This document shows, piece by piece, positions 1 through 64,000 of a stretch of DNA of 64,000 nucleotides. Origin of the DNA: Okamejei kenojei (lineage: Eukaryota); NCBI GenBank assembly GCA_035221665.1, contig CM069142.1, positions 124,001 to 188,000 on the forward strand. Reading direction: 5' to 3'. Both the position numbers and the translations under genes were made by a program. The notes below the pieces were generated by a model. The model worked only from the letters and a program-made list of their open reading frames with translations. It was not told the origin of the DNA and did no database searches. Each line of letters starts with the position of its first letter. Positions within the stretch are counted from its first letter, which is position 1.

Positions 1-1270
1 AGTGGCTAAGGGGAGGGAGCCAGTGGATGTGTTGTATTGGACTTTCAGAAGGCTTTCGACAAGGTCCACACAAGAGATTTGTATACAAACTTAAAGCACA
101 CGGTTGGTGGTTCAGTATTGATGTGCGGATAGAGAATGGCTGGCAGGGAAGAAGCAAGAGTGTGGAGAGAACGGGTCCTTTTCAGGATGGCAGACAGTGA
201 CTAGTGGGGTGCGCAAGACTCAGTGCTGGGACCCCAGCTTTTTTACAATTATTACATTATGATTTGGATGAGGGAATTAAATGCAACATCTCGAAGTTTG
301 CGGATGACACGAAGCTGGGGGGGCAGTGTGTGCTGTGAGGAGGATGCTAGGAGGGCTGCAGGATGACTTGGATAGACTTGGGTGGAGTGGGCAAATGCAT
401 GGCAGATGCAGTATAATGTGGATAAATGTGAGGTTATCCACTTTGGTGGCAAAAAACAGGAAGGATTAGACTATTATTTGAATGGTGGACGATTAGGAAA
501 AGGGAGATGCAGCGAGACCTGGGTGTCTCATGGGTACACCAGTCATTGAGAAAGTAGGCATGCATGGTTGCAGCCAGGCTGTGAAGGAAAGCGAATGGTA
601 TGTTGGCATTCATAGCAAAAAGGATTTGAGTACAAGAGCAGGGAGTTTCTACTGTAGTTGTACAGGGTCTTGGTGGGCCACACTGGAGTATTGCGTTACA
701 GTTTTGGTCTCCTAATCTGAGGAAAGACATTCATTGCCATAGAGGGGGTACAGAGAAAGGTTCACCAGACTGATGTCCTGGGATGGCACACGGACTTCCA
801 TATGACGAAAGACTGGATAGACTTGGCTTGTACTAGCGCTGGAATTTAGAAGATTGAGGGGGTGATCTCATAGAGACTTACAAAATTCTTAAGGGGTTGG
901 ACAGGCTAAGATGCAGGAAGATTTTTGTTCCCGGTGTGTGGGGAAGTCCAGGACATGGGGGTCCAGTTTAAGGATAAGGGGGAAGTCTTTTAGGACCGAG
1001 ATGAGAACATTGTTTTCCACACAGAGAGTGGTGAATCTGTGAAGTGTCCACTGCCACACTACGGTAGTTAAGGCCAGTTTCGTTGGCCATATTTAAGAGG
1101 GAGTTGGACGTGGCCTTGTGGCTGTAGGGTCACGGGGGTATGGAGAGAAGGGCGGGTACACGGATTACTGAGTTGGATGATCAGCCATGATCATATTGAA
1201 TGGCGGTGCAGGCTCGAAGGGCCGAATGGCCTGCTCCTGCACCTAATTTCTATGTTTCTATGTTTCTATG
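1..1270 (+). mobile_element. CR1-type LINE, 3' part (degenerate RT ORF2 + 3'UTR with (TTTCTATG)n tail)
   Basis: Closely matches the cleaner copy at 40440-41650 (LDFQKAFDKVPH, FADDTKL motifs); many scattered indels. Confidence 0.9.
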
Positions 1271-1294
1271 TTTAACTAAGGATGTTTCAAAAAT

Positions 1295-1545
1295 ACTTAT
1301 AACAATTACAGCAGGGAGACAGGCCCTCTCGGCCCTTCCAGTCCGTGCCGACCATTTGTTTTCCCCTAGTCCATCTACCTGCACTCAGACCATACCCCTC
1401 CATTCCCTTCACGTCCATATACCTATCCACTTTACTTTTAAATGTTAAAATCGATCCTGCCTCCACCACCTCTGCTGGAAGCTCATTCCACACAGCCACC
1501 ACCCTCTGAGCAAAGAAGTTCCCCCTCAACTTCTGTCCCTTATTA
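1295..1545 (-). mobile_element. CR1 LINE (second subfamily) 3' end fragment
   Basis: ORF GNFFAQRVVAVWNELP...; matches 50636-50905 and 59540-59808. Confidence 0.85.
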
Positions 1546-2334
1546 AGGTTTTACTATGAAGGCATTACTCTGAAAGTATTGATGATTACGGTGCGTAATT
1601 TTTTGCTCAATGGTGGCCCGAACTGTTGTCAAAACTATTGTGTCACAACGTGTACACGTGAGATGGTCCGGGACGCTGCGTGCTGGACGCCATTCCGGTC
1701 AGCGTGCGTACCAATGCGGTCAGCGTGCGTCCGCGATAGTCACGCAGGTGGACAACGCGGGATACCGCTCACAAGCTCCTCTTTCCTTCACGCCTCTCCA
1801 TGCGCCGTCCCGCGATACCCACACGCTACCCGTGCGTCACAACGCATCGACCTATTTACTATGGTCACGTAATGAGGCACAAATGACGGCCAAGTGGGGA
1901 CATCCCTTTACAGTTCAATATACGCTGCGGACCGCGACCTGCAGGCTGGCAACCCATGGAATTAATTAGAACATTAATTGTTAGAAATACAGCATGCAAC
2001 AGGCATTAAGCCCATCGAAGATCGCACAACTTGGCATCAGTTGGTTATAGCTGCTCCCGCACAGCGCCAGAGACCCGAGTTGGATCCTGACCTCAGGAAC
2101 TGACCGTGTGGAGTGGTACATTCTCCCTATGACAGCATGGGTTTTATCTGGGTGCTCCTGTTCCTTCCACATTCCCAATGATATGTGGGTTTGTTTGGGA
2201 CTTTACCGTCTCCTCGGGCTATCTTTGATCGGTCTTACTGGTTCATCTTGTACTTAACATTATCCCTTCATCATGTAAATGTGCAATGTGAATGGCTCGA
2301 TTGTAATTCATGTGTCGTCTTTCGCTGACTGGTT

Positions 2335-3727
2335 ACATATAACCATATAACCAGTATAACAATTACAGCACGGAAACCGGCACTCTCGGCCCTTCCAGTC
2401 CGTTTGCCGACCAAGTGTTTTCCCCTAGTCCTCTTACCTGCACTCAGACCTACCCTCCATTCCCCTAAAGGTTATTTACCTATCCACTGTACTCTTAAAA
2501 TGTTAAAATCGATCCTGCCTCACTACTTCTTGCTGGGAAGCTCATTCACCACAGCCACCACCATCTGGGAGTAAAGAGTTCCCCTCCGTTACCCTAAACT
2601 TCTTTCCATTTAATTCTCATGTATGCCCTCATGTTTGAATCTTCCCTACCCCTCATTGGAAAAAAAACGTATCCACGTACAACTCTGTCTATAACTTTCA
2701 TCATTTGTCATGAGAATTAAGGGACAGAAGTTTAGGGGTTAAGTGCGGGGAAACTTTTTACTCAGAGGGGTGGTGGCTGTGTGGAATGAGCTTCCGCAGA
2801 GGTGGTGGAGGCAGGATCGATTTAAACATGTAAAAAGTAAAGTGGATAGGGTATATGGTGGTGAAGGGAATGGAGGGGTATGGTTGGTGCAGGTAGATGA
2901 CTAGGGGAAAACAAAATGGTCGGCACGGACTGGAGGGCCGAGAGGGCCTGTCTCCGTGCTGTAATTGTTATACTGGTTTATATGGTTTATTTTATAGACC
3001 ATCAATTCATGTCACCCCGTATCCTTCTGCGCTCCAAAGAATAAAGAACCTACCTTGTGCAAACATTTATCTGTAACGTAGTTGCTGGAACACCTGGTAC
3101 ATTCTTGTAAAATCTCCTTCTTGTACTCTCTCTATTGTTGTTGACATCCTTCCTATAACTAGGCGACCCCAAAATGTACACCATACTTCCGAATTGGTCT
3201 TACCAATGCCTTCTTGTACGAATTTTAACATTACTTCCATACTACTATATTCAATGCTCTGATTTATAAAGGCCAGACACACCAAAGTGCTTTCTTTACC
3301 CCATATCTACATGCGATTCCCCTTCGGGAACTTTGCAACTGTTATTCTAGATCCCTTGTTCCACAGCATTCCTCAAATTCCTACCATTTACATGTACGTC
3401 CTATTTTGATTTGTCCTGCCAAGATGAGCACTTCACACTTAACAGCATTTAAACTCATCTGCCATCTTTCAGCCCACTTTTCCAAATGGCCCAAAATTCT
3501 CTCTGTGGACTTTTGAAATTCTACTTCAGTATCCCAAACACACCTATCTTCGTTATATCTGATAATTATTATCCCAATTTTCCACCCCATTCTCCCAGAT
3601 AATGATGTACCTGACAAACAAACAGTGGACCCAACAAGATCCCTGAGGCACCCCTGGTCACCGGCCTTAAAATGACAAACAGCCATTCACCTACTCTCTG
3701 GACATCTCCCTTCAGCCACTGTTGAAT
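2335..3727 (-). mobile_element. CR1 LINE (second subfamily) fragment with an opposite-orientation 3' copy nested at ~2707-2990
   Basis: RT-tail peptides (KWAERWQM, AFINQSIEY) on the minus strand; (ATATGGTT)n tails on both strands. Confidence 0.8.
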
Positions 3728-4227
3728 NNNNNNNNNNNNNNNNNNNNNNNNNNNNNNNNNNNNNNNNNNNNNNNNNNNNNNNNNNNNNNNNNNNNNNNNN
3801 NNNNNNNNNNNNNNNNNNNNNNNNNNNNNNNNNNNNNNNNNNNNNNNNNNNNNNNNNNNNNNNNNNNNNNNNNNNNNNNNNNNNNNNNNNNNNNNNNNNN
3901 NNNNNNNNNNNNNNNNNNNNNNNNNNNNNNNNNNNNNNNNNNNNNNNNNNNNNNNNNNNNNNNNNNNNNNNNNNNNNNNNNNNNNNNNNNNNNNNNNNNN
4001 NNNNNNNNNNNNNNNNNNNNNNNNNNNNNNNNNNNNNNNNNNNNNNNNNNNNNNNNNNNNNNNNNNNNNNNNNNNNNNNNNNNNNNNNNNNNNNNNNNNN
4101 NNNNNNNNNNNNNNNNNNNNNNNNNNNNNNNNNNNNNNNNNNNNNNNNNNNNNNNNNNNNNNNNNNNNNNNNNNNNNNNNNNNNNNNNNNNNNNNNNNNN
4201 NNNNNNNNNNNNNNNNNNNNNNNNNNN
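3728..4227. other. Assembly gap (500 N)
   Basis: Run of N. Confidence 1.
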
Positions 4228-4811
4228 CATAGAGAGATAGTATTAATAATTACATTCTAGATGGTAAAAAAAACATGTTTACAAGACTAGTGGAATACTA
4301 GACATTTGAGATGTGGAAAAATCACTCCATTAACCATAGTTAATATAAAACCATATAACAATTACACGCACGGAAGACAGCCCTCTCGGGCCCTTCCAGT
4401 CCATGCCGAGCCAAAAGTGCGGCGTAGTATACAATCACCGGAATGGCAAGGATCGAGCAAAGATTCAAGGCCGAGTATGAGGATGTACAATAAATATTAA
4501 AGTTAACAAGGAACCAGTCATTGTGTCAGGAATTAGGACACGGAGTGTTGGTGTTTTCTCTTAATTGTATGCTTTGTATTATATTATCCAAATAAAAATA
4601 ACAATTGATATTTTGGTGATAAGATATTGCCTTTCATTAGAAAGGGCATTTACTTTTTCTTTGCTTTTATACTATGAAAAAACATTAACACATAAACTGA
4701 AGCAATTTTTTGGAAAAATGGTGTTATTTGCTCATTACTGTTTTGATTAGCCAGAGTGTCATATGGAATGATTCCTACGATATAAAAAACACAGACGAAC
4801 AAAATCTTTCA

Positions 4812-5130
4812 CAGTAGTCACTCACGTGACTCCGAATGTAAAATAGTTAAATATAAACGATTAACATACCAGTTTCGAAGTTTGTATCATTATTTTATGA
4901 GAGTAACATGAGGATTATGGCCCTCCACTCCCGCCCCTCATAAAAAAAATGAACATCGGTAGTTCTAAATCTATGTTGATCCCTTACTATCTTACTCCGT
5001 CTATTAAGTTCTTGATTTTTTCATGCCGTTTTGCTTTGAAGTATGCCGATCATAGCGGCCAGCGGGCTTCTTCACGTAATCCCTCATTCGTTACAACCCT
5101 CATAAAATAACGACACAAACTTTGAACTGA
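4812..5130 (+). mobile_element. DIRS retrotransposon 3' remnant (ICR + right terminal repeat)
   Basis: gtagtcactcacgtgactccgaa..aaatag and cacgtaatccctcat..cataaaataa are degenerate matches to the ICR and termini of the DIRS at 53910-59283, in the opposite orientation. Confidence 0.75.
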
Positions 5131-5254
5131 AGTGGAAGTGCCATTCCCCCTTGTGGGTCCTTTGGCAACTGGAGTGTAATCAATTCAATTCAATTCAACT
5201 TTAATGTCATTGCACAGATACGAAGTATGGGTACACGAAATGCATTTAGTGTCA

Positions 5255-5700
5255 GTACGTAGAGGTATCGAATTCTGTGCCTTCTTTCATCCCCAATAAA
5301 TCTAGATAATAATTTATCCCATTCCGTGAAATTGTTGTTGAATGGTACCTCATTGCAGAGATTGAAACTCAAGTACAATAGCCTCGAAAAAATATTCATT
5401 TCACCACATTTATCTTACTTACTAATATACCATTGATAGATGGACCATTCTTCCAATATCCTTTCTTAAGTCTTGGTGTTGTATGTGAATTATAATTGGC
5501 CGCCATACATACCATTGATTATATTTTTTTTGTATAATATGTACCCCTAGGTATTTGAATTTGATTTTGAATCCCAAATTAATAAAATAATTTTGTTTGA
5601 TTTCTTCCTTGGAGGAGGACAATTAAATAGGGGATTTGATTTTTGAAATATTCACTTTATATTCCTGCATAAATAATTAAATTTATTCTATGATTCCCCA
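5255..5700 (-). mobile_element. L1/Tx1-type LINE ORF2 remnant
   Basis: Peptides KFKYLGVHI and MNIFSRLLYL...DKLLSRFI resemble the post-RT region of L1 ORF2. Confidence 0.65.
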
Positions 5701-5738
5701 TCATTTCTTGGAAATTATGCTGAAAGTCTGGTGCTTAC

Positions 5739-5890
5739 TTAACATAGCGGTGCCCTGGAATCTTTCGCTGAGGTCGCCAGTGTTCGAGCTCCGCCCGGAT
5801 TTATTCGGCCTGTGGCGGAGGAAAGCGGCCCCAATTCGGAACTCCGCAGGCCGCTGCGAGTGTTCTTCCAGACTCTCCGAGAGTTCTACA
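5739..5890 (-). other. Candidate 5' exon of an unidentified leftward gene (possible ATG at 5745)
   Basis: GC-rich non-repetitive block ending accgctATGTTAA|GTAAGC; lies ~0.8 kb from the CCAAT cluster. Confidence 0.3.
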
Positions 5891-6655
5891 CTGCACAATT
5901 GACAATAAAGAATGAATCTGAATCTGAATCATATTCAGAACATGCTTTACTTTTTTTGCTTTGCCCATTTTTCAAAATATAGAATTTTGAATTTTGGCGC
6001 TTGGTTGGTACAAGGAGACAACAAAGCTCCGCAATATCTATTTTTTATGTTACACGCTGTAACTAACGACACTTCTAACTTTTGGATATGTATACAGGAA
6101 TTATGCTCATGGAATTTTCTCCCACACATACTAGTTATATCCGTAACAACATTTTTAAATTAGGTGACATATTTCTTTCCCACTCCTTAAAAAAATGCCT
6201 GAAGAATGGGAACCCACCCTAAACGTCGCCTAGCCATTCACTCCATTAGACAGACACAAAATGCTGAGTAACTCAGTGGGTCAGGCAGCCATCTCTGGAA
6301 GAATGAATAGGTAACATTTTTTAATTTTTTTTTTGGGGTTGAGCCTTCTTCGGACCCAGCCTAACATCTGATTCTCTAGCGATTTAGGTTTTGCTCTTAA
6401 AATAATCCGTGGTTCACTGAAGAAACAACACGATTAGACCACTCTGGAAGTGCAAGTTTTTGCCGAACACTTCCATACAGTGGAACACATCATAATACAC
6501 CCTGAGAGTGATTAAATGTGGTTAGATTATATTGTGTTTAATCTGTTGTTTCTAGAGATTAATTGAATACCCACCCTGTACCTTATATCAGATTTAAATC
6601 GGAATTACGATTGTTATTGTTTTTCTTATATTGTCAATTTCTGATGTCCCGATTA

Positions 6656-6870
6656 TTTCGCGGCAAATTAACCGCTGTCACTTAAGGGGGTTGTCATCCA
6701 ATCACCGACCGCTTCCCTTTAAAATTCCCGTCCAATTCAACAAATCGGGTCTCCTCCTGTCCAATCACCGGCTGTCTCCAAGGCATTTGTGTCCAATCAC
6801 AAAAAGCGCGCGTCTCACTCGGCGGTCCAATCAACGCAGATACTCCCGAGGGGCATTGAGCGACCAATCA
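6656..6870. promoter_or_regulatory. Promoter-like array: six same-orientation CCAAT (NF-Y) boxes plus an E2F-like TTTCGCGG
   Basis: CCAAT at 6698, 6732, 6761, 6793, 6827, 6864; TTTCGCGG at 6656-6663; locally CpG-rich. Confidence 0.6.
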
Positions 6871-8889
6871 GCGACCAGCTTCCCTTACTGATATACCTAT
6901 CTTTATTTGACTGAAGTTACTGGGATATCATTGTGTATGTAATCATCACACCCAGAGTCACAAAATTGCCCTGAAATTTTACTATGATTACAAAAAGAAT
7001 GTCTCACGGAGGCTTACAGCGTCTACCCCCCCCATATCTTCCCAATCTCAGCCTCAGGGGCCTTAGCATACCCCTAGTTCCTAAAACTTTAGTTCCATCA
7101 ACTTGATGTGGCATGCATCTTAAATTTTAGACTGCCTGTTTTATATTGTGGGTGGGGATTTCTGACGAATTTTAGGGCGTGTTTGAGCTAAGTCATTGTA
7201 CAGAAGCTTAAGGTTTTTATTTATGTTTCGGATCCAGCATGAGGAAGGTTTACCCTTTAGATCATGCGAAGTGTAATGGAGACATGAGGAATTTTCTAAT
7301 GTTTATTGCAATAAGCTGGAGTTCGATGAAGATTATAGTGTACGGTCGGAAGAGGTTTGGATGTACCTTATTGTGTTTTCATCAACAATAAAGAAATTTA
7401 TATTAATCCAAAGTACTGGAGTTTTAGAAGAATTTAAAACCATACCATATAACCTGAATAACCAAATAAACAATTACAGCACGGAAACAGCCCACTCGGC
7501 CCTTTCCAGTCCGTGCCGACCATTGTTTTCCCCTAGTCCCATCTACGTGCACTCCGACCATACCCGCCTCCATCCGTTCATGTCCATATACCATCCGCTT
7601 TAATACTTTTAAATGTTAAATTGATCCTTGCCTCCCACTTCTGCTGGAACTCATTCCACACAGCCACCACCCTCTGAGTAAAGTAATTCCCCCCTCACTT
7701 TACCCCGAAACTTTCTGTCCCATAATTCTCATGTCATGCCCTCTTGTTTGAATCTTTATCTTTGAAAATCTCTGTAGGCCCGGCGGAGAGCTCGCATGCG
7801 TACAAAGACAAGAGTAATCTCTGAACGATATAAATATCTGCCACTGTACAATGCATATTCAGGAAAAAGATTAAACATGTGGCAAATATTTTATTTGCTG
7901 CCTTTGTGGGGGGGAAGGGGGCAAGTTGCAGTTTGAATAATTATGCAATTTCCATTTCATTCTTTATCCACTTCTGTGTGCGGATGTGGGCCTGATCGAT
8001 AACCGCCTCGCTCGGGCTACCTTATCACTTGTGCTCTTGGATTTAATTTCAAAATGCTCACTGATCTTCTGAATGACGACGCAGGCCGTACTATCCCCAC
8101 GGCCGGGGGTTAATCACTTGGTGTGGGTGTCGTGGGGGTTGATTTCACCCCGTGTGTGGGTCGGGGTTGTGGGGGTCCGGGAGGGTTGAATCACCCTGGT
8201 GTGGTGGTCGAGGGTCCGGTGGCTCTGGGTGGGCAGAGGAACCAGATTGTCCCCAACTCTGCCCACCCTGGCCCCATGTGTGTGTTGATGTGTGTGTGTG
8301 TGCGCTGCCTGACCCACAGACCGTCACAGGGGGACATGAGGTGGAGGGCGGCAGTGGCCAGACAGCGCTGACCCGGGTGGGGGCAGAGTGTTGGCTGTCT
8401 CCGAGGTGATGCGCTCCCTTCGACCGTCTTACAACTTGGTGCTCGTGGGTTCAGAGCGCCCAGTTCACCCTCCAGCCCCGGCTGTCCATTGTGTGGGAAA
8501 ATGACCCCCCCCGCCCTCCCCCGCCATGATGTAGTTGAGTTTGGACGCGGGGGTTCTGACCAATCGCATGAGACAAGTTCATTTCCGTTCGGTTTTTGGC
8601 TTCCCCTTCTTCGCTTCGGTCTTCCTCATCCTTCAATGCCACATCCTCGACGATCCGTACAACTGTGGGTGACTCGATTGTAATCATGTAAATTGTCTTT
8701 CCTTATTGACTTGATAGCAACGCACAAAAGCTTTTCACTGTACCTCAGTACTAGAGTGACTAAAAAACCTAAACCAAACTAAACTAAACAGTTGAATTTT
8801 GTTAACAGTATTGGTGACCTGCCAAAGCTCCTTAAACGTGGCACTAGCATGCACGAATCTAAACTAAAGTCCAACTAAAAGTTACTTGG

Positions 8890-9200
8890 GCTGCACAGTG
8901 GCACATGCAGTAGAGCTGCTGCCTCACAGCGCCAGACACCACAGGTTCAATCCTGACTACAGGTGCTGTCCTGGTACGGAGTTTGTACAGCTTTCCCTGT
9001 GACCTGTTTAGCTTTTCCTCCGGCTGCTCCGGTTCGTCCCACATTCCAATGGAATGTACAGGTTTGTGGGTTAATTGGCTTGTGTCATTGTAAATTGGCC
9101 CTTGTGTGAGTGTAGAATAGCGTCAAGTGAGTGGGGATCGCTGCCGCATGGAACTTGGTGGCCGAAGGTTACTTGGTTTCAGCGCTGTATCTTCTAAATT
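8890..9200 (+). mobile_element. tRNA-derived HE1-like SINE. Representative copy; similar copies at ~2040+, 12630+, 17165-, 24750+, 25640-, 26145-, 31510+, 37030+, 37560+, 45890-, 47980+, 48280-, 48905-, 53395-, 60290+, 60590-
   Basis: tRNA-like head (gtggcgcagcggtagag...ggttcgatcc), conserved body, CR1-like tail (gggcctgtttccacgctgta). Confidence 0.8.
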
Positions 9201-12200
9201 AATCTAAATGAAAATTACATAGATGGGAAAGCTTTAGAAGGCCTAAATTGGGAAAATGGATTAACATAGATGGGACATTGGGACAAGGCATTGACAGTGG
9301 TAATGGCGCTTGGTTTCCGAGTATTGTGGTGACTCTGAATAGCATGTTGAATTGACAGATTCTTGTCGTTTGCAAGTGATGCATGGCCTTCCTAAGATAA
9401 ACCAGCATTATCCACATAAGCTGGAAAAATCTTCATTCCCCTCAGCAGTGTGAACATGCTGTCCGCCTAACCCCCATATTTCAGCTAGAGAGTATTCCCT
9501 GTGCCCACAACCGCGCCTTGGACAACCCCCACGAGATGGTGGAGAGCATGAACAGGTTTTGGACCGAGTCACAGATTCTAGACTATTTGCAGGGTTTGAA
9601 ACCGGAGTGTATGCTTCAGACATTTCAATCAGCAAGGGGGCGATTGGCAATCACTCTCAGGGTCCCTGCGAAGCCAGTGAACAATGAGGGATAGGACCCT
9701 TGTCAAGCTGTTTGCTTTGCTGCTGCATTGGTCCATTTATTAAGAAATACAACTCTGCAGTTACAGAGGTAAACAAAAATGCTGGAGAAACTTAGTGGGT
9801 GAGGCCAGCATCTATGGAGAGAATGAAATAGGCAACGTTTTGGGTCGCATACCCTTCTTCAAGACAGTTACAGAGGATGAGAACAGCATGGTTTGAAAGA
9901 TAAGACTTGGATTTCCTGTCTTCTTTTTGCTGTTTTGATTGAAGCAGAAGTCTGCAGCATGGTGTGATGCCATCCTGTTCAACATTCCAAGGTGCCTATC
10001 CCGCCCTGCCCTAAAAAGGGCGCGTTGCTCCGGGCCTGGCGCTGACTGCGGCGAGACTGAGCTGCTATCTCTCTGTTTTTGTGTGTCATTAGCCTGGCTG
10101 AGGTCAGTTGACAGGTACTCACCACGGGGAGGTCGAGAACAGATGAGCCCCTCTAATTCCTGTAACATGAATACTAGACTATCTAATCTTTAAATTTCAA
10201 TCTAAAATTTGGGTAAATTGGGTCAAAAGGCCTGTTTCCTGTCAGAATAGCTCTAAGACTAATGATTATGACCAATACGTCCTCTCCATGAATTGAAGCC
10301 CCTGTTGTGTAATGGGTTTTTTAACTTGTTTCAAGGATTTAAGAGAGTCCGCAAATGAGGGAGTGGCATGGTGGCAGCACCAGAGACCCGGTTCATCCAG
10401 ACCACAGGTGCTGTCTGTACGCAGTTTGTATGTTCCTGTGACCACAGGGTGGCGCCAGCATGGCTGCCTCACCAACAGTCCTGTCCGACCCTTCCTTCTT
10501 TTGTTGTTTGTTTGGTATGTGCTAAATGTATGTTTTTAGAGTTTTTAGCTTGTTTTATGTGGGGATCCAACCTCGGGGCAGCAACCGCAGGAGCCTGCGA
10601 CAGAGAGTGGTGAGTCCCTCTGAACTCTCTGCACATAGGGTAGTTGAGGCCAGTTCATTGGTCTATACTTAAGAGTGAGAATGGATGTGGCCCTTGTGGC
10701 TAAGGGATCAGAGGGTTGAGAAAGCATTGGTACGGGATACAGAGTTGGATGATCAGCCATGATTCATATTGAATGCCGTGTGCATGAGCTTCTAAGGGCT
10801 GACTTGGCCTACTCCTGCACCTATTTCTATGTTTCTATGTTTCTATGGTTAACATCATCGTGGATGCTAAGCGGTCCCTGGATAGGTCAACTTCGGGAGC
10901 TACCAGCCTCCCCCCTGCCCCCGCCACCCACCACGCAGGAGCTTGCGAGATCGCCCCAACTGCAATTGGTTCGCACTGGAGTTTCAACCGCCCCGGCGTG
11001 GGAGTTATTAAAGATCTCCCACTGCGGGGCTTCTCCGCGTTCTCCGGTTTTCTTCAAATATTCCCAAAGATGTACAAGTTTTGGTAGTTAATGCGTTGTT
11101 TCTGTAAATTTGTTCCCCTAGTGTTCCCTAGTGCTAAGTGCATGGTGTGATCGCTGGTCAGCATGGGAATCGTAGCCGAAGGCCTGGTTTCTACACTGTA
11201 TCTCTAAAGTAAAGTAAGGTCTAAAGTCACTCAACATTTCCATCTGCAAGTCCTTAAATATATATCCATGCCCTCAAAAAGCACACGATGGTTTTTATAC
11301 CTCCATCTCCCACTGATGTCCTTCTACCATGTGCAACTGAATAGAATGCAACAAGAATAATAACTCAACGAGTTGATTGAATGATTAATTGAAGGAGGCA
11401 GCATGAAACAGGCCCTTCAACCCACCAAGTTCCCACACCGACCATCGATCACCCCTTCAATACGATTCTATGTTATCCATCCCCCACTTTCTGCCATCCA
11501 CTCTTGCGCACTAGGATCAATATTTTTGCGTGAGCCAATTCACCAACATTTGGGATGTGGGGATGTGGGAGGAAACTGAAATGAGCATCCGGAGAAAACC
11601 CAGGCAGTCATAAAGAGAACCGTGCAAACGTCCACAGACATAGATCAACGCCAGATGAGACAGGATGGAACCTGGGTCGCTGGTGCTGTGAGGTGAGAAT
11701 GCTGCATCACCGTGCCATCCTTTGCAGTGAGTGGTAAGAGCAGCTGAAATGGGCAAAGCATATTGAGTCTGTGCCAAGTGTTTCACACCGAGCCACGGCC
11801 GGTATATGTGCGACACCAACGTTTTTTCTTTACCATGGTGTGCCATCACCTTGTAAAAATGGGGTTGTAATTCTCCCTTTTTTGGAGATCGGCGTCTTTG
11901 GTACCTGCAAGTATAGGGTGGTGCACAGTGGTGCAGCTTGCTGGAGCCACTGCCCTGTGGCACTAGAGACCCAGGTTCGATTCTCACCTCTCTATGTCTG
12001 TGTGGAGTTTGCACGGCTCCCCGTGCCCACATGGATATCCACCGGTGCTCCTTTTCTCACATCCCAAAGACACATGATTTTGTGGGTTATGGGGCCCCCC
12101 TGTAAAATTGCGCCCTAGTGTGTAGAGAGTGGATGAGAAAATGGGGGCACTAGTTGAACAGGAGATCGATGGTCAGCAGGACACGGTGGGGTGAGTTTGG

Positions 12201-15200
12201 ACCCGTGCACTCCCTCTTCTCCCCTCTCCCATCAAGCAGAGAGTCAGCAAAGTGGAAAACGCACACCACTCCAGATTCAGGGACAGTATCTTCCCAGCTG
12301 TTATCGAACAACTGAAACATCCTACCACTATCAGAGTGCAGCCCTGACCTACCCACTTCTAATCCCCATTTGGAGGCCCTGGGACTATTTTTATTTCCAA
12401 CTTTATTGGACCTTTACCTCTTGCACTAAACTTGATTTCCCTTGTCCTGCAAATCGTACACTTGATTACAATCAGTATAGCCGTTTGGGTGCTCAACTGG
12501 GTTGCACGCAACAGAACCTTTTACTGTACTGCTGTACATGTGACAATAAACTAAACTAACTATTTTGTGAGTAGTATTTTACTTTGTGATGAACAGTTAA
12601 GTTCCTGCAAACATTCTGTCTAAAGACTCAGTGGCGCAGCAGTAAAAGATACTGCCTTAACAGCACCGGAGACCCGTGTTCCCTCCTGACTTCGGTGCTG
12701 TCTATATGGAGTTTCTACATTCTTCCTGTGATCTGTGTGGATTCCTCTCCCTGATGCTCCAGTTTCCTCCCCCATTCCTCTAAAGACGTACAGGTTTGTG
12801 GGTTAATTGGCTTTGGTAAAATTTAAATACTCCATGAGGATAGTGTTATGGTGCGGGATCGTTGGTCGACACGGACTCAGTGGGCTGAAGGGCCTGTATC
12901 CTTGCTGTATCTATGAAACTAAGCTAAACTTGAAATTGCTTTTAACAATTTACCATGTGTAAGAAAGAACTGCAGATGCTGGTTTTAAACCAGGAAGGTA
13001 TAGACCCCAAAAATGCTTGGAGTAACTCAGTGTGTCAGAACAACCAATCTCTGGAGAGACACAAAAAACTGGAAATAACTCCCAGAGATTGCTGCCTGAC
13101 CCCGCTGAGTTACTCTGGCTTTTTGTGTCTAACAAATATCCATGCCCTTTCAACTCCAGTCTTGCGATAAACTATTTTTTTTCACTACCAAAGAGCCATT
13201 TAGAGAGTATTACAAGTTTGCTGTCCTGGGCCAATCGGTAATGATATGTAAAAAAGAGCCAGAAGACAGAAATGTCTTATTGTGGTCAGTCTGGCCCAAT
13301 GACTACCCAACCCATCCCTTATTTCTACTCTGTTGTAACTTAGTCAAATTTAAGTCCCCCCGAATGTGAAATGAGAGCATTTTTTGTGGTTAGTCTCAAA
13401 CCTTGTGAAATGGCTTAATCGACCCTGAGCAACAGGAACTGCAGATGCTGGCGTTTAACAAACCAAAATACACCTCAATGTACGGCTGGAGTAACTCAGC
13501 GAGACAGACAGCTTCTCTGGAGAACATGTGACAGGTTCTGACGAAGGGTCCCAACCCGAAATTCACCCATTTTTTCCCCGGAGATGTGGCTGAGCGGCAC
13601 TCTGTGTCCTATCGTCGGTATACATCCCAGCATGCGGCAACTTCCAACCTGCACATTATAGTGACTTTTGGGGTTGGGACCTTTCTACAGATTGTTTTGG
13701 TGGAGGGGAGAAAGTTGGAATAGGAATCATCAGACAGAGAGGCAATAAGAGAGAATCTCCTCAGAGAGAGGAGAGAACTTCAAAGTAGGAAGACCTTGAG
13801 AGATTTGCAATGGAGCAGTAAAATGTCGAACACAGGGAACTACAGATGCTGGTTTACAAAAAAAGACACAGAGCACTGAGAATCTCAGCGAGGATCAGGC
13901 AGCATCTCTGGAGGACATGGATAAGCGATGTCTTCCAGCAGTATAGCAGTATACAGATGTCCATTTTTAGCTTGTTTGGCATAGAAACAAAGAAATTTAG
14001 TTTCAGTGCAGGAGAGCCATTCGGCCCTTCGAGCCAGCACTGCCATTCATTGTGATCATGGCTGATCATCTTGCAAATATAGCACAAACACTTTTATGAC
14101 TGACTTTAACATTGATTAGATTGTTGAAAGGTACAGCGTGGAAATAGGCCTTTTGGGCCATCTAGTCCACGCCGCCCACCGGTCATGCCATTCACATGGG
14201 TTTATGGGTAGACAAAAATGCTGGAGAAAATCAGCGGGTGAGGCAGCATTTATGGAGCGAAGGAAAGTAGGCAACGTTTCGGATCGAGACCCTTTTTTAG
14301 ACCCAAAACATTGCCAAGTTCCTTTGCTCCTAGATGCTGCCTCACCTGCTGAGATTCCTCCAGCATTTTTTGTCTACCTTTGATTTTTCCAGCTTCTGCA
14401 GTTCCTTCTTAAACAGGTCTTTGTTTATGGGTATTTTTAAAGCAGAGAAAATGACAGGTTCTTCAAAGGTTATGGGGAAAAGGCTGAGAGAATGGGTCGA
14501 GGGAAAACTAGATTGGGCATGATCAAATGGCGAGCAGAATTGATGGGCCGAATGGCCTAGCTTATACCACTTTTCCCATTCACTACCACACTAGGGAGCA
14601 ATTTACAGAGGCAAAGTAACCTACAACCTGCACGTCTTTTTAGGATGTGGAGGTAGCCGGAGCACTCAGAGGAAATCCATGGTCCACAGTGAGGATGTAC
14701 AAACTCAAACACAGACAGTACCTGAAGTCAGGATTTGAACCGGGTCCATGGGGCTCCTGAGGCAGCGGCTCTACCAGCTGTGCCACTGTGCCACACAATA
14801 AACACTGTGTTGTCAATGTAGCTTTTGGTGGGAGCTCGATAATTAACCCTGTGATGTCCTTATTTGTTGAATCTGCTGTTCCTTAGTGACTTACAGTTCA
14901 TTTTTAACCTACCTTCTGAATCATGATGGATATTCACTGACAAGGCCCAAAATGCTCATATTTTCAACAGAGCAGAAGAACCCTTCCAAATTCGAGACGC
15001 ATAAAACTACAATTGGACAAACTTTTGGATTGTTCTTCCTGGCCAGTCAGAATCTTATCCCAGGGTAGAAATATAAAAGACTAGAAAAGATAGCTTTTTA
15101 ATGTGAGAGGGGCCAATGACAACAGCTCAGACTTACGACCGTTAAGGCACTATCAACCTTTTTTAACATTCAATAACAGTTTCTGTTTCTTCCCAGAGCG

Positions 15201-18200
15201 GTTATCAGGCGACTGAACCGTCCTCTCACTAACTAGAGAGTGGTCCTGTGGGTACCATCAACCTCATTGGAGACCCTTGGACTAACTTTAAACTGACTTT
15301 ACTGACTTTACCTTGCACAAACATTACAGCATTTATCGTGTATCTGTGCACTGTAGATAGCTTTATAGCTTTCACAGCTATAATCATGCAGAGTTTTTCC
15401 GCCGGCTGGTTAGCATGCAACAAAAGCTTTTTACTTCACGTGTACGTGTGACAATAATTAACTTGACTAAACGGTGATCTTGAAGGATACAAGATGGCGC
15501 CGAAACATGCCGACACTCTTGTGCACTGACTCAGTGCAATATTCTTACACTCTTCAACTGAAGCATGAAATGTGCTGTTGCATAGTAAGATTTTTACTGA
15601 CCCTCTGAGCAAAGTTTAAGGGAGGTATGCGGGGCTGGTTTTGTTTTTACACAGAGGGCAATGGGTGCGCGGAACATGCTGCCAGGGGTGGTGGTGGAGG
15701 CAGGTGCAATAGTGGCATTTAAGATACAATGAATGGGAATACCGGTATTTTAGATGGGCACAATGGATATGCAGGGAGAGAAGGGGTATGGGTCACGTGT
15801 AGGCAAAGGAGATCAGTTTACCTTGGCATCGTGTTCAGCACTGACATTGTGGGCTGAAGGGCCTGTTCTTGTGCTGTACTGATCTGTGTTCTGTTATTGA
15901 TAGTTAGGTTATAATTAATTAAGTTATGAGAAGCATAGATTGGAAAAATCAAATACTAGAGGGCAAAGCTTTAAGGTGAGAGGGCCAATGTTTGAAGGGA
16001 TGTGCAGACGCGTTGTTTTACACAGAGGGTAGTGAGTGCCTGGAACGCACTGCAAAGGCAGATACAATAATGGCGTTGAAGAAACTTTTAGACAGACACA
16101 TGGATACACAGGGAATGGACATGTATGGATTATGTGCAGGTTGATAACAGAATTTTTGCATCATGTTTCTAGCTCACTTTACACATCCTTTTGATATGAT
16201 CAAAGGAAACAATAATAAAATGAAGACTTTTAGATGTTTGATGCCTCAACGTCTGGCCCGATTAAGAGAAACAACAGGGTCCATGTTGACCTAATTAAGA
16301 TGGTCACCTGACCAAGACAAACAAACTGTTGGTGTTGACCTAATTCAGACTCTCCAGTAACTTGGCCTGATAGATGTAGTTCAAAAATTACACGTGAAGA
16401 TGGTGTCAACATCAAGCAGTGGGAATGTTAGAGACCCATCAATTTGCAACACACACAAACTGGAGGTACAGCACCTCATATTCCACTTGGGTAACTTACC
16501 ACCCAGCGGTATAAACATTGAAAGTGCTGGAGTAAGTCAGCGGTCAGGCAGCATCTCTGAGGGACATGGATAGGCAATGTTTCTTTGGACTGCACTGTAT
16601 GAAAATTGAATCTCCTATTTTAATAAATACCTTCCTCCTCTCCGCTTTCTTTTTTCTGTTCTCTCCACCCAAATGCACACTTATTTTTCAACAATCTCTT
16701 CAGACCTCCCCCCCACCCCTCGCATACTCGCCTCTTCCACCCACATCCCACCCTCTGACTGTATATTTTCACTCCTCCTCTTCTCTCCTTATCAACCCCA
16801 CCCACCATCACTTGTATCCACCTATCTCCCACAGTTGCTTCCTATTTTTACCCGCTGAGTTACTCAAGTGCTTTATCATTTACTCTAGACATAACAAAAC
16901 AGCTATCTACAAAATATACAATAGAATCGCTTGACAACAGGGAGGGATCCTTTAAAATTGCATTTAAAGTGGATTCAACCCTCTTCCGTCAGGCAAAGAA
17001 GTACAGAAGCTTGAAAACGCAAGCCTCCAAATTCAGGGACAGTTTCTTTCCAGCTCCTAGCAGGCAACGGAACCATCCTATCACCAATTGGAGAGTGGTC
17101 CTGATCCACCTCATTGGAAACCGTCAGACTATCCTTAACTGGACTTTACAGGACTTTAGATTAGTTTGGAGATACAGCGTGGAAACAGGACCTTCGGCAC
17201 CGAGTCTGCGCCAGTCAACACAGGTATGTATACGAATTCTATCCTACTAATTCGGGCCAATTTACAGAAGCCAATTAACCAACAGACTGCACGTCTTTGG
17301 AATGTGGGAGGAAACTGGAACGCCCTTAGAAAACCCATGCAGTCACACGGAGAACATACAAACACCGTACAGACAGCACCCGTAGTCAGGATCGAACCTC
17401 GGTCTCTGGCGCTGTAAGGCGGCAACTGTACAGCTGTGAAACCGTGCCGCCCAAATCTTGCACTAAACATTATTCCCTTTACCCTGTGGAAGACATGATT
17501 GGGAATCATGTATGTCATTCTGCTGACTGGTTAGCACACAACAAAAAATGCTTTTAACTGTATCTTGGTACACTTAACAATAAACGAAACTAAAGTGAGA
17601 ACTAAGCTGGGTGGTGATGTTCAGGGGCAGGATGTGGTGGGAGCAGAGAGTGTTTGCAAAATATGAGTAAATATCACCCTGTTTGCTTCTGCGTAATTTA
17701 TTGTAATGGCTTGCGCATGTTATTTTGAAGCAGTAGTCAGGAATTGATCTGACCTCAGATCTGACCAACTAGAAATACAGTGGTAAACAGAACAAACTAT
17801 TGCCGTGTTAGATTCCGCGGTCTATTGCTCCTGTTTTCCTCCAGTGCCAGGTAAAAGTGAAAATTATCCCCACAATCTAATTCCCTGTATCAACCTCTCT
17901 GACAGGAAAACTCCCTTAAAAAAAAGAAAGATGGATGTTAATTTTGATGACACAAGGAACTGTGGTCTGCAAGACGATTGAACCTGGAACAAAACACAAT
18001 GTGCTGAGGAACTCACAGGACAGGCAGCGTACGGAGAGGCAATGGACAAGCAGCGGTTTGGGCTAAGACCCTCCTTCAGACTAGTTGTAATTTGGGGGGA
18101 GGGAGGGGGCGGTGGAGAGAGAAAGCTGGAAAAGAGTGGTGGTGGGGGGGAAGTGGGATTTATACTTTAAGACTTTTAGACTTTGAAAGGAGACAAAAGA

Positions 18201-19080
18201 GTTGTCAGGTAAGGAGAGTAAAGGAGTGAAATGTAAAGCCCAGGTTGAGGTGGAAGGGGATGGGTGTGGTGGGTAGATGGAAAACGATAGAGTAATAGTG
18301 GGAGAAGTGGGTGCTCGCTGGGATAGGGGGAAAGGGTAAATGGTAAAAGGTGGAAAGAGAAGGGGCACAGGAAAAAAAGGGGGTGGGGTGCAGGGAAAGG
18401 ACTTTATAACTTACAATTGGAGGATTCAAATTCAACTGTTGGATTGTCTACGACCCAAGCAGAATATGTTCCTCCAGTTTTTTGATTTTACATAACGTGT
18501 GAAAAATGCATAGCTGCCCAAATAATCGGGAATCATTAGAATTCACTCACCTAGAGGGTCAAAGGAGGTCAATAACTGAGTGTATCCGGCAAGATGGGGC
18601 TAGGTGAATGATCACCAAAGATCCTCTTCAGTGTAGGACCAGGCACAAGAGATTAATGGCCATCTTATCCTTCTGATCTTTTTCCTTGTTCCTTCTTAAT
18701 CAAAGGGGGACTGCAATGAATATTGTTAAATCTAAAAATATTTTATTAATAGGATTGGAAGGTATGGAAGCCTATGGGCCAAGTGCAGGCTTATGGGACT
18801 AGCCCAGTATGTCAACTTGATCGGCATGTACAAGATGGGCCAAATGGCCTATTTCCACTCTATGACTTTAATGGACTGTAATTTAAAAATACAACAGAAT
18901 GAAGCATGTAAAGGTCCAATGAATTCATTTGACAACATGCATGTTAAGAATTTAAAGTATCAATAATCAGCCGGACTAATCATGTTGGAGTAACTCAGCA
19001 AGACGGGCAGCATCTCTGGTGAAGAAGGACAGGCAATGTTTCGGGTCAGGACACTCCTTCAAACTGAGAAAGAGTCAAGC

Positions 19081-19524
19081 TGTAATTCCGGTTCCTAAAC
19101 TTACCCCCCTCAGTCAAACCCCGAATAAGAGCACTGAAAATGTATTACACAATCAAAATACAATACCTAATCCAATACCATCAGTCTGATCCTGTCTCTA
19201 CTTTTGAGCCCAACAGCCTCATGCAAATAGAACAAACCGCAGAAGATCAGCACACCCCAATGTGCTCCCCCTCTTTTATACCTTTATAGACCCTTGGCAC
19301 GAAAATACATGGAGGGGGCAACCCCGACAAGCCAATTATCGATAGGGGAAACAATTCTGTTAGGTAAAGAAATATTCTCCTACAGGACCTAGCTCCTTCT
19401 GCAAAATCTCATACATATTAACAATTAAAGGCCATCTGGACATCAACCTCTATTCAACCCCTTCCCAGGCCATAATCCTCATGGTCTTTACAGATTTTGA
19501 AAAAGATGACAAGCAGTTTTTACA
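19081..19524 (-). mobile_element. Probable solo LTR
   Basis: TGTAA...TTACA termini; flanks caagc/gaagc (imperfect 5-bp TSD); minus-strand TATAAA motifs at ~19275-19288; no clear AATAAA. Confidence 0.45.
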
Positions 19525-20052
19525 GAAGCAGAAATCGTTCATTTCGTCAAGCACCCAAAATGCTTGATATTTATCAAAGTGACATCTTTGGAGAACATGG
19601 ATGAGTGATATTTTAGGGCAAGACCCATCTTCAGTGTGACCCAGCTCTAGATAGATACAAAGTGCTGGAGTAACTCAGCGGGTCTCTGGAGCAAAAAAAA
19701 TAGGTGATGTTTTGGGTCGGAACCCTTCTTCTGAAAGTAGAGGTGTGGGGTTCATCGGATTGGCAGGCAACATAATCAAAGACTTGCCCCACCCCGGTCA
19801 TTCCTTTTTCTCCCTGCTCCCCAGGCAGAAGGTACAGAAGCTTGAAAATGCGCACCAGATTCAGGAACAGCTTCTTCCCCTCCGTTATCAGCTTTTCCGA
19901 ACTGGTCCTTTCATAAGCTAGGGTATTGTACAATTCACCTCTACCCCATTGTGGACATTGGACTGATTCGCTGCAACGTTGAGAACTACATTCTGCACTC
20001 TGTATCTTCCCCTTTGCTCTACCTATTGTATTTGACTTCATTTACAGGTGTA

Positions 20053-21689
20053 CAGTGGCTTGCAAAAGTATTCATACCCTTTGAACTTTTCCACATTTTG
20101 CCACATTACAACCACAAACGTAAATGTATTTTATTGGGATTTTATGTGATAGACCAACACAAAGTGGTGCATAATTGTGAAGTGGAAGGAATATGATACA
20201 TTGTTTCCAAATATTATTACAAATAAAAAACTGAAAAGTGTGGCGTGCAAAAGTATTCAGCCCCCCTGAGTCAATACTTTGTAGAACCACCTTTCGTTGC
20301 AATTACAGCTGCTCTCAAGTCTTTTGGGGGTATGTCTCTACCAGCTTTGCACATTTAGAGACTGAAATTTTTGCCCATTCTTCTTTGCAAAATAGCTCAA
20401 GCTCAGTCGGATTTGATGGAGAGCGACTGTGAACAGCAATTGTCAAGTCTTGCCAGAGATTCTCAATTGGATTTAGGTCTGGACTTTGACTGGGCCATTC
20501 TAACACATGAATATGCTTTGATCTAAACCATTCCATTGTAGCTCTGGCTGTATGTTTAGGATTGTTATCCTGCTGGAAGGTGAACCTCCACCCCAGTCCT
20601 CAAGTCTTTTGCAGACTCTAACAGGTTTTCTTCCAAGATTGCCCTGTATTTGGCTCCATCCATCTTCCCATCAACTCTGACCAGCTTCCCTGTCCCTGCT
20701 GAAGAAAAGCCATCCCCACAGCATGATGCTGCCACCACCATGTTTCACAGTGGGGATGGTGTGTTCAGGGTGATGTGCAGTGTTAGTTTTCCACCACACA
20801 AAGCGTTTGCATTTATGCCCCAAAAACTTTCAATTTTGGTCTCATCAGACCAGAGCACCTTCCTCCACATGTTTGTTATGTCCCCCACATGGCTTGTGGC
20901 AAACTGCAAACGGGACTTCTTATGGCTTTGTTTCAACAATGGCTTTCTTCTTGCCACTCTTCCATAAAACCCGATTTGTGGAGTGCACGACTAATAGTTT
21001 GTCCTGTGGACAGAATCTCCCACCTGAACTGTGGATCCTCTGCAGCTCCTCCAGAGTTTCCATGGGCCTCTTGGCTGCTTCCTGATCAATGCTCTCCTTG
21101 CCCGGCCTGTCAGTTTAGGTGGACGGCCATGTCTTGGTAGGTTTGCAGTTGTGCCATACTCTTTCCATTTTCGATGATGGATTTGAACAGTGCTCCGTGA
21201 AATGTTCAAAGCTTGGGATAATTTTTTATAACCTAACCCTGCTTTAAACCTCTCCACAACTTCATCCCTGACCTGTCTGGTGTGTTCCTTGGGCTTCATG
21301 ATGCCCAAGGAACATTGTTTGTTCACTAATGTTCTCTAACAAACCTCTGAGGCCTTCACAGAACAGCTGTTATTTATACTGAATTAGATTACACACAAGT
21401 GGACACTATTTACTAATGAATGACTTCTGAAGGCAATTGGTTGCACTGGATTTTATTTAGGGGTATCAGAGTAAAGGGGGCTGAATACTTTTGCACGCCA
21501 CACTTTTCAGTTTTTTTATTTGTAAAAAGATTTGAAAACCGTGTATCATTTTTCTTCCACCACAATTATGCGCCACTTTGTGTTGGGGTCTATCACATAC
21601 AATCCTAAGAAAATACATTTACATTTGTGGTTGTAACGTGACAAAATGTGGAAAAGTTCAAGGGGTATGAATACTTTTGCAAGCCACTG
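20053..21689 (-). mobile_element. Full-length Tc1/mariner DNA transposon (IR/DR type)
   Basis: TA target duplication on both sides; ~200-bp inverted repeats starting CAGTGGCTTGCAAAAGTATTCA. Confidence 0.95.
20271..21299 (-). pseudogene. Tc1 transposase, frameshifted
   Basis: [28 protein letters not shown] and [15 protein letters not shown] motifs split over several frames. Confidence 0.9.
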
Positions 21690-22349
21690 TATGTATAATA
21701 GTATCTGATTTGATTGGATAACATGCAAAACAAAGCTTTTCACTGTACCTCGCTACACATGACAATAATAAAGCTAAACTTTTGGAACTCTCAGAAGGCG
21801 ATCAATGCCCAGTCACTAAGATAAATTGGGTTTGAGCTCAAGGAAAGTATTTGAATAGAGAAGTAAGTTTTTCAGAAGCCATGCTATGGCCTCTAGTTTC
21901 TGTTTCTTATATCTACGTATATTGTTTGTGAGAAGAGTGGTGTGGTTTTATGATAATTATCAGTTTTGTGGTCTCATTGAAGACGGACAAATTATTACTC
22001 CTGGGTTATGGGTTCTTCATAAATTACTTTTATCTTTGACCTTTAAGATGGCATATTCTGTTTCTTGGGATTGCTCGGTCCATCTCAATTCCTGTCTTTG
22101 CTGTCCCTTGTTGAAATAAACAGGCGCATAATGCAGATTTTCATTGTTTATTGAAACATTATCCTGTAACACAAAAATAATAAGTAACAATAAGACTCAC
22201 TGGTAAATATTAGTGTTATAGAGTTCATATCATAGAATTATACAGTATGGAAACAGACCCATCGGCCCAACTTGTCCACACTGACTAAGATGCCCCATCT
22301 AAGCTTGTCCCATTTGCCCGTGTTTGGCTCTCGTTCCTGCAAACTTTTC

Positions 22350-22558
22350 CTATCCATGCACCTGTCCATGCACTTGTCCATGCACCCATCCATGTACCTG
22401 TCCATGCACCTGTTCATGCAGTTGTCCATGTACCTGTCCATGTACCTGTCCATGTATTGTCCATGTATGTGTCCACGCACTTGTCCATGCACCTGTCCAT
22501 GCAACTGTCCATTCACCTGTCCATGCAACTGTCCATGCACATGTCCATGTACCTGTCC
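22350..22558. repeat. 12-bp minisatellite (CCTGTCCATGCA-like, ~17 copies) expanded within a CR1 3' end
   Basis: Direct tandem repeat; produces the spurious TCPC/MDRY ORFs. Confidence 0.9.
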
Positions 22559-24143
22559 AAATATCTTTAAAATGGTGTTATAGTCCCTGCCTCAACTACC
22601 TCCTCTGGCGGCTCGTTCCATATACCCACCACCCTCTGAGTGATAAAGGTGCCCCTCAGGTTTTTCCCTCTCACATTAAATATATGCCTTCTATTTCCCA
22701 ATTCCCTTTTCTGGGTAAAAGACTCACCTATTCCCATCATGATTTTCTATACATCTATAATATCGCCACTTATGCTCCTGTGCTTCAGGAATAGTGTCTT
22801 AGCCTATCCAACCTCTCCCAACAGCTCAGGCCCTCAGGTCCTGGCAACATAATTGTAAATCTGCTCTGCATACATCCCACCTTATTGTTATAAACATTTT
22901 ATTCTTCATGTTAGAATTGGCAAAGAGGAGAGTTTTAGAACTTTAGAAAATTGAGGAAAACAATAGAATGAAGATGAGAGGATTTATTTTAGCCAGAGGG
23001 TGGTGAATCTGTGGAATTCATTAGCGCAGACAGTGGTAGAGGCCAAGACATTGGATAATTTTAAAGCGGGGAATGATAGATTCTTCATTAGTACGGGTGT
23101 CAAAGATTACGGGGAGAAGGCAGGAGAATTGGTTGAGAGGGAAAATTAGATCAGCCATAAGTGAATGTCGGAGCAGACTCGATGGGCTGAATGACCTAAT
23201 TCTGCTACTATGTCTGATGATCTTATGGTCATTTTATTTTTAGCTGAATCTAATGAGGTATAAATGCTCTGTTCCAGGTTTATGTTGAAAAGTCATGTGA
23301 AAATCAATAAAGAATTTGATTAGTAAACACCAAATGGGCAAAAGCTAAAGTGTGGATGTGTGTGTCCATGGACTAGTTGTGACACTTGTGGGCAATTTCT
23401 GTTTCACTGATATCACTGCCAACATCTGCCAGGAATGAAGCAGGTTACAAAGAAAGGTGGACACTGCCTAGTCCATCACAGGAACAGACCTCCCCAACAT
23501 CGAAGGGATCCGCAGGAGGCACTGCCTCAAAAAGTGAACCAATATCATCAGAGACCCACCCTGGCCACGATTTAATCTCATTGATAGACACGAAGTGCTG
23601 GAGAAAGTCAATGAGTCTCATGTCTGTGTGGTGAATAAGTGACGTTTTGGGATGGGACCCTTCTTCAGACTGAGGAAGGGGGGAGGAGTAGGGATGTGGA
23701 AATGGAAGTAAGAAAAGATCGGGCCAAATCAGGGCCAGCAACAGATGACCTCAGTTAGGGTGGTTCTGATGGGATTGTTGTTGGTAGGGGACAGTGTAAT
23801 ATGACGGTGGAATATTGCTAGAATCAGAAAACTTTACGCTGGCAATTCACATATTACTGAAGTGACATCCAACTGCTAAAACTCATCCGACCACTCACTG
23901 AGCTGTTTAAGGAGAAAACCCATCCCCATCACTTTCAGCTGCTGCACATTCAGTACGAGGAATCCAGAGAAAGATATCGGGCAGAATTAATTCATTCATC
24001 CATGCTCTAATTTCCTCCCATGTCGCAAAGACGTGCGGGTTTGTAGATTAATTGGCCTTCTGTAAATTGCCCCCAGTGTGTAGGGAATATCTGTGCCTGC
24101 TATAATCTGACAATGTGACCTGGTGTCTGACCAACAAAAAAGG

Positions 24144-24630
24144 ACCAGACTGATTCCTGGGATGTCAGGACTGTCTTATGAAGAAAGACTGGATAGACTC
24201 GGTTTATACTCTCTGGAATTTAGGAGATTAAGAGGGGATCTTATAGAAACTTACAAAATTCTTAAGGGGTTGGACAGGCTAGATGCAGGAAGATTGTTCC
24301 CGATGTTGGGGAAGTCCAGGACAAGGGGTCACAGCTTGAGGATAAGGGGGAAATCCTTTAAGACCGAGATGAGAAAGACTTTTTTCACACAGAGAGTGGT
24401 GAGTCTCTGGAACTCTCTGCCACAGAGGGTAGTTGAGGCCAGTTCATTGGCTATATTTAAGAGTGAGTTGGATGTGGCCCTTGTGGCTAAGGGGATCAGA
24501 GGGTATGGAGAGAAGGCAGGTACGGGATACTGAGTTGGATGATCAGCCATGATCATATTGAATGGCGGTGCAGGCTCGAAGGGCTGAATGGCCTACTCCT
24601 GCACCTAATTTCTATGTTTCTATGTTTCTA
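24144..24630 (+). mobile_element. Young 5'-truncated CR1 LINE
   Basis: Open C-terminal ORF2 (..GYGEKAGTGY*) and TTTCTATG tail; near-identical to 55555-56045. Confidence 0.92.
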
Positions 24631-25425
24631 TTAACAGCTATTTTGTTTGTCTCGCGCTATCAGGATTTGTGTGTGTAAAATGATACAGAGGTGAACGTGA
24701 GTCTGCGGAGTGCAACTAATGTCATGTGCAAAAAGGTGCATGATAGGGGGGCACATTGGCGCAGCGGTAGAGTTGCTGCCTCGCAGCGCCAGAGACCCAG
24801 GTTTAATCCCGACTACATGTGCTGTCTGTACAGAGTTTATATGTTCTCTCCTTGATCGCGCGGGATCTCCAGATGCTCCAGTTTCCTCCCACACTCCAAA
24901 GACGTACAGGTTTGTAGGTTAATTGGCTTTGGTAAATTTGTAAAATGTCCCTAGTGTGTAGGTTAGCGCTAGTGTAAGAGGTGATTGCTGGTCGGAGTGG
25001 ACTCGGAGGGCCAAGAGGCCTGTTTCCACGCTGTATCTTTAAAGTCTAACCAGACTTGGTCAAGATATGTCATTTCATCAACGGTAGGATATACACTTGA
25101 AGAAGTGAGAAATAACATTGAGGGCAATGAGACCCTGGATTATACTCCAAGTTCACAGAGTAGAAGAATAAAAAAAGTAACAGAACTGTACTTCTTTAAT
25201 AAATACGCAAGGAACTGCAGATGGTGGCTTGGAAAAAAAGACAAAATGTTTGAATAACACAGCCAGATTTCCCTATCCTGGGTAAATGACCCTGCAGTCA
25301 CTATATTGTGTAAACCAGGCACTTGAGGTCATTTTACGCATAGGAGATTTAGTTGAAAAGAATGAAATCCAATGCAAATTAGTAGCAGCATCACTTCTTC
25401 AACTGGTTATTAACAACGAAACTCA

Positions 25426-25533
25426 TTACACGAGCAATGTCAAATGGCTGGTATGCAGTTGATCACAAGGCTTCCTTGAAGAGGAAGTGTGCTTTGGAAT
25501 ATGGATCTCACTTTGTTGGCAGTTTAATTCCAG
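25426..25533 (-). CDS. IgSF gene A exon 6 (terminal cytoplasmic: LELNCQQSEIHIPKHTSSSRKPCDQLHTSHLTLLV*)
   Basis: Acceptor tttgcttccatcag; phase 0 matches exon 5; open to TAA. Confidence 0.55.
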   Translation of the reverse strand: MELNCQQSEIHIPKHTSSSRKPCDQLHTSHLTLLV

Positions 25534-26041
25534 CTGATGGAAGCAAACAGGGCAAACAAGTTAAATGCATTGAAAAATTCTCTCGATCGGTAAAGTAGAG
25601 TGACCATTTGGGTTTGCTGACACAAGGAACTGCAGATATATTAGAGAAACAGGTCCTTCGGCTCACCGAGTCTGCGCCGACCAGCGATTAACCCCTGCAC
25701 TAGCGCTATCCTGCACACTAGCGATAATTTTTACAGAAGCTAATTAACCTGTACGCCTTTGGAGAATGAGCAGCCAGAACCCGGTGAAAACCGACGAGGT
25801 CACAGGGAAAACCTACAAACTCCGTACAGACAGCACCCGTAGTCAGGATCAAACCCGGGTCTCTGGTGCTGTAAGGCAGCAACTCTACTGCTGCGCCACC
25901 TTGCTGCCGAATGGCTTGTGTTATTAGTCCATTACATCCAATAGTGCTGATGAATCTGTTCATATAAGCTGACAATACCTCAGTGTACATTAGAGTATCG
26001 TGCACGCAACATAAGGGTAAATATCAAACTAAATTACTCAC

Positions 26042-26109
26042 CTCATTTACTAAGTTCTTTCGTTTTCTCATTCTTTGAATATCAACAGTTGTGTCATGGA
26101 CAGATGATT
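26042..26109 (-). CDS. IgSF gene A exon 5 (cytoplasmic: ESSVHDTTVDIQRMRKRKNLVNE)
   Basis: Acceptor tttttatag, donor GAG|GTGAGT, phase 1 to phase 0, open frame. Confidence 0.7.
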
Positions 26110-26636
26110 CTATAAAAATATCATGAATATTTAGTGTACTTTAGATACAGGACAGAAACAGGCCCTTCAGCCCACCGAGTCTATGCTGACCATCGATCAT
26201 ACTAGTTCTATGTTATCCCACTTTCTCGGCCACTCCCTACACACTTAGGGCAATTTACAGAGGGCCAATTAACCTACAAACCCAAACATCTTTGGGATGT
26301 GAGAGGAAACTGGAGCACTCTGAAGAAACCCACGCAGTCACATGGAGAACGTGCAAACTCCACACAGTCAGCACACAGTCAGGATTGAACCCACTGTGAG
26401 GCAGCAGCTCTACAAGCTTCAACACTGTGTTGCCCTAATTGCGTTTAAATTATGTAAATCTCTCTGGGAACTAAAGACATTCCCTTCACCACCTCCAGTT
26501 TAAATTCCAGTTGGAATATTTTGGAGGACCAAGTAACCAAGAACCAAGAACCAGGAACCAAGAAAAGACAATATTCACTTTTATATGCTCAGTTTTTAGT
26601 TAAATTACAAAATAAAATGTACAATGTATACATTAC

Positions 26637-26738
26637 CTTTTTCTTTCTTCAATTTACTGTGATAATTATACACGATCCAGACGCATATTGGTACTATTAG
26701 GATCAGACTCAGTAGGATGAAATAATACTTAAGGAATC
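26637..26738 (-). CDS. IgSF gene A exon 4 (transmembrane: RFLKYYFILLSLILIVPICVWIVYNYHSKLKKEK)
   Basis: Acceptor ttttcaag, donor AAG|GTAATG, phase 1/1, ~20-aa hydrophobic run followed by basic residues. Confidence 0.82.
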
Positions 26739-29019
26739 CTTGAAAATAACAATTGAAATGTGAATCAAAACTATGCTCCAATGAATTACAAATATAATCA
26801 TGACTAATGCATGTTACGTTTATATAATCATCATTTCAGTAAATGCATCATTAAACATGTATTTAGTTTAGTTTCATTCTGTTTAGAGAAACAGAATAGA
26901 ACCTGGTGCATCTGCCCACCGAGTCCATCGCTGACCATCGATCACCCGCTCACATCAATTCTATGTTGTCCCACTTTCACATCCACTCTCTCTACACACT
27001 AGAAGCAACGTGCAGGGATCAATCGAATTACAAACCAGAGCACCCGGAGGAAACCCACGTGGTCACAGCTAAAACAGGCAATCTCCGCACAGACGATTGA
27101 AACAGAAATATATTAAAATCTAATATTTCCGAGATATTTCTCTTGTGAAATATGTCAATAGGATTCTTTCTGCAGGAATTCCATGGTAAATATCACCAAT
27201 ACGTCTGTTAATATAGATACAGCTATGTGTGGGCATCGAAGGACGAGAAGCCAAAGCGAACAAGTGGAAGCCATATAATCAAACGGAAATGACACTGAAA
27301 AGCCAAATAATCCAACAGGCGCAACGCCGAAAAGCCAAATAACCGAAAGGTCGGGGCACCTAAAAGCCAACTAACTGAACGGACGCAACGCGGAAAAGCC
27401 AAATAATGGGCGGCACTTGTCAGCGATTGGTCCAGAACCCCCGCGTCCATCACATCACTGGCTGGGGGAGACAGGAGGGTGGTTGTCATTTTCCTCACAC
27501 AAGACCACCTGAGGTGGATTAGTAAAGAGAGCCCACATGGGTGGATTAGTAGACCTTGAAGAGGCATTGACACTTTTTTTTTATGTAGAGGGGTAATAGA
27601 GGTAAGGTATGTGATTTGAGAGTAATGAATGGTCTGCGGGGGGAAAAAAGTATGATGTACTCGACACCACTGCTAAAATGGCGCTATTAAATGCGCAAAG
27701 TTCAAAAAAACAAATTAACTGCAAATAAACTGAAAAAATACAGATTATCTGGTGTTTCGTGCGTTACGCATGGGGTGGAAGATTGCAACCTTCCGGTGTG
27801 GGAGGAGATAAAATTGTTCGTTGTCATGCACACTTGTCATCAGCCCGCCAGGGAATTTGTGTGTGTCCGCCCCCCCATGTTTTAAAAGCAATTTACTATG
27901 GCTGCCAGCACCCCGGTTGGTCTGCCCCCGTGGCCTGGGGGAGGGGGGTGAGTCGGGGAGGGGGTCGCGGCCCTGTTTCCACCAATCCTTCCACCAGCAC
28001 GCACAACAAGCACAACAAGCACAAGATAGACATCATTGTCTGGCTCTGGCTGAACAACTTCTAATCTTGAGTGTGGACTCGATAAGTGTTGTAAATTACC
28101 GAGCTGTTCATGAGAAGTGAAACATTTCACAAACCGCTTGGGTTTATTGGAAAATCAACTGTATAACTGCTTCCAAAAAGCCTCTTAAACACCACTATCA
28201 TATCTGCCTCCACTACCACCCCTGGCAGCGTGTTCCAGGCACACACCACCCTCTGTGTACAAAAACTCACCCTGCACATCTTTGTTAAACTTTGCCCCTT
28301 ATAAACCAAAGAACAAGGAAAAATCATTATGCAAAATCAACAGTGAATCCTTAATATAATGGTCTGTCTTGGAATGTGTTGTGCACGGAATCTGCCAACC
28401 TCATAAAGCATAGAACATAGTGCAGGCCCTTCAGCCTGTAATGTCTGAGACCAACATGGAGCCAAGTTAAACCAATCTTCTCTGCCTACACGTGAATCGT
28501 ATCCCTCCATTCCCTGCACATCCATATGCCTATCTGAACACCTCTTAAATGCCACTATCATATCAGCCTGCACCGCCACTACTAGCAGCATGATCCATGC
28601 ACTCCCACCCTCTGTTTAAAACAACTTGTCCCGTACATCTCCTTTAAACTTTGCCTCTCTCACCTTGAAGTTATGCCCTCTAGTCCGTGACATTTCCACT
28701 ATCTACCTTTCACATTGATTTGCTATATCTGCTTACTGTCTTCAGTAAATCATTTACTATGAAACCACAATCTCCCAAGTCACAGAGGATAAACGCTGCC
28801 TCCTGTCATATAATAATAAAGCACTACATTGGTTAGTAAGTAAAGGAACCAATCTACAATAAGAAGCTTTAAAAAAAAATAAAGAAAAGAAAGAAAATGC
28901 TGGAAATATGCAGCAGGTCAGGCAGCAAATGTGGAAAGAGAAAGTTAAAGAAACAGGTCAAGGACCGATCGTGAGAACAGGGAGCAAATTAGACGATAGA
29001 GAGATGAGCAGAATTTCAT

Positions 29020-29750
29020 AGGAAGGAACTGCGGATGCTGGTTTAAACCGAAGATAGTCACAAAATGCTGAAGTAACTCAGCGGGACAGAAGCATCTCTG
29101 GAGAGAAGGAAATGGTGATGTTTTGAGTCAAGACCTCTTCAGACTGAAAGTCAAGGGAAAGGGAAACAAGAGATATCGACACTGATGTAGAGAGATATAG
29201 ATATGCAAAAAAGTATTGATGATAAAGGAAACAGGTAATTGTTAGCTGTAGCTACGTGAGAACAAAAAGCTGTTGTGACTTGGATGGGGAGGGGTGGAGA
29301 GAGAGAGGGAATGCAAGGGTTACTTGAAGTTAGAGAAATCAATATACATGCCACTGGGCTGTAAGCTGCCCAAGCGAAATATGTGATGTTGTTCCTCCAA
29401 TTTCCATTTAACCTCACTTTGACAATGGAGGAGGTAGGACAGAAAGGTCAGTGTGGGAATGGGAAGGAGAATTAAAGTGTTTAGCAACCGGGAGATCAGG
29501 TAGGTCCAGGCGGACTAAGCGAAGGTGTTCAGCGAAACAATCGCCCAGTCTACATTTGGTCTCGCCGATGTATAAGAGTCCATACCTCGAACAACGGATA
29601 CAGTAGGTGAGGTTGGAGGAGATGCAAGTGAACCTCTGCCTAACCTGAAAGGATGACCGGGATCCCGGGATGGAATCGAGGGAGGAGGTATAGGGACAGG
29701 TGTTGCATTCCTTGCGGTTGCAGGGGAATTTTTACCTGGGGGAAAAGTGG
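29020..29750 (-). mobile_element. Penelope-like element 3' portion (GIY-YIG endonuclease remnant + terminal repeat)
   Basis: Minus strand reads CIRCSRYGLLYIGETKCRLGDCFAEHLR at ~29520-29600; followed by the CTGAAGA..AAA-bearing terminal repeat. Confidence 0.8.
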
Positions 29751-31232
29751 CAATAATTTCAAAAGTAAGTAAAAAGTAAATAAAAATCAGAAGGTAGACA
29801 CAAATGGCTGTAGTAACTCAGCGGTTCAGTCAGCTTGTCTAAAGAAATGAAATACTGTAGGTGACGTTTTGGGTCGCAACCCTTTTTCAGACAGATAGAT
29901 AGAGAATGTAGGAAAGAAATGCAGATGCTGGTTTATACCGAAGATAGACCAATGAAAACAAGAAAACTACTGTAAAGTAGAACATATAACAGGAACAGGT
30001 CCTTCAGCCCACTATGGCCATGAAGAACATGATGCCAAGTTAAACTAATCTCTGTTTGCATATAATCCATATCCCTCCATTCCCTGCAATTCCATGTGCC
30101 TATCAAAACCTGTAACGTCTAACACCACAAATGGCATCTACCTCCCCGACCACTCCTGGCAGCACGCCCCAGCTCACACCACCCTCAATAAAAACTTAAA
30201 TGCTCATAAGATCAGGCAGCATTTGTGAAGAGAAAATCAGAATAAATTTTTCAGGTCGCAACCTGTGTCAGAACTTTTTTTAACTATTTTGTTTTAGTTT
30301 AGGTTAGTTTATGGTCACGTGGACTGAGATACAGCAAAAAGCTTTTGTTTTCTCATCAAAATATACAATTTTGATTTTTTTCCCCACATTATGCTATACT
30401 TCACATCTATTTTCTTGTTCATATATTCTATCCACAGTCAACTTTCCTATCTGTCTTTGTATCATTCGAAAATTTAGCAACATCACAAAGCTGCCTTCAT
30501 AGGAGTCGTATACATTACAATATTTCATAATACAATATTCAGTCTGAAGAAGGGTCCTGACCCGAAACATCACCTATCCATGTTCTCCACAGATGCTGCC
30601 TGACCCGTTGAGTTCCTCCAGCACTTTGTGTTTATGCAGGATTCCAGCATCTGAGATTCCTGTGTCTCCACATTACTTTCCAACTGTCTGTGTCATCACC
30701 AAATTTAGCAACATCCCATCTCATGTGAGTCATAAAAAGTCATTGATCGTACAGTGTGGAAACAGGCCCTTTGCGTACAGTGACCAAGATACCCCTATCC
30801 TATCCATGTACCTGTCCAAATGTTTTTTAATCATTGTGATAGTACCTGCCTCAACTACCTCCTCTGGCAGCCTGAATTCAGAAAACTGTTGCATCTCAGG
30901 TTCCTATTGAATCTTTCCCCCTCACTTTAATCCCATTCTTCATACTCCTGAGCAGCAGCACTATAACCAGTGGGGCTCCGTGAGCGATATTGAAATGGTA
31001 ATAATTAAGTACAGTGTATAGTTTATGGAGAGACAAGGAACTGCAGATGCTGGAATCTTGAGCAAAACACAAAGTGCTGGGGGAACTCAGTGGGTCAGGG
31101 AGCATCTGTGGGCTGAAGAAGGGTCCCGACCCGAAACGACGCATGTCCATTCCCTCCACAGATGCTGAGTTCCTCCAGCACTTTGTGTGTTGCTCAAGAT
31201 TCCAGCATCTGCAGTTTCTCGAGTATCAATTT

Positions 31233-31397
31233 TATACATCTTTCTTCAACTTTCATTATTATTTGAAAACATTTACCGTCAAAACACGGCGTAAGTGCTT
31301 TATTAGACCAAGATATATATAATATATATATGATAAAGCATTTACGCCGTATTTTAACGGTAAATGTTTCAAATAATAATGAAGAAAGATGTGTATA
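31233..31397. repeat. Palindromic MITE-like element in intron 3 of gene A
   Basis: ~65-70-bp imperfect inverted arms around a ~30-bp AT-rich spacer. Confidence 0.8.
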
Positions 31398-32212
31398 TAT
31401 GAGCTGATATCATCGATGTATACATACACACATACATATATATAATATATAAGGCAGCAACTCAAATATATATATATATATATATCGATGCACAGATGAA
31501 CTGTACTTGAGTAGCTGCCTCACAGCGCCGTAGACGCGGGTTCAATCCTGACTACGGGAGTTGGATGTGTGGAGTTTGTACGTTCTCCCCGTGACCTGCG
31601 TGGGTTTTTTACGGATGCTCCGGTTTCCTCCCACAGTCCAAAGACGGACAGGTTTGTAGGTTTGTAGGTTAATTGGCTTCGGTAAAATTGTAAATTGTCC
31701 CTAATGGGCAGGGTAGTGTTAATGTATGATGTGTTTAAGAAGAAGGGTCTCGACCCGAAACGTCGCATATCCTTCTCTACATAGAAGCTGCCTCACCCGC
31801 TGAGATCCTCCAGCATTTTGTTCTCTACCCAGTGTATGAGGTGATCGCTGAGTGGCCGAAATGCCCTTTTTTTCCGCGTATCTTTAAAGTCTAAAAGTCT
31901 AAATGCATATTTGCAGTAGACATTGTACACTTTTGATCAGGTCAATGAATTGCGTTCAACGTTCTCCAGAGATGCTACTTGACCCGCTGAGTTACTCCGC
32001 TGGCTACGTTGAACAAATTTGTACAAATGTACTATTAAACCTTGCAATCTTGGACATGTGTAGGACGGAACTGCAGATACTAGTTTACACCGCAGATCGA
32101 CACAAAATGTTGGAGTAACTCGGCAGTAACTGAGCCGCTGAGTTCCTCCAGCACTCTGTGTATCTTCAGTAATTGGAGGACGCTGGCTGCCACGTTCATT
32201 CAAGCCACTTAC

Positions 32213-32512
32213 TTGGGGTGGGAGAGAAGCGTTCGCTCACCGAGCCCGTCCCCGTGAGGTGCTGAACCAGGCAGGTGGCGACCGTGCCCGCCTCTAGCCG
32301 AGGGTCGGTGAGCCGCAACCGGGAGCTCACGTTGAAGCTTCCATCCCCGTTCTCCCTCAGCGGCCCCGCTTCTGTTTCATAGGACAACTGCCCCACGACA
32401 GCCCAGGACATGTTCAGCTCCCTCGGGAAGAATCCGGCGGCCACACAAGTCAGGCTCCGCGTCTCTGCGCCTTCTACCCCGGGATCCAGGGTCAGGGAGA
32501 TGTCAGGCTTCG
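32213..32512 (-). CDS. IgSF gene A exon 3 (C1-set Ig domain)
   Basis: AKPDISL..LTCVAAGFFPRELNMSW..NGDGSFNVSSRL..ATCLVQH; acceptor ttttcctactttacgcag, donor GTAAGT; 300 nt, phase 1/1. Confidence 0.92.
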
Positions 32513-34930
32513 CTGCGTAAAGTAGGAAAATAGCACGCTGTGAATCTTCCAGTCGCTCTCAGTCATGCCTGGAGCAACTGTGATAACACGGCACGCCGTG
32601 CACCGTGCAGGAGGTGCAACCACGTAATTCAATGGATTAGTAGCGGAATAAAGAGGAGCTGCAAATGCTGGTTTATATCAAAGAAAGGCACAAGTACTGG
32701 AGTAACTCAGAGGGTCAGGCGGCATCTCCGGAGAACATGGGTAGGTAACGAGACACAAAGTGCTGGAGTAACGCTTCATGGATGATATGTGATGTTTCGG
32801 GTCGGGTTACTTCTACAGACTACATCTCTTCAGTCTGTGTCTCAAAATACACAATAAGAGAGAAAAATACAGGAAGCGAATGAAATGGAATTGGAGATTG
32901 GAGATGCTGGATTTTTTAAGAATAAGGGGTAGGCCATTTAGAATGGGGATGAGGAAAAACATTTCACCCAGAGAGTTGTGAATCTGTGGAGTTCGCTGCC
33001 TCAGAAGGCAGTGGAGGCCAATTCTCTCGATGCTTTCAAGAGCGAGTTATAGAACTCTTAAAGATAGTGGAGTCCAGGGATATGGGGAGAAGGCAGGAAC
33101 GGGATACTGGTTGTGGATGATCAGCCATGATCACAGTGAATCTGCGGGGGCGATGGACAGGCGGCGTTTCGGGTCGGGACCCTTCCTCGGTCTGAATCGC
33201 CACGTGTCCATTCCCTCCACAGATGCTGCCGGACCCGCCGACTTCCTCCAGCACTTTGTGTATTTTAATGCATTAAATAGACGTGAATATCTTGTAGACG
33301 GTAAACTAAATCAAAGCAGATGATGGACATTAAAACAGAACATATAAATATTCAGCCGGACAGGCCTGATTCGCGGGAAGAGGCTGACGGTCCATGTTCT
33401 CCAGAGATGCTGCCTGACCCGATGAGTTACTCCAGCACTTTGCGTCTTTTTTTTAACCAGCACCTCCGGTTCCTTGTGTCTCAGGGTCAGGGTTTCGGCT
33501 GGAAGCCTTCAATGTGAATCGGTAAATCCCCCCCCCCCCCCCCCCCCCACCTTCAATGAAGCGTGAGGAATGTGTGCGACCATCCCCACTGTCCGCTGAT
33601 GCGGTGGGGTGGGGACCTCACACGCGTCCCAAGTTCCCCAACCCGAATGCTGCCTTAACCGCCGACTTCCCCAGTGCTTTGTGTTTTGCTTAAAGAAGAC
33701 TTCAGCGCCTGCAGTTCCCCGTCTCCACTTCTATTTCTTTCCCTTCCTGCATTTTATCTCTTTCTATTAATGTGTATGTTGCGGCACAAACCAATCCAGC
33801 CCTGACCCTAAACGTCACCTATCCATGATCTCCACAGGTGCTGCCTGACCCGCTATAAACCAGTGTCTACATGTGCCTGCTCCACTGTGAAATCCATCAA
33901 GGTATGCCTTCTTTGAAGAAGTTATCCTCCTCTCTCCGACGCAGTTCTGTAATAACCTCTCTCGCAGTCTGTAGTCGGGCCCCGTACCGAGACGTCGCCG
34001 ATCCATGATCTCCAGAGGTGCTGCCTGACCCGATGAGTTACTCCAGCACTTTGAGTCTGCCCTCTCTCACTGCTGCCCTCATTGATTCTGTCGCTTATAT
34101 TTAGTTGTGTTCATTTTCACACATAAACATGATACATCTGCCGCACATTTGGTTATCGCAGCCGGGAATTGTTTTCAGGGCCAGTTACTCTACTTCCCTG
34201 GAGCCCGGAAGCAAATGTTAAACCGAACTTGACAAAGACGGTCAGGTCTAGAGGGAATCTAGAGAAAACTGGGAGAAACAAAGAGGCTTTTGTTTCCACA
34301 CTCCCTCCGTGTAAGGAAACCAAGGTAATTAAATGGCAGCACTAGACCTGTTGGGGATGTAAACACTGCGACCGAGGTTGAGGTTGTTTTCATTATCTAT
34401 TTTGTATCATTAGGGAGACGGGAGGAACTCCAGATGCGAGTTTTTTTTTAAACCAAAGATAGACTCAAAGCGCTGGATTAACGCAGCGGGTCAGGCAGCG
34501 TCTCTGGAAATCAGGGATAGATGGCGTTTGGGTTCGGGACCTTTTGTCAGACTGGGTTGGTTTGTGCCGGAAAATGAGCATTAATAGAGAGAGATGAAAT
34601 GCAGGAATGAAATGGAAGTAGAGACAGGGAACTGCAGGGGATGCAGTCTTAAGCAAAACACAAAATGCTGGAGGAACTCAGCGGTTAAGGCCGCATCTGT
34701 GGAGGGAATGGACAGGCGGCGTTTCGGGTTGGAGAACTCGGGATTCGTGTGATTCACCAATCCCACCGCATCAGATCTCGGGGTGGCTGTGGAGGCAGAT
34801 ACGATCGCAGAGTTTAAGAGACTTTTGGATAGACACATGAATATACAAGTTAGTTTAACCTGGCCTCATGGTCCGCACGAACATTGTGGGCTGAAGGCCT
34901 TGTTCCTGTTGTATGTTCTATATTAATTAC

Positions 34931-35263
34931 CTCGGATGTGTAATGTTGATCCGTTTCCTATAAACGTTTTCCAGATATCATCATGTATCAGTGCCACACA
35001 ATGGTAAGTGTCTGCATCGTGCACAGTCACCTCCCGAATGACCAGCGAGCCCATAGATACGGACAGTCGGTCGCCTGTCTTCAGAAAACTCTCGGTCTTG
35101 TTGTCCCAGAGCTCCGGGTTGTCTTTCGTCCGAAACCAGTATTGCCTCATTGAAACTTCCTCCCCCTCTCTGGGTAGCAGGGAGCAAGTGAACGTAGCTG
35201 TCTGCCCTCGGAGAAGCGTCAGAGCAGCAGGAGACTGGGTCACCCTCACACCGACAGCGGGCC
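34931..35263 (-). CDS. IgSF gene A exon 2 (V-set domain with germline J-like GNGS motif)
   Basis: VTQSP..ATFTC..YWFR..DADTYHC..FIGNGSTLHIR; AG/GT boundaries; 333 nt, phase 1/1. Confidence 0.93.
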
Positions 35264-35501
35264 CTGGCACGGAAAGTGAACATAGTTAACGACGTCTTCC
35301 GAGTAACTCGAGTTTACTATCATGGGCACAAGGACAGTGAGGTCCAGGCGCAATTAAACCACCCCTCTCTCACCTGTAACTACTTGTGTAGGAAGGAACT
35401 GCAGATGCTGATCTGTATCGAAGACAGACACAAAGTGCTGGAGAAACTCAGCGGCGCTGGCAGAATCTCTGGAGAACATATCTGAAGAAAGGTCGCGACG
35501 C

Positions 35502-35757
35502 GAAACGTCACCTATCCATGTTCTCCACAGATGCTCTGACCCGCTGAGTTACTCCAGCACTGTGTGAAATGTCACCTATCCATGTTCTCCACAGATGCTG
35601 CCTGACCCGCTGAGTTACTCCAGCACTCTGTGAAACGTCACCTATCCATGTTCTCCACAGATGCTCTGACCCGCTGAGTTACTCCAGCACTCTGTGAAAC
35701 GTCACCTATCCATGTTCTCCACAGATGCTGCCTGACCCGCTGAGTTACTCCAACACC
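35502..35757 (+). repeat. Four tandem 64-66-bp copies of part of the Penelope-associated short repeat
   Basis: Units starting GAAA(C/T)GTCACCTATCC at 35502, 35566, 35632, 35696. Confidence 0.9.
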
Positions 35758-36507
35758 GTGTTTTGTTCAAGATTCCAGCATCTGCACTTCATTGTGTCTC
35801 TTACGTTTAGTTGCGTTAACGTCCTCAAGTAAACTAACTGCATTTCCAGCACCTACAGTTCCTTGTGTCGCTTATATTTAAGATAGACACAAGGATTTAA
35901 GATAGTCACATCTCTGGAGAAAAATGACCGGTGACGTTTCGGGTCGGAACCTTTCCCTTAAATTGATTCGTGTTAACTTTCTGACATAGAAACATAGAAA
36001 ATAGGTGCAGGAGGAGGCCATTCGGCCCTTCGAGCCAGCACCGCCATTCATTGTGATCATGGCTGATCGTCCCCAATCAATAACCTTTGCCTGCCTTCTA
36101 CCCTTATCCCTTGACTCCACTAGCCCCTAGAGCTCTATCTCACTCTTAAATCCATCCAGTGATTTGGCCTCCACTGCCCTCTGTGGCAGGGAATTCCACA
36201 AATTCACAACTCTCCGGGTGAAAACGTTTTTTCTGCCTCAGTCTTAAATGGCCTCCCCTTTATTCTTATTTTAACTACATTTTCAATTTCTGCTTTTGTG
36301 TCTAAATTAAAAACTTGCTTGCAACAGCTTCAAATGCACCTACACTGAAACAAACACATATTCAAAAACAAATTGAGCATAAATTACACATGACATTTCT
36401 AAAAGACGGCAAAAAAGCAACAAACATTAGTGCAAAAGGGATAGAAAGAAACATTATCGGAAGACAACGTGAACAGAGGTTGGCAAGGGTGAACATGAAT
36501 GCCTTAC

Positions 36508-36556
36508 CTGGGAGAAGGAGGCAGAGTGTGTAGATGAATGTTGCAAACGATGACAT
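36508..36556 (-). CDS. IgSF gene A exon 1 (signal peptide MSSFATFIYTLCLLLPG)
   Basis: ATG at 36556, hydrophobic leader, donor CAG|GTAAGG, phase 1 compatible with the V exon. Confidence 0.85.
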
Positions 36557-39500
36557 CTTGTGAGGGAAGTGCCGAGACACGGATCACACGGAGCCGCTGG
36601 TCATTCTGCAGAATTCACAACCGCTGCGAGTTTTTCTGCGCTGCTGTGCGTCAGATCGACCGCAGATTGGACGGTCGTTCAGTGGAACAACTCTTCGTAC
36701 ATTTGTGGAAAGAGGAACTGAAGATGCTGATATACAAGAAAAGGGGCAGAAAGTGCTGAAGTAACTCAGCGGATCAGGCAGCATCTCTAGAGAACATGAA
36801 TAGGAACCAACCCGAAACATCACCTCTCCACGTTCTCCAGCCAAGCTGCCTGGGCCGCTGAGTTACTCCAGCACTTTGTGTCTTCATTCATGCGGCCCGA
36901 CACGTATCTCTCCTGCGGCACTTACACGGCAGTCTTGTTTCTTTACGCTGCGACCGCGACCTGCACCCCGTGGAATTCACTTAGAACATAAACACAGCAT
37001 GCAAACAGGCCATTCGGCCCATCGAGGACGGCACAATGGCTCATCTGGTATAGCTGCTGCCTCACAGCGCCAGAGACCCGAGTTCGATCCTGACCTCGGG
37101 TGCTGTTTGTGTGTGGAGTTTAAACGTTCTCCTTGTGACCACGTGGGTTTCTTCCCACATCCCAAAGACGTGCGGGTTTGTAGGTTATTTGGCCTTTGTA
37201 AATGTCCTCTCGTGTAGAGGAGTGGATGAGAAAGTGGGACAGCATGGAACTAGTGTAAACGGGTTATGGATGGTCTGCGTGGACTCGATGGGACAGCAGT
37301 TCCCCCTCGCCAGGTCCCCCATTGTTCTCTGGGTCCCCCCATTGCTGTCGGCGGTGCGGTTCCCGTTGACGCCAGCGGCTTGGCGCTGAGTTGGAATCTG
37401 CGATGGGTTGTTACCGGTGGATCTGCGCCATCGGTCCACACGGGCGGCTGCTCCGTCACGCATGCAGTGAGTGATGACAGAGGGGGCAGCTTCTGGAACC
37501 GGGGACATCTCAGGAACCGCCTGTGAGATTGCTCCACTCCAATGGATCACGTTTAGGGGCGGCACAGTGGGTGGAGTTGCTGCTTCACAGCGCCAGTGAC
37601 CCGGGTTCGATCCTGACCTCGGGGGCTGACTGTGGAGTTGGTAAGTTCTACGTGTTTTACTCACGGGCGCTCCTGTTTCCTTCCACATCCCAATGACATG
37701 TGGATTTGATTGGACTTTACCGGCCCTCAGACTATCTTTGATCGGACTTTATCTTGTACTAAACGTTATCCCCTTCATCATGTAACTATACATTGTGAAT
37801 GGCTCGATTGTAATCATGTGTCGTCTTTCCGCTGACTGGTTAGCACACAACAAAAGCTTTTCACTATAACTCGGGACACGTGGCAATAAACTAAACTCTG
37901 TAAATTATCCGTAGTGTGTAGCGAGTTGATGAGGCAGAAGCGTTAGTTTCCACGCTGTATCTCAAAACTCCACTACTATGGATCTACTCTATGGATCTAT
38001 GGATCAAAACTATGGATCTACTCAAAGAAGTTGGCTCAGTTTTGATCACCTTGCAGAAGGAAGGGATGCCATTAAGCTGGAATTTAAAGTCAAATCGGGC
38101 GCATGCAAATATATTGCCAAACTTCTCGCCTGAACTGCTGGAGATAACCGAGTGCTTTAAATGCGACTCCTGGACTGCGGCAACATCACACGCCCTGAGC
38201 GGGAGAGGAACTTGGTAACTCAAGAGTAAGCGGGAGAGGAGCTTGGTAACTCTGGAGACGAACTTGGAACATCGCAGAAATGACAAGCAAACAGCAAACT
38301 TACCATACCCGTGGGAACTCGGTTCAAACACTTGAACATCAACTTGGAATCTCGTACACAACCACGAGTCTGTCACTCGGGGTCAACTCGCACCGTGAAA
38401 CAGGGCCTTGGAGGATATTGCCAGGACTCGTGGGCCTTAGGGAGACACTAGACTAAGTGGAACCCGTTGGGTCCCTGTCACACGGGTGGCCTGATCCACC
38501 AACGCAACCTGTTCGCCAACGCAATATTCCATCACTCACCCATAGCCCCCAACTGCGCAGGCGCGGCACATTTCCCCTCAGAAATTGTGTTCCTACGGTT
38601 GGGAGCTTTTGCATTTTTCAGCTTGAAATTGTGCAATCTGGTACATACTGTAGTGAGTCTTTTAACTTACACTTGAATGCAACATTTATGCTTTAAATTG
38701 GATTAGGTATGAATAAGGTTAGGCTAAATTACATTCCTAACTACATTCCACAATAGAGCCAGGCTCTGATCAACAGGTGCAGCACATGAATTACTATATT
38801 CATGTATGGAAATCAGATTATATTCATGCTGTCATGCATATATATAGAGAAAAACTCAGAGAAACAAAGCAAAAGTCGGACTTCCATCACTGTTCTGCAC
38901 AAAAAAATCAATCAACATTGTTCAAGAAGGAACTGCAGATGTTGGAGAATCGAAGATAGACAAAATTGCTGGAGAAACTCAGTGGGTGTGGCAGCATCTA
39001 TGGAGCGAAGGAAATGGGCAACGTTTCGGGCTGAAACCCATCTTCAGAAGGTTTCAACCTTACCCTTTGAATATTGAAACAAGACAAAAATAATGCCCCA
39101 TATTCAATCATATATGGTTCAATGAAATTAAGATATATATGTAAAAATATATATGGAAACAGGCCCTTCCGCCCACCAGGTCCACACCGACCAGCAATCT
39201 ATCATACCCCAATTCCATCCATCACGCCAGGGACAATTTACAGAAGCCAATTAACCTACAAACCTGCACTTCTTTCGGATATGGGAGAAACCGGAATATC
39301 CAGAGAAAACCCACGTGGTAGTGAGGCAGCACCTCTACCGCTGCACCACCGTGCCACCACATTACATTATTTTTTTTGTAATATATTTATTATGGTGTCA
39401 TGTGAATAAAGATGAACACATGATTCTGATTTCTGCCCTTAGTTGGATAACACACATGTCCAGTCATTGTGTTTTACGGCTGGTTTTCAACCTCTTCAGG

Positions 39501-39814
39501 CTGAAGGTCTCGACTCGAAACATCACCCATTCTTTCTCTCCAGAGATGCTGCATGTCCTGCTGAGTTTTTCTAGTTTTTAGTGTCTATCTTCAGTTTAAA
39601 CGTGCATCAGCAATTCCTTCCTACACTATTTGTTAAGCAAAACAAGTCCTATTTCATTATATAATTTTGTGATCAGCGTGAGAGCATGAGAATTTTGTGA
39701 AATGCGCGAGTCTCACGCTCAATGCATGAAAGTCGGCAGCCCTGCTAATAATGCAAACATTTTATGCAAGTTCCAATTGTTTGGACAAAAATCACTTATT
39801 ACTGCTTTATAATA

Positions 39815-41650
39815 GACATGTGAGATATGTGAAGAGAAAAAGGTTAGTTAAAACAAATGTAGGTCCCTTGCAGTCAGAAACTGGTGAATTGATCATGGGG
39901 AACAAGGACATGGCAGACCAATTGAATAACTACTTTGGTTCTGTCTTCACTAAGGAAGACATAAATAATCTGCCGGAAATAGCAGGGGACCGGGGGTCAA
40001 ATGAGATGGAGAAACTGAGTGAAATCCATGTTAGCCGGGAAGTGGTGTTAGGTAAATTGAATGGATTAAAGGCCGATAAATCCCCAGGGCCAGATAGGCA
40101 GCATCCCAGAGTACTTAGGGAAGTAGTCCCAGAAATAGTGGATGCATTGGTGATAGTTGTTCAAAACTCTTTAGATTCTGGAGTAGTTCCTGAGGATTGG
40201 AGTGTAGCTAACCCCACTTTTTAAAAAGGGAGGGAGGGAGAAAACGGGGAATTACAGACCAGTTAGTCTAACATCGGGGAATGTAGTGGGGAAAATGCTC
40301 GAGTCAGTTATGAAAGATGGGATAGCAGCACATTTGGAAAGTGGTGAAATCATTGGACAAAGTCAGCATGGATTTATGAAAGGTAAATCATGTCTGACGA
40401 ATCTTATAGAATTTTTCGAGGATCTAACTAGTAGAGTGGATAAGGGAGAACCTGTGGATGTGTTATATCTGGACTTTCAGAAGGCTTTCGACAAGGTCCC
40501 ACATAAGAGATTAGCATTCAAACTTAAAGCACACGGTATTGGGGGTTCAGTGTTGATGTGGATAGAGAACTGGCTGGCAGACAGGAAGCAAAGAGTAGGA
40601 GTAAACAGGTCATTTTCAGAATGGCAGACAGTGACTAGTGGTGTACCGCAAGGCTCAGTGCTGGGACCCCAGCTATTTACAATATATATAAATGATGTGG
40701 ATGAAGGAATTGAATGCAACATCTCCATGTTTGCGGATGACACGAAGCTGGAGGGCAGTGTTAGCTGTGAGGAGGATGCTAGGAGGCTGCAAGGTGACTT
40801 GGATAGGTTGGGTGAGTGGGCAAATGGATGGCAGATGCAGTATAATGTGGATAAATGTGAGGTTATCCACTTTGGCAGCAAAAACAGGAGGGTAGACTAT
40901 TATCTGAACGGTGACCGATTAGGAAAAGGGGAGATGCAACGAGACCTGAGTATCATGGTACACCAGTCATTGAAAGTAGGCATGCAGGTGCAGCGGGCTG
41001 TGAAGAAAGCAAATGCTATGTTGGCATTCATAGCAAAAGGATTTGAGTACAAGAGCAGGGAGGTTCTACTGCAGTTGTACAGGGTCTTGGTGAGGCCACA
41101 CCTGGAGTATTGCGTACAGTTTTGGTCTCCTAATCTGAGGAAAGACACTCTTGCCATAGAGGGAGTACAGAGAAGGTTCACCAAACTGATTCCTGGGATG
41201 TCAGGACTTCCATATGAAGAAAGACAGGATAGACTCGGCTTGTACTCGCTGGAATTTAGGAGATTGAGGGGGAATCTTATAGAGACTTACAAAATTCTTA
41301 AGGGGTTGGACAGGCTAGATGCAGGAAGATTGTTCCCGATGTTGGGGAATTCCAGAACAAGGGGTCACAGTTTAAGGATAAGGGGGAAGTCTTTTAGGAC
41401 CAAGATGAGAAGATCATTTTTCACACAGAGAGTGGTGAGTCTGTGGAATTCTCTGCCACAGAAGGTAGTTGAGGCCAGTTCATTGGCTATATTGAAGTGG
41501 GAGTTAGATGTGGCCCTTGTGGCTAAAGGGATCAGAGGGTATGGAGAGAAGGCAGGTACAGGATACTGAGTTGGATGATCAGCCATGATCATATTGAATG
41601 GCGGTGCAGGCTCGAAGGGCCGAATGGCCTACTCCTGCCCCTATTTTATA
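39815..41650 (+). mobile_element. 5'-truncated CR1 LINE with a 427-aa open RT segment (40286-41569)
   Basis: QHGF..KSCLTNL, YLDFQKAFDKVPH, GVPQGSVLGP, FADDTKL; frameshifts near 40200-40280. Confidence 0.95.
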
Positions 41651-42180
41651 TGATTCAATGACAACAGTTGTTACTTTAAGACCATTTCAGAAATTATGGC
41701 AGTGAACAAAAAATCAACTAACAAATTAAAGCAAAATAAAAAAAAATACCATGTTCCCCTTCCTGACTCTCCCTCCCTCATAAGTACTTTAACGCTGTTA
41801 ATAGAGCAAAGGGATATTAATCTCAAGAATCAAAATGGGGAAAGTGAGGGCAATATTGCATAAATGATCATTCTAAGCCCATCCAGATCTGCATAGAGAG
41901 AGTTATACAACATGTACATGGCTGGCCCAATTTGTCCATAATGATCAAGTTGGCATTCTGCGTGCCCCAGGACTGGCTGCTGTTCCCAGATCAGCTCGTG
42001 TCCCAGGGACTGGCTGCAGTTCTCAGGTCGGCTCGCCTGCCCCGACCCCACGAAAACGAATTGAAAAAACCCCGCAGTTTTTCGGGTTACGGGCCGGGTT
42101 CGGCCCGTGTGCCATAGGTCGTCAAACCCTGTCCTAGATGTTTGGCCTCATTGTGGTCCCCCCATGTTTTACAACTGATT

Positions 42181-42353
42181 CACTCACAGCCGCCAACTGA
42201 TGCGCTTCCCCAGATTGCACAGATCACTGTGATGTGGCGCAAAAGAGACAAACTGTGCAGGGACTGAAGACAGCGTGAGAATTCTGTCATCAGCGTGAGA
42301 ATTGGCTGAAATGTGTGACTCTCACGCTCAAAGTATGAGAGTTGGCAGCCCTG
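42181..42353. repeat. End of a non-autonomous DNA-transposon-like repeat; related copies at 43405-43621 and 39675-39744
   Basis: Shared ..gcgtgaga..gagttggcagccctg terminus (reverse complement CAGGGCTGCCAAC, hAT-like). Confidence 0.55.
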
Positions 42354-42369
42354 TCTAAGGCCGGGGTGT

Positions 42370-43016
42370 GACAACAGACACACAGGGAGANNNNNNNNNN
42401 NNNNNNNNNNNNNNNNNNNNNNNNNNNNNNNNNNNNNNNNNNNNNNNNNNNNNNNNNNNNNNNNNNNNNNNNNNNNNNNNNNNNNNNNNNNNNNNNNNNN
42501 NNNNNNNNNNNNNNNNNNNNNNNNNNNNNNNNCAGGGAGAAACACACTGACACACACAGGGAGACACATACACACACAGGGTGACACACACACACACGCA
42601 CAGGGAGAGACACACACGCAGGGAGACACACACACACACACACACGCACAGGGAGAGACACACGCAGGGAGACACACACACAGGGGGAGACACACACACG
42701 CACAGGGAGAGACGCACACACGCACAGGGAGAGACACACACACACAGGGAATCACACACACACAGGGAGACACACACACACAGGGAAACACACACACAAG
42801 GAGACACACACAGGGTGACACACACACACAGGGAGACACACACACACAGGGAGACACACACACACAGGGAAACACACACACAAGGAGACACACACAGGGT
42901 GACACACACACACACAGGGAGACACACACACACGGGGAGACACACACACAGGGAGACACACACACACAGGGAGACACACACACACAGGGAAACAGACACA
43001 CAAGCACACACACACA
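42370..43016. repeat. (CA)n-GGGAGA compound minisatellite, interrupted by a 142-N gap (42391-42532)
   Basis: Directly visible tandem units. Confidence 0.95.
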
Positions 43017-44022
43017 CCTTTCCTTCCCCCTCCCTCCATCCTCCGCTTCCTCCCTCCTGCCCCCACCCCTCCCTCTTTCTCCCCCTCCCACCCTGTTTCC
43101 TCCCCCTCTCTCTTTCTCCTTTCCTTCCATCCCTTTCTACATTCCCTCGTCTCTCTTTGCCTCCATCCCTCCCTTTTTTTCTTTCCCCCCTCCCTCTCGC
43201 TCCCCGGCCGCCCAATGGGGAGTCTGGCGGGCACGGTGTTGCGTGGACTGGCGGCGCTGGCGCTGCCGTGTGAGCTGTAGAGCAGGAGGAAGGGAGCGAG
43301 GCTGCAGCGGCGGCCGGCAGCGCAGCGCTTGCAGACGGCGTACAGAGGCGCTGACTGACAGCCGGCGGCTGCACATCCAACCAAGAGAGCAGAGATGCGA
43401 CGTCACTCACAGCCGTCACCGACGCGCTTCCCCAGACCGTACAGATCGCTGACATGTGGCGCAAAGAGACAAACTGCAGCAAAGATCGTATAGCTCCGCT
43501 ATAGAATCCTTGCAGTGCAGGGACTGAAGACAGTGTGAGAATTCTGTCATCAGCGTGAGGGCGTGAGAATTTGCTGAAATTAGTGAGTCTCACACTCAAA
43601 GCGTGAGAGTTGGCAGCGCTGCTGTATAATAGATAGTAGAAGTAGATAGATCGTAGATAGACAGATTGGGCTGGCCCGGGGTTATTTATTGGCAGCACAG
43701 GGGTGAGGATTGATCATATAGAGGTGTATACAATCATGAGGGGAATAGATAGGGCGAATGCACAGTCTTTTACCAAGCTTCGGAGAATCAAGAACCAGAG
43801 GAATAGGTTGAAAGTGATGGAAAGATTTCATAGGAACATGAGGAGCAATGTTTTCACATAGAATGCGGTGGGCATATGGAATGAGCTGTCAGAGGTAGTT
43901 AGGTGCATTGATAGCATTTAAAAGATGGTTTGGAGTAGTCCCAATTCCTGGAATGCCCCAATATCAAGAGTGTGGATTGATGGAATACATGGGTATATCC
44001 TTACTGTCATGGAGTAAACATA

Positions 44023-45853
44023 CAGTGCATTCAGAAAGTATTCAGACCCCTTGGGGATGATCAGCCATGATCACATTGAATGGCGGTGCTGGCTCAAAGG
44101 GCCTACTCCTGTACCTATTGTCGTTCACTTTTTCCACATTTTGTTCTCTTCTTCTTTTCGTGTCCATCTTGTGACAAATGTTGACCTCGCTGTCATCGTC
44201 AGTCATGAAAAGGACGCAAGCTTCCGGCGACAATCAGTGTGGCCATCACTTGTGGCAATAGATGATGGTGGTAGCAGAATTAGCTCGGGATACTTCCAGT
44301 TTCCAGCCACGCGATGTGGACGCTTCTGCTATGGGGCTCCACATTTTTGTTACATTACAGCCTTATTTTAAAATGGATTAAATTCATTTTTCTATCATCA
44401 ATCTACACACAAAACCCCAGAATGAAGAAGCGAAACCAGGAGAATTTATGCAAAGTAATTAAAAATAAATAAGTGAAATATTCTTGCCATAGAGGGAGTA
44501 CAGAGAAGGTTCACCAGACTGATTCCTTTCATATGAAGAAAGACTGGATAGACTCGGCTTTTACTCGCTAGAATTTAGAAGATTGAGGATGTTATAGAAA
44601 CTTACAAAATTCTCAAGGGGTTGGACAGGCTAGATGCAGGAAGATTGTTCCCGATGTTGGGGAAGTCCAGAACAAGGGGTCACAGTTTAAAGATAAGGGG
44701 GAAATCTTTAAGGACCGAGATGAGAAAACCATTTTTCACAGAGAGAGTGGTGAATCTCTGGAATTCTCTGCCACAGAAGGTAGTTGAGGCCAGTTCATTG
44801 GCTATATTTAAGGAGTTTAATGTGGCCCTTGTGCATAAAGGGATCAGGGGGTATGGAGAGAAGGCAGGTACGGGATACTGAGTTGGATGATCAGCCATGA
44901 TCATATTGAATGGCGGTGCAGGCTCGAAGGGCCAAATGGCCTACTCCTGCACCTATTTTCTATGTTTCTATCACATTGACATAAGTATTCAGACCCTTTG
45001 CTAAGACACTCAAAATTGAGGTTAGGTTCATCCTGTTTCCATTGATTATCCCTGAGATGTTTCTACAACTTGGAGTCTGCCATAATTAAATTGATTGGAC
45101 ATGATTCAGAAAAGCACACACCTGTCTATATAAGGTCCCACAGTTGACAGTGCATATCAGAGCAAAAACCAAGCCATGAAGACGAAGGAATTGTCCGTAG
45201 ACCTCCGAGACAGGATTGTGTCGAGACACAGATCTGGGGAATGGTATAAAACTATTTTTGCAGCATTGCAGGTCCATAGTGGCCTCAGTCATTCTTAAAT
45301 GAAAGAACTTTGGAACCAGCAAGATTCTTCACAGAGCCCGGCAAAACTGAGCAATCGGGGGAGAAGGGCCTTGGTCAGGGAGGTGACCAAGAACCCGATG
45401 GTCACCCTGACGGAGCTCCAGAGATCCTCTGTGGAGATGGGAGGTTTCAGAAGGACACCTATATCTGCAGCACTCCACCAATCAGGCCTTTATGGTAGAG
45501 TGGCCAGACGGATCGACGTTCCCCGTCCAACCTGACAGAGCTTGAGAGGATCTGCAGAAAAAAATGGGAGAAATTACCCAAATGCAGGTGTGCCAAGCTT
45601 GTAGCGTCATACCCAAGAAGGCGGTAATTACTGAAGTCTGAATTACTCAGCATTACTCAGTCTGAAGAAGGATTTCGGCCCGAAACGTTGCCCATCTCCT
45701 TCGCTCCATAGATGCTGCTGCACCCGCTGAGTTTCTCCAGCATTTTGTGTACCCCCAGTAATTACTGCCAGATGTGTCTCAACAAATTACTGAGTAAAAA
45801 TTTAACAAAATGTGGAAAAAGTGGAGAAATCTGAATACTTTCTGAATGCACAG
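44023..45853 (+). mobile_element. Internally deleted Tc1/mariner element (second family) carrying nested insertions
   Basis: TA-CAGTGCATTCAGAAAGTATTCAG left end and matching right end; MKTKELSVDLRDRIVSRH transposase start at ~45176; nested CR1 (44480-44970), a TSD-flanked insert (44146-44337) and a short repeat (45660-45755). Confidence 0.85.
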
Positions 45854-47160
45854 TATCCATAGCCATCATACAGTTTTGGTTTAGTTTAGTGATACAGCAT
45901 TGAAACAGGTCCTTCCGCCCTTTGAGTCCACACTGACCATCAATCTCCCATTTACACTGGTCAAATCCAACTTTATTCTCTCCCCATTGTTCTCAATTCC
46001 CCACAGATTCTACTACGTCCTACACACTACAGGCAATTTACTGAAGCCAATTAACCCTCAAACCTGTACGTCTTTGGGATGTAGGGGGGGAATTTGGAGC
46101 ACTCGGAGGAAACCCACGCGGTCACAGGGAGAATGTGCAAACTCCACACACACACACAGTCAGCACCTGAGGTCGTGATTGAACCTGGGTCGCTGGCGCT
46201 GCGAGGCAGAAACTTTACCCGCTGTGCCACTGCTGACTGGGCAATTTCACTTTGCTCACTCAAATGTATGAAGCAAATATATTTGCCAAATTGCCACATA
46301 AAAATTCTCTTAGAATAGACAGGGGTAGGTCGGTCTTATATCCAGAATTGGAGACTCATATATAAATCAGGCCTTTATTATAAACATTAAAATGAATAGT
46401 GGAATTCTGTCAAAATCCAACCAATATTAATTCAAATCAAAAGATAAAACTCAAACACAGGAAATAATTGGGAATATATTTTTAATAAAATCAACTTTTG
46501 TGAAGTTAATTCCTAAAAATAGAAAAATAATTAACGTTTAGAATTTTCTTCAGAAACCTTAATGAATTATTAAAAATAATCATAATTGGCAACTTAAAAT
46601 ATAAATTGAATGAAATAAACCATACCAAATGATACACAATACGGCTTTTCCTTACAAAGTTCTTTTTTGATGTTTCTGGCAGAAACATTATCTCCTACCT
46701 ATCAAACATCCAGTAACATTGTCATTCCCACATTGCGTACAAACTCTCTCATGTAACATGAAGGCAGCCTAATTTCATCCAATTTGCAAAACATACAATA
46801 TTCACTTGTCTTAAATCAGTTCAGAATGAAGATTTAGTTAAAATAATGTATGTTAACTTAATCAAACTTAAAAGCTCAATAAAACTATTAATGAGGCTTT
46901 AATGTAATGCAGTGCGGTAGAACTATCGGCTGTGAACCCAATGCAGACCCAAATTTATTGTTGTAAATGAATCATTATTCAATCCAACGGAAGCATGCAG
47001 GGGACAGGTGTCTCTAAATGTTAGAGTGTACCCATCATCATTTCATCTAGGGTGTCTTCACACCTTTCCACTGCATTCTTGGACAGTATAAAGATTCATT
47101 GATACTGTATCCCATTAATAGCTGGCAGAAAGTGATGTGACCAACTAATTCCACACAGGT

Positions 47161-47617
47161 TGTCATCCCTGATCAACTGGACTCAGACAACTTGCGTTAG
47201 TTTCCCAAACACTCTTTATTTGCGTGCGCACGAGAAGAGCAACACAGTCCCAGTTACCGCACTACTCTGAAATTCTGCTTGGAAGTGTTGACTTTTATAC
47301 ACATTCTGACCGATTGAAATCTTGCGCACTCTCCAAATTCTTATCACCAATCACAATACGCTCATAAAAGCACTAATATCAAATTAAAAACTGCATACAT
47401 TTCAATCCTCTATTTGCATTTAATCAGTAAGATAACTCTCTTGGACCTTGTGCTGTATGGTTAGAGCCTGTTGCATGTCAAAAGAACAAATCTCCAGGAC
47501 CTGTGCTGTACAGCTATCACAGCCTGTGCATCACAGGCTAATGCTCAAGGATCTTTAGCTGTACACCTGTAGCTGGTTGCACGCTACCTTAATCTTTCTC
47601 ATACGGCAGTTTCCACA
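47161..47617 (-). mobile_element. Solo LTR with 4-bp TSD (AGGT)
   Basis: TG...CA termini; AGGT at 47157-47160 and 47618-47621; minus-strand TATAAAA (~47293-47299) upstream of AATAAA (47215-47220). Confidence 0.8.
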
Positions 47618-49532
47618 AGGTCAAGATTGAAATATTCATAAAACATTCATGAAATATCAGAATATTGAAAAAAATCAACAGCACAGAACATGCGTCTAAA
47701 CCAGTTACATAGGATTTCTAGTTTTCCATTAAAATTAAACTTAATCGCCTTAAACCTATGCTCTCTGATTAACCCTGGGAAAGACTGTGCATTAAAATTA
47801 TATATGATTAAACATTTCAATTAGCACAATGAATATACTGCAATGAACACTGCAGATACTGGAAATCCAAAACAAAAGCAGAAAATATTATCATTGGGAA
47901 GAGAAACAGAGTGGATACCTGTCAAGGTTTCAGAACGAGAAAAATAAGAAAATAAACATTTTTAAAATAGTTGGCTTCCAGCGGGTAGAGCTGCTGCTTC
48001 ACAGCGCCAGAGACCCGGGTTCGATCCAGACCTCAGGTGTTGTCTGTGTGTGGAGTTTGCAATTGTGTTTGCTCCGGGTGCTCCGGTTTACTGCCACATT
48101 TCAAAGATGTGTGGGTTTGTAGGTTAATTGGGTGTAAAGATGCCCCAGGTGTGTAGGGAGTGGATACGATAGTGAACGAGTGTGAACGGGTGATCGATGA
48201 TCGGCATCGAGAGAATGTCTGTGATAGATTGGAGACCAAACCTGCCTACATAAAAACCGGGAGTTATATTTTTAAGTTTCAAAGAGACAGCATGGAACAG
48301 GCCCTTTGGCCCACCGAGTCCATGACGACCATCGATCACCTGTACATTAGTTCTACGTTATCTCACTTTCGCATCTATATGGGCCGATTAACCTACAAAC
48401 CTGCATGTCTTTGGGATGTGGGAGGAATTTGGATTACCCAAAGGAAAAACACATGGTCACAGGGAGAACGTGCAAACTCCACACAGTCAGGATTAAACTC
48501 GGGTCTCTGGCACTATAAGCAGCTACTCTGGCACTGCGTCACTGTGAGGAGGAGGTTCAGGCAGAGGATGACGTGGATCTCATTTAAGGTCCATGTCCGA
48601 GTGAGGCACGGAGCTGCAGGAGAGGGCGAGCGAGAGACGACTGGTGCCCAGTGCATGGCGCAGAGAGTAGAACTTGGAGCATGGATGGGGTGTGTAGCAA
48701 GTGGTGGTGAGTAGGGTCCAGGTACCTGGGATCCAGGAACCTAGAGGCCTCGAATTGGAACTGGAAGCCATGTGGAACAACTGTGCAGTGAAGGCAAGTG
48801 CTGAGGAAACACACGTGGCTATATTATCGACGGCAGGAGGAACTTGAGGGGCAGCAGTGAGAGAGAGAGTGTGGCTGAATTTAAACAATAACATTTAGTT
48901 GTGTTTAGCGATACAGCACGGAAACATGCTCTTCGGCCCACCAATTCGGCGCGGACTAGTGATCCCCGTACACTAACACTATCCTATACACGAGGGACAA
49001 TTTACAATTCTACCAAAGCCAATTAGTCTACAAACCCGTACGTCTTGGAGTGTGGGAGGAAATTGGAGCTCCCAGAGAAACCCACACAGGGCACGGGGAG
49101 AACGTACAAACTCCGTGTAGCCAGCACCCATAATCAGGATCGGGCTCGGGTCTCTGGCGCTGTAAGGCAGCAACTCTCCCGTTGTGCCACCGTGCCACCT
49201 ATTTCTTTATTAAATTTGGCGGTCAGGCCCTTAAACATCTTACGGGACGATGATCCACAACAGACACCAACAGCAGGAACAACATCTCGCAGAGCTTCTT
49301 TTGGATTACAAATAAGCACTGTCGTGTCTTAATCCCATCACAAAGCGGAGAACAGCTTCAAAGTAGACATACAGTACATGGCAGCTGAGAATCCCGAGTA
49401 GTCACATGAATGCACAGAGATATCTACACGACGGTCTACATTTGATCATTCTTTGTTAAAGAAGGAACTGCAGATGCTGGAGAATCTAGGGTACACAAAA
49501 GCCTGGAGAAGCTCAGCGGGTGCAGCAGCAGA

Positions 49533-49563
49533 CTGAAGAAGGGTCTCGACCCGAAACGTCGCC
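49533..49563 (+). ncRNA. Minimal type I hammerhead ribozyme-like motif in a Penelope-associated repeat (representative)
   Basis: CTGAAGA-A-GGGT/CTCG/ACCC-GAAA-CG-TC. Confidence 0.65.
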
Positions 49564-49970
49564 TATCTCCTTCGCTCCTTAGATGCTGCTGCACCCGCTG
49601 AGTTTCTCCAGCCTTTTGTGTACCTTTGATCATTCTTTGCCTTTGCTTTTTTTTGTGGACAAAATGGTGTCATTAATCTACACGTTTCTTAATGTCGGTG
49701 TCATAAGCTGTTTATGGACCTGATCCTAAAAGCTGTTTCTCAGCACACATGGTCAACCGATCAAGATCTTCAGATTGAGTGTGTCTGTGTGTGTCTGTGT
49801 GTGTGTGGGGGGGGGGGGAAGAGAAAGCTGGAAGAGAGTAGTGGGCAGGATAAAGCCTGGCAAGTGATAGGTGGATACAGGGAAGAGGTGGGGCGGGGAT
49901 TTGGGTTTGATTGGCAGACAGGTGAGCAAAAGCCGGAGATGAAAATACAAAATATCATTTGATTTTTGAT

Positions 49971-50023
49971 TTATAAATCTGAAGGTTTTTTTCCATCATC
50001 CACCCGGATTGACTGATGTCCAT
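49971..50023 (-). CDS. Candidate terminal exon of B7-like gene B (NGHQSIRVDDGKKPSDL*)
   Basis: Strong acceptor ttttctttattttcag; phase-1 compatible with the C exon; no homology support. Confidence 0.4.
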
Positions 50024-50635
50024 CTGAAAATAAAGAAAATGGACAAAAAAAAATCAAAATTTGCCCTGCTAATGCTGTTCAGACACAGGTTAGCACTGTA
50101 AACAATAATAATAACATTACAGTAAACTCTCTTTATGAAGGACCATGGGGGGGGGGGAGAATGGTAGTGAGGGAGAATGGTATCGCTTATTACCAATTGT
50201 TTGCTATAACTGAGTAAGGGATTATCATTGTATAAGTGTTGGAGTAACACAGCGGGTCAGGCAGCATCTCTGGAGAACATGGACAGGTGATGTTTCGGAT
50301 CGGGACCCTTCCTCAGACTCTTGGTCGGGAACTGGGTCTGGAATCCAGGTGGGTGCTGGCAGCCGGCGGAGAGGCGAGGATGGGCAAGGTGAATGGTCGC
50401 GGCCCGCGGGCAGCCGGATTGCAGGTAAAGGCCGTCGGTGGCGTGGCTTTTTAACTGTACCTCGGTACACATGATAATTTGAGCTTTTTTGAATTTTGAA
50501 CTGTGCACCTCCTCGATTATCTGTGATCCAACCAACTACATAATCGGGTGATTCTTCAGTAAGTGTCTACTTTTAAATTTCTGGAAACCCGAATATAAAA
50601 CTTAAATTTTGCAACTTTGAACGTTGTTTCGCAAA

Positions 50636-50905
50636 GGGACAGAGGTTTCGGGGTAACGTGAGGGGGAACTTCTTTACTCAGAGGGTGGTGGCTGTGTGGA
50701 ATCAGCTTCCAGCAGAAGTGGTGGAGGCAGGATCGATTTTAACATTTAAGAGTAAAGTGGATAGGTATATGGACGTGAAGGGAATGGAGGGGTATGGTCT
50801 GAGTGCAGGTAGATGGGACTAGGGGAAAACAAATGGTCGGCACGGACTGGAAGGGCCGAGAGGGCCTGTTTCCGTGCTGTAATTGTTATATGGTTATATG
50901 GTTAT
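50636..50905 (+). mobile_element. CR1 (second subfamily) 3' end
   Basis: Near-identical to 59540-59808; ATATGGTT tail. Confidence 0.88.
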
Positions 50906-51420
50906 AGGTGAACATGTCATGTTTTTATGAGGAACACTGCAAAATATAACTGATTTACGAATATAAAATAAAAATGTAGTCGCAGTCTTTCAAATTATAA
51001 TCTTCCTCAAATAAACCAGCAAAAATAAAACATTTTCAGTCTAACGCATTGATTTTAAACCTTTGTAACAGTTTACTGCTGAAAAAAGTGGTGATTTTCA
51101 GCAAGAATGCTAACCTTCACATAACTTTTCACCAACTTCCTCTAAAACAATATTAACCTTCAGATGAATAGGCAGAAGCATACTGTTATTACAATTACAA
51201 TTGATAATTATGGTAATTGTTGTATTATTTTACACATTATGAGCATAAAATACTCGTGTGACGGATATGACTCAGCACGGTGGAGATGATCAAGTTGGGG
51301 AGCGTCGCATGATGGAGATGACTAAAACTATCTTTAGGGTTGGAGCTGGGGCTGGAGTTAGGGCTAGATCTAGAGCTGGGGCTAGGGCTAGGGCTAGGAT
51401 TAAGGTCGGGGCTGGGGCTA

Positions 51421-51792
51421 CTTACCCCCGAACTCCATCTCCAGCCGGACACAAGGACGTTGCATCTTCCCGTGACCCGATATCCCTCTCCATGCCCGGC
51501 CGTCTTCACCCCTTGGTTTCCCCCCCCCCCCCCCCAACCGGGGAACAAGGGCTGAAGAGGGTCTCGACCCGAAACGTCGCCCATCTCCTTCGCTCCTTAG
51601 ATGCTGCTGCACCCGCTGAGTTTCTCCAGCTTTTTGTGTACCCTCGATTCTCCAGCATCTGCAGTTCCTTCTTTAAAAAAAAAAGGGCTGAAGAGGGCTG
51701 GGCATGGAGAGGGACTTCAGGTCACGGGAAGATGCGACGGCCTTGTGTCCGGCTGGAGCTGTAGCTGGAGCTGGATGGAGATCGGGGTTAAG
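51421..51792. repeat. GC-rich foldback palindrome interrupted by a short retro-insertion
   Basis: Arms ccagccggacacaagg..ccctctccatgccc and its reverse complement; 15-bp TSD around the insertion. Confidence 0.85.
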
Positions 51793-53909
51793 TTGCGGAT
51801 GTGGCCGTGACGGGAATGGTGGCCCAAGCTTTAGCCCAGGATGGCCTCACCAGAGGCCACGCCTGGCACATGGCATGATTTGTTCTCCAGAACAAATCAA
51901 AAAAGAAAGATTTTTTTTCTCTCTAAGACTTCAGCACCAGTCGGGAATGGCGCTGAATAAAGGTACGTATGCAACAAGAGACTGAGTTTTTACGCTTCTC
52001 GTCCCGCGAATCAGGAGAAATTCACAAGGTAGGGGACTTTTGTTTTCCGCGGTCTTTTGAGGTCGGACATTCGCGTCTATTCCATTTATAGCCATGTGGG
52101 ACGGCTCAACAAAGCTGCGTGACGGTAATTACTCCAATCATCCGGACAAGGAACTTTTGAAAAATACGGTAAGCTTTATAATTTTATCAAGAATAGACGA
52201 TTTTGTTAAGGGTGACAAATATTTTAATTATTAATACCTACCGTTTAAAAGTATTTTCATTTACAATAGATCCCCCATTAAATAAATATGCCAACTTGAA
52301 ATTTCACTAGTAACCACTGGGACATGCGGTTTGGGGGGGGACGGGGGGGGGGGGGGCGACATCGAATAGCGAGTAAAAAAAAAACTTTATTCATTTAGGG
52401 TTTAATCTTTATTTATGAGGATTATGTTTATTAACAATATAGAGGAAGAAGAAATGGGATAGAAATAATCAAAGTAGCAGGACACCAAAATAGACGCTTA
52501 CTGAAGAATCACCCAAATGTCTTATCTGAGCTATGGAGGCTATTAAATAAGTGCAATCCAGAAAATAGTCATCAATCATTCCACACTGCTACCAATTTCA
52601 AAGTTTCTCATGACCAACAATCAGAAACAAAGTGCCAAACTTAGTTAATCCATCCGTACAGTATATGTTTTACTTTACCATACCAGAGACACTGTGATGA
52701 AACAGGTCCTTCGGCTCATCGGGACCACGCCGACCAGCGATCACCCCATACGCTAGGACTATCCTACACACTGCACATGGCAGAGTATTCAGCTAGCCAC
52801 GCGGTGGGAGGATCCCGGCAAGCCTCGGCAAAGCCCACCAGCAGGCCCAGCTGGCTTGCCGTGGACTGAGCACCTGCTCCCCAGACCGGAACCCGCCTGT
52901 AAGGCCCGGCTCACCTGCCCAGAGTGGAGTGAGTTGGACAGAGTGCCAGTAAACAGACCGACTGCAGGAGGCAGTGCATTGCCTTGACGGGGGAGTGGGC
53001 CGCTGGAGGCCCTGCAACAGCCTGGGCCTCGGCTGGACTGGACACTGCTCCAAGAGGCCAAGCACGTGGAGCGGGCACCGTCTAGAGTGGTGGAGGACAT
53101 CATGGTCACACATGGCCAGGCCGACCCTGCAATGCCACCAGGACAACAGGCCATCATGGTCAGGTCAAGAACCCTGCACTTACAATTGTCACTCGAAAAT
53201 GGCACCAAATATGGTGACTGTACACTGACTCGGTGTGCTACTGCAAGACACTTGTATCTGTGATGCTCAGCTAACACGTATCTAAGTGTTTCTGTATAGT
53301 GACACGTACTGAACTGTATACAGAAATGAATTTCACTGTACCTCAGTACATGAGAGAAATAACGTGCCATTGAATCACTGAACACAAGGAATAAATTACA
53401 ATTTCTGGAAGCCAATTAACCTACAAACCCCATCTTTGGAGAATGGGAGGAAACCGGAGCACCTGGAGAAATCCTATGAGGTCACAGGGAGAACGTACAA
53501 ACTCCATACAGACACCCCCCCAGTCAGGATGGAACCCGGGTCTCTGGCGCTGTGAGGCAGCAACTCTACCACTGCGCCAACACTACACGTGACAATAATA
53601 AACCTAAATCTAAATCTTGTGGGGCGGTGAGACTAAATCCTGGAATAGTTCACCAACAAACTTGTCAAAGGACAAATCAAAATAGGACGTACATGGTAAA
53701 TGGTAGGGAATTGAGGAATGCTGTGGAACAGAGGGATCTAGGAATAACTGTGCATAGTTCCCTGAAGGTGGAATCGCATGTAGATAGGGTGGTAAAGAAA
53801 GCCTTTGGTGTGCTGGCCTTTATAAATCAGAGCATTGTATATAGGAGTAGGGAAGTAATGTTAAAATTGTACAAGGCATTGGTAAGACCAATTCTGGAGT
53901 ATGGTGTAC

Positions 53910-56900
53910 AATAGTAAGATCAAATGAGAACTTACCAGTTTGAAATTTGATCTTTATTTTATGAGGAGTTACGATGAGGGATTACGTGAAGACCCCGCCA
54001 GGACGCATGCGCGACATTCTTCAAAGCAGTGGTGTGAAATCACAGATACCAGAGTAGACTAATATAGTAAGATAAGAGAGAACTTCCATACCAGTTGAAC
54101 TTTATAATAGAGGGTTTTGGGAGCGGAGGGCACGTAATCCCTCATCGTAACTCCTCATAAAATAAAAGATCAAACTTCAAACTGGTAAGTTCTCATTTAA
54201 TCTTACTATTTTACTTCGGAGTCACGTGAGTGACTACGTGAAGATTTCAAAGCTCTGTGATTTCATGCCCTGGAACGAGACCATGCTCACACACTGCCAT
54301 TCTGGGACGGAGGATGAACGTATTTCACACACGACACTGTGCTGAAAAAAACAATAAAGGTATTATTCATACCTAAAATAATATGCCCCACATTGGGCAA
54401 TTTATTTTACAGAACTTAATTTTTCCCTGCAAACGTCTCAGGATCGGCCACGGGTTTATTATAAAGCATTGAATGCGTTCATTGCTCCACCCCGTTGTGG
54501 CAAGGATGTGGTCCATAGGAACTCCCATCATCCTAGCGTCCGATGTAGATGCAGCCCTGTTGGAGTGAGATTTGAAACATTAGTATTCACCACTACACGT
54601 AATACCACCAGAAACATCTGGATATGGTTTGCACTGTGACCTTAGGTGAGGGCATTTATGGCTAATGAGAAAGCTCTCTCCGTGCCCATAAGTGTCTTGG
54701 TGACTATATATTGGAAAGTATGTGTCACTATGCAGGGCCGACTATCTGCAGGATAGGCCAGAACTCTAATATTGGCCAAAGGAACCGGGTCAGTCTAGTT
54801 TAAGTACCCCTGTATGTAGCAGGTTATGTGCCATTTGTGACAGACATGACGCCCTATTCTAGCTTGTGTAAGGACTGGACCCGTTGTGCTGATCCAAGTG
54901 CCATAATCATTCCCATCTAGGATATTAGTTTGTCCAGAGTGAGCCCCGATATTGGTGTCCATCCTCCGTAACATGGTGTACTACCTATGTCCCATATATG
55001 GGTGTATCTGGGCCTGGGGGGAATAGAGTACAAATACCCCTCATTCGTTTATGTACTAGTGGGTGTGATCCTATAGCCAGGTGATCACTCCCTCTGCCCA
55101 GATATTAGATAGGGCACTCCTTGCACAATAATGGCACTGTAACTCAATCCTTCATCGAAATGAAGGGTGGCCAGAACTCCAGCACTTCAGTGTTGGTGGC
55201 TGAGTCATATGTAGTGTTCGTCCTGGTGCTGAACACTTCCCATTTCCTGACATATGTCAGGTACTGTCTTCTCGTGGACTCCCTGCACGACGCTGAGATG
55301 GCATTGATCGTCCTTGATGAAAGCATGCCTACTTTCACCAGTCATTGAAAGTAGGCATGCAGGTGCAGCAGGCAGTGAAAAAAGCGAATGGTATGTTAGC
55401 TTTCATAGCAAAAGGATTTGAGTACAGGAGCAGGGAGGTTCTACTTCAGTTGTACAGGGTCTTGGTGAGGCCACACCTGGAGTATTGCGTACAGTTTTGG
55501 TCTCCAAATCTGAGGAAGGACATTATTGCCATAGAGGGAGTGCAGAGAAGGTTCACCAGACTGATTCCTGGGATGTCAGGACTGTCTTATGAAGAAAGAC
55601 TGGATAGACTCGGTTTTATACTCTCTGGAATTTAGGAGATTGAGAGGGGATCTTATAGAAACTTACAAAATTCTTAAGGGGTTGGACAGGCTAGATGCAG
55701 GAAGATTGTTTCCCGATGTTGGGGAAGTCCAGGACAAGGGTCACAGCTTAAGGATAAGGGGGGGAAATCCTTTAAGACCGAGATGAGAAAGACTTTTTTC
55801 ACACAGAGAGTGGTGAGTCTCTGGAACTCTCTGCCACAGAGGGTAGTTGAGGCCAGTTCATTGGCTATATTTAAGAGTGAGTTGGATGTGGCCCTTGTGG
55901 CTAAGGGGATCAGAGGGTATGGAGAGAAGGCAGGTACGGGATACTGAGTTGGATGATCAGCCATGATCATATTGAATGGCGGTGCAGGCTCGAAGGGCTG
56001 AATGGCCTACTCCTGCACCTAATTTCTATGTTTCTATGTTTCTATGTCCTGTCGGAGAGTCCGTATCCCAGAAATGGCCTGTTCAGAAACTGCAAATCAA
56101 CAAGTTCATACAGTCACGGCACGGATACTTTCCCGCACGGGGTGTGCCAACCTCCTTGGCCGTTGTTGATCCAGATGCAGGGTTCTGAGACCATCTTTGT
56201 ACTGTTGGGAACCATGGTACCCGTTGCGGCGTCTTGTTTAATTATTGTAAGACTCGCCTGATGAGGCAGAAGGGGAAAATGCATAGCAAAACAAATCCCC
56301 CCCCCCCCCCCCCCCCCCCCAATGCAGCGAGAAATCGTCCATCGCTGCTGCCCCTGGGTCTGGTTTCCCAAGCAACATATGTTTGGTAGTTGGTGAATTA
56401 GTCCGGATGGAAAAAAGGTCGATATCTGGTGTCCCATACCGGTCTATAATATCTGTAAACACTTTCCGATCCAACATCCATTTAATGTTGTCGTTGAATT
56501 TACGTGACCTGATGTCTGCCACTGTATTTAGCTTACCTGGAAGGTAAGTGGTTGAGATCCAAATCTCTCTCCCAGACACCAGTGCCAGATATTATTAGGC
56601 AATTCATCACATGATATCGACTTTATTTCACCCATATGATTATATAATAGGCCCCCAGTGTGGTATCAATCTGTACCGTACATGCAAACTGGTGCTCATC
56701 TGAGCAGTAGGCCCTGAGTCCATGAAACGCTCCCAGCATTTCTAGATAATTAATTCCTAGTGCTTTAAACAGAATAAGTTTTGTGCACTCATCTGCCACC
56801 ACAACTTGCGGTGGTATTAGTTGCTCTCCCAACCTTTAGCACTGGCATCAGTCTGTAATGTACCCTAGGGATATAGAATGGGGTGATGGGGTTAGGATAA

Positions 56901-59283
56901 TATGGAACATTTCTATCCACCAGTTTAATTCTAATTTACTTTCCCTGGTAGTTGCATAGGCCTATTGAAATGGCCTGTATGATTTTTGAGAGCTAAAATT
57001 TCCCTCTTCCAGGTTTTAATAATGGAGTGGTCCAATTGTGCTGCTGGGAACGCAGCCACCAATTCCCAATCACTCTTGCTCCTTGCCGAATGGATGGTTC
57101 CCTGATGCCAGTGAGGCTTTTGCATACTCCCATCAAGTCTGTCACTTTGTTTGGTGGCAAGGTGATAGACATATGAACAGAGTCAATAGTGAACCCCAAA
57201 TAATCCATGGTAGTGGAGGGTTCCAATTTTGATTTATCTGGATGTACGTTAAATCTCTGTGTTGTGGCTGATACCACCAATGTAGCCAGCTCCAATTTTC
57301 ACCTACAATGAGAATATATCATCAAGGTAAGCCATGACGATATGGTTATGTTTCTTTAAGTATGCTAAAGCTGGTTTTAATAAATTTGTAATAGCCTGGG
57401 TGCTGATGACAACCCATTGGATAAGGCATACTGCCATTGCTGTCCCATCCAGATAAATTTCAGGTATTTACGATGACCCTGTGTGTGACAAACGTGTCTA
57501 TTTTGAAATGGGCATACTGAACAGGAAGTATTTAGTTCGGTCAAATCTGTAATGATACGGCAACCACCATCTTTTTAGTTTTTTTATAAATATATTTGAT
57601 ACGAACTCTTGAAATTCTCTGATTGTTTTCTCAATCCCTTTTGTGTTTAGTCTTAACAGTTCAGCATGGCCTGCTGTTCTCTCTTTTTGTGAAGTATGAA
57701 CTTCCTGCTAGGCGTATGCTGAACTGGGACGGTAGTTCGTATACAAATTCAATTTTGTAATTCTGAATACTTTCCGAGTATGTAAAAGTTCAGAGGTAAA
57801 AAGTGCAGCACACATGATGAAACAAGTGCAACCGTCCCCCAACTTTAATGAATCGGACATGCAATGTTTTTTAAGACAACCAGACCCACCTACCTCCATG
57901 GTTACCGGTATTGTGTGGGTTGTCTCCGCAGTTGTTTCTTCTGGTATTGTGTTGCTGCGTTGTGGGGTTGGCGCGTTTTCCATGAAGGCCGGGCTGGCCA
58001 TGGTCTGAAAGACCGCTGTGCAGGTGGGCCGGCCTTCGAGCTTTCACCACCAGATGGTCTTCCATAGCACCGATGTCTGGTGGGTGTGTAGGGGTGCTGC
58101 CACTGTTGATAGTGGGTTTTAGAGGTGCTTGGCACCTTGATCAGGCCTATAGCCTTGGCTTCCTCATGCAGGTCTTTTCACCTGCTTCGGGAGGTCCCCC
58201 AACAGCAATTTTGGCGCCTGTGTGCTACTTTCTTGCATAATTCCGCACTTCTTGATGATGCTCTTCCTGTAACTGTAAATCTCCACTGAGTATTACACAG
58301 TCTGCTAGAGCATCACGTAACTCTTCAGGCAAATCAACCCCATCAGTTGTCCTGGTACTGCTGTGATTTTAGCAGCCAGAAGTTTCCTCTGGAGCTTCAC
58401 CTCCTGGCTCCTTATAGATGGGCTCCTGTTGCCCCAGATGGGGTCATAGACTGCTGGTACTTTAAGAGAAATGGAGTTCTCTGGAACAATGTACTTCCCA
58501 GCCATAAAGTTAATGGCTTGCACCTGTAGCTGGTTTGTAGCCATGTATTTCTTACTGGCTTGCAGCTTTGTATAGGCAGTCCTTCTTGAGTTGATACAGC
58601 ATGTGTCCCACAATCTTCTGCTGCTCTCTCTTCTGGCACCCCTCACAGTTGACTGTTCAGCCATTGCCCCTTCTTCAGGGTCAGCCCAGCTCTGACCCCT
58701 AATGCTCCCCTGCGAAGAGGGTGAGACATTTGGCAGTCCTTGAAAGGATCCTGCCGTGGGTCTGCGAAGAGACCCACTGTGACTCTGCCCCTGCATAAGC
58801 AGGTCACGCTGGAGCACTGCTCCCCACCCGCTCCCGCGGGAAAGACGCCCGCCGTCCCTATCCGGGAATGGGGTGTCTTCAGGTCCCGGACCCAGAGCCG
58901 AGTCAACGGACCTGTCCGACTTCCGGGAGGTTTTGCCGCCGACCGCGGCGCACCTGCGGTCTGTAGCGGCGAGAAGCCGGCAGCTGCTGGCAGCACCTGC
59001 AGCTCTGGGAGAGACGGCACGCTGCTGGCTGCTTCCACAGCAGCGGTATCAGCTGCTGCTCTCCCTTACGCGACTCCATGGTGCTTCCTCCTGAAAAAGA
59101 AATTACACCGAGTCGCCACGCTCACCAGAAAAGGTAAGACTTACCTTCAGTAATTTTTCAAAATTCGCGCTGGAGGAGCGGCGCTCCTCCCGACTGTCGC
59201 TTCCGCAATGCGTTCGACGATATGTCGCGCATGCGTCCTGGCGGGGTCTTCACGTAGTCACTCACGTGACTCCGAAGTAAAAT
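53910..59283 (-). mobile_element. Full-length degenerate DIRS1-like tyrosine-recombinase retrotransposon (gag, RT/RNaseH, Dam-like, YR)
   Basis: Inverted termini and internal complementary region (54131-54243); MAYLDDI RT motif ~57313-57335; TYLPGKLNTVAD and PDIDLF motifs; YR FKSHSNRAASTS ~54541-54576. Confidence 0.92.
55315..56045 (+). mobile_element. Young CR1 inserted in the DIRS YR region
   Basis: GTCCT duplication at 55310-55314 and 56046-56050; TTTCTATG tail. Confidence 0.9.
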
Positions 59284-59985
59284 TTTGGTCGCCTAGTTAT
59301 AGGAAGGATGTCAACAAAATAGAGAGAGTACAGAGGAGATTTACTAGAATGTTGCCAGGGTTCCAGCAACTATGTTACAGAGAAAGGTTGAACAAGTTAG
59401 GTCTTTATTCTTTGGAGCGCAGAAGGTTAAGGGGGGACTTGATTGAGGTCTTTATAAGGGATAGACAGAGTTGACGTGGATACGTTTTTCCCATTGAGGG
59501 TAGGGAAGATTCAAACAAGAGGGCATGACATGAGAATTAAGGAACAGAGGTTTCGGGGTAACGTGAGGGGGAACTTCTTTACTCAGAGGGTGGTGGCTGT
59601 GTGGAATCAGCTTCCATCAGAAGTGGTGGAGGCAGGATCGATTTTAACATTTAAGAGTAAAGTGGATAGGTATATGGACGTGAAGGGAATGGAGGGGTAT
59701 GGTCTGAGTGCAGGTAGATGGGACTAGGGGAAAACAAATGGTCGGCACGGACTGGAATGGCCGAGAGGGCCTGTTTCCGTGCTGTAATTGTTATATGGTT
59801 ATATGGTTAATGACTGATGGATAGACAAAAGATGTCTGCCTACCTTTGTCTACCTTTGATTTTTCCAGCATCTGCAGTTCTTTCTTAAACAATGACTGAT
59901 GATCTCAGATTATGAATGAAAATATCTCTAATAAGCTTATTTAAATTAACTTTTACTTGATTAATAATCTCAGAGATAAACTTAC

Positions 59986-60249
59986 TCGAGAAGCCCACTC
60001 GAGTCTGTTTTTTCATCCACTTATGCCACATTGAGCAGATGTACTGATTCTGTTCCTCATATGCGTTCAGACTGCGGGTCACGTTGAAATAGCCATTGCT
60101 TTCTATCGTGATTATTTCACTGTACTCATTTAAATCGTTCTCCGATTTGTCCTTCCACTCCACCGTTGGGGCAGGATACCAGCCTGATGACTGGCAAGAG
60201 AGCGTGCGGTTTTCGGATTTCCAGATAACTTTGATAGGATCAGTAGCAG
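59986..60249 (-). CDS. B7/butyrophilin-like gene B, C-type Ig domain exon
   Basis: LSCQSSGWYPAPTVEWKD..GYFNVTRSL..YICSMWH; acceptor tttcttttcttggcag, donor GTAAGT; 264 nt, phase 1/1. Confidence 0.9.
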
Positions 60250-61320
60250 CTGCCAAGAAAAGAAACATAAATAGCAACCATTAATGGTAACATGGTGGCA
60301 CAGCGGTCGAGTTGCTGCCTCACAGCGCCACAGACCTGGCTTCCATCCTGACTATGGGTGCTGTCTGTACGGAGTTTGTCCGTTTTACCCGTGACCGCGT
60401 GGGTTTTCTCCAGGTGCTCCATTGTCCTCCCACACTCCAAAGACGTGCAGGACAATTGAGATTTTTTACTGATGCCAATTAACCTACCGACCTAGGATAG
60501 ACATAAAATGCTGGAGTAACTCAGGCAGCATCTCTGTAGAAGGAATGGGTGACGTTTCGGGTCAAGACCTTTCTTCAGACCTGTATGTCTTTTGTGTGGG
60601 AGGAAGCTGGTGTCCCCGGAGAATACCCACGTGGTCACGGGGAGAACGTACATACTCCATACAGACTGTACCCATAGTAAGGATCGAACTCTGGTCTCTG
60701 GTGCAGTAAGACAGCAACTCTACCACTGTGCTGCCATTAATAGTTGTATAATTAGACACCCCAACGACACCCCTGTTCTTTGTTACTTTGATGCCATGGA
60801 CATTCTCAGCTACATTTCATCCTGACAGAGGCATGAAGTTTATTTGAACTGGTGGAACTTCACAAGAGAATTTTGATGAAGGGAGATGACACAAGAATTT
60901 TCAGCATCTGGCTTCCTGTAAAAAAAGCTGTGTTAAGAATTAAAAAGAATCCCTAATACTGAACAATGAAATAAATAAACCCAGGTACATTTGACCCTCA
61001 CTGTAAACAGAACAAGAGAGAAGACAAGGAGGTTTCCAGTAGTGCGTGAGTCTAGGACCCGAGGGCACAGCATCAGAATAAAACAATGTTCCTTTTGAAG
61101 GGAGAAGAGGAGGAATTTCTACAGCCCGAGGGCGGTGAATCTGTGGAATTCATTGCCACAGACAGCTGTGGAGTCCAAGTCATTGGGTATTTTTAAAATG
61201 GAGATTGACAGGTTCTTGATTAGTACAGGAGTCAGGGGGTATGGGGAGAAGGCAGGAGATGACTGAATGACCGATGGGCCGAATGGCCTAATTCTGTTCC
61301 TATCAAGTATGAAGACATAC

Positions 61321-61656
61321 CCCAAACAGATAGCTGGACAAATCCATCTCCATATGCATTGTCAGTGCTAATACTGACAATGTACTTTCCCTCATCCCAG
61401 ATGTCGACATTCTTCAATGTAAGGAATGCTTTTCCTTCTTTAAATGAGAATGTGTTGACGTCGATTCTTCCCGAGTAGTTGGCATGTTTGCTGACATCGC
61501 TTTTATCGTCCTTGTACTCGTACAAGATTCCGGCATCTTGATCCTTCTTCCACATCACCCAAGGTGCACATGGATCGTCGCAGTCAAACGTACACTTGAA
61601 GGTGACATTCTTGCCGATCTCTACATCTGTGGCCTGTTCACAAGTGATGAATGCAT
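61321..61656 (-). CDS. B7/butyrophilin-like gene B, V-type Ig domain exon (leader exon not found in window)
   Basis: GKNVTFKCTF..VMWKK..YSGRI..GKAFLTLKNVDIWDEGKY; acceptor tcttttgttcag, donor G|GTATGT; 336 nt, phase 1/1. Confidence 0.9.
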
Positions 61657-62799
61657 CTGAACAAAAGACAGAAACGGGTTATTATTGTCACCTTCACTTG
61701 AGTTGAGTTTAGTTTATTGTCACGTGTACCGAGGTACAGTGAAAAGCTTTTTGTTGGGTGCTAACCAGTCAGCAGAAAGACAATACATGACTACAATCGA
61801 GCCGCCCAAAGTGGACAGATACACGATAAAGGCAACAATGTGCACAATGTTTAGCGCAAGATAAAGTCCAATCAAAGATAATCTGGTGGTCTCGAATGAG
61901 GTAGATAATAGTTCAGGAATTCTCTCTAGTTATTGGTGGGATGGGTCAATTGTCTAATAACAACTGGGAAAAAACTGTCCCTGAATCTGGTGGTGTGCGT
62001 TTTCACACTTCTGTACCTCTTGCCTGATGGGAGAGGGGAGAGGGGAGAGGGAAGAAGAGGGAGTGGCCAGGGTGCAACTTGTCCTTAATTACGCTGCTGG
62101 TCTTGCCGAAGCGAGTCAAAGGAATGGAGGTCCCGACCCGAAACGTCACCCATTCCATCTCTCCAGAGATGCTGCCAGTTCCGCTGCGTTACTCCAGCAT
62201 TTTGTGTCTACCAAAGGAATGGAGGTTGGTTTGTGTGATGGTCTGGGCTGTCTGTGTTCACAACTCCCTGCAATTTATTGCGGTCTTGAGCTGATCCCAA
62301 ACCAGGCTGTGATGCATCCTGATAAAATGCTTTCTGTGGTGCATATGTAGAAGTTGCTGAGAGTTGTTGGGGATATATGCACAGAGATACAGCGAAAAGC
62401 TTTGTTTAGCATGCAGTCCAATCATATCTGATACTATACATAAGTACAATCAAGCCAAACTCCAACAAAGAGAGTGCAGAATATAGTTCTCAGCATTGTA
62501 GCGCAATAGTTCCATAGACAAAGGAGTTGGAGTCTGAGGGTGGTGAATCTGTGGAATTTATTACCACAGACAGCAGTGGATACTGTCTTTTTTTAAATCA
62601 GAGATTGCTAGATTCTTGACTAGTAAGCGTGTCAGATATGCCATTTCTTGCGGCCTTGGTAGGTAATTATATGTTATTGTCGTTGGTTTACTATTGTCAC
62701 CTGTACTGAGATAGTAAAAATATATCATTATGTGCTATCCAGACAGATCATATCATACACAAGTACAACAGGTTGTGCTAAAGACAAATGAAAATTACA

Positions 62800-63655
62800 G
62801 TGTGTAGGAAAGAACTGCAGAGGCTGGTTTACACCGAAGGTAGACACAAAATGCTGGAGTAACTCAGTGGGACAGGCAGCATCTCTGGAGAGAAGGAATG
62901 GGTGAAGTTTCAGGTCGGGACCCTTCATCAGAGTGAGTGTCAGGAGAGAGGGAAACAGATGTGGAAGGGTAAGGTGTGGAAACAAGAAATCAAAAGGGGA
63001 GTTGTCAAGAAAAATATAGAATGAATCATTGTTAGCTGCAGCAATGCATCCAACCAGTAAAATATAGTCAGGAGGAAGCTAATCGAACTAGCATGAGGGA
63101 GAGATGGAGAAAGGAGAAAAGCAAGGATTACTTCAAGTTACTTGAAGTCAATATAAATACATCTAGGTTATAAACTGCCCAAGCAAAATGTGAGGTGCTG
63201 GGCCTCGCACTGACAGCGGAGGAGGCCCGGGACAGAAAGGTTAGTGTGGGAATGGGAGGTGGAGTTCAAGTATTTAGCAACTGGGAGGTCATGTTGGCCA
63301 AGGCAGACTGAGCAGAGGTGTTCAACGAAACAATCGCCGAGCGATGAGGTTGGAGGAGGTGCAAGTGAACCTCTGCCTCACCTGAAAGGACTGTCGGGGT
63401 CCTTGGATAGTCGAGGGAGAAGGTATAGGGACAGGTGTTGCATCTCCATTTGTTGCGGGAGAAAGTACCTGGGGAGGGGGTGGTTTGGGTGGGAAAGGAC
63501 GAGTTGACCGGGGAGATGCGGAGGGAATGGTCTCCATGGAAAGGGGTGGAAATGGGAAGATGTGGATTGTGGTGGAATCCTGTTGGAGGTGGCGAAAATG
63601 TCAGAGGATGATGTGCTGTATGCGACAGTCTTTTCAGGTGAGGCAGGTTCTTTAG
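62800..63655 (-). mobile_element. Penelope-like element remnant with terminal repeat
   Basis: Homologous to 29020-29750 (CNTCPY..QGPRQSFQVRQRFTCTSSNL); CTGATGA core at ~62925-62931. Confidence 0.75.
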
Positions 63656-63702
63656 CAACTTGTCAGTTTCTTTGTTGAACTAAATTAAGGCGTATGTCGC
63701 AA

Positions 63703-64000
63703 TCAAAAGCACTTGAACAATGGGTTGGGAAGAAAGCCAAACTGTAAGAAAGAGGACTGCGCCTCCTTTTCAAGAGCAGCCAGCTCTTGCACGGTCAGTG
63801 CCAAAGCATCAACATGACCCTTAAACGTGCTACCTCCCGTTGTTCTTTTTCTGATGTACCATAAACTACTTCCTTGACCACTTCAAATTCATCCACTGGA
63901 ATTTTTAGGTCAGGCTCAACTTGAGAGATGATGACATTCAAGTGCTCTTCAACTTCAGTCAACAACTGCATTTCACTTGATAGTATACCTTCCCCTCAGT
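63703..64000 (-). pseudogene. DDX1: DDX1 (DEAD-box helicase 1) C-terminal pseudogene fragment, likely a retrocopy
   Basis: Translates [30 protein letters not shown]..[frameshift]..[44 protein letters not shown], which I recognise from memory as the vertebrate DDX1 C-terminus. Confidence 0.85.

What the first reader, a model, noticed from the sequence alone, without database searches (positions are those of the whole stretch)
25426..61656. Tandem VJ-C1 receptor and B7/BTN-like gene: candidate linked receptor-ligand module
Seen: the two IgSF genes are on the same strand with no other intact gene recognised between them. Known: VJ-type receptors bind B7-family V domains (NKp30 with B7-H6, CD28 with CD80/86, gamma-delta TCR with butyrophilins). 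Inference: a physically linked receptor-ligand or co-regulated immune pair in an early-diverging jawed vertebrate, relevant to primordial immune complex models. Adjacency alone does not show binding.
Basis: inference. Interest (0 to 1): 0.75.

Follow-up and report, generated by a model that had tools for sequence, protein, structure and literature searches.

The report
Skate paired receptor beside soluble B7-H4
In a skate, a gene for an antibody-like receptor with a likely inhibitory tail sits 13 kb from a likely B7-H4 checkpoint gene that has no membrane anchor; the two are probably neighbours in sharks too, and the receptor has a predicted activating twin, but whether it binds this B7-H4 is untested and likely not the case.

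Summary
There are two separate minus-strand genes, 13.4 kb apart, with only mobile-element remains recognised between them. The upstream gene is most likely the B7-H4/VTCN1 orthologue, not a butyrophilin (MAN1A-TENT5-WDR3-type neighbours). Unlike bony-vertebrate B7-H4 it has no membrane anchor, in skates, rays, a shark and chimaera alike. The downstream gene is a 332-aa leader-VJ-C1-TM receptor. Paralogues nearby have an arginine in the membrane helix and a stop at the ITIM tyrosine, the signature of a paired activating/inhibitory family. Orthologues occur across sharks and rays, some with four-tyrosine tails or V-C1-C1 ectodomains like SIRP-alpha, but the locus is not beside NSFL1C. RefSeq accession order suggests the adjacency also holds in two other skates and horn shark. 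Nothing here shows binding; conserved neighbours are normal in this block. Verdict: a real SIRP-like paired receptor family beside a soluble B7-H4, undescribed in the papers I could search; receptor-ligand pairing about 15%.

The parts
61321..61656 (-). B7-H4/VTCN1-like V exon (phase 1-1); lacks the F-strand cysteine
   Evidence: Pfam V-set; best PDB hit human B7-H4 V, 4gos, E 5.6e-08; 83-84% identical to skate proteins named VTCN1; splice sites
59986..60249 (-). B7-H4-like C exon (phase 1-1)
   Evidence: Pfam C2-set_3, E 6.6e-14; tblastn with orthologues; splice sites
49971..50023 (-). B7-H4-like last coding exon: 17 mostly polar residues ending PSDL-stop; no membrane helix
   Evidence: tblastn with Leucoraja, Amblyraja and Pristis proteins; present in 3 of 3 genomic copies
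36508..36556 (-). Receptor leader (signal peptide) exon, 16 codons + 1 nt
   Evidence: Leader scan found the same exon upstream of the V exon in 5 of 5 cluster copies
34931..35263 (-). Receptor VJ exon: V and J-like GNG motif in one exon, non-rearranging
   Evidence: Pfam V-set; model pLDDT 88; nearest folds VNAR/TCR V; bridged to the C1 exon in a public contig
32213..32512 (-). Receptor C1-set exon
   Evidence: Pfam C1-set, E 1e-12; splice sites
26637..26738 (-). Receptor transmembrane exon, uncharged helix in this copy (Leu where four other copies have Arg)
26042..26109 (-). Receptor first cytoplasmic exon
22017..22163 (-).
   Evidence: tblastn with Pristis P0013, E 2.7e-17; sequence; both motifs in 18 of 27 family proteins scanned
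40208..41566 (+). LINE-type reverse transcriptase frame between the two genes (not part of either)
   Evidence: Pfam RVT_1, E 1e-30

Best explanation
The window holds two separate genes: a VJ-C1 membrane receptor with two tyrosine motifs, likely the inhibitory member of a SIRP-like paired receptor family of sharks and rays, and an anchor-less V-C protein that is likely a secreted B7-H4 orthologue; they are probably old neighbours that were duplicated together rather than a binding pair. Shown: exon structure, motifs, absence of a membrane exon, paralogues with Arg in the helix and a stop at the ITIM tyrosine, copy map. Inferred from known ITIM receptors: ligand binding by the V domain leads to tail phosphorylation and SHP-1/SHP-2 recruitment, which dampens a leukocyte. 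Inferred from known paired receptors: the Arg-helix, tail-less twin signals through an ITAM adaptor such as FcR-gamma or CD3-zeta, and the V loops vary under pressure from a changing ligand, such as a pathogen mimic of a self ligand. The ligand is not identified.
For: Separate genes: the receptor has its own leader in 5 of 5 copies; all 6 hits in a search limited to 196-2000 aa were stand-alone 228-238 aa proteins. No anchor: 11 of 11 batoid proteins have best 19-residue hydropathy of 1.27 or less after the leader; horn shark and chimaera proteins end the same way, while sturgeon, paddlefish and bat VTCN1 have hydrophobic C-termini. B7-H4 identity: MAN1A-family exons at C12 1.04-1.12 Mb, TENT5 at 1.42 Mb, a Utp12 domain at 1.61 Mb, the recalled human order VTCN1-MAN1A2-TENT5C-WDR3; RefSeq names. 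Paired family: of 6 TM exons in the cluster, 4 have Leu>Arg together with Tyr TAT>TAG, and 2 have a neutral helix and an intact tail; the same stop-making base is in contigs of two public runs from differently coded organisms; rays have a second short Arg-helix type (3 of 27 proteins). V versus C1 between this copy and its intact twin: 10 versus 0 nonsynonymous changes, Fisher p 0.002 per site, mostly in the BC and FG loops. SIRP-alpha and SIRP-gamma are, with UrIg2, the only non-antibody entries among the 60 best PDB matches shown; 3 of the first 4 Atlas rows include two named SIRP-alpha clusters.
Against: No ligand was tested, so 'not a binding pair' rests on priors. Both inhibitory-type copies lie directly 3' of a B7 cassette, and the adjacency seems to reach back to the shark-ray split; this fits functional linkage too. 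The tree does not resolve chondrichthyan and bony-vertebrate VTCN1 as sisters (one clade not rejected, p-AU 0.42), and whole-unit profile and Atlas matches rank butyrophilins as high or higher. I did not check that the C12 MAN1A and TENT5 genes are the A2 and C paralogues. The V/C1 contrast is not significant as a ratio of nonsynonymous to synonymous changes (p 0.095) and gene conversion in C1 could cause it. One Amblyraja model joins an Arg helix to an intact tail (P0038), which blurs the two types. TEYAIL does not meet the strict ITSM consensus TxYxx(V/I).
Confidence: 0.65

Rival explanations
1. Linked receptor-ligand pair: the secreted B7-H4 binds the V domain of the neighbouring inhibitory receptor (and its activating twin), and the link keeps the two co-inherited.
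For: Adjacency suggested in two other skates and horn shark by accession order. Both inhibitory-type copies follow a B7 cassette. Both genes are multi-copy with protein divergence at or above neutral rate in their V exons. B7-H4 inhibits T cells through a receptor unknown as of the 2017 review, and this receptor has a PD-1/BTLA-like two-tyrosine tail.
Against: The mirrored B7-receptor unit is explained by one segmental duplication. Unrelated neighbours (MAN1A, TENT5, WDR3-type) keep their order as well. The receptor lacks the CD28-family single-V layout and CDR3 prolines. A monomeric soluble ligand would cluster an ITIM receptor poorly (inference). A decayed family copy lies 34 Mb away from VTCN1.
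Confidence: 0.15
2. The B7-H4-like protein is not a secreted ligand but stays in the ER or pairs in cis with a membrane partner, perhaps this receptor, as a chaperone or light-chain-like subunit.
For: Signal peptide, no anchor, and a C-terminal D/E-L in 9 of 12 chondrichthyan full-length rows of the alignment, from skates to chimaera; that this resembles KDEL-type retrieval signals is recalled.
Against: 3 of 12 rows lack the ending, including little skate; the -4 and -3 residues vary and do not match KDEL/HDEL.
Confidence: 0.08
3. The receptor is the true elasmobranch SIRP orthologue, moved to another locus, and binds CD47.
For: VJ plus C1 domains, up to four tail tyrosines in sharks, V-C1-C1 forms in Mobula and Hypanus, charged-helix twins; SIRP matches in PDB and Atlas.
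Against: NSFL1C-type SEP domains are on C20 and C4, not C12. The two C1 domains of the ray proteins are near-identical, so look recent. A 2026 survey places the SIRP family at Tetrapoda. UrIg2 and antibodies score as well.
Confidence: 0.2
4. One fused gene, V-C-VJ-C1-TM, made by splicing the B7 C exon to the VJ exon (both phase 1).
For: Same strand and compatible phases; this cassette has no leader of its own in the assembly.
Against: The B7 stop exon and the receptor's own leader lie between them in both arms of the cluster; no fused protein among the hits of two searches limited to longer proteins, which is weak evidence by the tool's own note.
Confidence: 0.03

Closest known systems
SIRP-alpha / SIRP-beta paired receptors
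   Same: Joined VJ domain plus C1, ITIM-bearing inhibitory form, charged-helix short-tailed form, variable V loops; RefSeq auto-names most orthologues SIRP-beta-1-like or PTPNS1-like.
   Different: One C1 in this gene and in sharks; Arg rather than the recalled Lys in the helix; beside VTCN1, not NSFL1C; ligand unknown.
B7-H4 (VTCN1)
   Same: B7-type V-C unit, best V-domain PDB match, same gene neighbourhood.
   Different: Cleavable-type leader and no C-terminal anchor in all chondrichthyan sequences seen; F-strand cysteine missing in skates, sawfish and chimaera; three cassettes in this genome.
PD-1 and BTLA
   Same: Two tandem tyrosine motifs of ITIM and ITSM-like type.
   Different: Extra C1 domain; shark PD-1 is a separate gene at another locus (passages).
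PRARP and Xenopus VJC1 genes
   Same: Non-rearranging VJ-C1 membrane receptors with inhibitory-type tails (recalled).
   Different: PRARP is described as MHC-linked (passage); orthology was not tested and the primary papers were not held.
UrIg / UrIg2
   Same: Non-rearranging elasmobranch VJ-C1 genes; UrIg2 is among the top PDB matches.
   Different: UrIg is secreted with three C1 domains and MHC-linked; UrIg2 lies in the antigen receptor complex.
NKp30 with B7-H6
   Same: VJ domain with a GNG J motif; Arg-helix form in the twin (NKp30 features recalled).
   Different: NKp30 has no C1 and is MHC-encoded; B7-H6 is membrane-bound and matches this B7 protein only weakly.

Membership tests
VTCN1 / B7-H4 | B7-type V plus C ectodomain | tested here: met
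VTCN1 / B7-H4 | Position beside MAN1A2-TENT5C-WDR3 | tested here: met
   Family hits in that order at C12 1.04-1.61 Mb; human order recalled; paralogue identity not checked
VTCN1 / B7-H4 | Clade with bony-vertebrate VTCN1 | tested here: inconclusive
   Both clades well supported, joint node unresolved; p-AU 0.42
VTCN1 / B7-H4 | C-terminal membrane anchor | tested here: not met
   exon scans found 0 of 86 and 2 weak of 320 candidate acceptors
VTCN1 / B7-H4 | Leader exon for this cassette | tested here: inconclusive
   None found up to the next B7 copy; 500-N run in between; nearest leader 58 kb upstream, beyond copy 2
Butyrophilin | Membrane helix and B30.2 domain | tested here: not met
   Protein ends 17 residues after the C domain
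SIRP | Joined VJ domain followed by C1 | tested here: met
SIRP | Two C1 domains | tested here: not met
   One C1 exon here; two in Mobula and Hypanus models
SIRP | ITIM tail in one member, charged helix and short tail in another | tested here: met
SIRP | Locus beside NSFL1C | tested here: not met
   SEP hits on C20 and C4; the human linkage is recalled
SIRP | Binds CD47 | not testable with these tools
   No binding assay; the genome search for CD47 gave no information
CD28 / CTLA4 / PD-1 | Single extracellular V domain | tested here: not met
   C1 exon present and bridged to V; definition
CD28 / CTLA4 / PD-1 | CDR3 proline motif (PPP or EIP) | tested here: not met
   FG loop has none; PD-1 itself lacks it
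ITIM / ITSM receptors | (S/I/V/L)xYxx(I/V/L) and TxYxx(V/I) | tested here: inconclusive
   LHYAPV meets the ITIM; TEYAIL has Leu at +3
PRARP / VJC1 | Orthology by tree or synteny | not tested
   No named sequences at hand; papers not held
UrIg / UrIg2 | Secreted, three C1 domains | tested here: not met
Rearranging Ig / TCR | V and J in separate segments | tested here: not met
   V and J-like strand in one 333-nt exon ending in a GT donor

The most novel reading that the evidence does not exclude
This VJ-C1 inhibitory receptor is the ancestral receptor of B7-H4: in cartilaginous fish a secreted B7-H4 and its paired receptors have stayed side by side since before sharks and rays split, and finding the receptor's descendants would point to the missing mammalian B7-H4 receptor.
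Probability: 0.12. Interest if true: 0.88.

Novelty: new variant of a known kind. Interest (0 to 1): 0.52.

Why it matters
Even without binding, two things would be new to comparative immunology as far as my searches reach: a non-rearranging VJ-C1 paired receptor family across sharks and rays that has SIRP's design at a different locus, and a B7-H4 that has been anchor-less throughout cartilaginous fish. Non-rearranging VJ-C1 genes are the sought relatives of the gene that RAG invaded. If the two proteins do bind, it would give a first handle on the B7-H4 receptor, a long-open question for a cancer drug target, and the test is one cheap binding assay.

Tried and rejected
Complex prediction of the two V domains was not available: no verdict. 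Read support for the B7 exons was not obtained, so splicing and co-expression of the B7 cassette are open. No RNA holder was listed for the receptor V exon; this says nothing on expression. The CD47 search rang nowhere, controls included. The fold search of the V model returns VNAR, TCR, light chains and PD-1 at similar scores and does not separate families. No chimaera receptor was among the 19 hits, a word-limited search, so adjacency in chimaera is open. Narcine is uninformative: its receptor is on a 95-kb contig. A membrane exon for the B7 gene was sought and not found. Earlier notes of this scan: 3 look-ups, nothing. Papers not held: Flajnik 2012, Ohta 2019, the UrIg paper, Dornburg 2022, Fu 2019; they or their supplements may already list this gene.
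Full report
What is there. The window is C12:124001-188000 of a 2.76-Gb genome; the B7-type V exon is 83-84% identical to Leucoraja and Amblyraja proteins, so the animal is a skate. Four Ig exons lie on the minus strand: V (61656-61321), BTN/B7-type C (60249-59986), VJ (35263-34931) and C1 (32512-32213). They belong to two genes. The upstream one ends in a 53-nt exon at 50023-49971. The downstream one starts with its own leader at 36556, found in 5 of 5 cluster copies. The gap is 13.4 kb; 45% of it has three or more copies in the DNA I fetched, and 1 of 41 frames scanned hit Pfam, a reverse transcriptase.

The upstream gene. Its V exon's best PDB match is human B7-H4. All 6 hits of a protein search were 228-238 aa batoid proteins named VTCN1 or VTCN1-like. 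MAN1A-family exons, a TENT5 gene and a Utp12 domain follow at 1.04-1.12, 1.42 and 1.61 Mb of the same contig, matching the human VTCN1-MAN1A2-TENT5C-WDR3 order as I recall it. A tree of 39 V-C units (14 named, plus the 25 best unnamed units) gives a chondrichthyan clade (99/98) and a bony-vertebrate VTCN1 clade (100/98) in an unresolved group; holding them together is not rejected (p-AU 0.42). Whole-unit matches favour butyrophilins as much, so orthology rests mainly on position. The striking feature is the missing anchor: 11 of 11 batoid proteins have no hydrophobic stretch after the leader, and the horn shark and chimaera proteins end likewise, whereas sturgeon, paddlefish and bat VTCN1 end in a hydrophobic tail. 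Scans for a hidden membrane exon gave 0 of 86 and 2 weak of 320 candidates. The window's cassette has no leader exon before the next B7 copy; a 500-N run lies in between. It may share the leader 58 kb upstream: Amblyraja isoforms X1 and X2 have the same leader but different V and C domains. Its divergence from the other copies is near neutral (V 12 nonsynonymous to 2 synonymous, C 19 to 5), so this copy may be relaxed or dead despite open frames.

The downstream gene. Six exons give 999 nt, 332 aa: leader, VJ, C1, membrane, two tail exons. The last exon, 22163-22017, lies outside the finding and holds LHYAPV and TEYAIL. The first meets the ITIM consensus; the second misses the ITSM consensus by Leu at +3 (consensus from passages of PMC12151841). 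A profile search found 19 relatives, from 7 ray or skate and 6 shark genera. 18 of 27 family proteins scanned have two or more tail motifs; most shark forms have four, as SIRP-alpha does (recalled); the rest are partial, lack the membrane exon, or are short forms. A 612-nt contig of public run X1 joins the V exon to the C1 exon across the intron.

A paired family. The first 850 kb of C12, fetched almost whole, holds five leader-to-tail receptor copies, one fragment and three B7 cassettes in two mirror-image arms. Four of six membrane exons carry Leu>Arg, and the same four copies have TAT>TAG at the ITIM tyrosine; two copies, this one included, have a neutral helix and whole tail. Only this copy and the Arg-type copy just 3' of the window are intact in the assembly; the others have frameshifts with few substitutions, some of which may be assembly errors. 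The stop-making base also shows in contigs of runs X1 and X2, so it is not this assembly's error. Sawfish, Hemitrygon and Mobula have a second short form with a different Arg-bearing helix, whose decayed relic lies at C12 34.8 Mb here. Between the two intact copies V has 10 nonsynonymous changes and C1 none (p 0.002 per site, p 0.095 against synonymous changes), and the loops are the most variable parts across species. Against the clean picture, one Amblyraja model has both Arg and a whole tail.

Is the adjacency conserved? By proxy, yes. RefSeq accessions are consecutive in Leucoraja (XP_055500206/207) and Amblyraja (XP_032889365/366-368) and two apart in horn shark (XP_067896839/841), each pair on a contig of the same length. 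In Pristis and Rhinoraja the contig is the same but the numbers are not consecutive; Narcine is uninformative. That is 3 of 6 species adjacent by number and 5 of 6 on one contig. I saw no coordinates. Both inhibitory-type copies here lie directly 3' of a B7 cassette, but one inverted duplication explains that, and unrelated genes of the block keep their order too.

How it likely works. Shown: anatomy and copy pattern. Inferred from known ITIM and paired receptors: the window's receptor dampens a leukocyte through SHP-1/2, its Arg-helix twin activates through an ITAM adaptor, and the V loops are under pressure from a changing ligand. The B7-H4 protein is likely secreted; a C-terminal D/E-L in 9 of 12 rows leaves ER retention as a minor rival. 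I put direct binding between the two at about 15%: it was not tested, known B7 receptors of the CD28 family have a single V, and linkage is weak evidence. It stays attractive because the B7-H4 receptor was unknown in the review I read and the tail is PD-1-like.

Comparison and novelty. It works like SIRP-alpha/beta but fails two SIRP features tested (two C1 domains; NSFL1C locus). It is not CD28/PD-1, NKp30, UrIg or a rearranging receptor. PRARP/VJC1 orthology was not tested. RefSeq already holds automatic models of both genes. Ten literature searches listed no paper describing this receptor family, an anchor-less shark B7-H4 or their linkage, but five key papers were not held. What I saw of papers: PMC12227049 part 1 of 8 and passages; PMC11599192 parts 1-3 of 6 and passages; PMC10751288, PMC13262535, PMC5413580, PMC12975943 and PMC12151841 passages only; no supplements.

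Noticed in passing
G000:C12:107066-122353 (L036, L037), just 3' of the window: Intact receptor paralogue with Arg in the membrane helix and a stop at the ITIM tyrosine: the predicted activating twin.
   Followed up: yes
G000:C12:34793093-34801631 (L073, L074): Decayed V exon and decayed second-type membrane exon of the receptor family, 34 Mb from the cluster.
   Followed up: partly
window about 53960-59290, inside the B7 gene's last intron: Broken element with inverted terminal repeats seen by eye, resembling a DIRS retrotransposon from recall; the frames scanned gave no Pfam hit.
   Followed up: partly
window about 20300-21700: Broken Tc1/Sleeping Beauty-type transposase (HTH_SB, DDE_3) just 3' of the receptor.
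   Followed up: partly
window 61321-61656: The B7 V domain lacks the F-strand cysteine and has extra cysteines in the A strand and BC loop; horn shark and Narcine keep the F-strand cysteine.
   Followed up: partly
P0015, P0016, P0033, P0034: Mobula and Hypanus models have two near-identical C1 domains, reaching SIRP's V-C1-C1 layout apparently by recent duplication.
   Followed up: partly
P0020, P0024: Shark isoform models that skip the membrane exon but keep the tail, possibly soluble receptor forms.
   Followed up: no
G000:C12:7252403-7252687 and 7396620-7396880 (L022, L023): Two further C1-set exons, 37% identical to the receptor's, 7 Mb along the same contig; gene not identified.
   Followed up: no
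window 22017-21981: Skate tails stop after the second tyrosine motif; remains of the longer shark-type tail lie behind the stop.
   Followed up: partly

What the first reader, a model, noticed from the sequence alone, without database searches (positions are those of the whole stretch)
25426..36556. Complete non-rearranging VJ-C1 transmembrane receptor resembling an antigen-receptor precursor
Seen: six exons with canonical splice sites and compatible phases (49+333+300+102+68+108 nt = 319 aa + stop). The V exon already encodes a CDR3-like loop and a J-like G strand (C-VALIHDDIWKTF-IGNGSTLHIR), I saw no RSS around it, and a true C1 domain follows. Known: C1 domains are largely confined to Ig, TCR, MHC, tapasin, SIRP and B7-H6, and single-exon VJ domains with GxG occur in NKp30, SIRP and PRARP/VJ-C1-type genes proposed as relics of the pre-RAG receptor. 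Inference: this is a chondrichthyan VJ-C1 immune receptor, possibly uncharacterised, rather than a germline-joined IgL (no FGxG, has a TM and a long tail).
Basis: partly seen in the sequence, partly recalled or inferred. Interest (0 to 1): 0.82.

Follow-up and report, generated by a model that had tools for sequence, protein, structure and literature searches.

The report
SIRP-like VJ-C1 inhibitory receptor gene
This is a real, intact gene of a ray or skate for a cell-surface immune receptor with an antibody-like tip fixed in the germline, one constant domain and an inhibitory tail; the family is widespread in sharks and rays under inconsistent automatic names, so it is interesting but not new.

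Summary
The gene is real and lies on the minus strand. They have canonical splice sites and match predicted proteins of at least 11 shark and ray species, collinearly.

The conserved last exon lies 3.3 kb further on (22163-22017). It encodes an ITIM (LHYAPV) and an ITSM-like motif (TEYAIL), giving 332 aa.

But it is not an orphan. Its relatives are annotated as SIRP-beta-1-like, SIRP-alpha-like, Ig kappa-like, TCR-beta-like or uncharacterised.

In other species the family includes partners with the same ectodomain, an arginine in the membrane span and no tyrosine motifs. That is a paired inhibitory/activating system like SIRP-alpha/beta. Frogs have collinear homologues with the same tail motifs.

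By profile score the nearest characterised family is SIRP, about level with Ig light chains and UrIg2; orthology is unresolved.

RNA evidence was inconclusive. This scan has already met the family many times on other DNA of this genome. I class it as a new member of a known kind, of moderate interest.

The parts
36508..36556 (-). Exon 1: start codon and most of the signal peptide (MSSFATFIYTLCLLLP + 1 nt), a split leader in phase 1
   Evidence: ATG at 36556 and donor CCAG|GTAAGG. The leader resembles those of the orthologues: I-Y-x-L-x-L-L-L-x-G, as in the Pristis leader.
34931..35263 (-). Exon 2: end of the leader plus a complete V domain with a built-in J-like G strand (…DTYHCVALIHDDIWKTFIGNGSTLHIR)
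   Evidence: Pfam V-set 1.1e-9. 64% identity to Pristis pectinata XP_051870357, E 6.4e-32. tblastn E 1e-37. AF2 model pLDDT 87.7, with VNAR, NKp30, IgL, TCR and SIRP V domains as neighbours. No RSS.
32213..32512 (-). Exon 3: one C1-set constant domain (AKPDISL…LTCVAAGFFPRELNMSW…ATCLVQH…)
   Evidence: Pfam C1-set 6e-13. Sequence search of PDB chains finds IgG CH3, UrIg2 and IgA constant domains. tblastn E 1e-38 to the Pristis orthologue. AF2 pLDDT 82.4 and C1-set neighbours only. Both C1 copies of the Hypanus protein map to this one exon, so this gene has a single C1.
26637..26738 (-). Exon 4: stalk end, transmembrane helix and stop-transfer (FLKYYFILLSLILIVPICVWIVYNYHSKLKKEK)
   Evidence: AG/GT borders. 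Aligns with the GF.KYYF.LLSLI.IVP.C.WII segment of the inhibitory orthologues.
26042..26109 (-). Exon 5: membrane-proximal cytoplasmic segment (SSVHDTTVDIQRMRKRKNLVNE)
   Evidence: AG/GT borders. Aligns with PSVHDKNVDNQITRKRIKDSVNK of Pristis.
22017..22163 (-). Exon 6 as supported by homology: cytoplasmic tail with an ITIM (LHYAPV) and an ITSM-like motif (TEYAIL); stop TGA at 22019-22017
   Evidence: Acceptor ttgtgttacag|GAT, in phase 0 after exon 5. tblastn E 1.8e-13 (Pristis X1), 1.2e-11 (Hypanus) and 8.8e-11 (Scyliorhinus). Motif scan.
21966..22016 (-). Remnant of the ancestral distal tail behind the stop: IYEEPI readable in a shifted frame and …ICPSS in the original frame. The third tyrosine motif of the orthologues is lost here.
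   Evidence: Three-frame translation, compared with the orthologue tails …KDKNNLFYEEPVHNFTVSICPT. That small indels caused the loss is inference.
25426..25533 (-). At best an alternative 3' exon.
   Evidence: It keeps the frame, but no orthologue aligns to it. It is single-copy in the window.

Best explanation
The locus is an intact six-exon gene on the minus strand, 36556-22017, about 14.5 kb with introns full of transposon debris. It encodes the inhibitory type of a non-rearranging VJ-C1 immunoreceptor of a ray or skate.

Shown:
- The product has a split leader, one V domain whose G strand is a germline J-like GxG(S/T)xLx(I/V) motif, one C1-set domain, a transmembrane helix, and a tail with an ITIM and an ITSM-like motif.
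- It is a member of a multigene family present across sharks and rays, with collinear homologues in frogs.
- In other species the family includes partners with a near-identical ectodomain, an arginine in the membrane span and no tyrosine motifs.

Inferred:
- The V domain binds a germline-fixed ligand, still unknown.
- On engagement the tail tyrosines are phosphorylated and recruit SH2 phosphatases (SHP-1/SHP-2) that damp activation, as in SIRP-alpha.
- The Arg-bearing partners signal through an ITAM adaptor, as SIRP-beta does through DAP12.

The family is SIRP-like in design and about equally similar in sequence to SIRP, Ig light chains and UrIg2. Its exact orthology is open.
For: Gene model:
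- Canonical splice sites and phases for all six exons, and an uninterrupted 999-nt reading frame.
- Domains: V-set 1.1e-9 and C1-set 6e-13. AF2 models with pLDDT 87.7 and 82.4 have V-type and C1-type neighbours respectively.
- No RSS.

Relatives:
- Orthologues were found with the V exon alone among 1.84 billion representatives: Pristis 6.4e-32, Hypanus 3.7e-21, Scyliorhinus 1.2e-19, Narcine 9.7e-17.
- A word search with the Pristis long isoform finds 16 elasmobranch proteins.
- Every window exon aligns collinearly to them.

Signalling:
- Tail motifs LHYAPV and TEYAIL are conserved as L(H/Q)YA.V and (T/S)EYA.L in sharks and rays, and as LHYATI and TEYAAV in frogs.
- Pristis P0087 (tyrosine motifs) and P0088 (transmembrane IPVIVRHFIIVV, short tail) have ectodomains identical at 208 of 209 residues.
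- Mobula and Hemitrygon have the same Arg-bearing short forms.

SIRP likeness:
- The family profile gives SIRP-alpha (2wng) a 70.6-bit V-C1 stretch, against 59.1 for UrIg2 and 46.3 for a lambda chain.
- The junction motif GxGTEL.(V/I)(R/Q)AKP is shared.
- ESM Atlas features put SIRP-alpha clusters first, at 0.97 and 0.96.
- SIRP signalling logic is taken from PMC12975943.

Phylogeny: the window V sits inside the elasmobranch clade with 97/98 support.
Against: - No transcript evidence for this copy. The runs found are not certainly RNA. None covers the V or leader exon. One contig ends exactly at the exon 3 donor (32213), but another runs 40 nt into the intron.
- The V exon has a long terminal branch, 0.57 against a median of 0.099, and the distal tail motifs of the shark orthologues are lost. 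This copy could therefore be drifting.
- Phosphatase recruitment, the ligand and the adaptor pairing are inferred from motifs only.
- No activating-type transmembrane exon is in this window.
- SIRP is not clearly closer than Ig light chains. Tandem-V light-chain constructs total 90-104 bits. With the single V exon, no SIRP appears among the best 60 PDB sequence hits.
Confidence: 0.8

Rival explanations
1. It is a direct relic of the pre-RAG antigen-receptor chain. On this reading it is closer to Ig/TCR than to any innate receptor family, and so is a candidate for the kind of gene the RAG transposon invaded.
For: - A single-exon VJ with a split leader, followed by a C1 domain: the anatomy stressed for UrIg/UrIg2.
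- The best PDB sequence hits of the V exon are IgL, VNAR and TCR V-alpha, not SIRP.
- In the V tree the family falls, weakly (80/66), on the side of the TCR-beta V segments and away from the SIRP-type and NKp30-like V domains.
Against: - The support is weak and the sampling poor: there are no UrIg, few Ig and no PRARP sequences in the tree.
- SIRP-alpha gives the best contiguous V-C1 stretch among the three alignments printed.
- The same claim has already been made for SIRP, NITR, PRARP, NKp30 and UrIg, so anatomy alone does not single this gene out.
Confidence: 0.12
2. It is a germline-joined immunoglobulin light chain or TCR chain gene, as some automatic names of its relatives suggest (Ig kappa-like, TCR beta-like).
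For: Cartilaginous fish do have germline-joined Ig genes (established knowledge). NCBI names some orthologues Ig kappa light chain-like, TCR beta chain-like or Ig heavy chain Mem5-like.
Against: - It has a transmembrane exon and a tail with tyrosine motifs.
- V identity to Ig or TCR is only in the twenties of percent, with E about 1e-7.
- There is no canonical FGxG in this gene.
- The same proteins get SIRP names in other species, so the names are artefacts of weak best hits.
Confidence: 0.02
3. This copy is a silent or decaying paralogue of the family: intact by chance, not expressed.
For: - Long terminal branch of the V exon.
- The third tyrosine motif is lost to small indels and an early stop.
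- No contig of the possible RNA runs covers the V or leader exon.
- Many paralogues exist in this genome (AI notes, not tested here).
Against: - All six exons are open, with good splice sites.
- The window sequence keeps every residue that is invariant in the family alignments: 14 V and 14 C1 columns, including both cysteine pairs and the tryptophans.
- The two proximal tail motifs are intact.
- Batoid orthologues also have shortened tails.
Confidence: 0.15
4. The reader's 319-aa product, ending in exon 25533-25426 without tyrosine motifs, is the main isoform; the ITIM exon is used rarely or not at all.
For: The frame and acceptor are good. NCBI predicts short isoforms without tyrosine motifs beside the long ones in Pristis and Hypanus.
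Against: No sequence similarity of this exon to any isoform of any relative. The ITIM exon is conserved from frogs to rays.
Confidence: 0.08

Closest known systems
SIRP family (SIRP-alpha / SIRP-beta; PTPNS1, CD172)
   Same: - A non-rearranging V domain with a J-like G strand, followed by C1-set domains.
- The V-C1 junction motif GxGTEL.(V/I)(R/Q)AKP.
- An inhibitory form with cytoplasmic tyrosine motifs, paired with a form carrying a basic transmembrane residue and a near-identical ectodomain.
- The best contiguous V-C1 profile stretch among the three alignments printed, 70.6 bits.
- The nearest clusters by ESM Atlas features.
- NCBI's most frequent name for the relatives.
   Different: - One C1 domain instead of two. 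Some rays have two, but by duplication of the same exon.
- The basic transmembrane residue is Arg. The SIRP review says only 'positively charged'; from memory it is Lys in SIRP-beta.
- The V domain lacks the SIRP-type framework seen in a lungfish SIRP-like protein and does not group with it.
- No SIRP appears among the 60 best PDB hits of the V or the C1 exon alone.
- CD47 binding and synteny were not tested.
[quoted passage not shown]
   Same: As I recall the abstract (the paper is not held): non-rearranging VJ-joined IgSF genes with a cytoplasmic ITIM, and a V-C1 ectodomain in fish, amphibian and reptile orthologues. That is exactly the architecture found here and in the frog homologues.
   Different: No PRARP sequence or text was available, so identity with this family is untested. 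As I recall, cartilaginous fish were not among the reported orthologues.
UrIg / UrIg2 (elasmobranch non-rearranging antibody-like genes)
   Same: Single-exon VJ with a split leader, followed by C1-set domains, in elasmobranchs. UrIg2 is among the top PDB hits: 59.1 bits for the V-C1 stretch and 1.8e-6 for C3.
   Different: UrIg2 has 9-11 C domains and forms disulfide-linked dimers. The text read mentions no tyrosine motifs and no paired Arg-bearing form. The gene here has one C1, an ITIM tail and no membrane-proximal cysteine.
NITR (teleost novel immune-type receptors) and NKp30/NCR3
   Same: Germline VJ-type V domains on activating or inhibitory innate receptors. NKp30 is among the closest structural neighbours of the V model.
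   Different: NKp30 has no C domain at all. As far as I know, neither does NITR have a C1-set domain. A shark NKp30-like V groups elsewhere in the tree.

Membership tests
SIRP family | Ectodomain of one V-set and two C1-set domains (PMC12975943) | tested here: not met
   There is only one C1 exon between the V and transmembrane exons. Both C1 copies of the Hypanus protein map to 32513-32223. No other Ig-like frame exists in 22000-36600.
SIRP family | Inhibitory member with cytoplasmic ITIMs that recruit SHP-1/SHP-2 | tested here: inconclusive
   The motifs LHYAPV and TEYAIL are present and conserved. Phosphatase binding cannot be tested with these tools.
SIRP family | Paired activating member with a positively charged transmembrane residue and a homologous ectodomain | tested here: met
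   Met for the family, not for this window. Pristis P0088, Mobula P0098 and Hemitrygon P0099 have Arg in the membrane span and short tails. P0087 and P0088 ectodomains are 208/209 identical.
SIRP family | Sequence affiliation of V and C1 with SIRP rather than with other V-C1 proteins | tested here: inconclusive
   SIRP-alpha gives the best contiguous V-C1 stretch among the three alignments printed, 70.6 bits, and the best ESM Atlas clusters. But Ig light-chain constructs and UrIg2 score close to it. The V exon alone prefers IgL, VNAR and TCR. The V tree does not join it to a lungfish SIRP-type V.
SIRP family | Conserved synteny with the tetrapod SIRP cluster; CD47 as ligand | not testable with these tools
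The window's only other gene is butyrophilin/B7-like.
PRARP | Non-rearranging single-exon VJ, C1 domain in non-avian orthologues, cytoplasmic ITIM (recalled from the abstract of Fu et al. 2019) | tested here: met
   The architecture is met. The definition itself is from memory, because the paper is not held.
PRARP | Sequence orthology to chicken PRARP and its fish, amphibian and reptile orthologues | not testable with these tools
   No PRARP sequence could be obtained. The frog V-C1-ITIM homologues P0046, P0104 and P0105 may or may not be the published amphibian PRARPs.
UrIg/UrIg2 | VJ exon followed by several (3 to 11) C1 domains | tested here: not met
   A single C1 exon. The UrIg2 architecture is taken from PMC12227049.
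Germline-joined IgL / TCR chain | Clear V and C similarity to an Ig or TCR isotype, a canonical FGxG J motif, no own signalling tail | tested here: not met
   The V exon's best Ig hit is E 1.2e-7 in a sequence search of PDB chains. The J motif is F-I-GNG. A transmembrane exon and a tyrosine-motif tail are present.
Rearranging antigen receptor gene segment | RSS (heptamer, 12/23 spacer, nonamer) flanking the V coding end | tested here: not met
   No RSS-like site near the V exon, and no exact heptamer within 300 nt or so of it. There are 30 relaxed matches in the whole window on both strands, none of them near V.

The most novel reading that the evidence does not exclude
The elasmobranch and frog V-C1-ITIM genes may form an old lineage of their own, neither SIRP nor Ig/TCR, that descends from the non-rearranging V-C1 chain of the proto-MHC. 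On this reading the lineage has survived as a diversifying paired-receptor multigene family next to B7/butyrophilin-like genes. That would make it a living model of how an antigen-receptor-like chain signalled before RAG, possibly with linked B7-like ligands as in NKp30-B7H6.
Probability: 0.15. Interest if true: 0.75.

Novelty: new member of a known kind. Interest (0 to 1): 0.4.

Why it matters
Non-rearranging VJ-C1 genes are the material from which models of antigen-receptor origin are built; SIRP, PRARP, NKp30 and UrIg/UrIg2 are the cases discussed so far.

This gene shows that rays and sharks carry a further, numerous family. It has the antigen-receptor ectodomain plan joined to classical inhibitory/activating paired signalling, and its tail motifs are conserved out to frogs.

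The family sits in databases under at least five contradictory names, and I found no paper on it in the held library. A proper description would therefore tidy the annotation. It would also add a data point on whether V-C1 chains first served innate paired receptors.

For this window alone the gain is modest: a corrected gene model with an ITIM/ITSM exon, and a member with a shortened tail.

Tried and rejected
- Word search with the V exon alone found nothing. This is because only proteins of 60-192 aa were candidates, not because relatives are absent.
- RNA evidence: the run search listed no certain RNA run. Laying four runs gave almost only repeat-derived contigs. There were no joints at the exon borders and no coverage of the V or leader exon in the three possible RNA runs. 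One 163-nt contig ends exactly at 32213, and one 161-nt contig runs 40 nt into the intron. I treat this as inconclusive.
- The PRARP paper and the first UrIg paper are not held. Paper searches for SIRP-like or paired V-C1 receptors in cartilaginous fish found no description of this family.
- Fold searches do not discriminate. VNAR, NKp30, IgL, TCR and SIRP V domains all score about 1e-8 to 1e-7. All C1-set proteins score about 1e-6 to 1e-5.
- I expected a chance heptamer at the Y-H-C-V codons; there is none.
- Germline-joined IgL, NKp30, B7-H6 and UrIg membership were considered and rejected on architecture.
- The joined six-exon model was translated only inside local scripts, to check frame and phase. 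It was sent to no search, fold or alignment tool. All searches used single exons by reference or database proteins.

Full report
**What is there.** The finding lies on the minus strand.
- 36556-36508: ATG, 16 codons of signal peptide plus one base, donor GTAAGG.
- 35263-34931: 333 nt.
- 32512-32213: 300 nt.
- 26738-26637: 102 nt.
- 26109-26042: 68 nt.

All have AG/GT borders, and the Ig exons are in phase 1.

**Domains.** Pfam assigns exon 2 to V-set (1.1e-9) and exon 3 to C1-set (6e-13, 49 bits against a 21-bit cut-off). AlphaFold models built on family alignments are confident, at pLDDT 87.7 and 82.4.

The V model's PDB neighbours are the VJ-type V domains: shark VNAR, NKp30, Ig light chain, TCR and SIRP-alpha d1. 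They all score about 1e-8 to 1e-7. The C model's top 50 neighbours are all C1-set proteins: B7-H6, IgG CH3, IgNAR C3, MHC class II, TCR C and MHC class I alpha-3. So the 'true C1 domain' is confirmed.

The G strand reads KTF-I-GNGSTLHI-R. HMMER aligns it with the FGGGTKLEI of light chains, with one extra residue after the Phe. It also matches the family motif GxG(T/S)xLx(I/V).

A relaxed RSS scan required CAC plus at least 6/7 of the heptamer, at least 6/9 of the nonamer, and spacers of 11-13 or 22-24. It finds nothing within a few hundred bases of the V exon, and no exact heptamer there. The gene does not rearrange.

**The last exon is elsewhere.** tblastn of the orthologous proteins against the window instead hits 22166-22020, with E from 1.8e-13 to 2.2e-6.

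This exon starts behind ttgtgttacag at 22163, in phase 0 as exon 5 requires. It reads DNVSINNENLHYAPVYFNKGQQRQELRWTEQSQETEYAILKVKDKSNL-stop. It carries an ITIM (LHYAPV) and an ITSM-like motif (TEYAIL).

The homology-supported model is therefore 999 nt and 332 aa, spanning 36556-22017.

Behind the stop, remnants of the longer ancestral tail are still legible. IYEEPI reads in a shifted frame and …ICPSS in the original frame, against …NLFYEEPVHNFTVSICPT in Pristis and a still longer tail with two more tyrosine motifs in sharks. Small indels have evidently cut off the distal motifs in this copy. That indels were the cause is an inference.

**Relatives.** A word search with the V exon alone was blank because of its length filter. 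The exhaustive HMMER search of 1.84 billion representatives with the V exon found only 86 hits. Four stand out:
- Pristis pectinata: 64% identity, 6.4e-32.
- Hypanus sabinus: 3.7e-21.
- Scyliorhinus canicula: 1.2e-19.
- Narcine bancroftii: 9.7e-17.

A second search with the Pristis long isoform added Mobula (two species), Hemitrygon, Heptranchias, Stegostoma, Hemiscyllium and Heterodontus.

Their NCBI names are a muddle: SIRP-beta-1-like, tyrosine-protein phosphatase non-receptor type substrate 1-like (SIRP-alpha), Ig kappa light chain-like, TCR beta chain-like, Ig heavy chain Mem5-like and uncharacterised. This shows that no named family is a clear best hit.

Every window exon, the leader included, aligns collinearly with these proteins. 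In a V-domain tree the window sequence lies inside the elasmobranch clade (97/98 support), though on a long branch of 0.57.

**A paired-receptor family.** The long forms share the membrane span GF.KYYF.LLSLI.IVP.C.WII and tails with two to four tyrosine motifs.

Pristis, Mobula and Hemitrygon also have short forms. In these the same ectodomain is followed by …LIP(V/F)I.R..II.VG.SLLLL…, with an arginine in the membrane span and no tyrosine motif. The Pristis pair is identical at 208 of 209 ectodomain residues.

This is the signature of paired inhibitory/activating receptors. SIRP-alpha signals through ITIMs and SHP-1/2, and SIRP-beta through a charged transmembrane residue and DAP12 (PMC12975943). 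The window gene is of the inhibitory type. No activating-type exon is in the window.

Myliobatiform rays have a second C1 domain by duplication of the same exon.

**Beyond elasmobranchs.** A frog protein (Leptobrachium, P0046) aligns over V, J motif, C1, membrane span and tail. The match includes LHYATI and TEYAAV at the same spacing (E 8e-16, 27% identity). Spea and Pelobates have relatives, one of them named SIRP-gamma-like. The whole architecture is thus older than the split between cartilaginous and bony vertebrates, or at least shared across it.

**Which known family?** A profile of the family searched against PDB sequences gives, per contiguous stretch:
- SIRP-alpha (2wng) V-C1: 70.6 bits, plus 45.7 bits for its third domain.
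- UrIg2 V-C1: 59.1 bits.
- A lambda chain: 46.3 bits.

The J/hinge junction lGnGTELniQAKP matches SIRP-alpha's sGAGTELSVRAKP. ESM Atlas features also put SIRP-alpha clusters first.

Against a simple SIRP assignment:
- There is one C1 instead of two.
- Tandem-V light-chain constructs total 90-104 bits, so light chains are about as close.
- The V exon alone finds IgL, VNAR and TCR V-alpha but no SIRP among its best 60 PDB sequence hits.
- A lungfish protein with the typical SIRP V framework groups elsewhere.

I therefore call it SIRP-like in design and leave orthology open.

From memory, the PRARP genes of Fu et al. 2019 have the same plan: VJ, C1 in non-avian species, and an ITIM. PRARP is cited in PMC10751288.

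UrIg/UrIg2 share the VJ exon and split leader but have many C domains. NKp30 lacks a C1 domain, and as far as I know NITRs do too.

**Expression.** No listed run is certainly RNA. Laid contigs are nearly all repeats.
- In two runs of one sample, low-depth contigs 99-100% identical to the window cover parts of the C1 exon. One ends exactly at the donor (32213). The other extends 40 nt into the upstream intron.
- Nothing from these runs covers the V or leader exons.
- A fourth run (X13), from organism D and about 93-97% identical to the window, probably DNA of a close relative, carries the orthologous exons. It has a 12-nt in-frame insertion in the C1 exon.

Transcription of this copy is therefore unproven.

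**Context and earlier notes.** The only other gene in the window is a butyrophilin/B7-like gene on the same strand. Its V exon lies at 61235-61678 and its BTN3A2-type Ig-C exon at 59888-60280. The rest is transposon debris, including a LINE reverse transcriptase frame.

The scan's earlier notes say that another VJ-C1 gene lies 1.7 kb before the window and another 558 kb beyond it. They also say that follow-up agents have already described the same family on other pieces of this genome, as SIRP-like, paired, and under inconsistent names. Those notes agree with what I found independently; I did not test their wider taxon lists.

**Limits.**
- The joined spliced model was used only in local scripts for frame checks and was not sent to any search tool. 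Searches were exon by exon, by reference.

**Verdict.** I class it as a new member of a known kind, with interest 0.4.

Noticed in passing
window 59888-61678 (-): A butyrophilin/B7-like gene on the same strand, 23 kb upstream of the receptor gene. It has a V-set exon (61235-61678, 1.1e-7) in which the F-strand Cys is replaced (…DEGKYIVSI…), and a BTN3A2-type Ig-C exon (59888-60280, C2-set_3 6.6e-14). Linkage of a VJ receptor to a B7-like gene recalls NKp30-B7H6, but nothing was tested.
   Followed up: partly
window 21966-22016 (-): Behind the stop codon, the ancestral distal tail is still recognisable in two frames (IYEEPI; ICPSS). This copy has lost the third and later tyrosine motifs that shark orthologues keep.
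   Followed up: partly
P0087 / P0088 (Pristis pectinata), P0098, P0099: An inhibitory and an Arg-transmembrane form with ectodomains identical at 208 of 209 residues. This suggests homogenisation by gene conversion, as in other paired receptors.
   Followed up: partly
P0089, P0090 (Hypanus sabinus, Mobula birostris): Myliobatiform rays carry two near-identical C1 domains, a lineage-specific duplication of the C1 exon. Hypanus also repeats the NVDNQ.KRKWKKD cytoplasmic segment.
   Followed up: no
window 32453-32458 (C1 exon), run X13: Contigs of another organism (organism D, about 93-97% identical to the window) show a 12-nt in-frame insertion in the C1 exon, in the stretch encoding the region after the first cysteine.
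   Followed up: no
window 40208-41566 (+): A 453-codon open frame with a reverse transcriptase domain (RVT_1, 1e-30): a LINE between the two Ig-family genes. SINE-like fragments encoding …AAVELLP.S.RDPG.I.TTGAVC.EF… recur throughout the introns.
   Followed up: no
window 42183-43450, with N run 42391-42532; also N run 3728-4227: A long GT/CA-rich simple repeat (translating as HTHTQGDT… or CVCVSPCV…) around an assembly gap.
   Followed up: no
P0032, P0049 (Heterodontus, Hypanus): A second elasmobranch family turned up: two or three tandem VJ-type V domains (…HGNGSV.LV…), then a transmembrane span and tyrosine motifs. It is named 'prostaglandin F2 receptor negative regulator-like' or uncharacterised, and is distinct from the V-C1 family in the V tree.
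   Followed up: no
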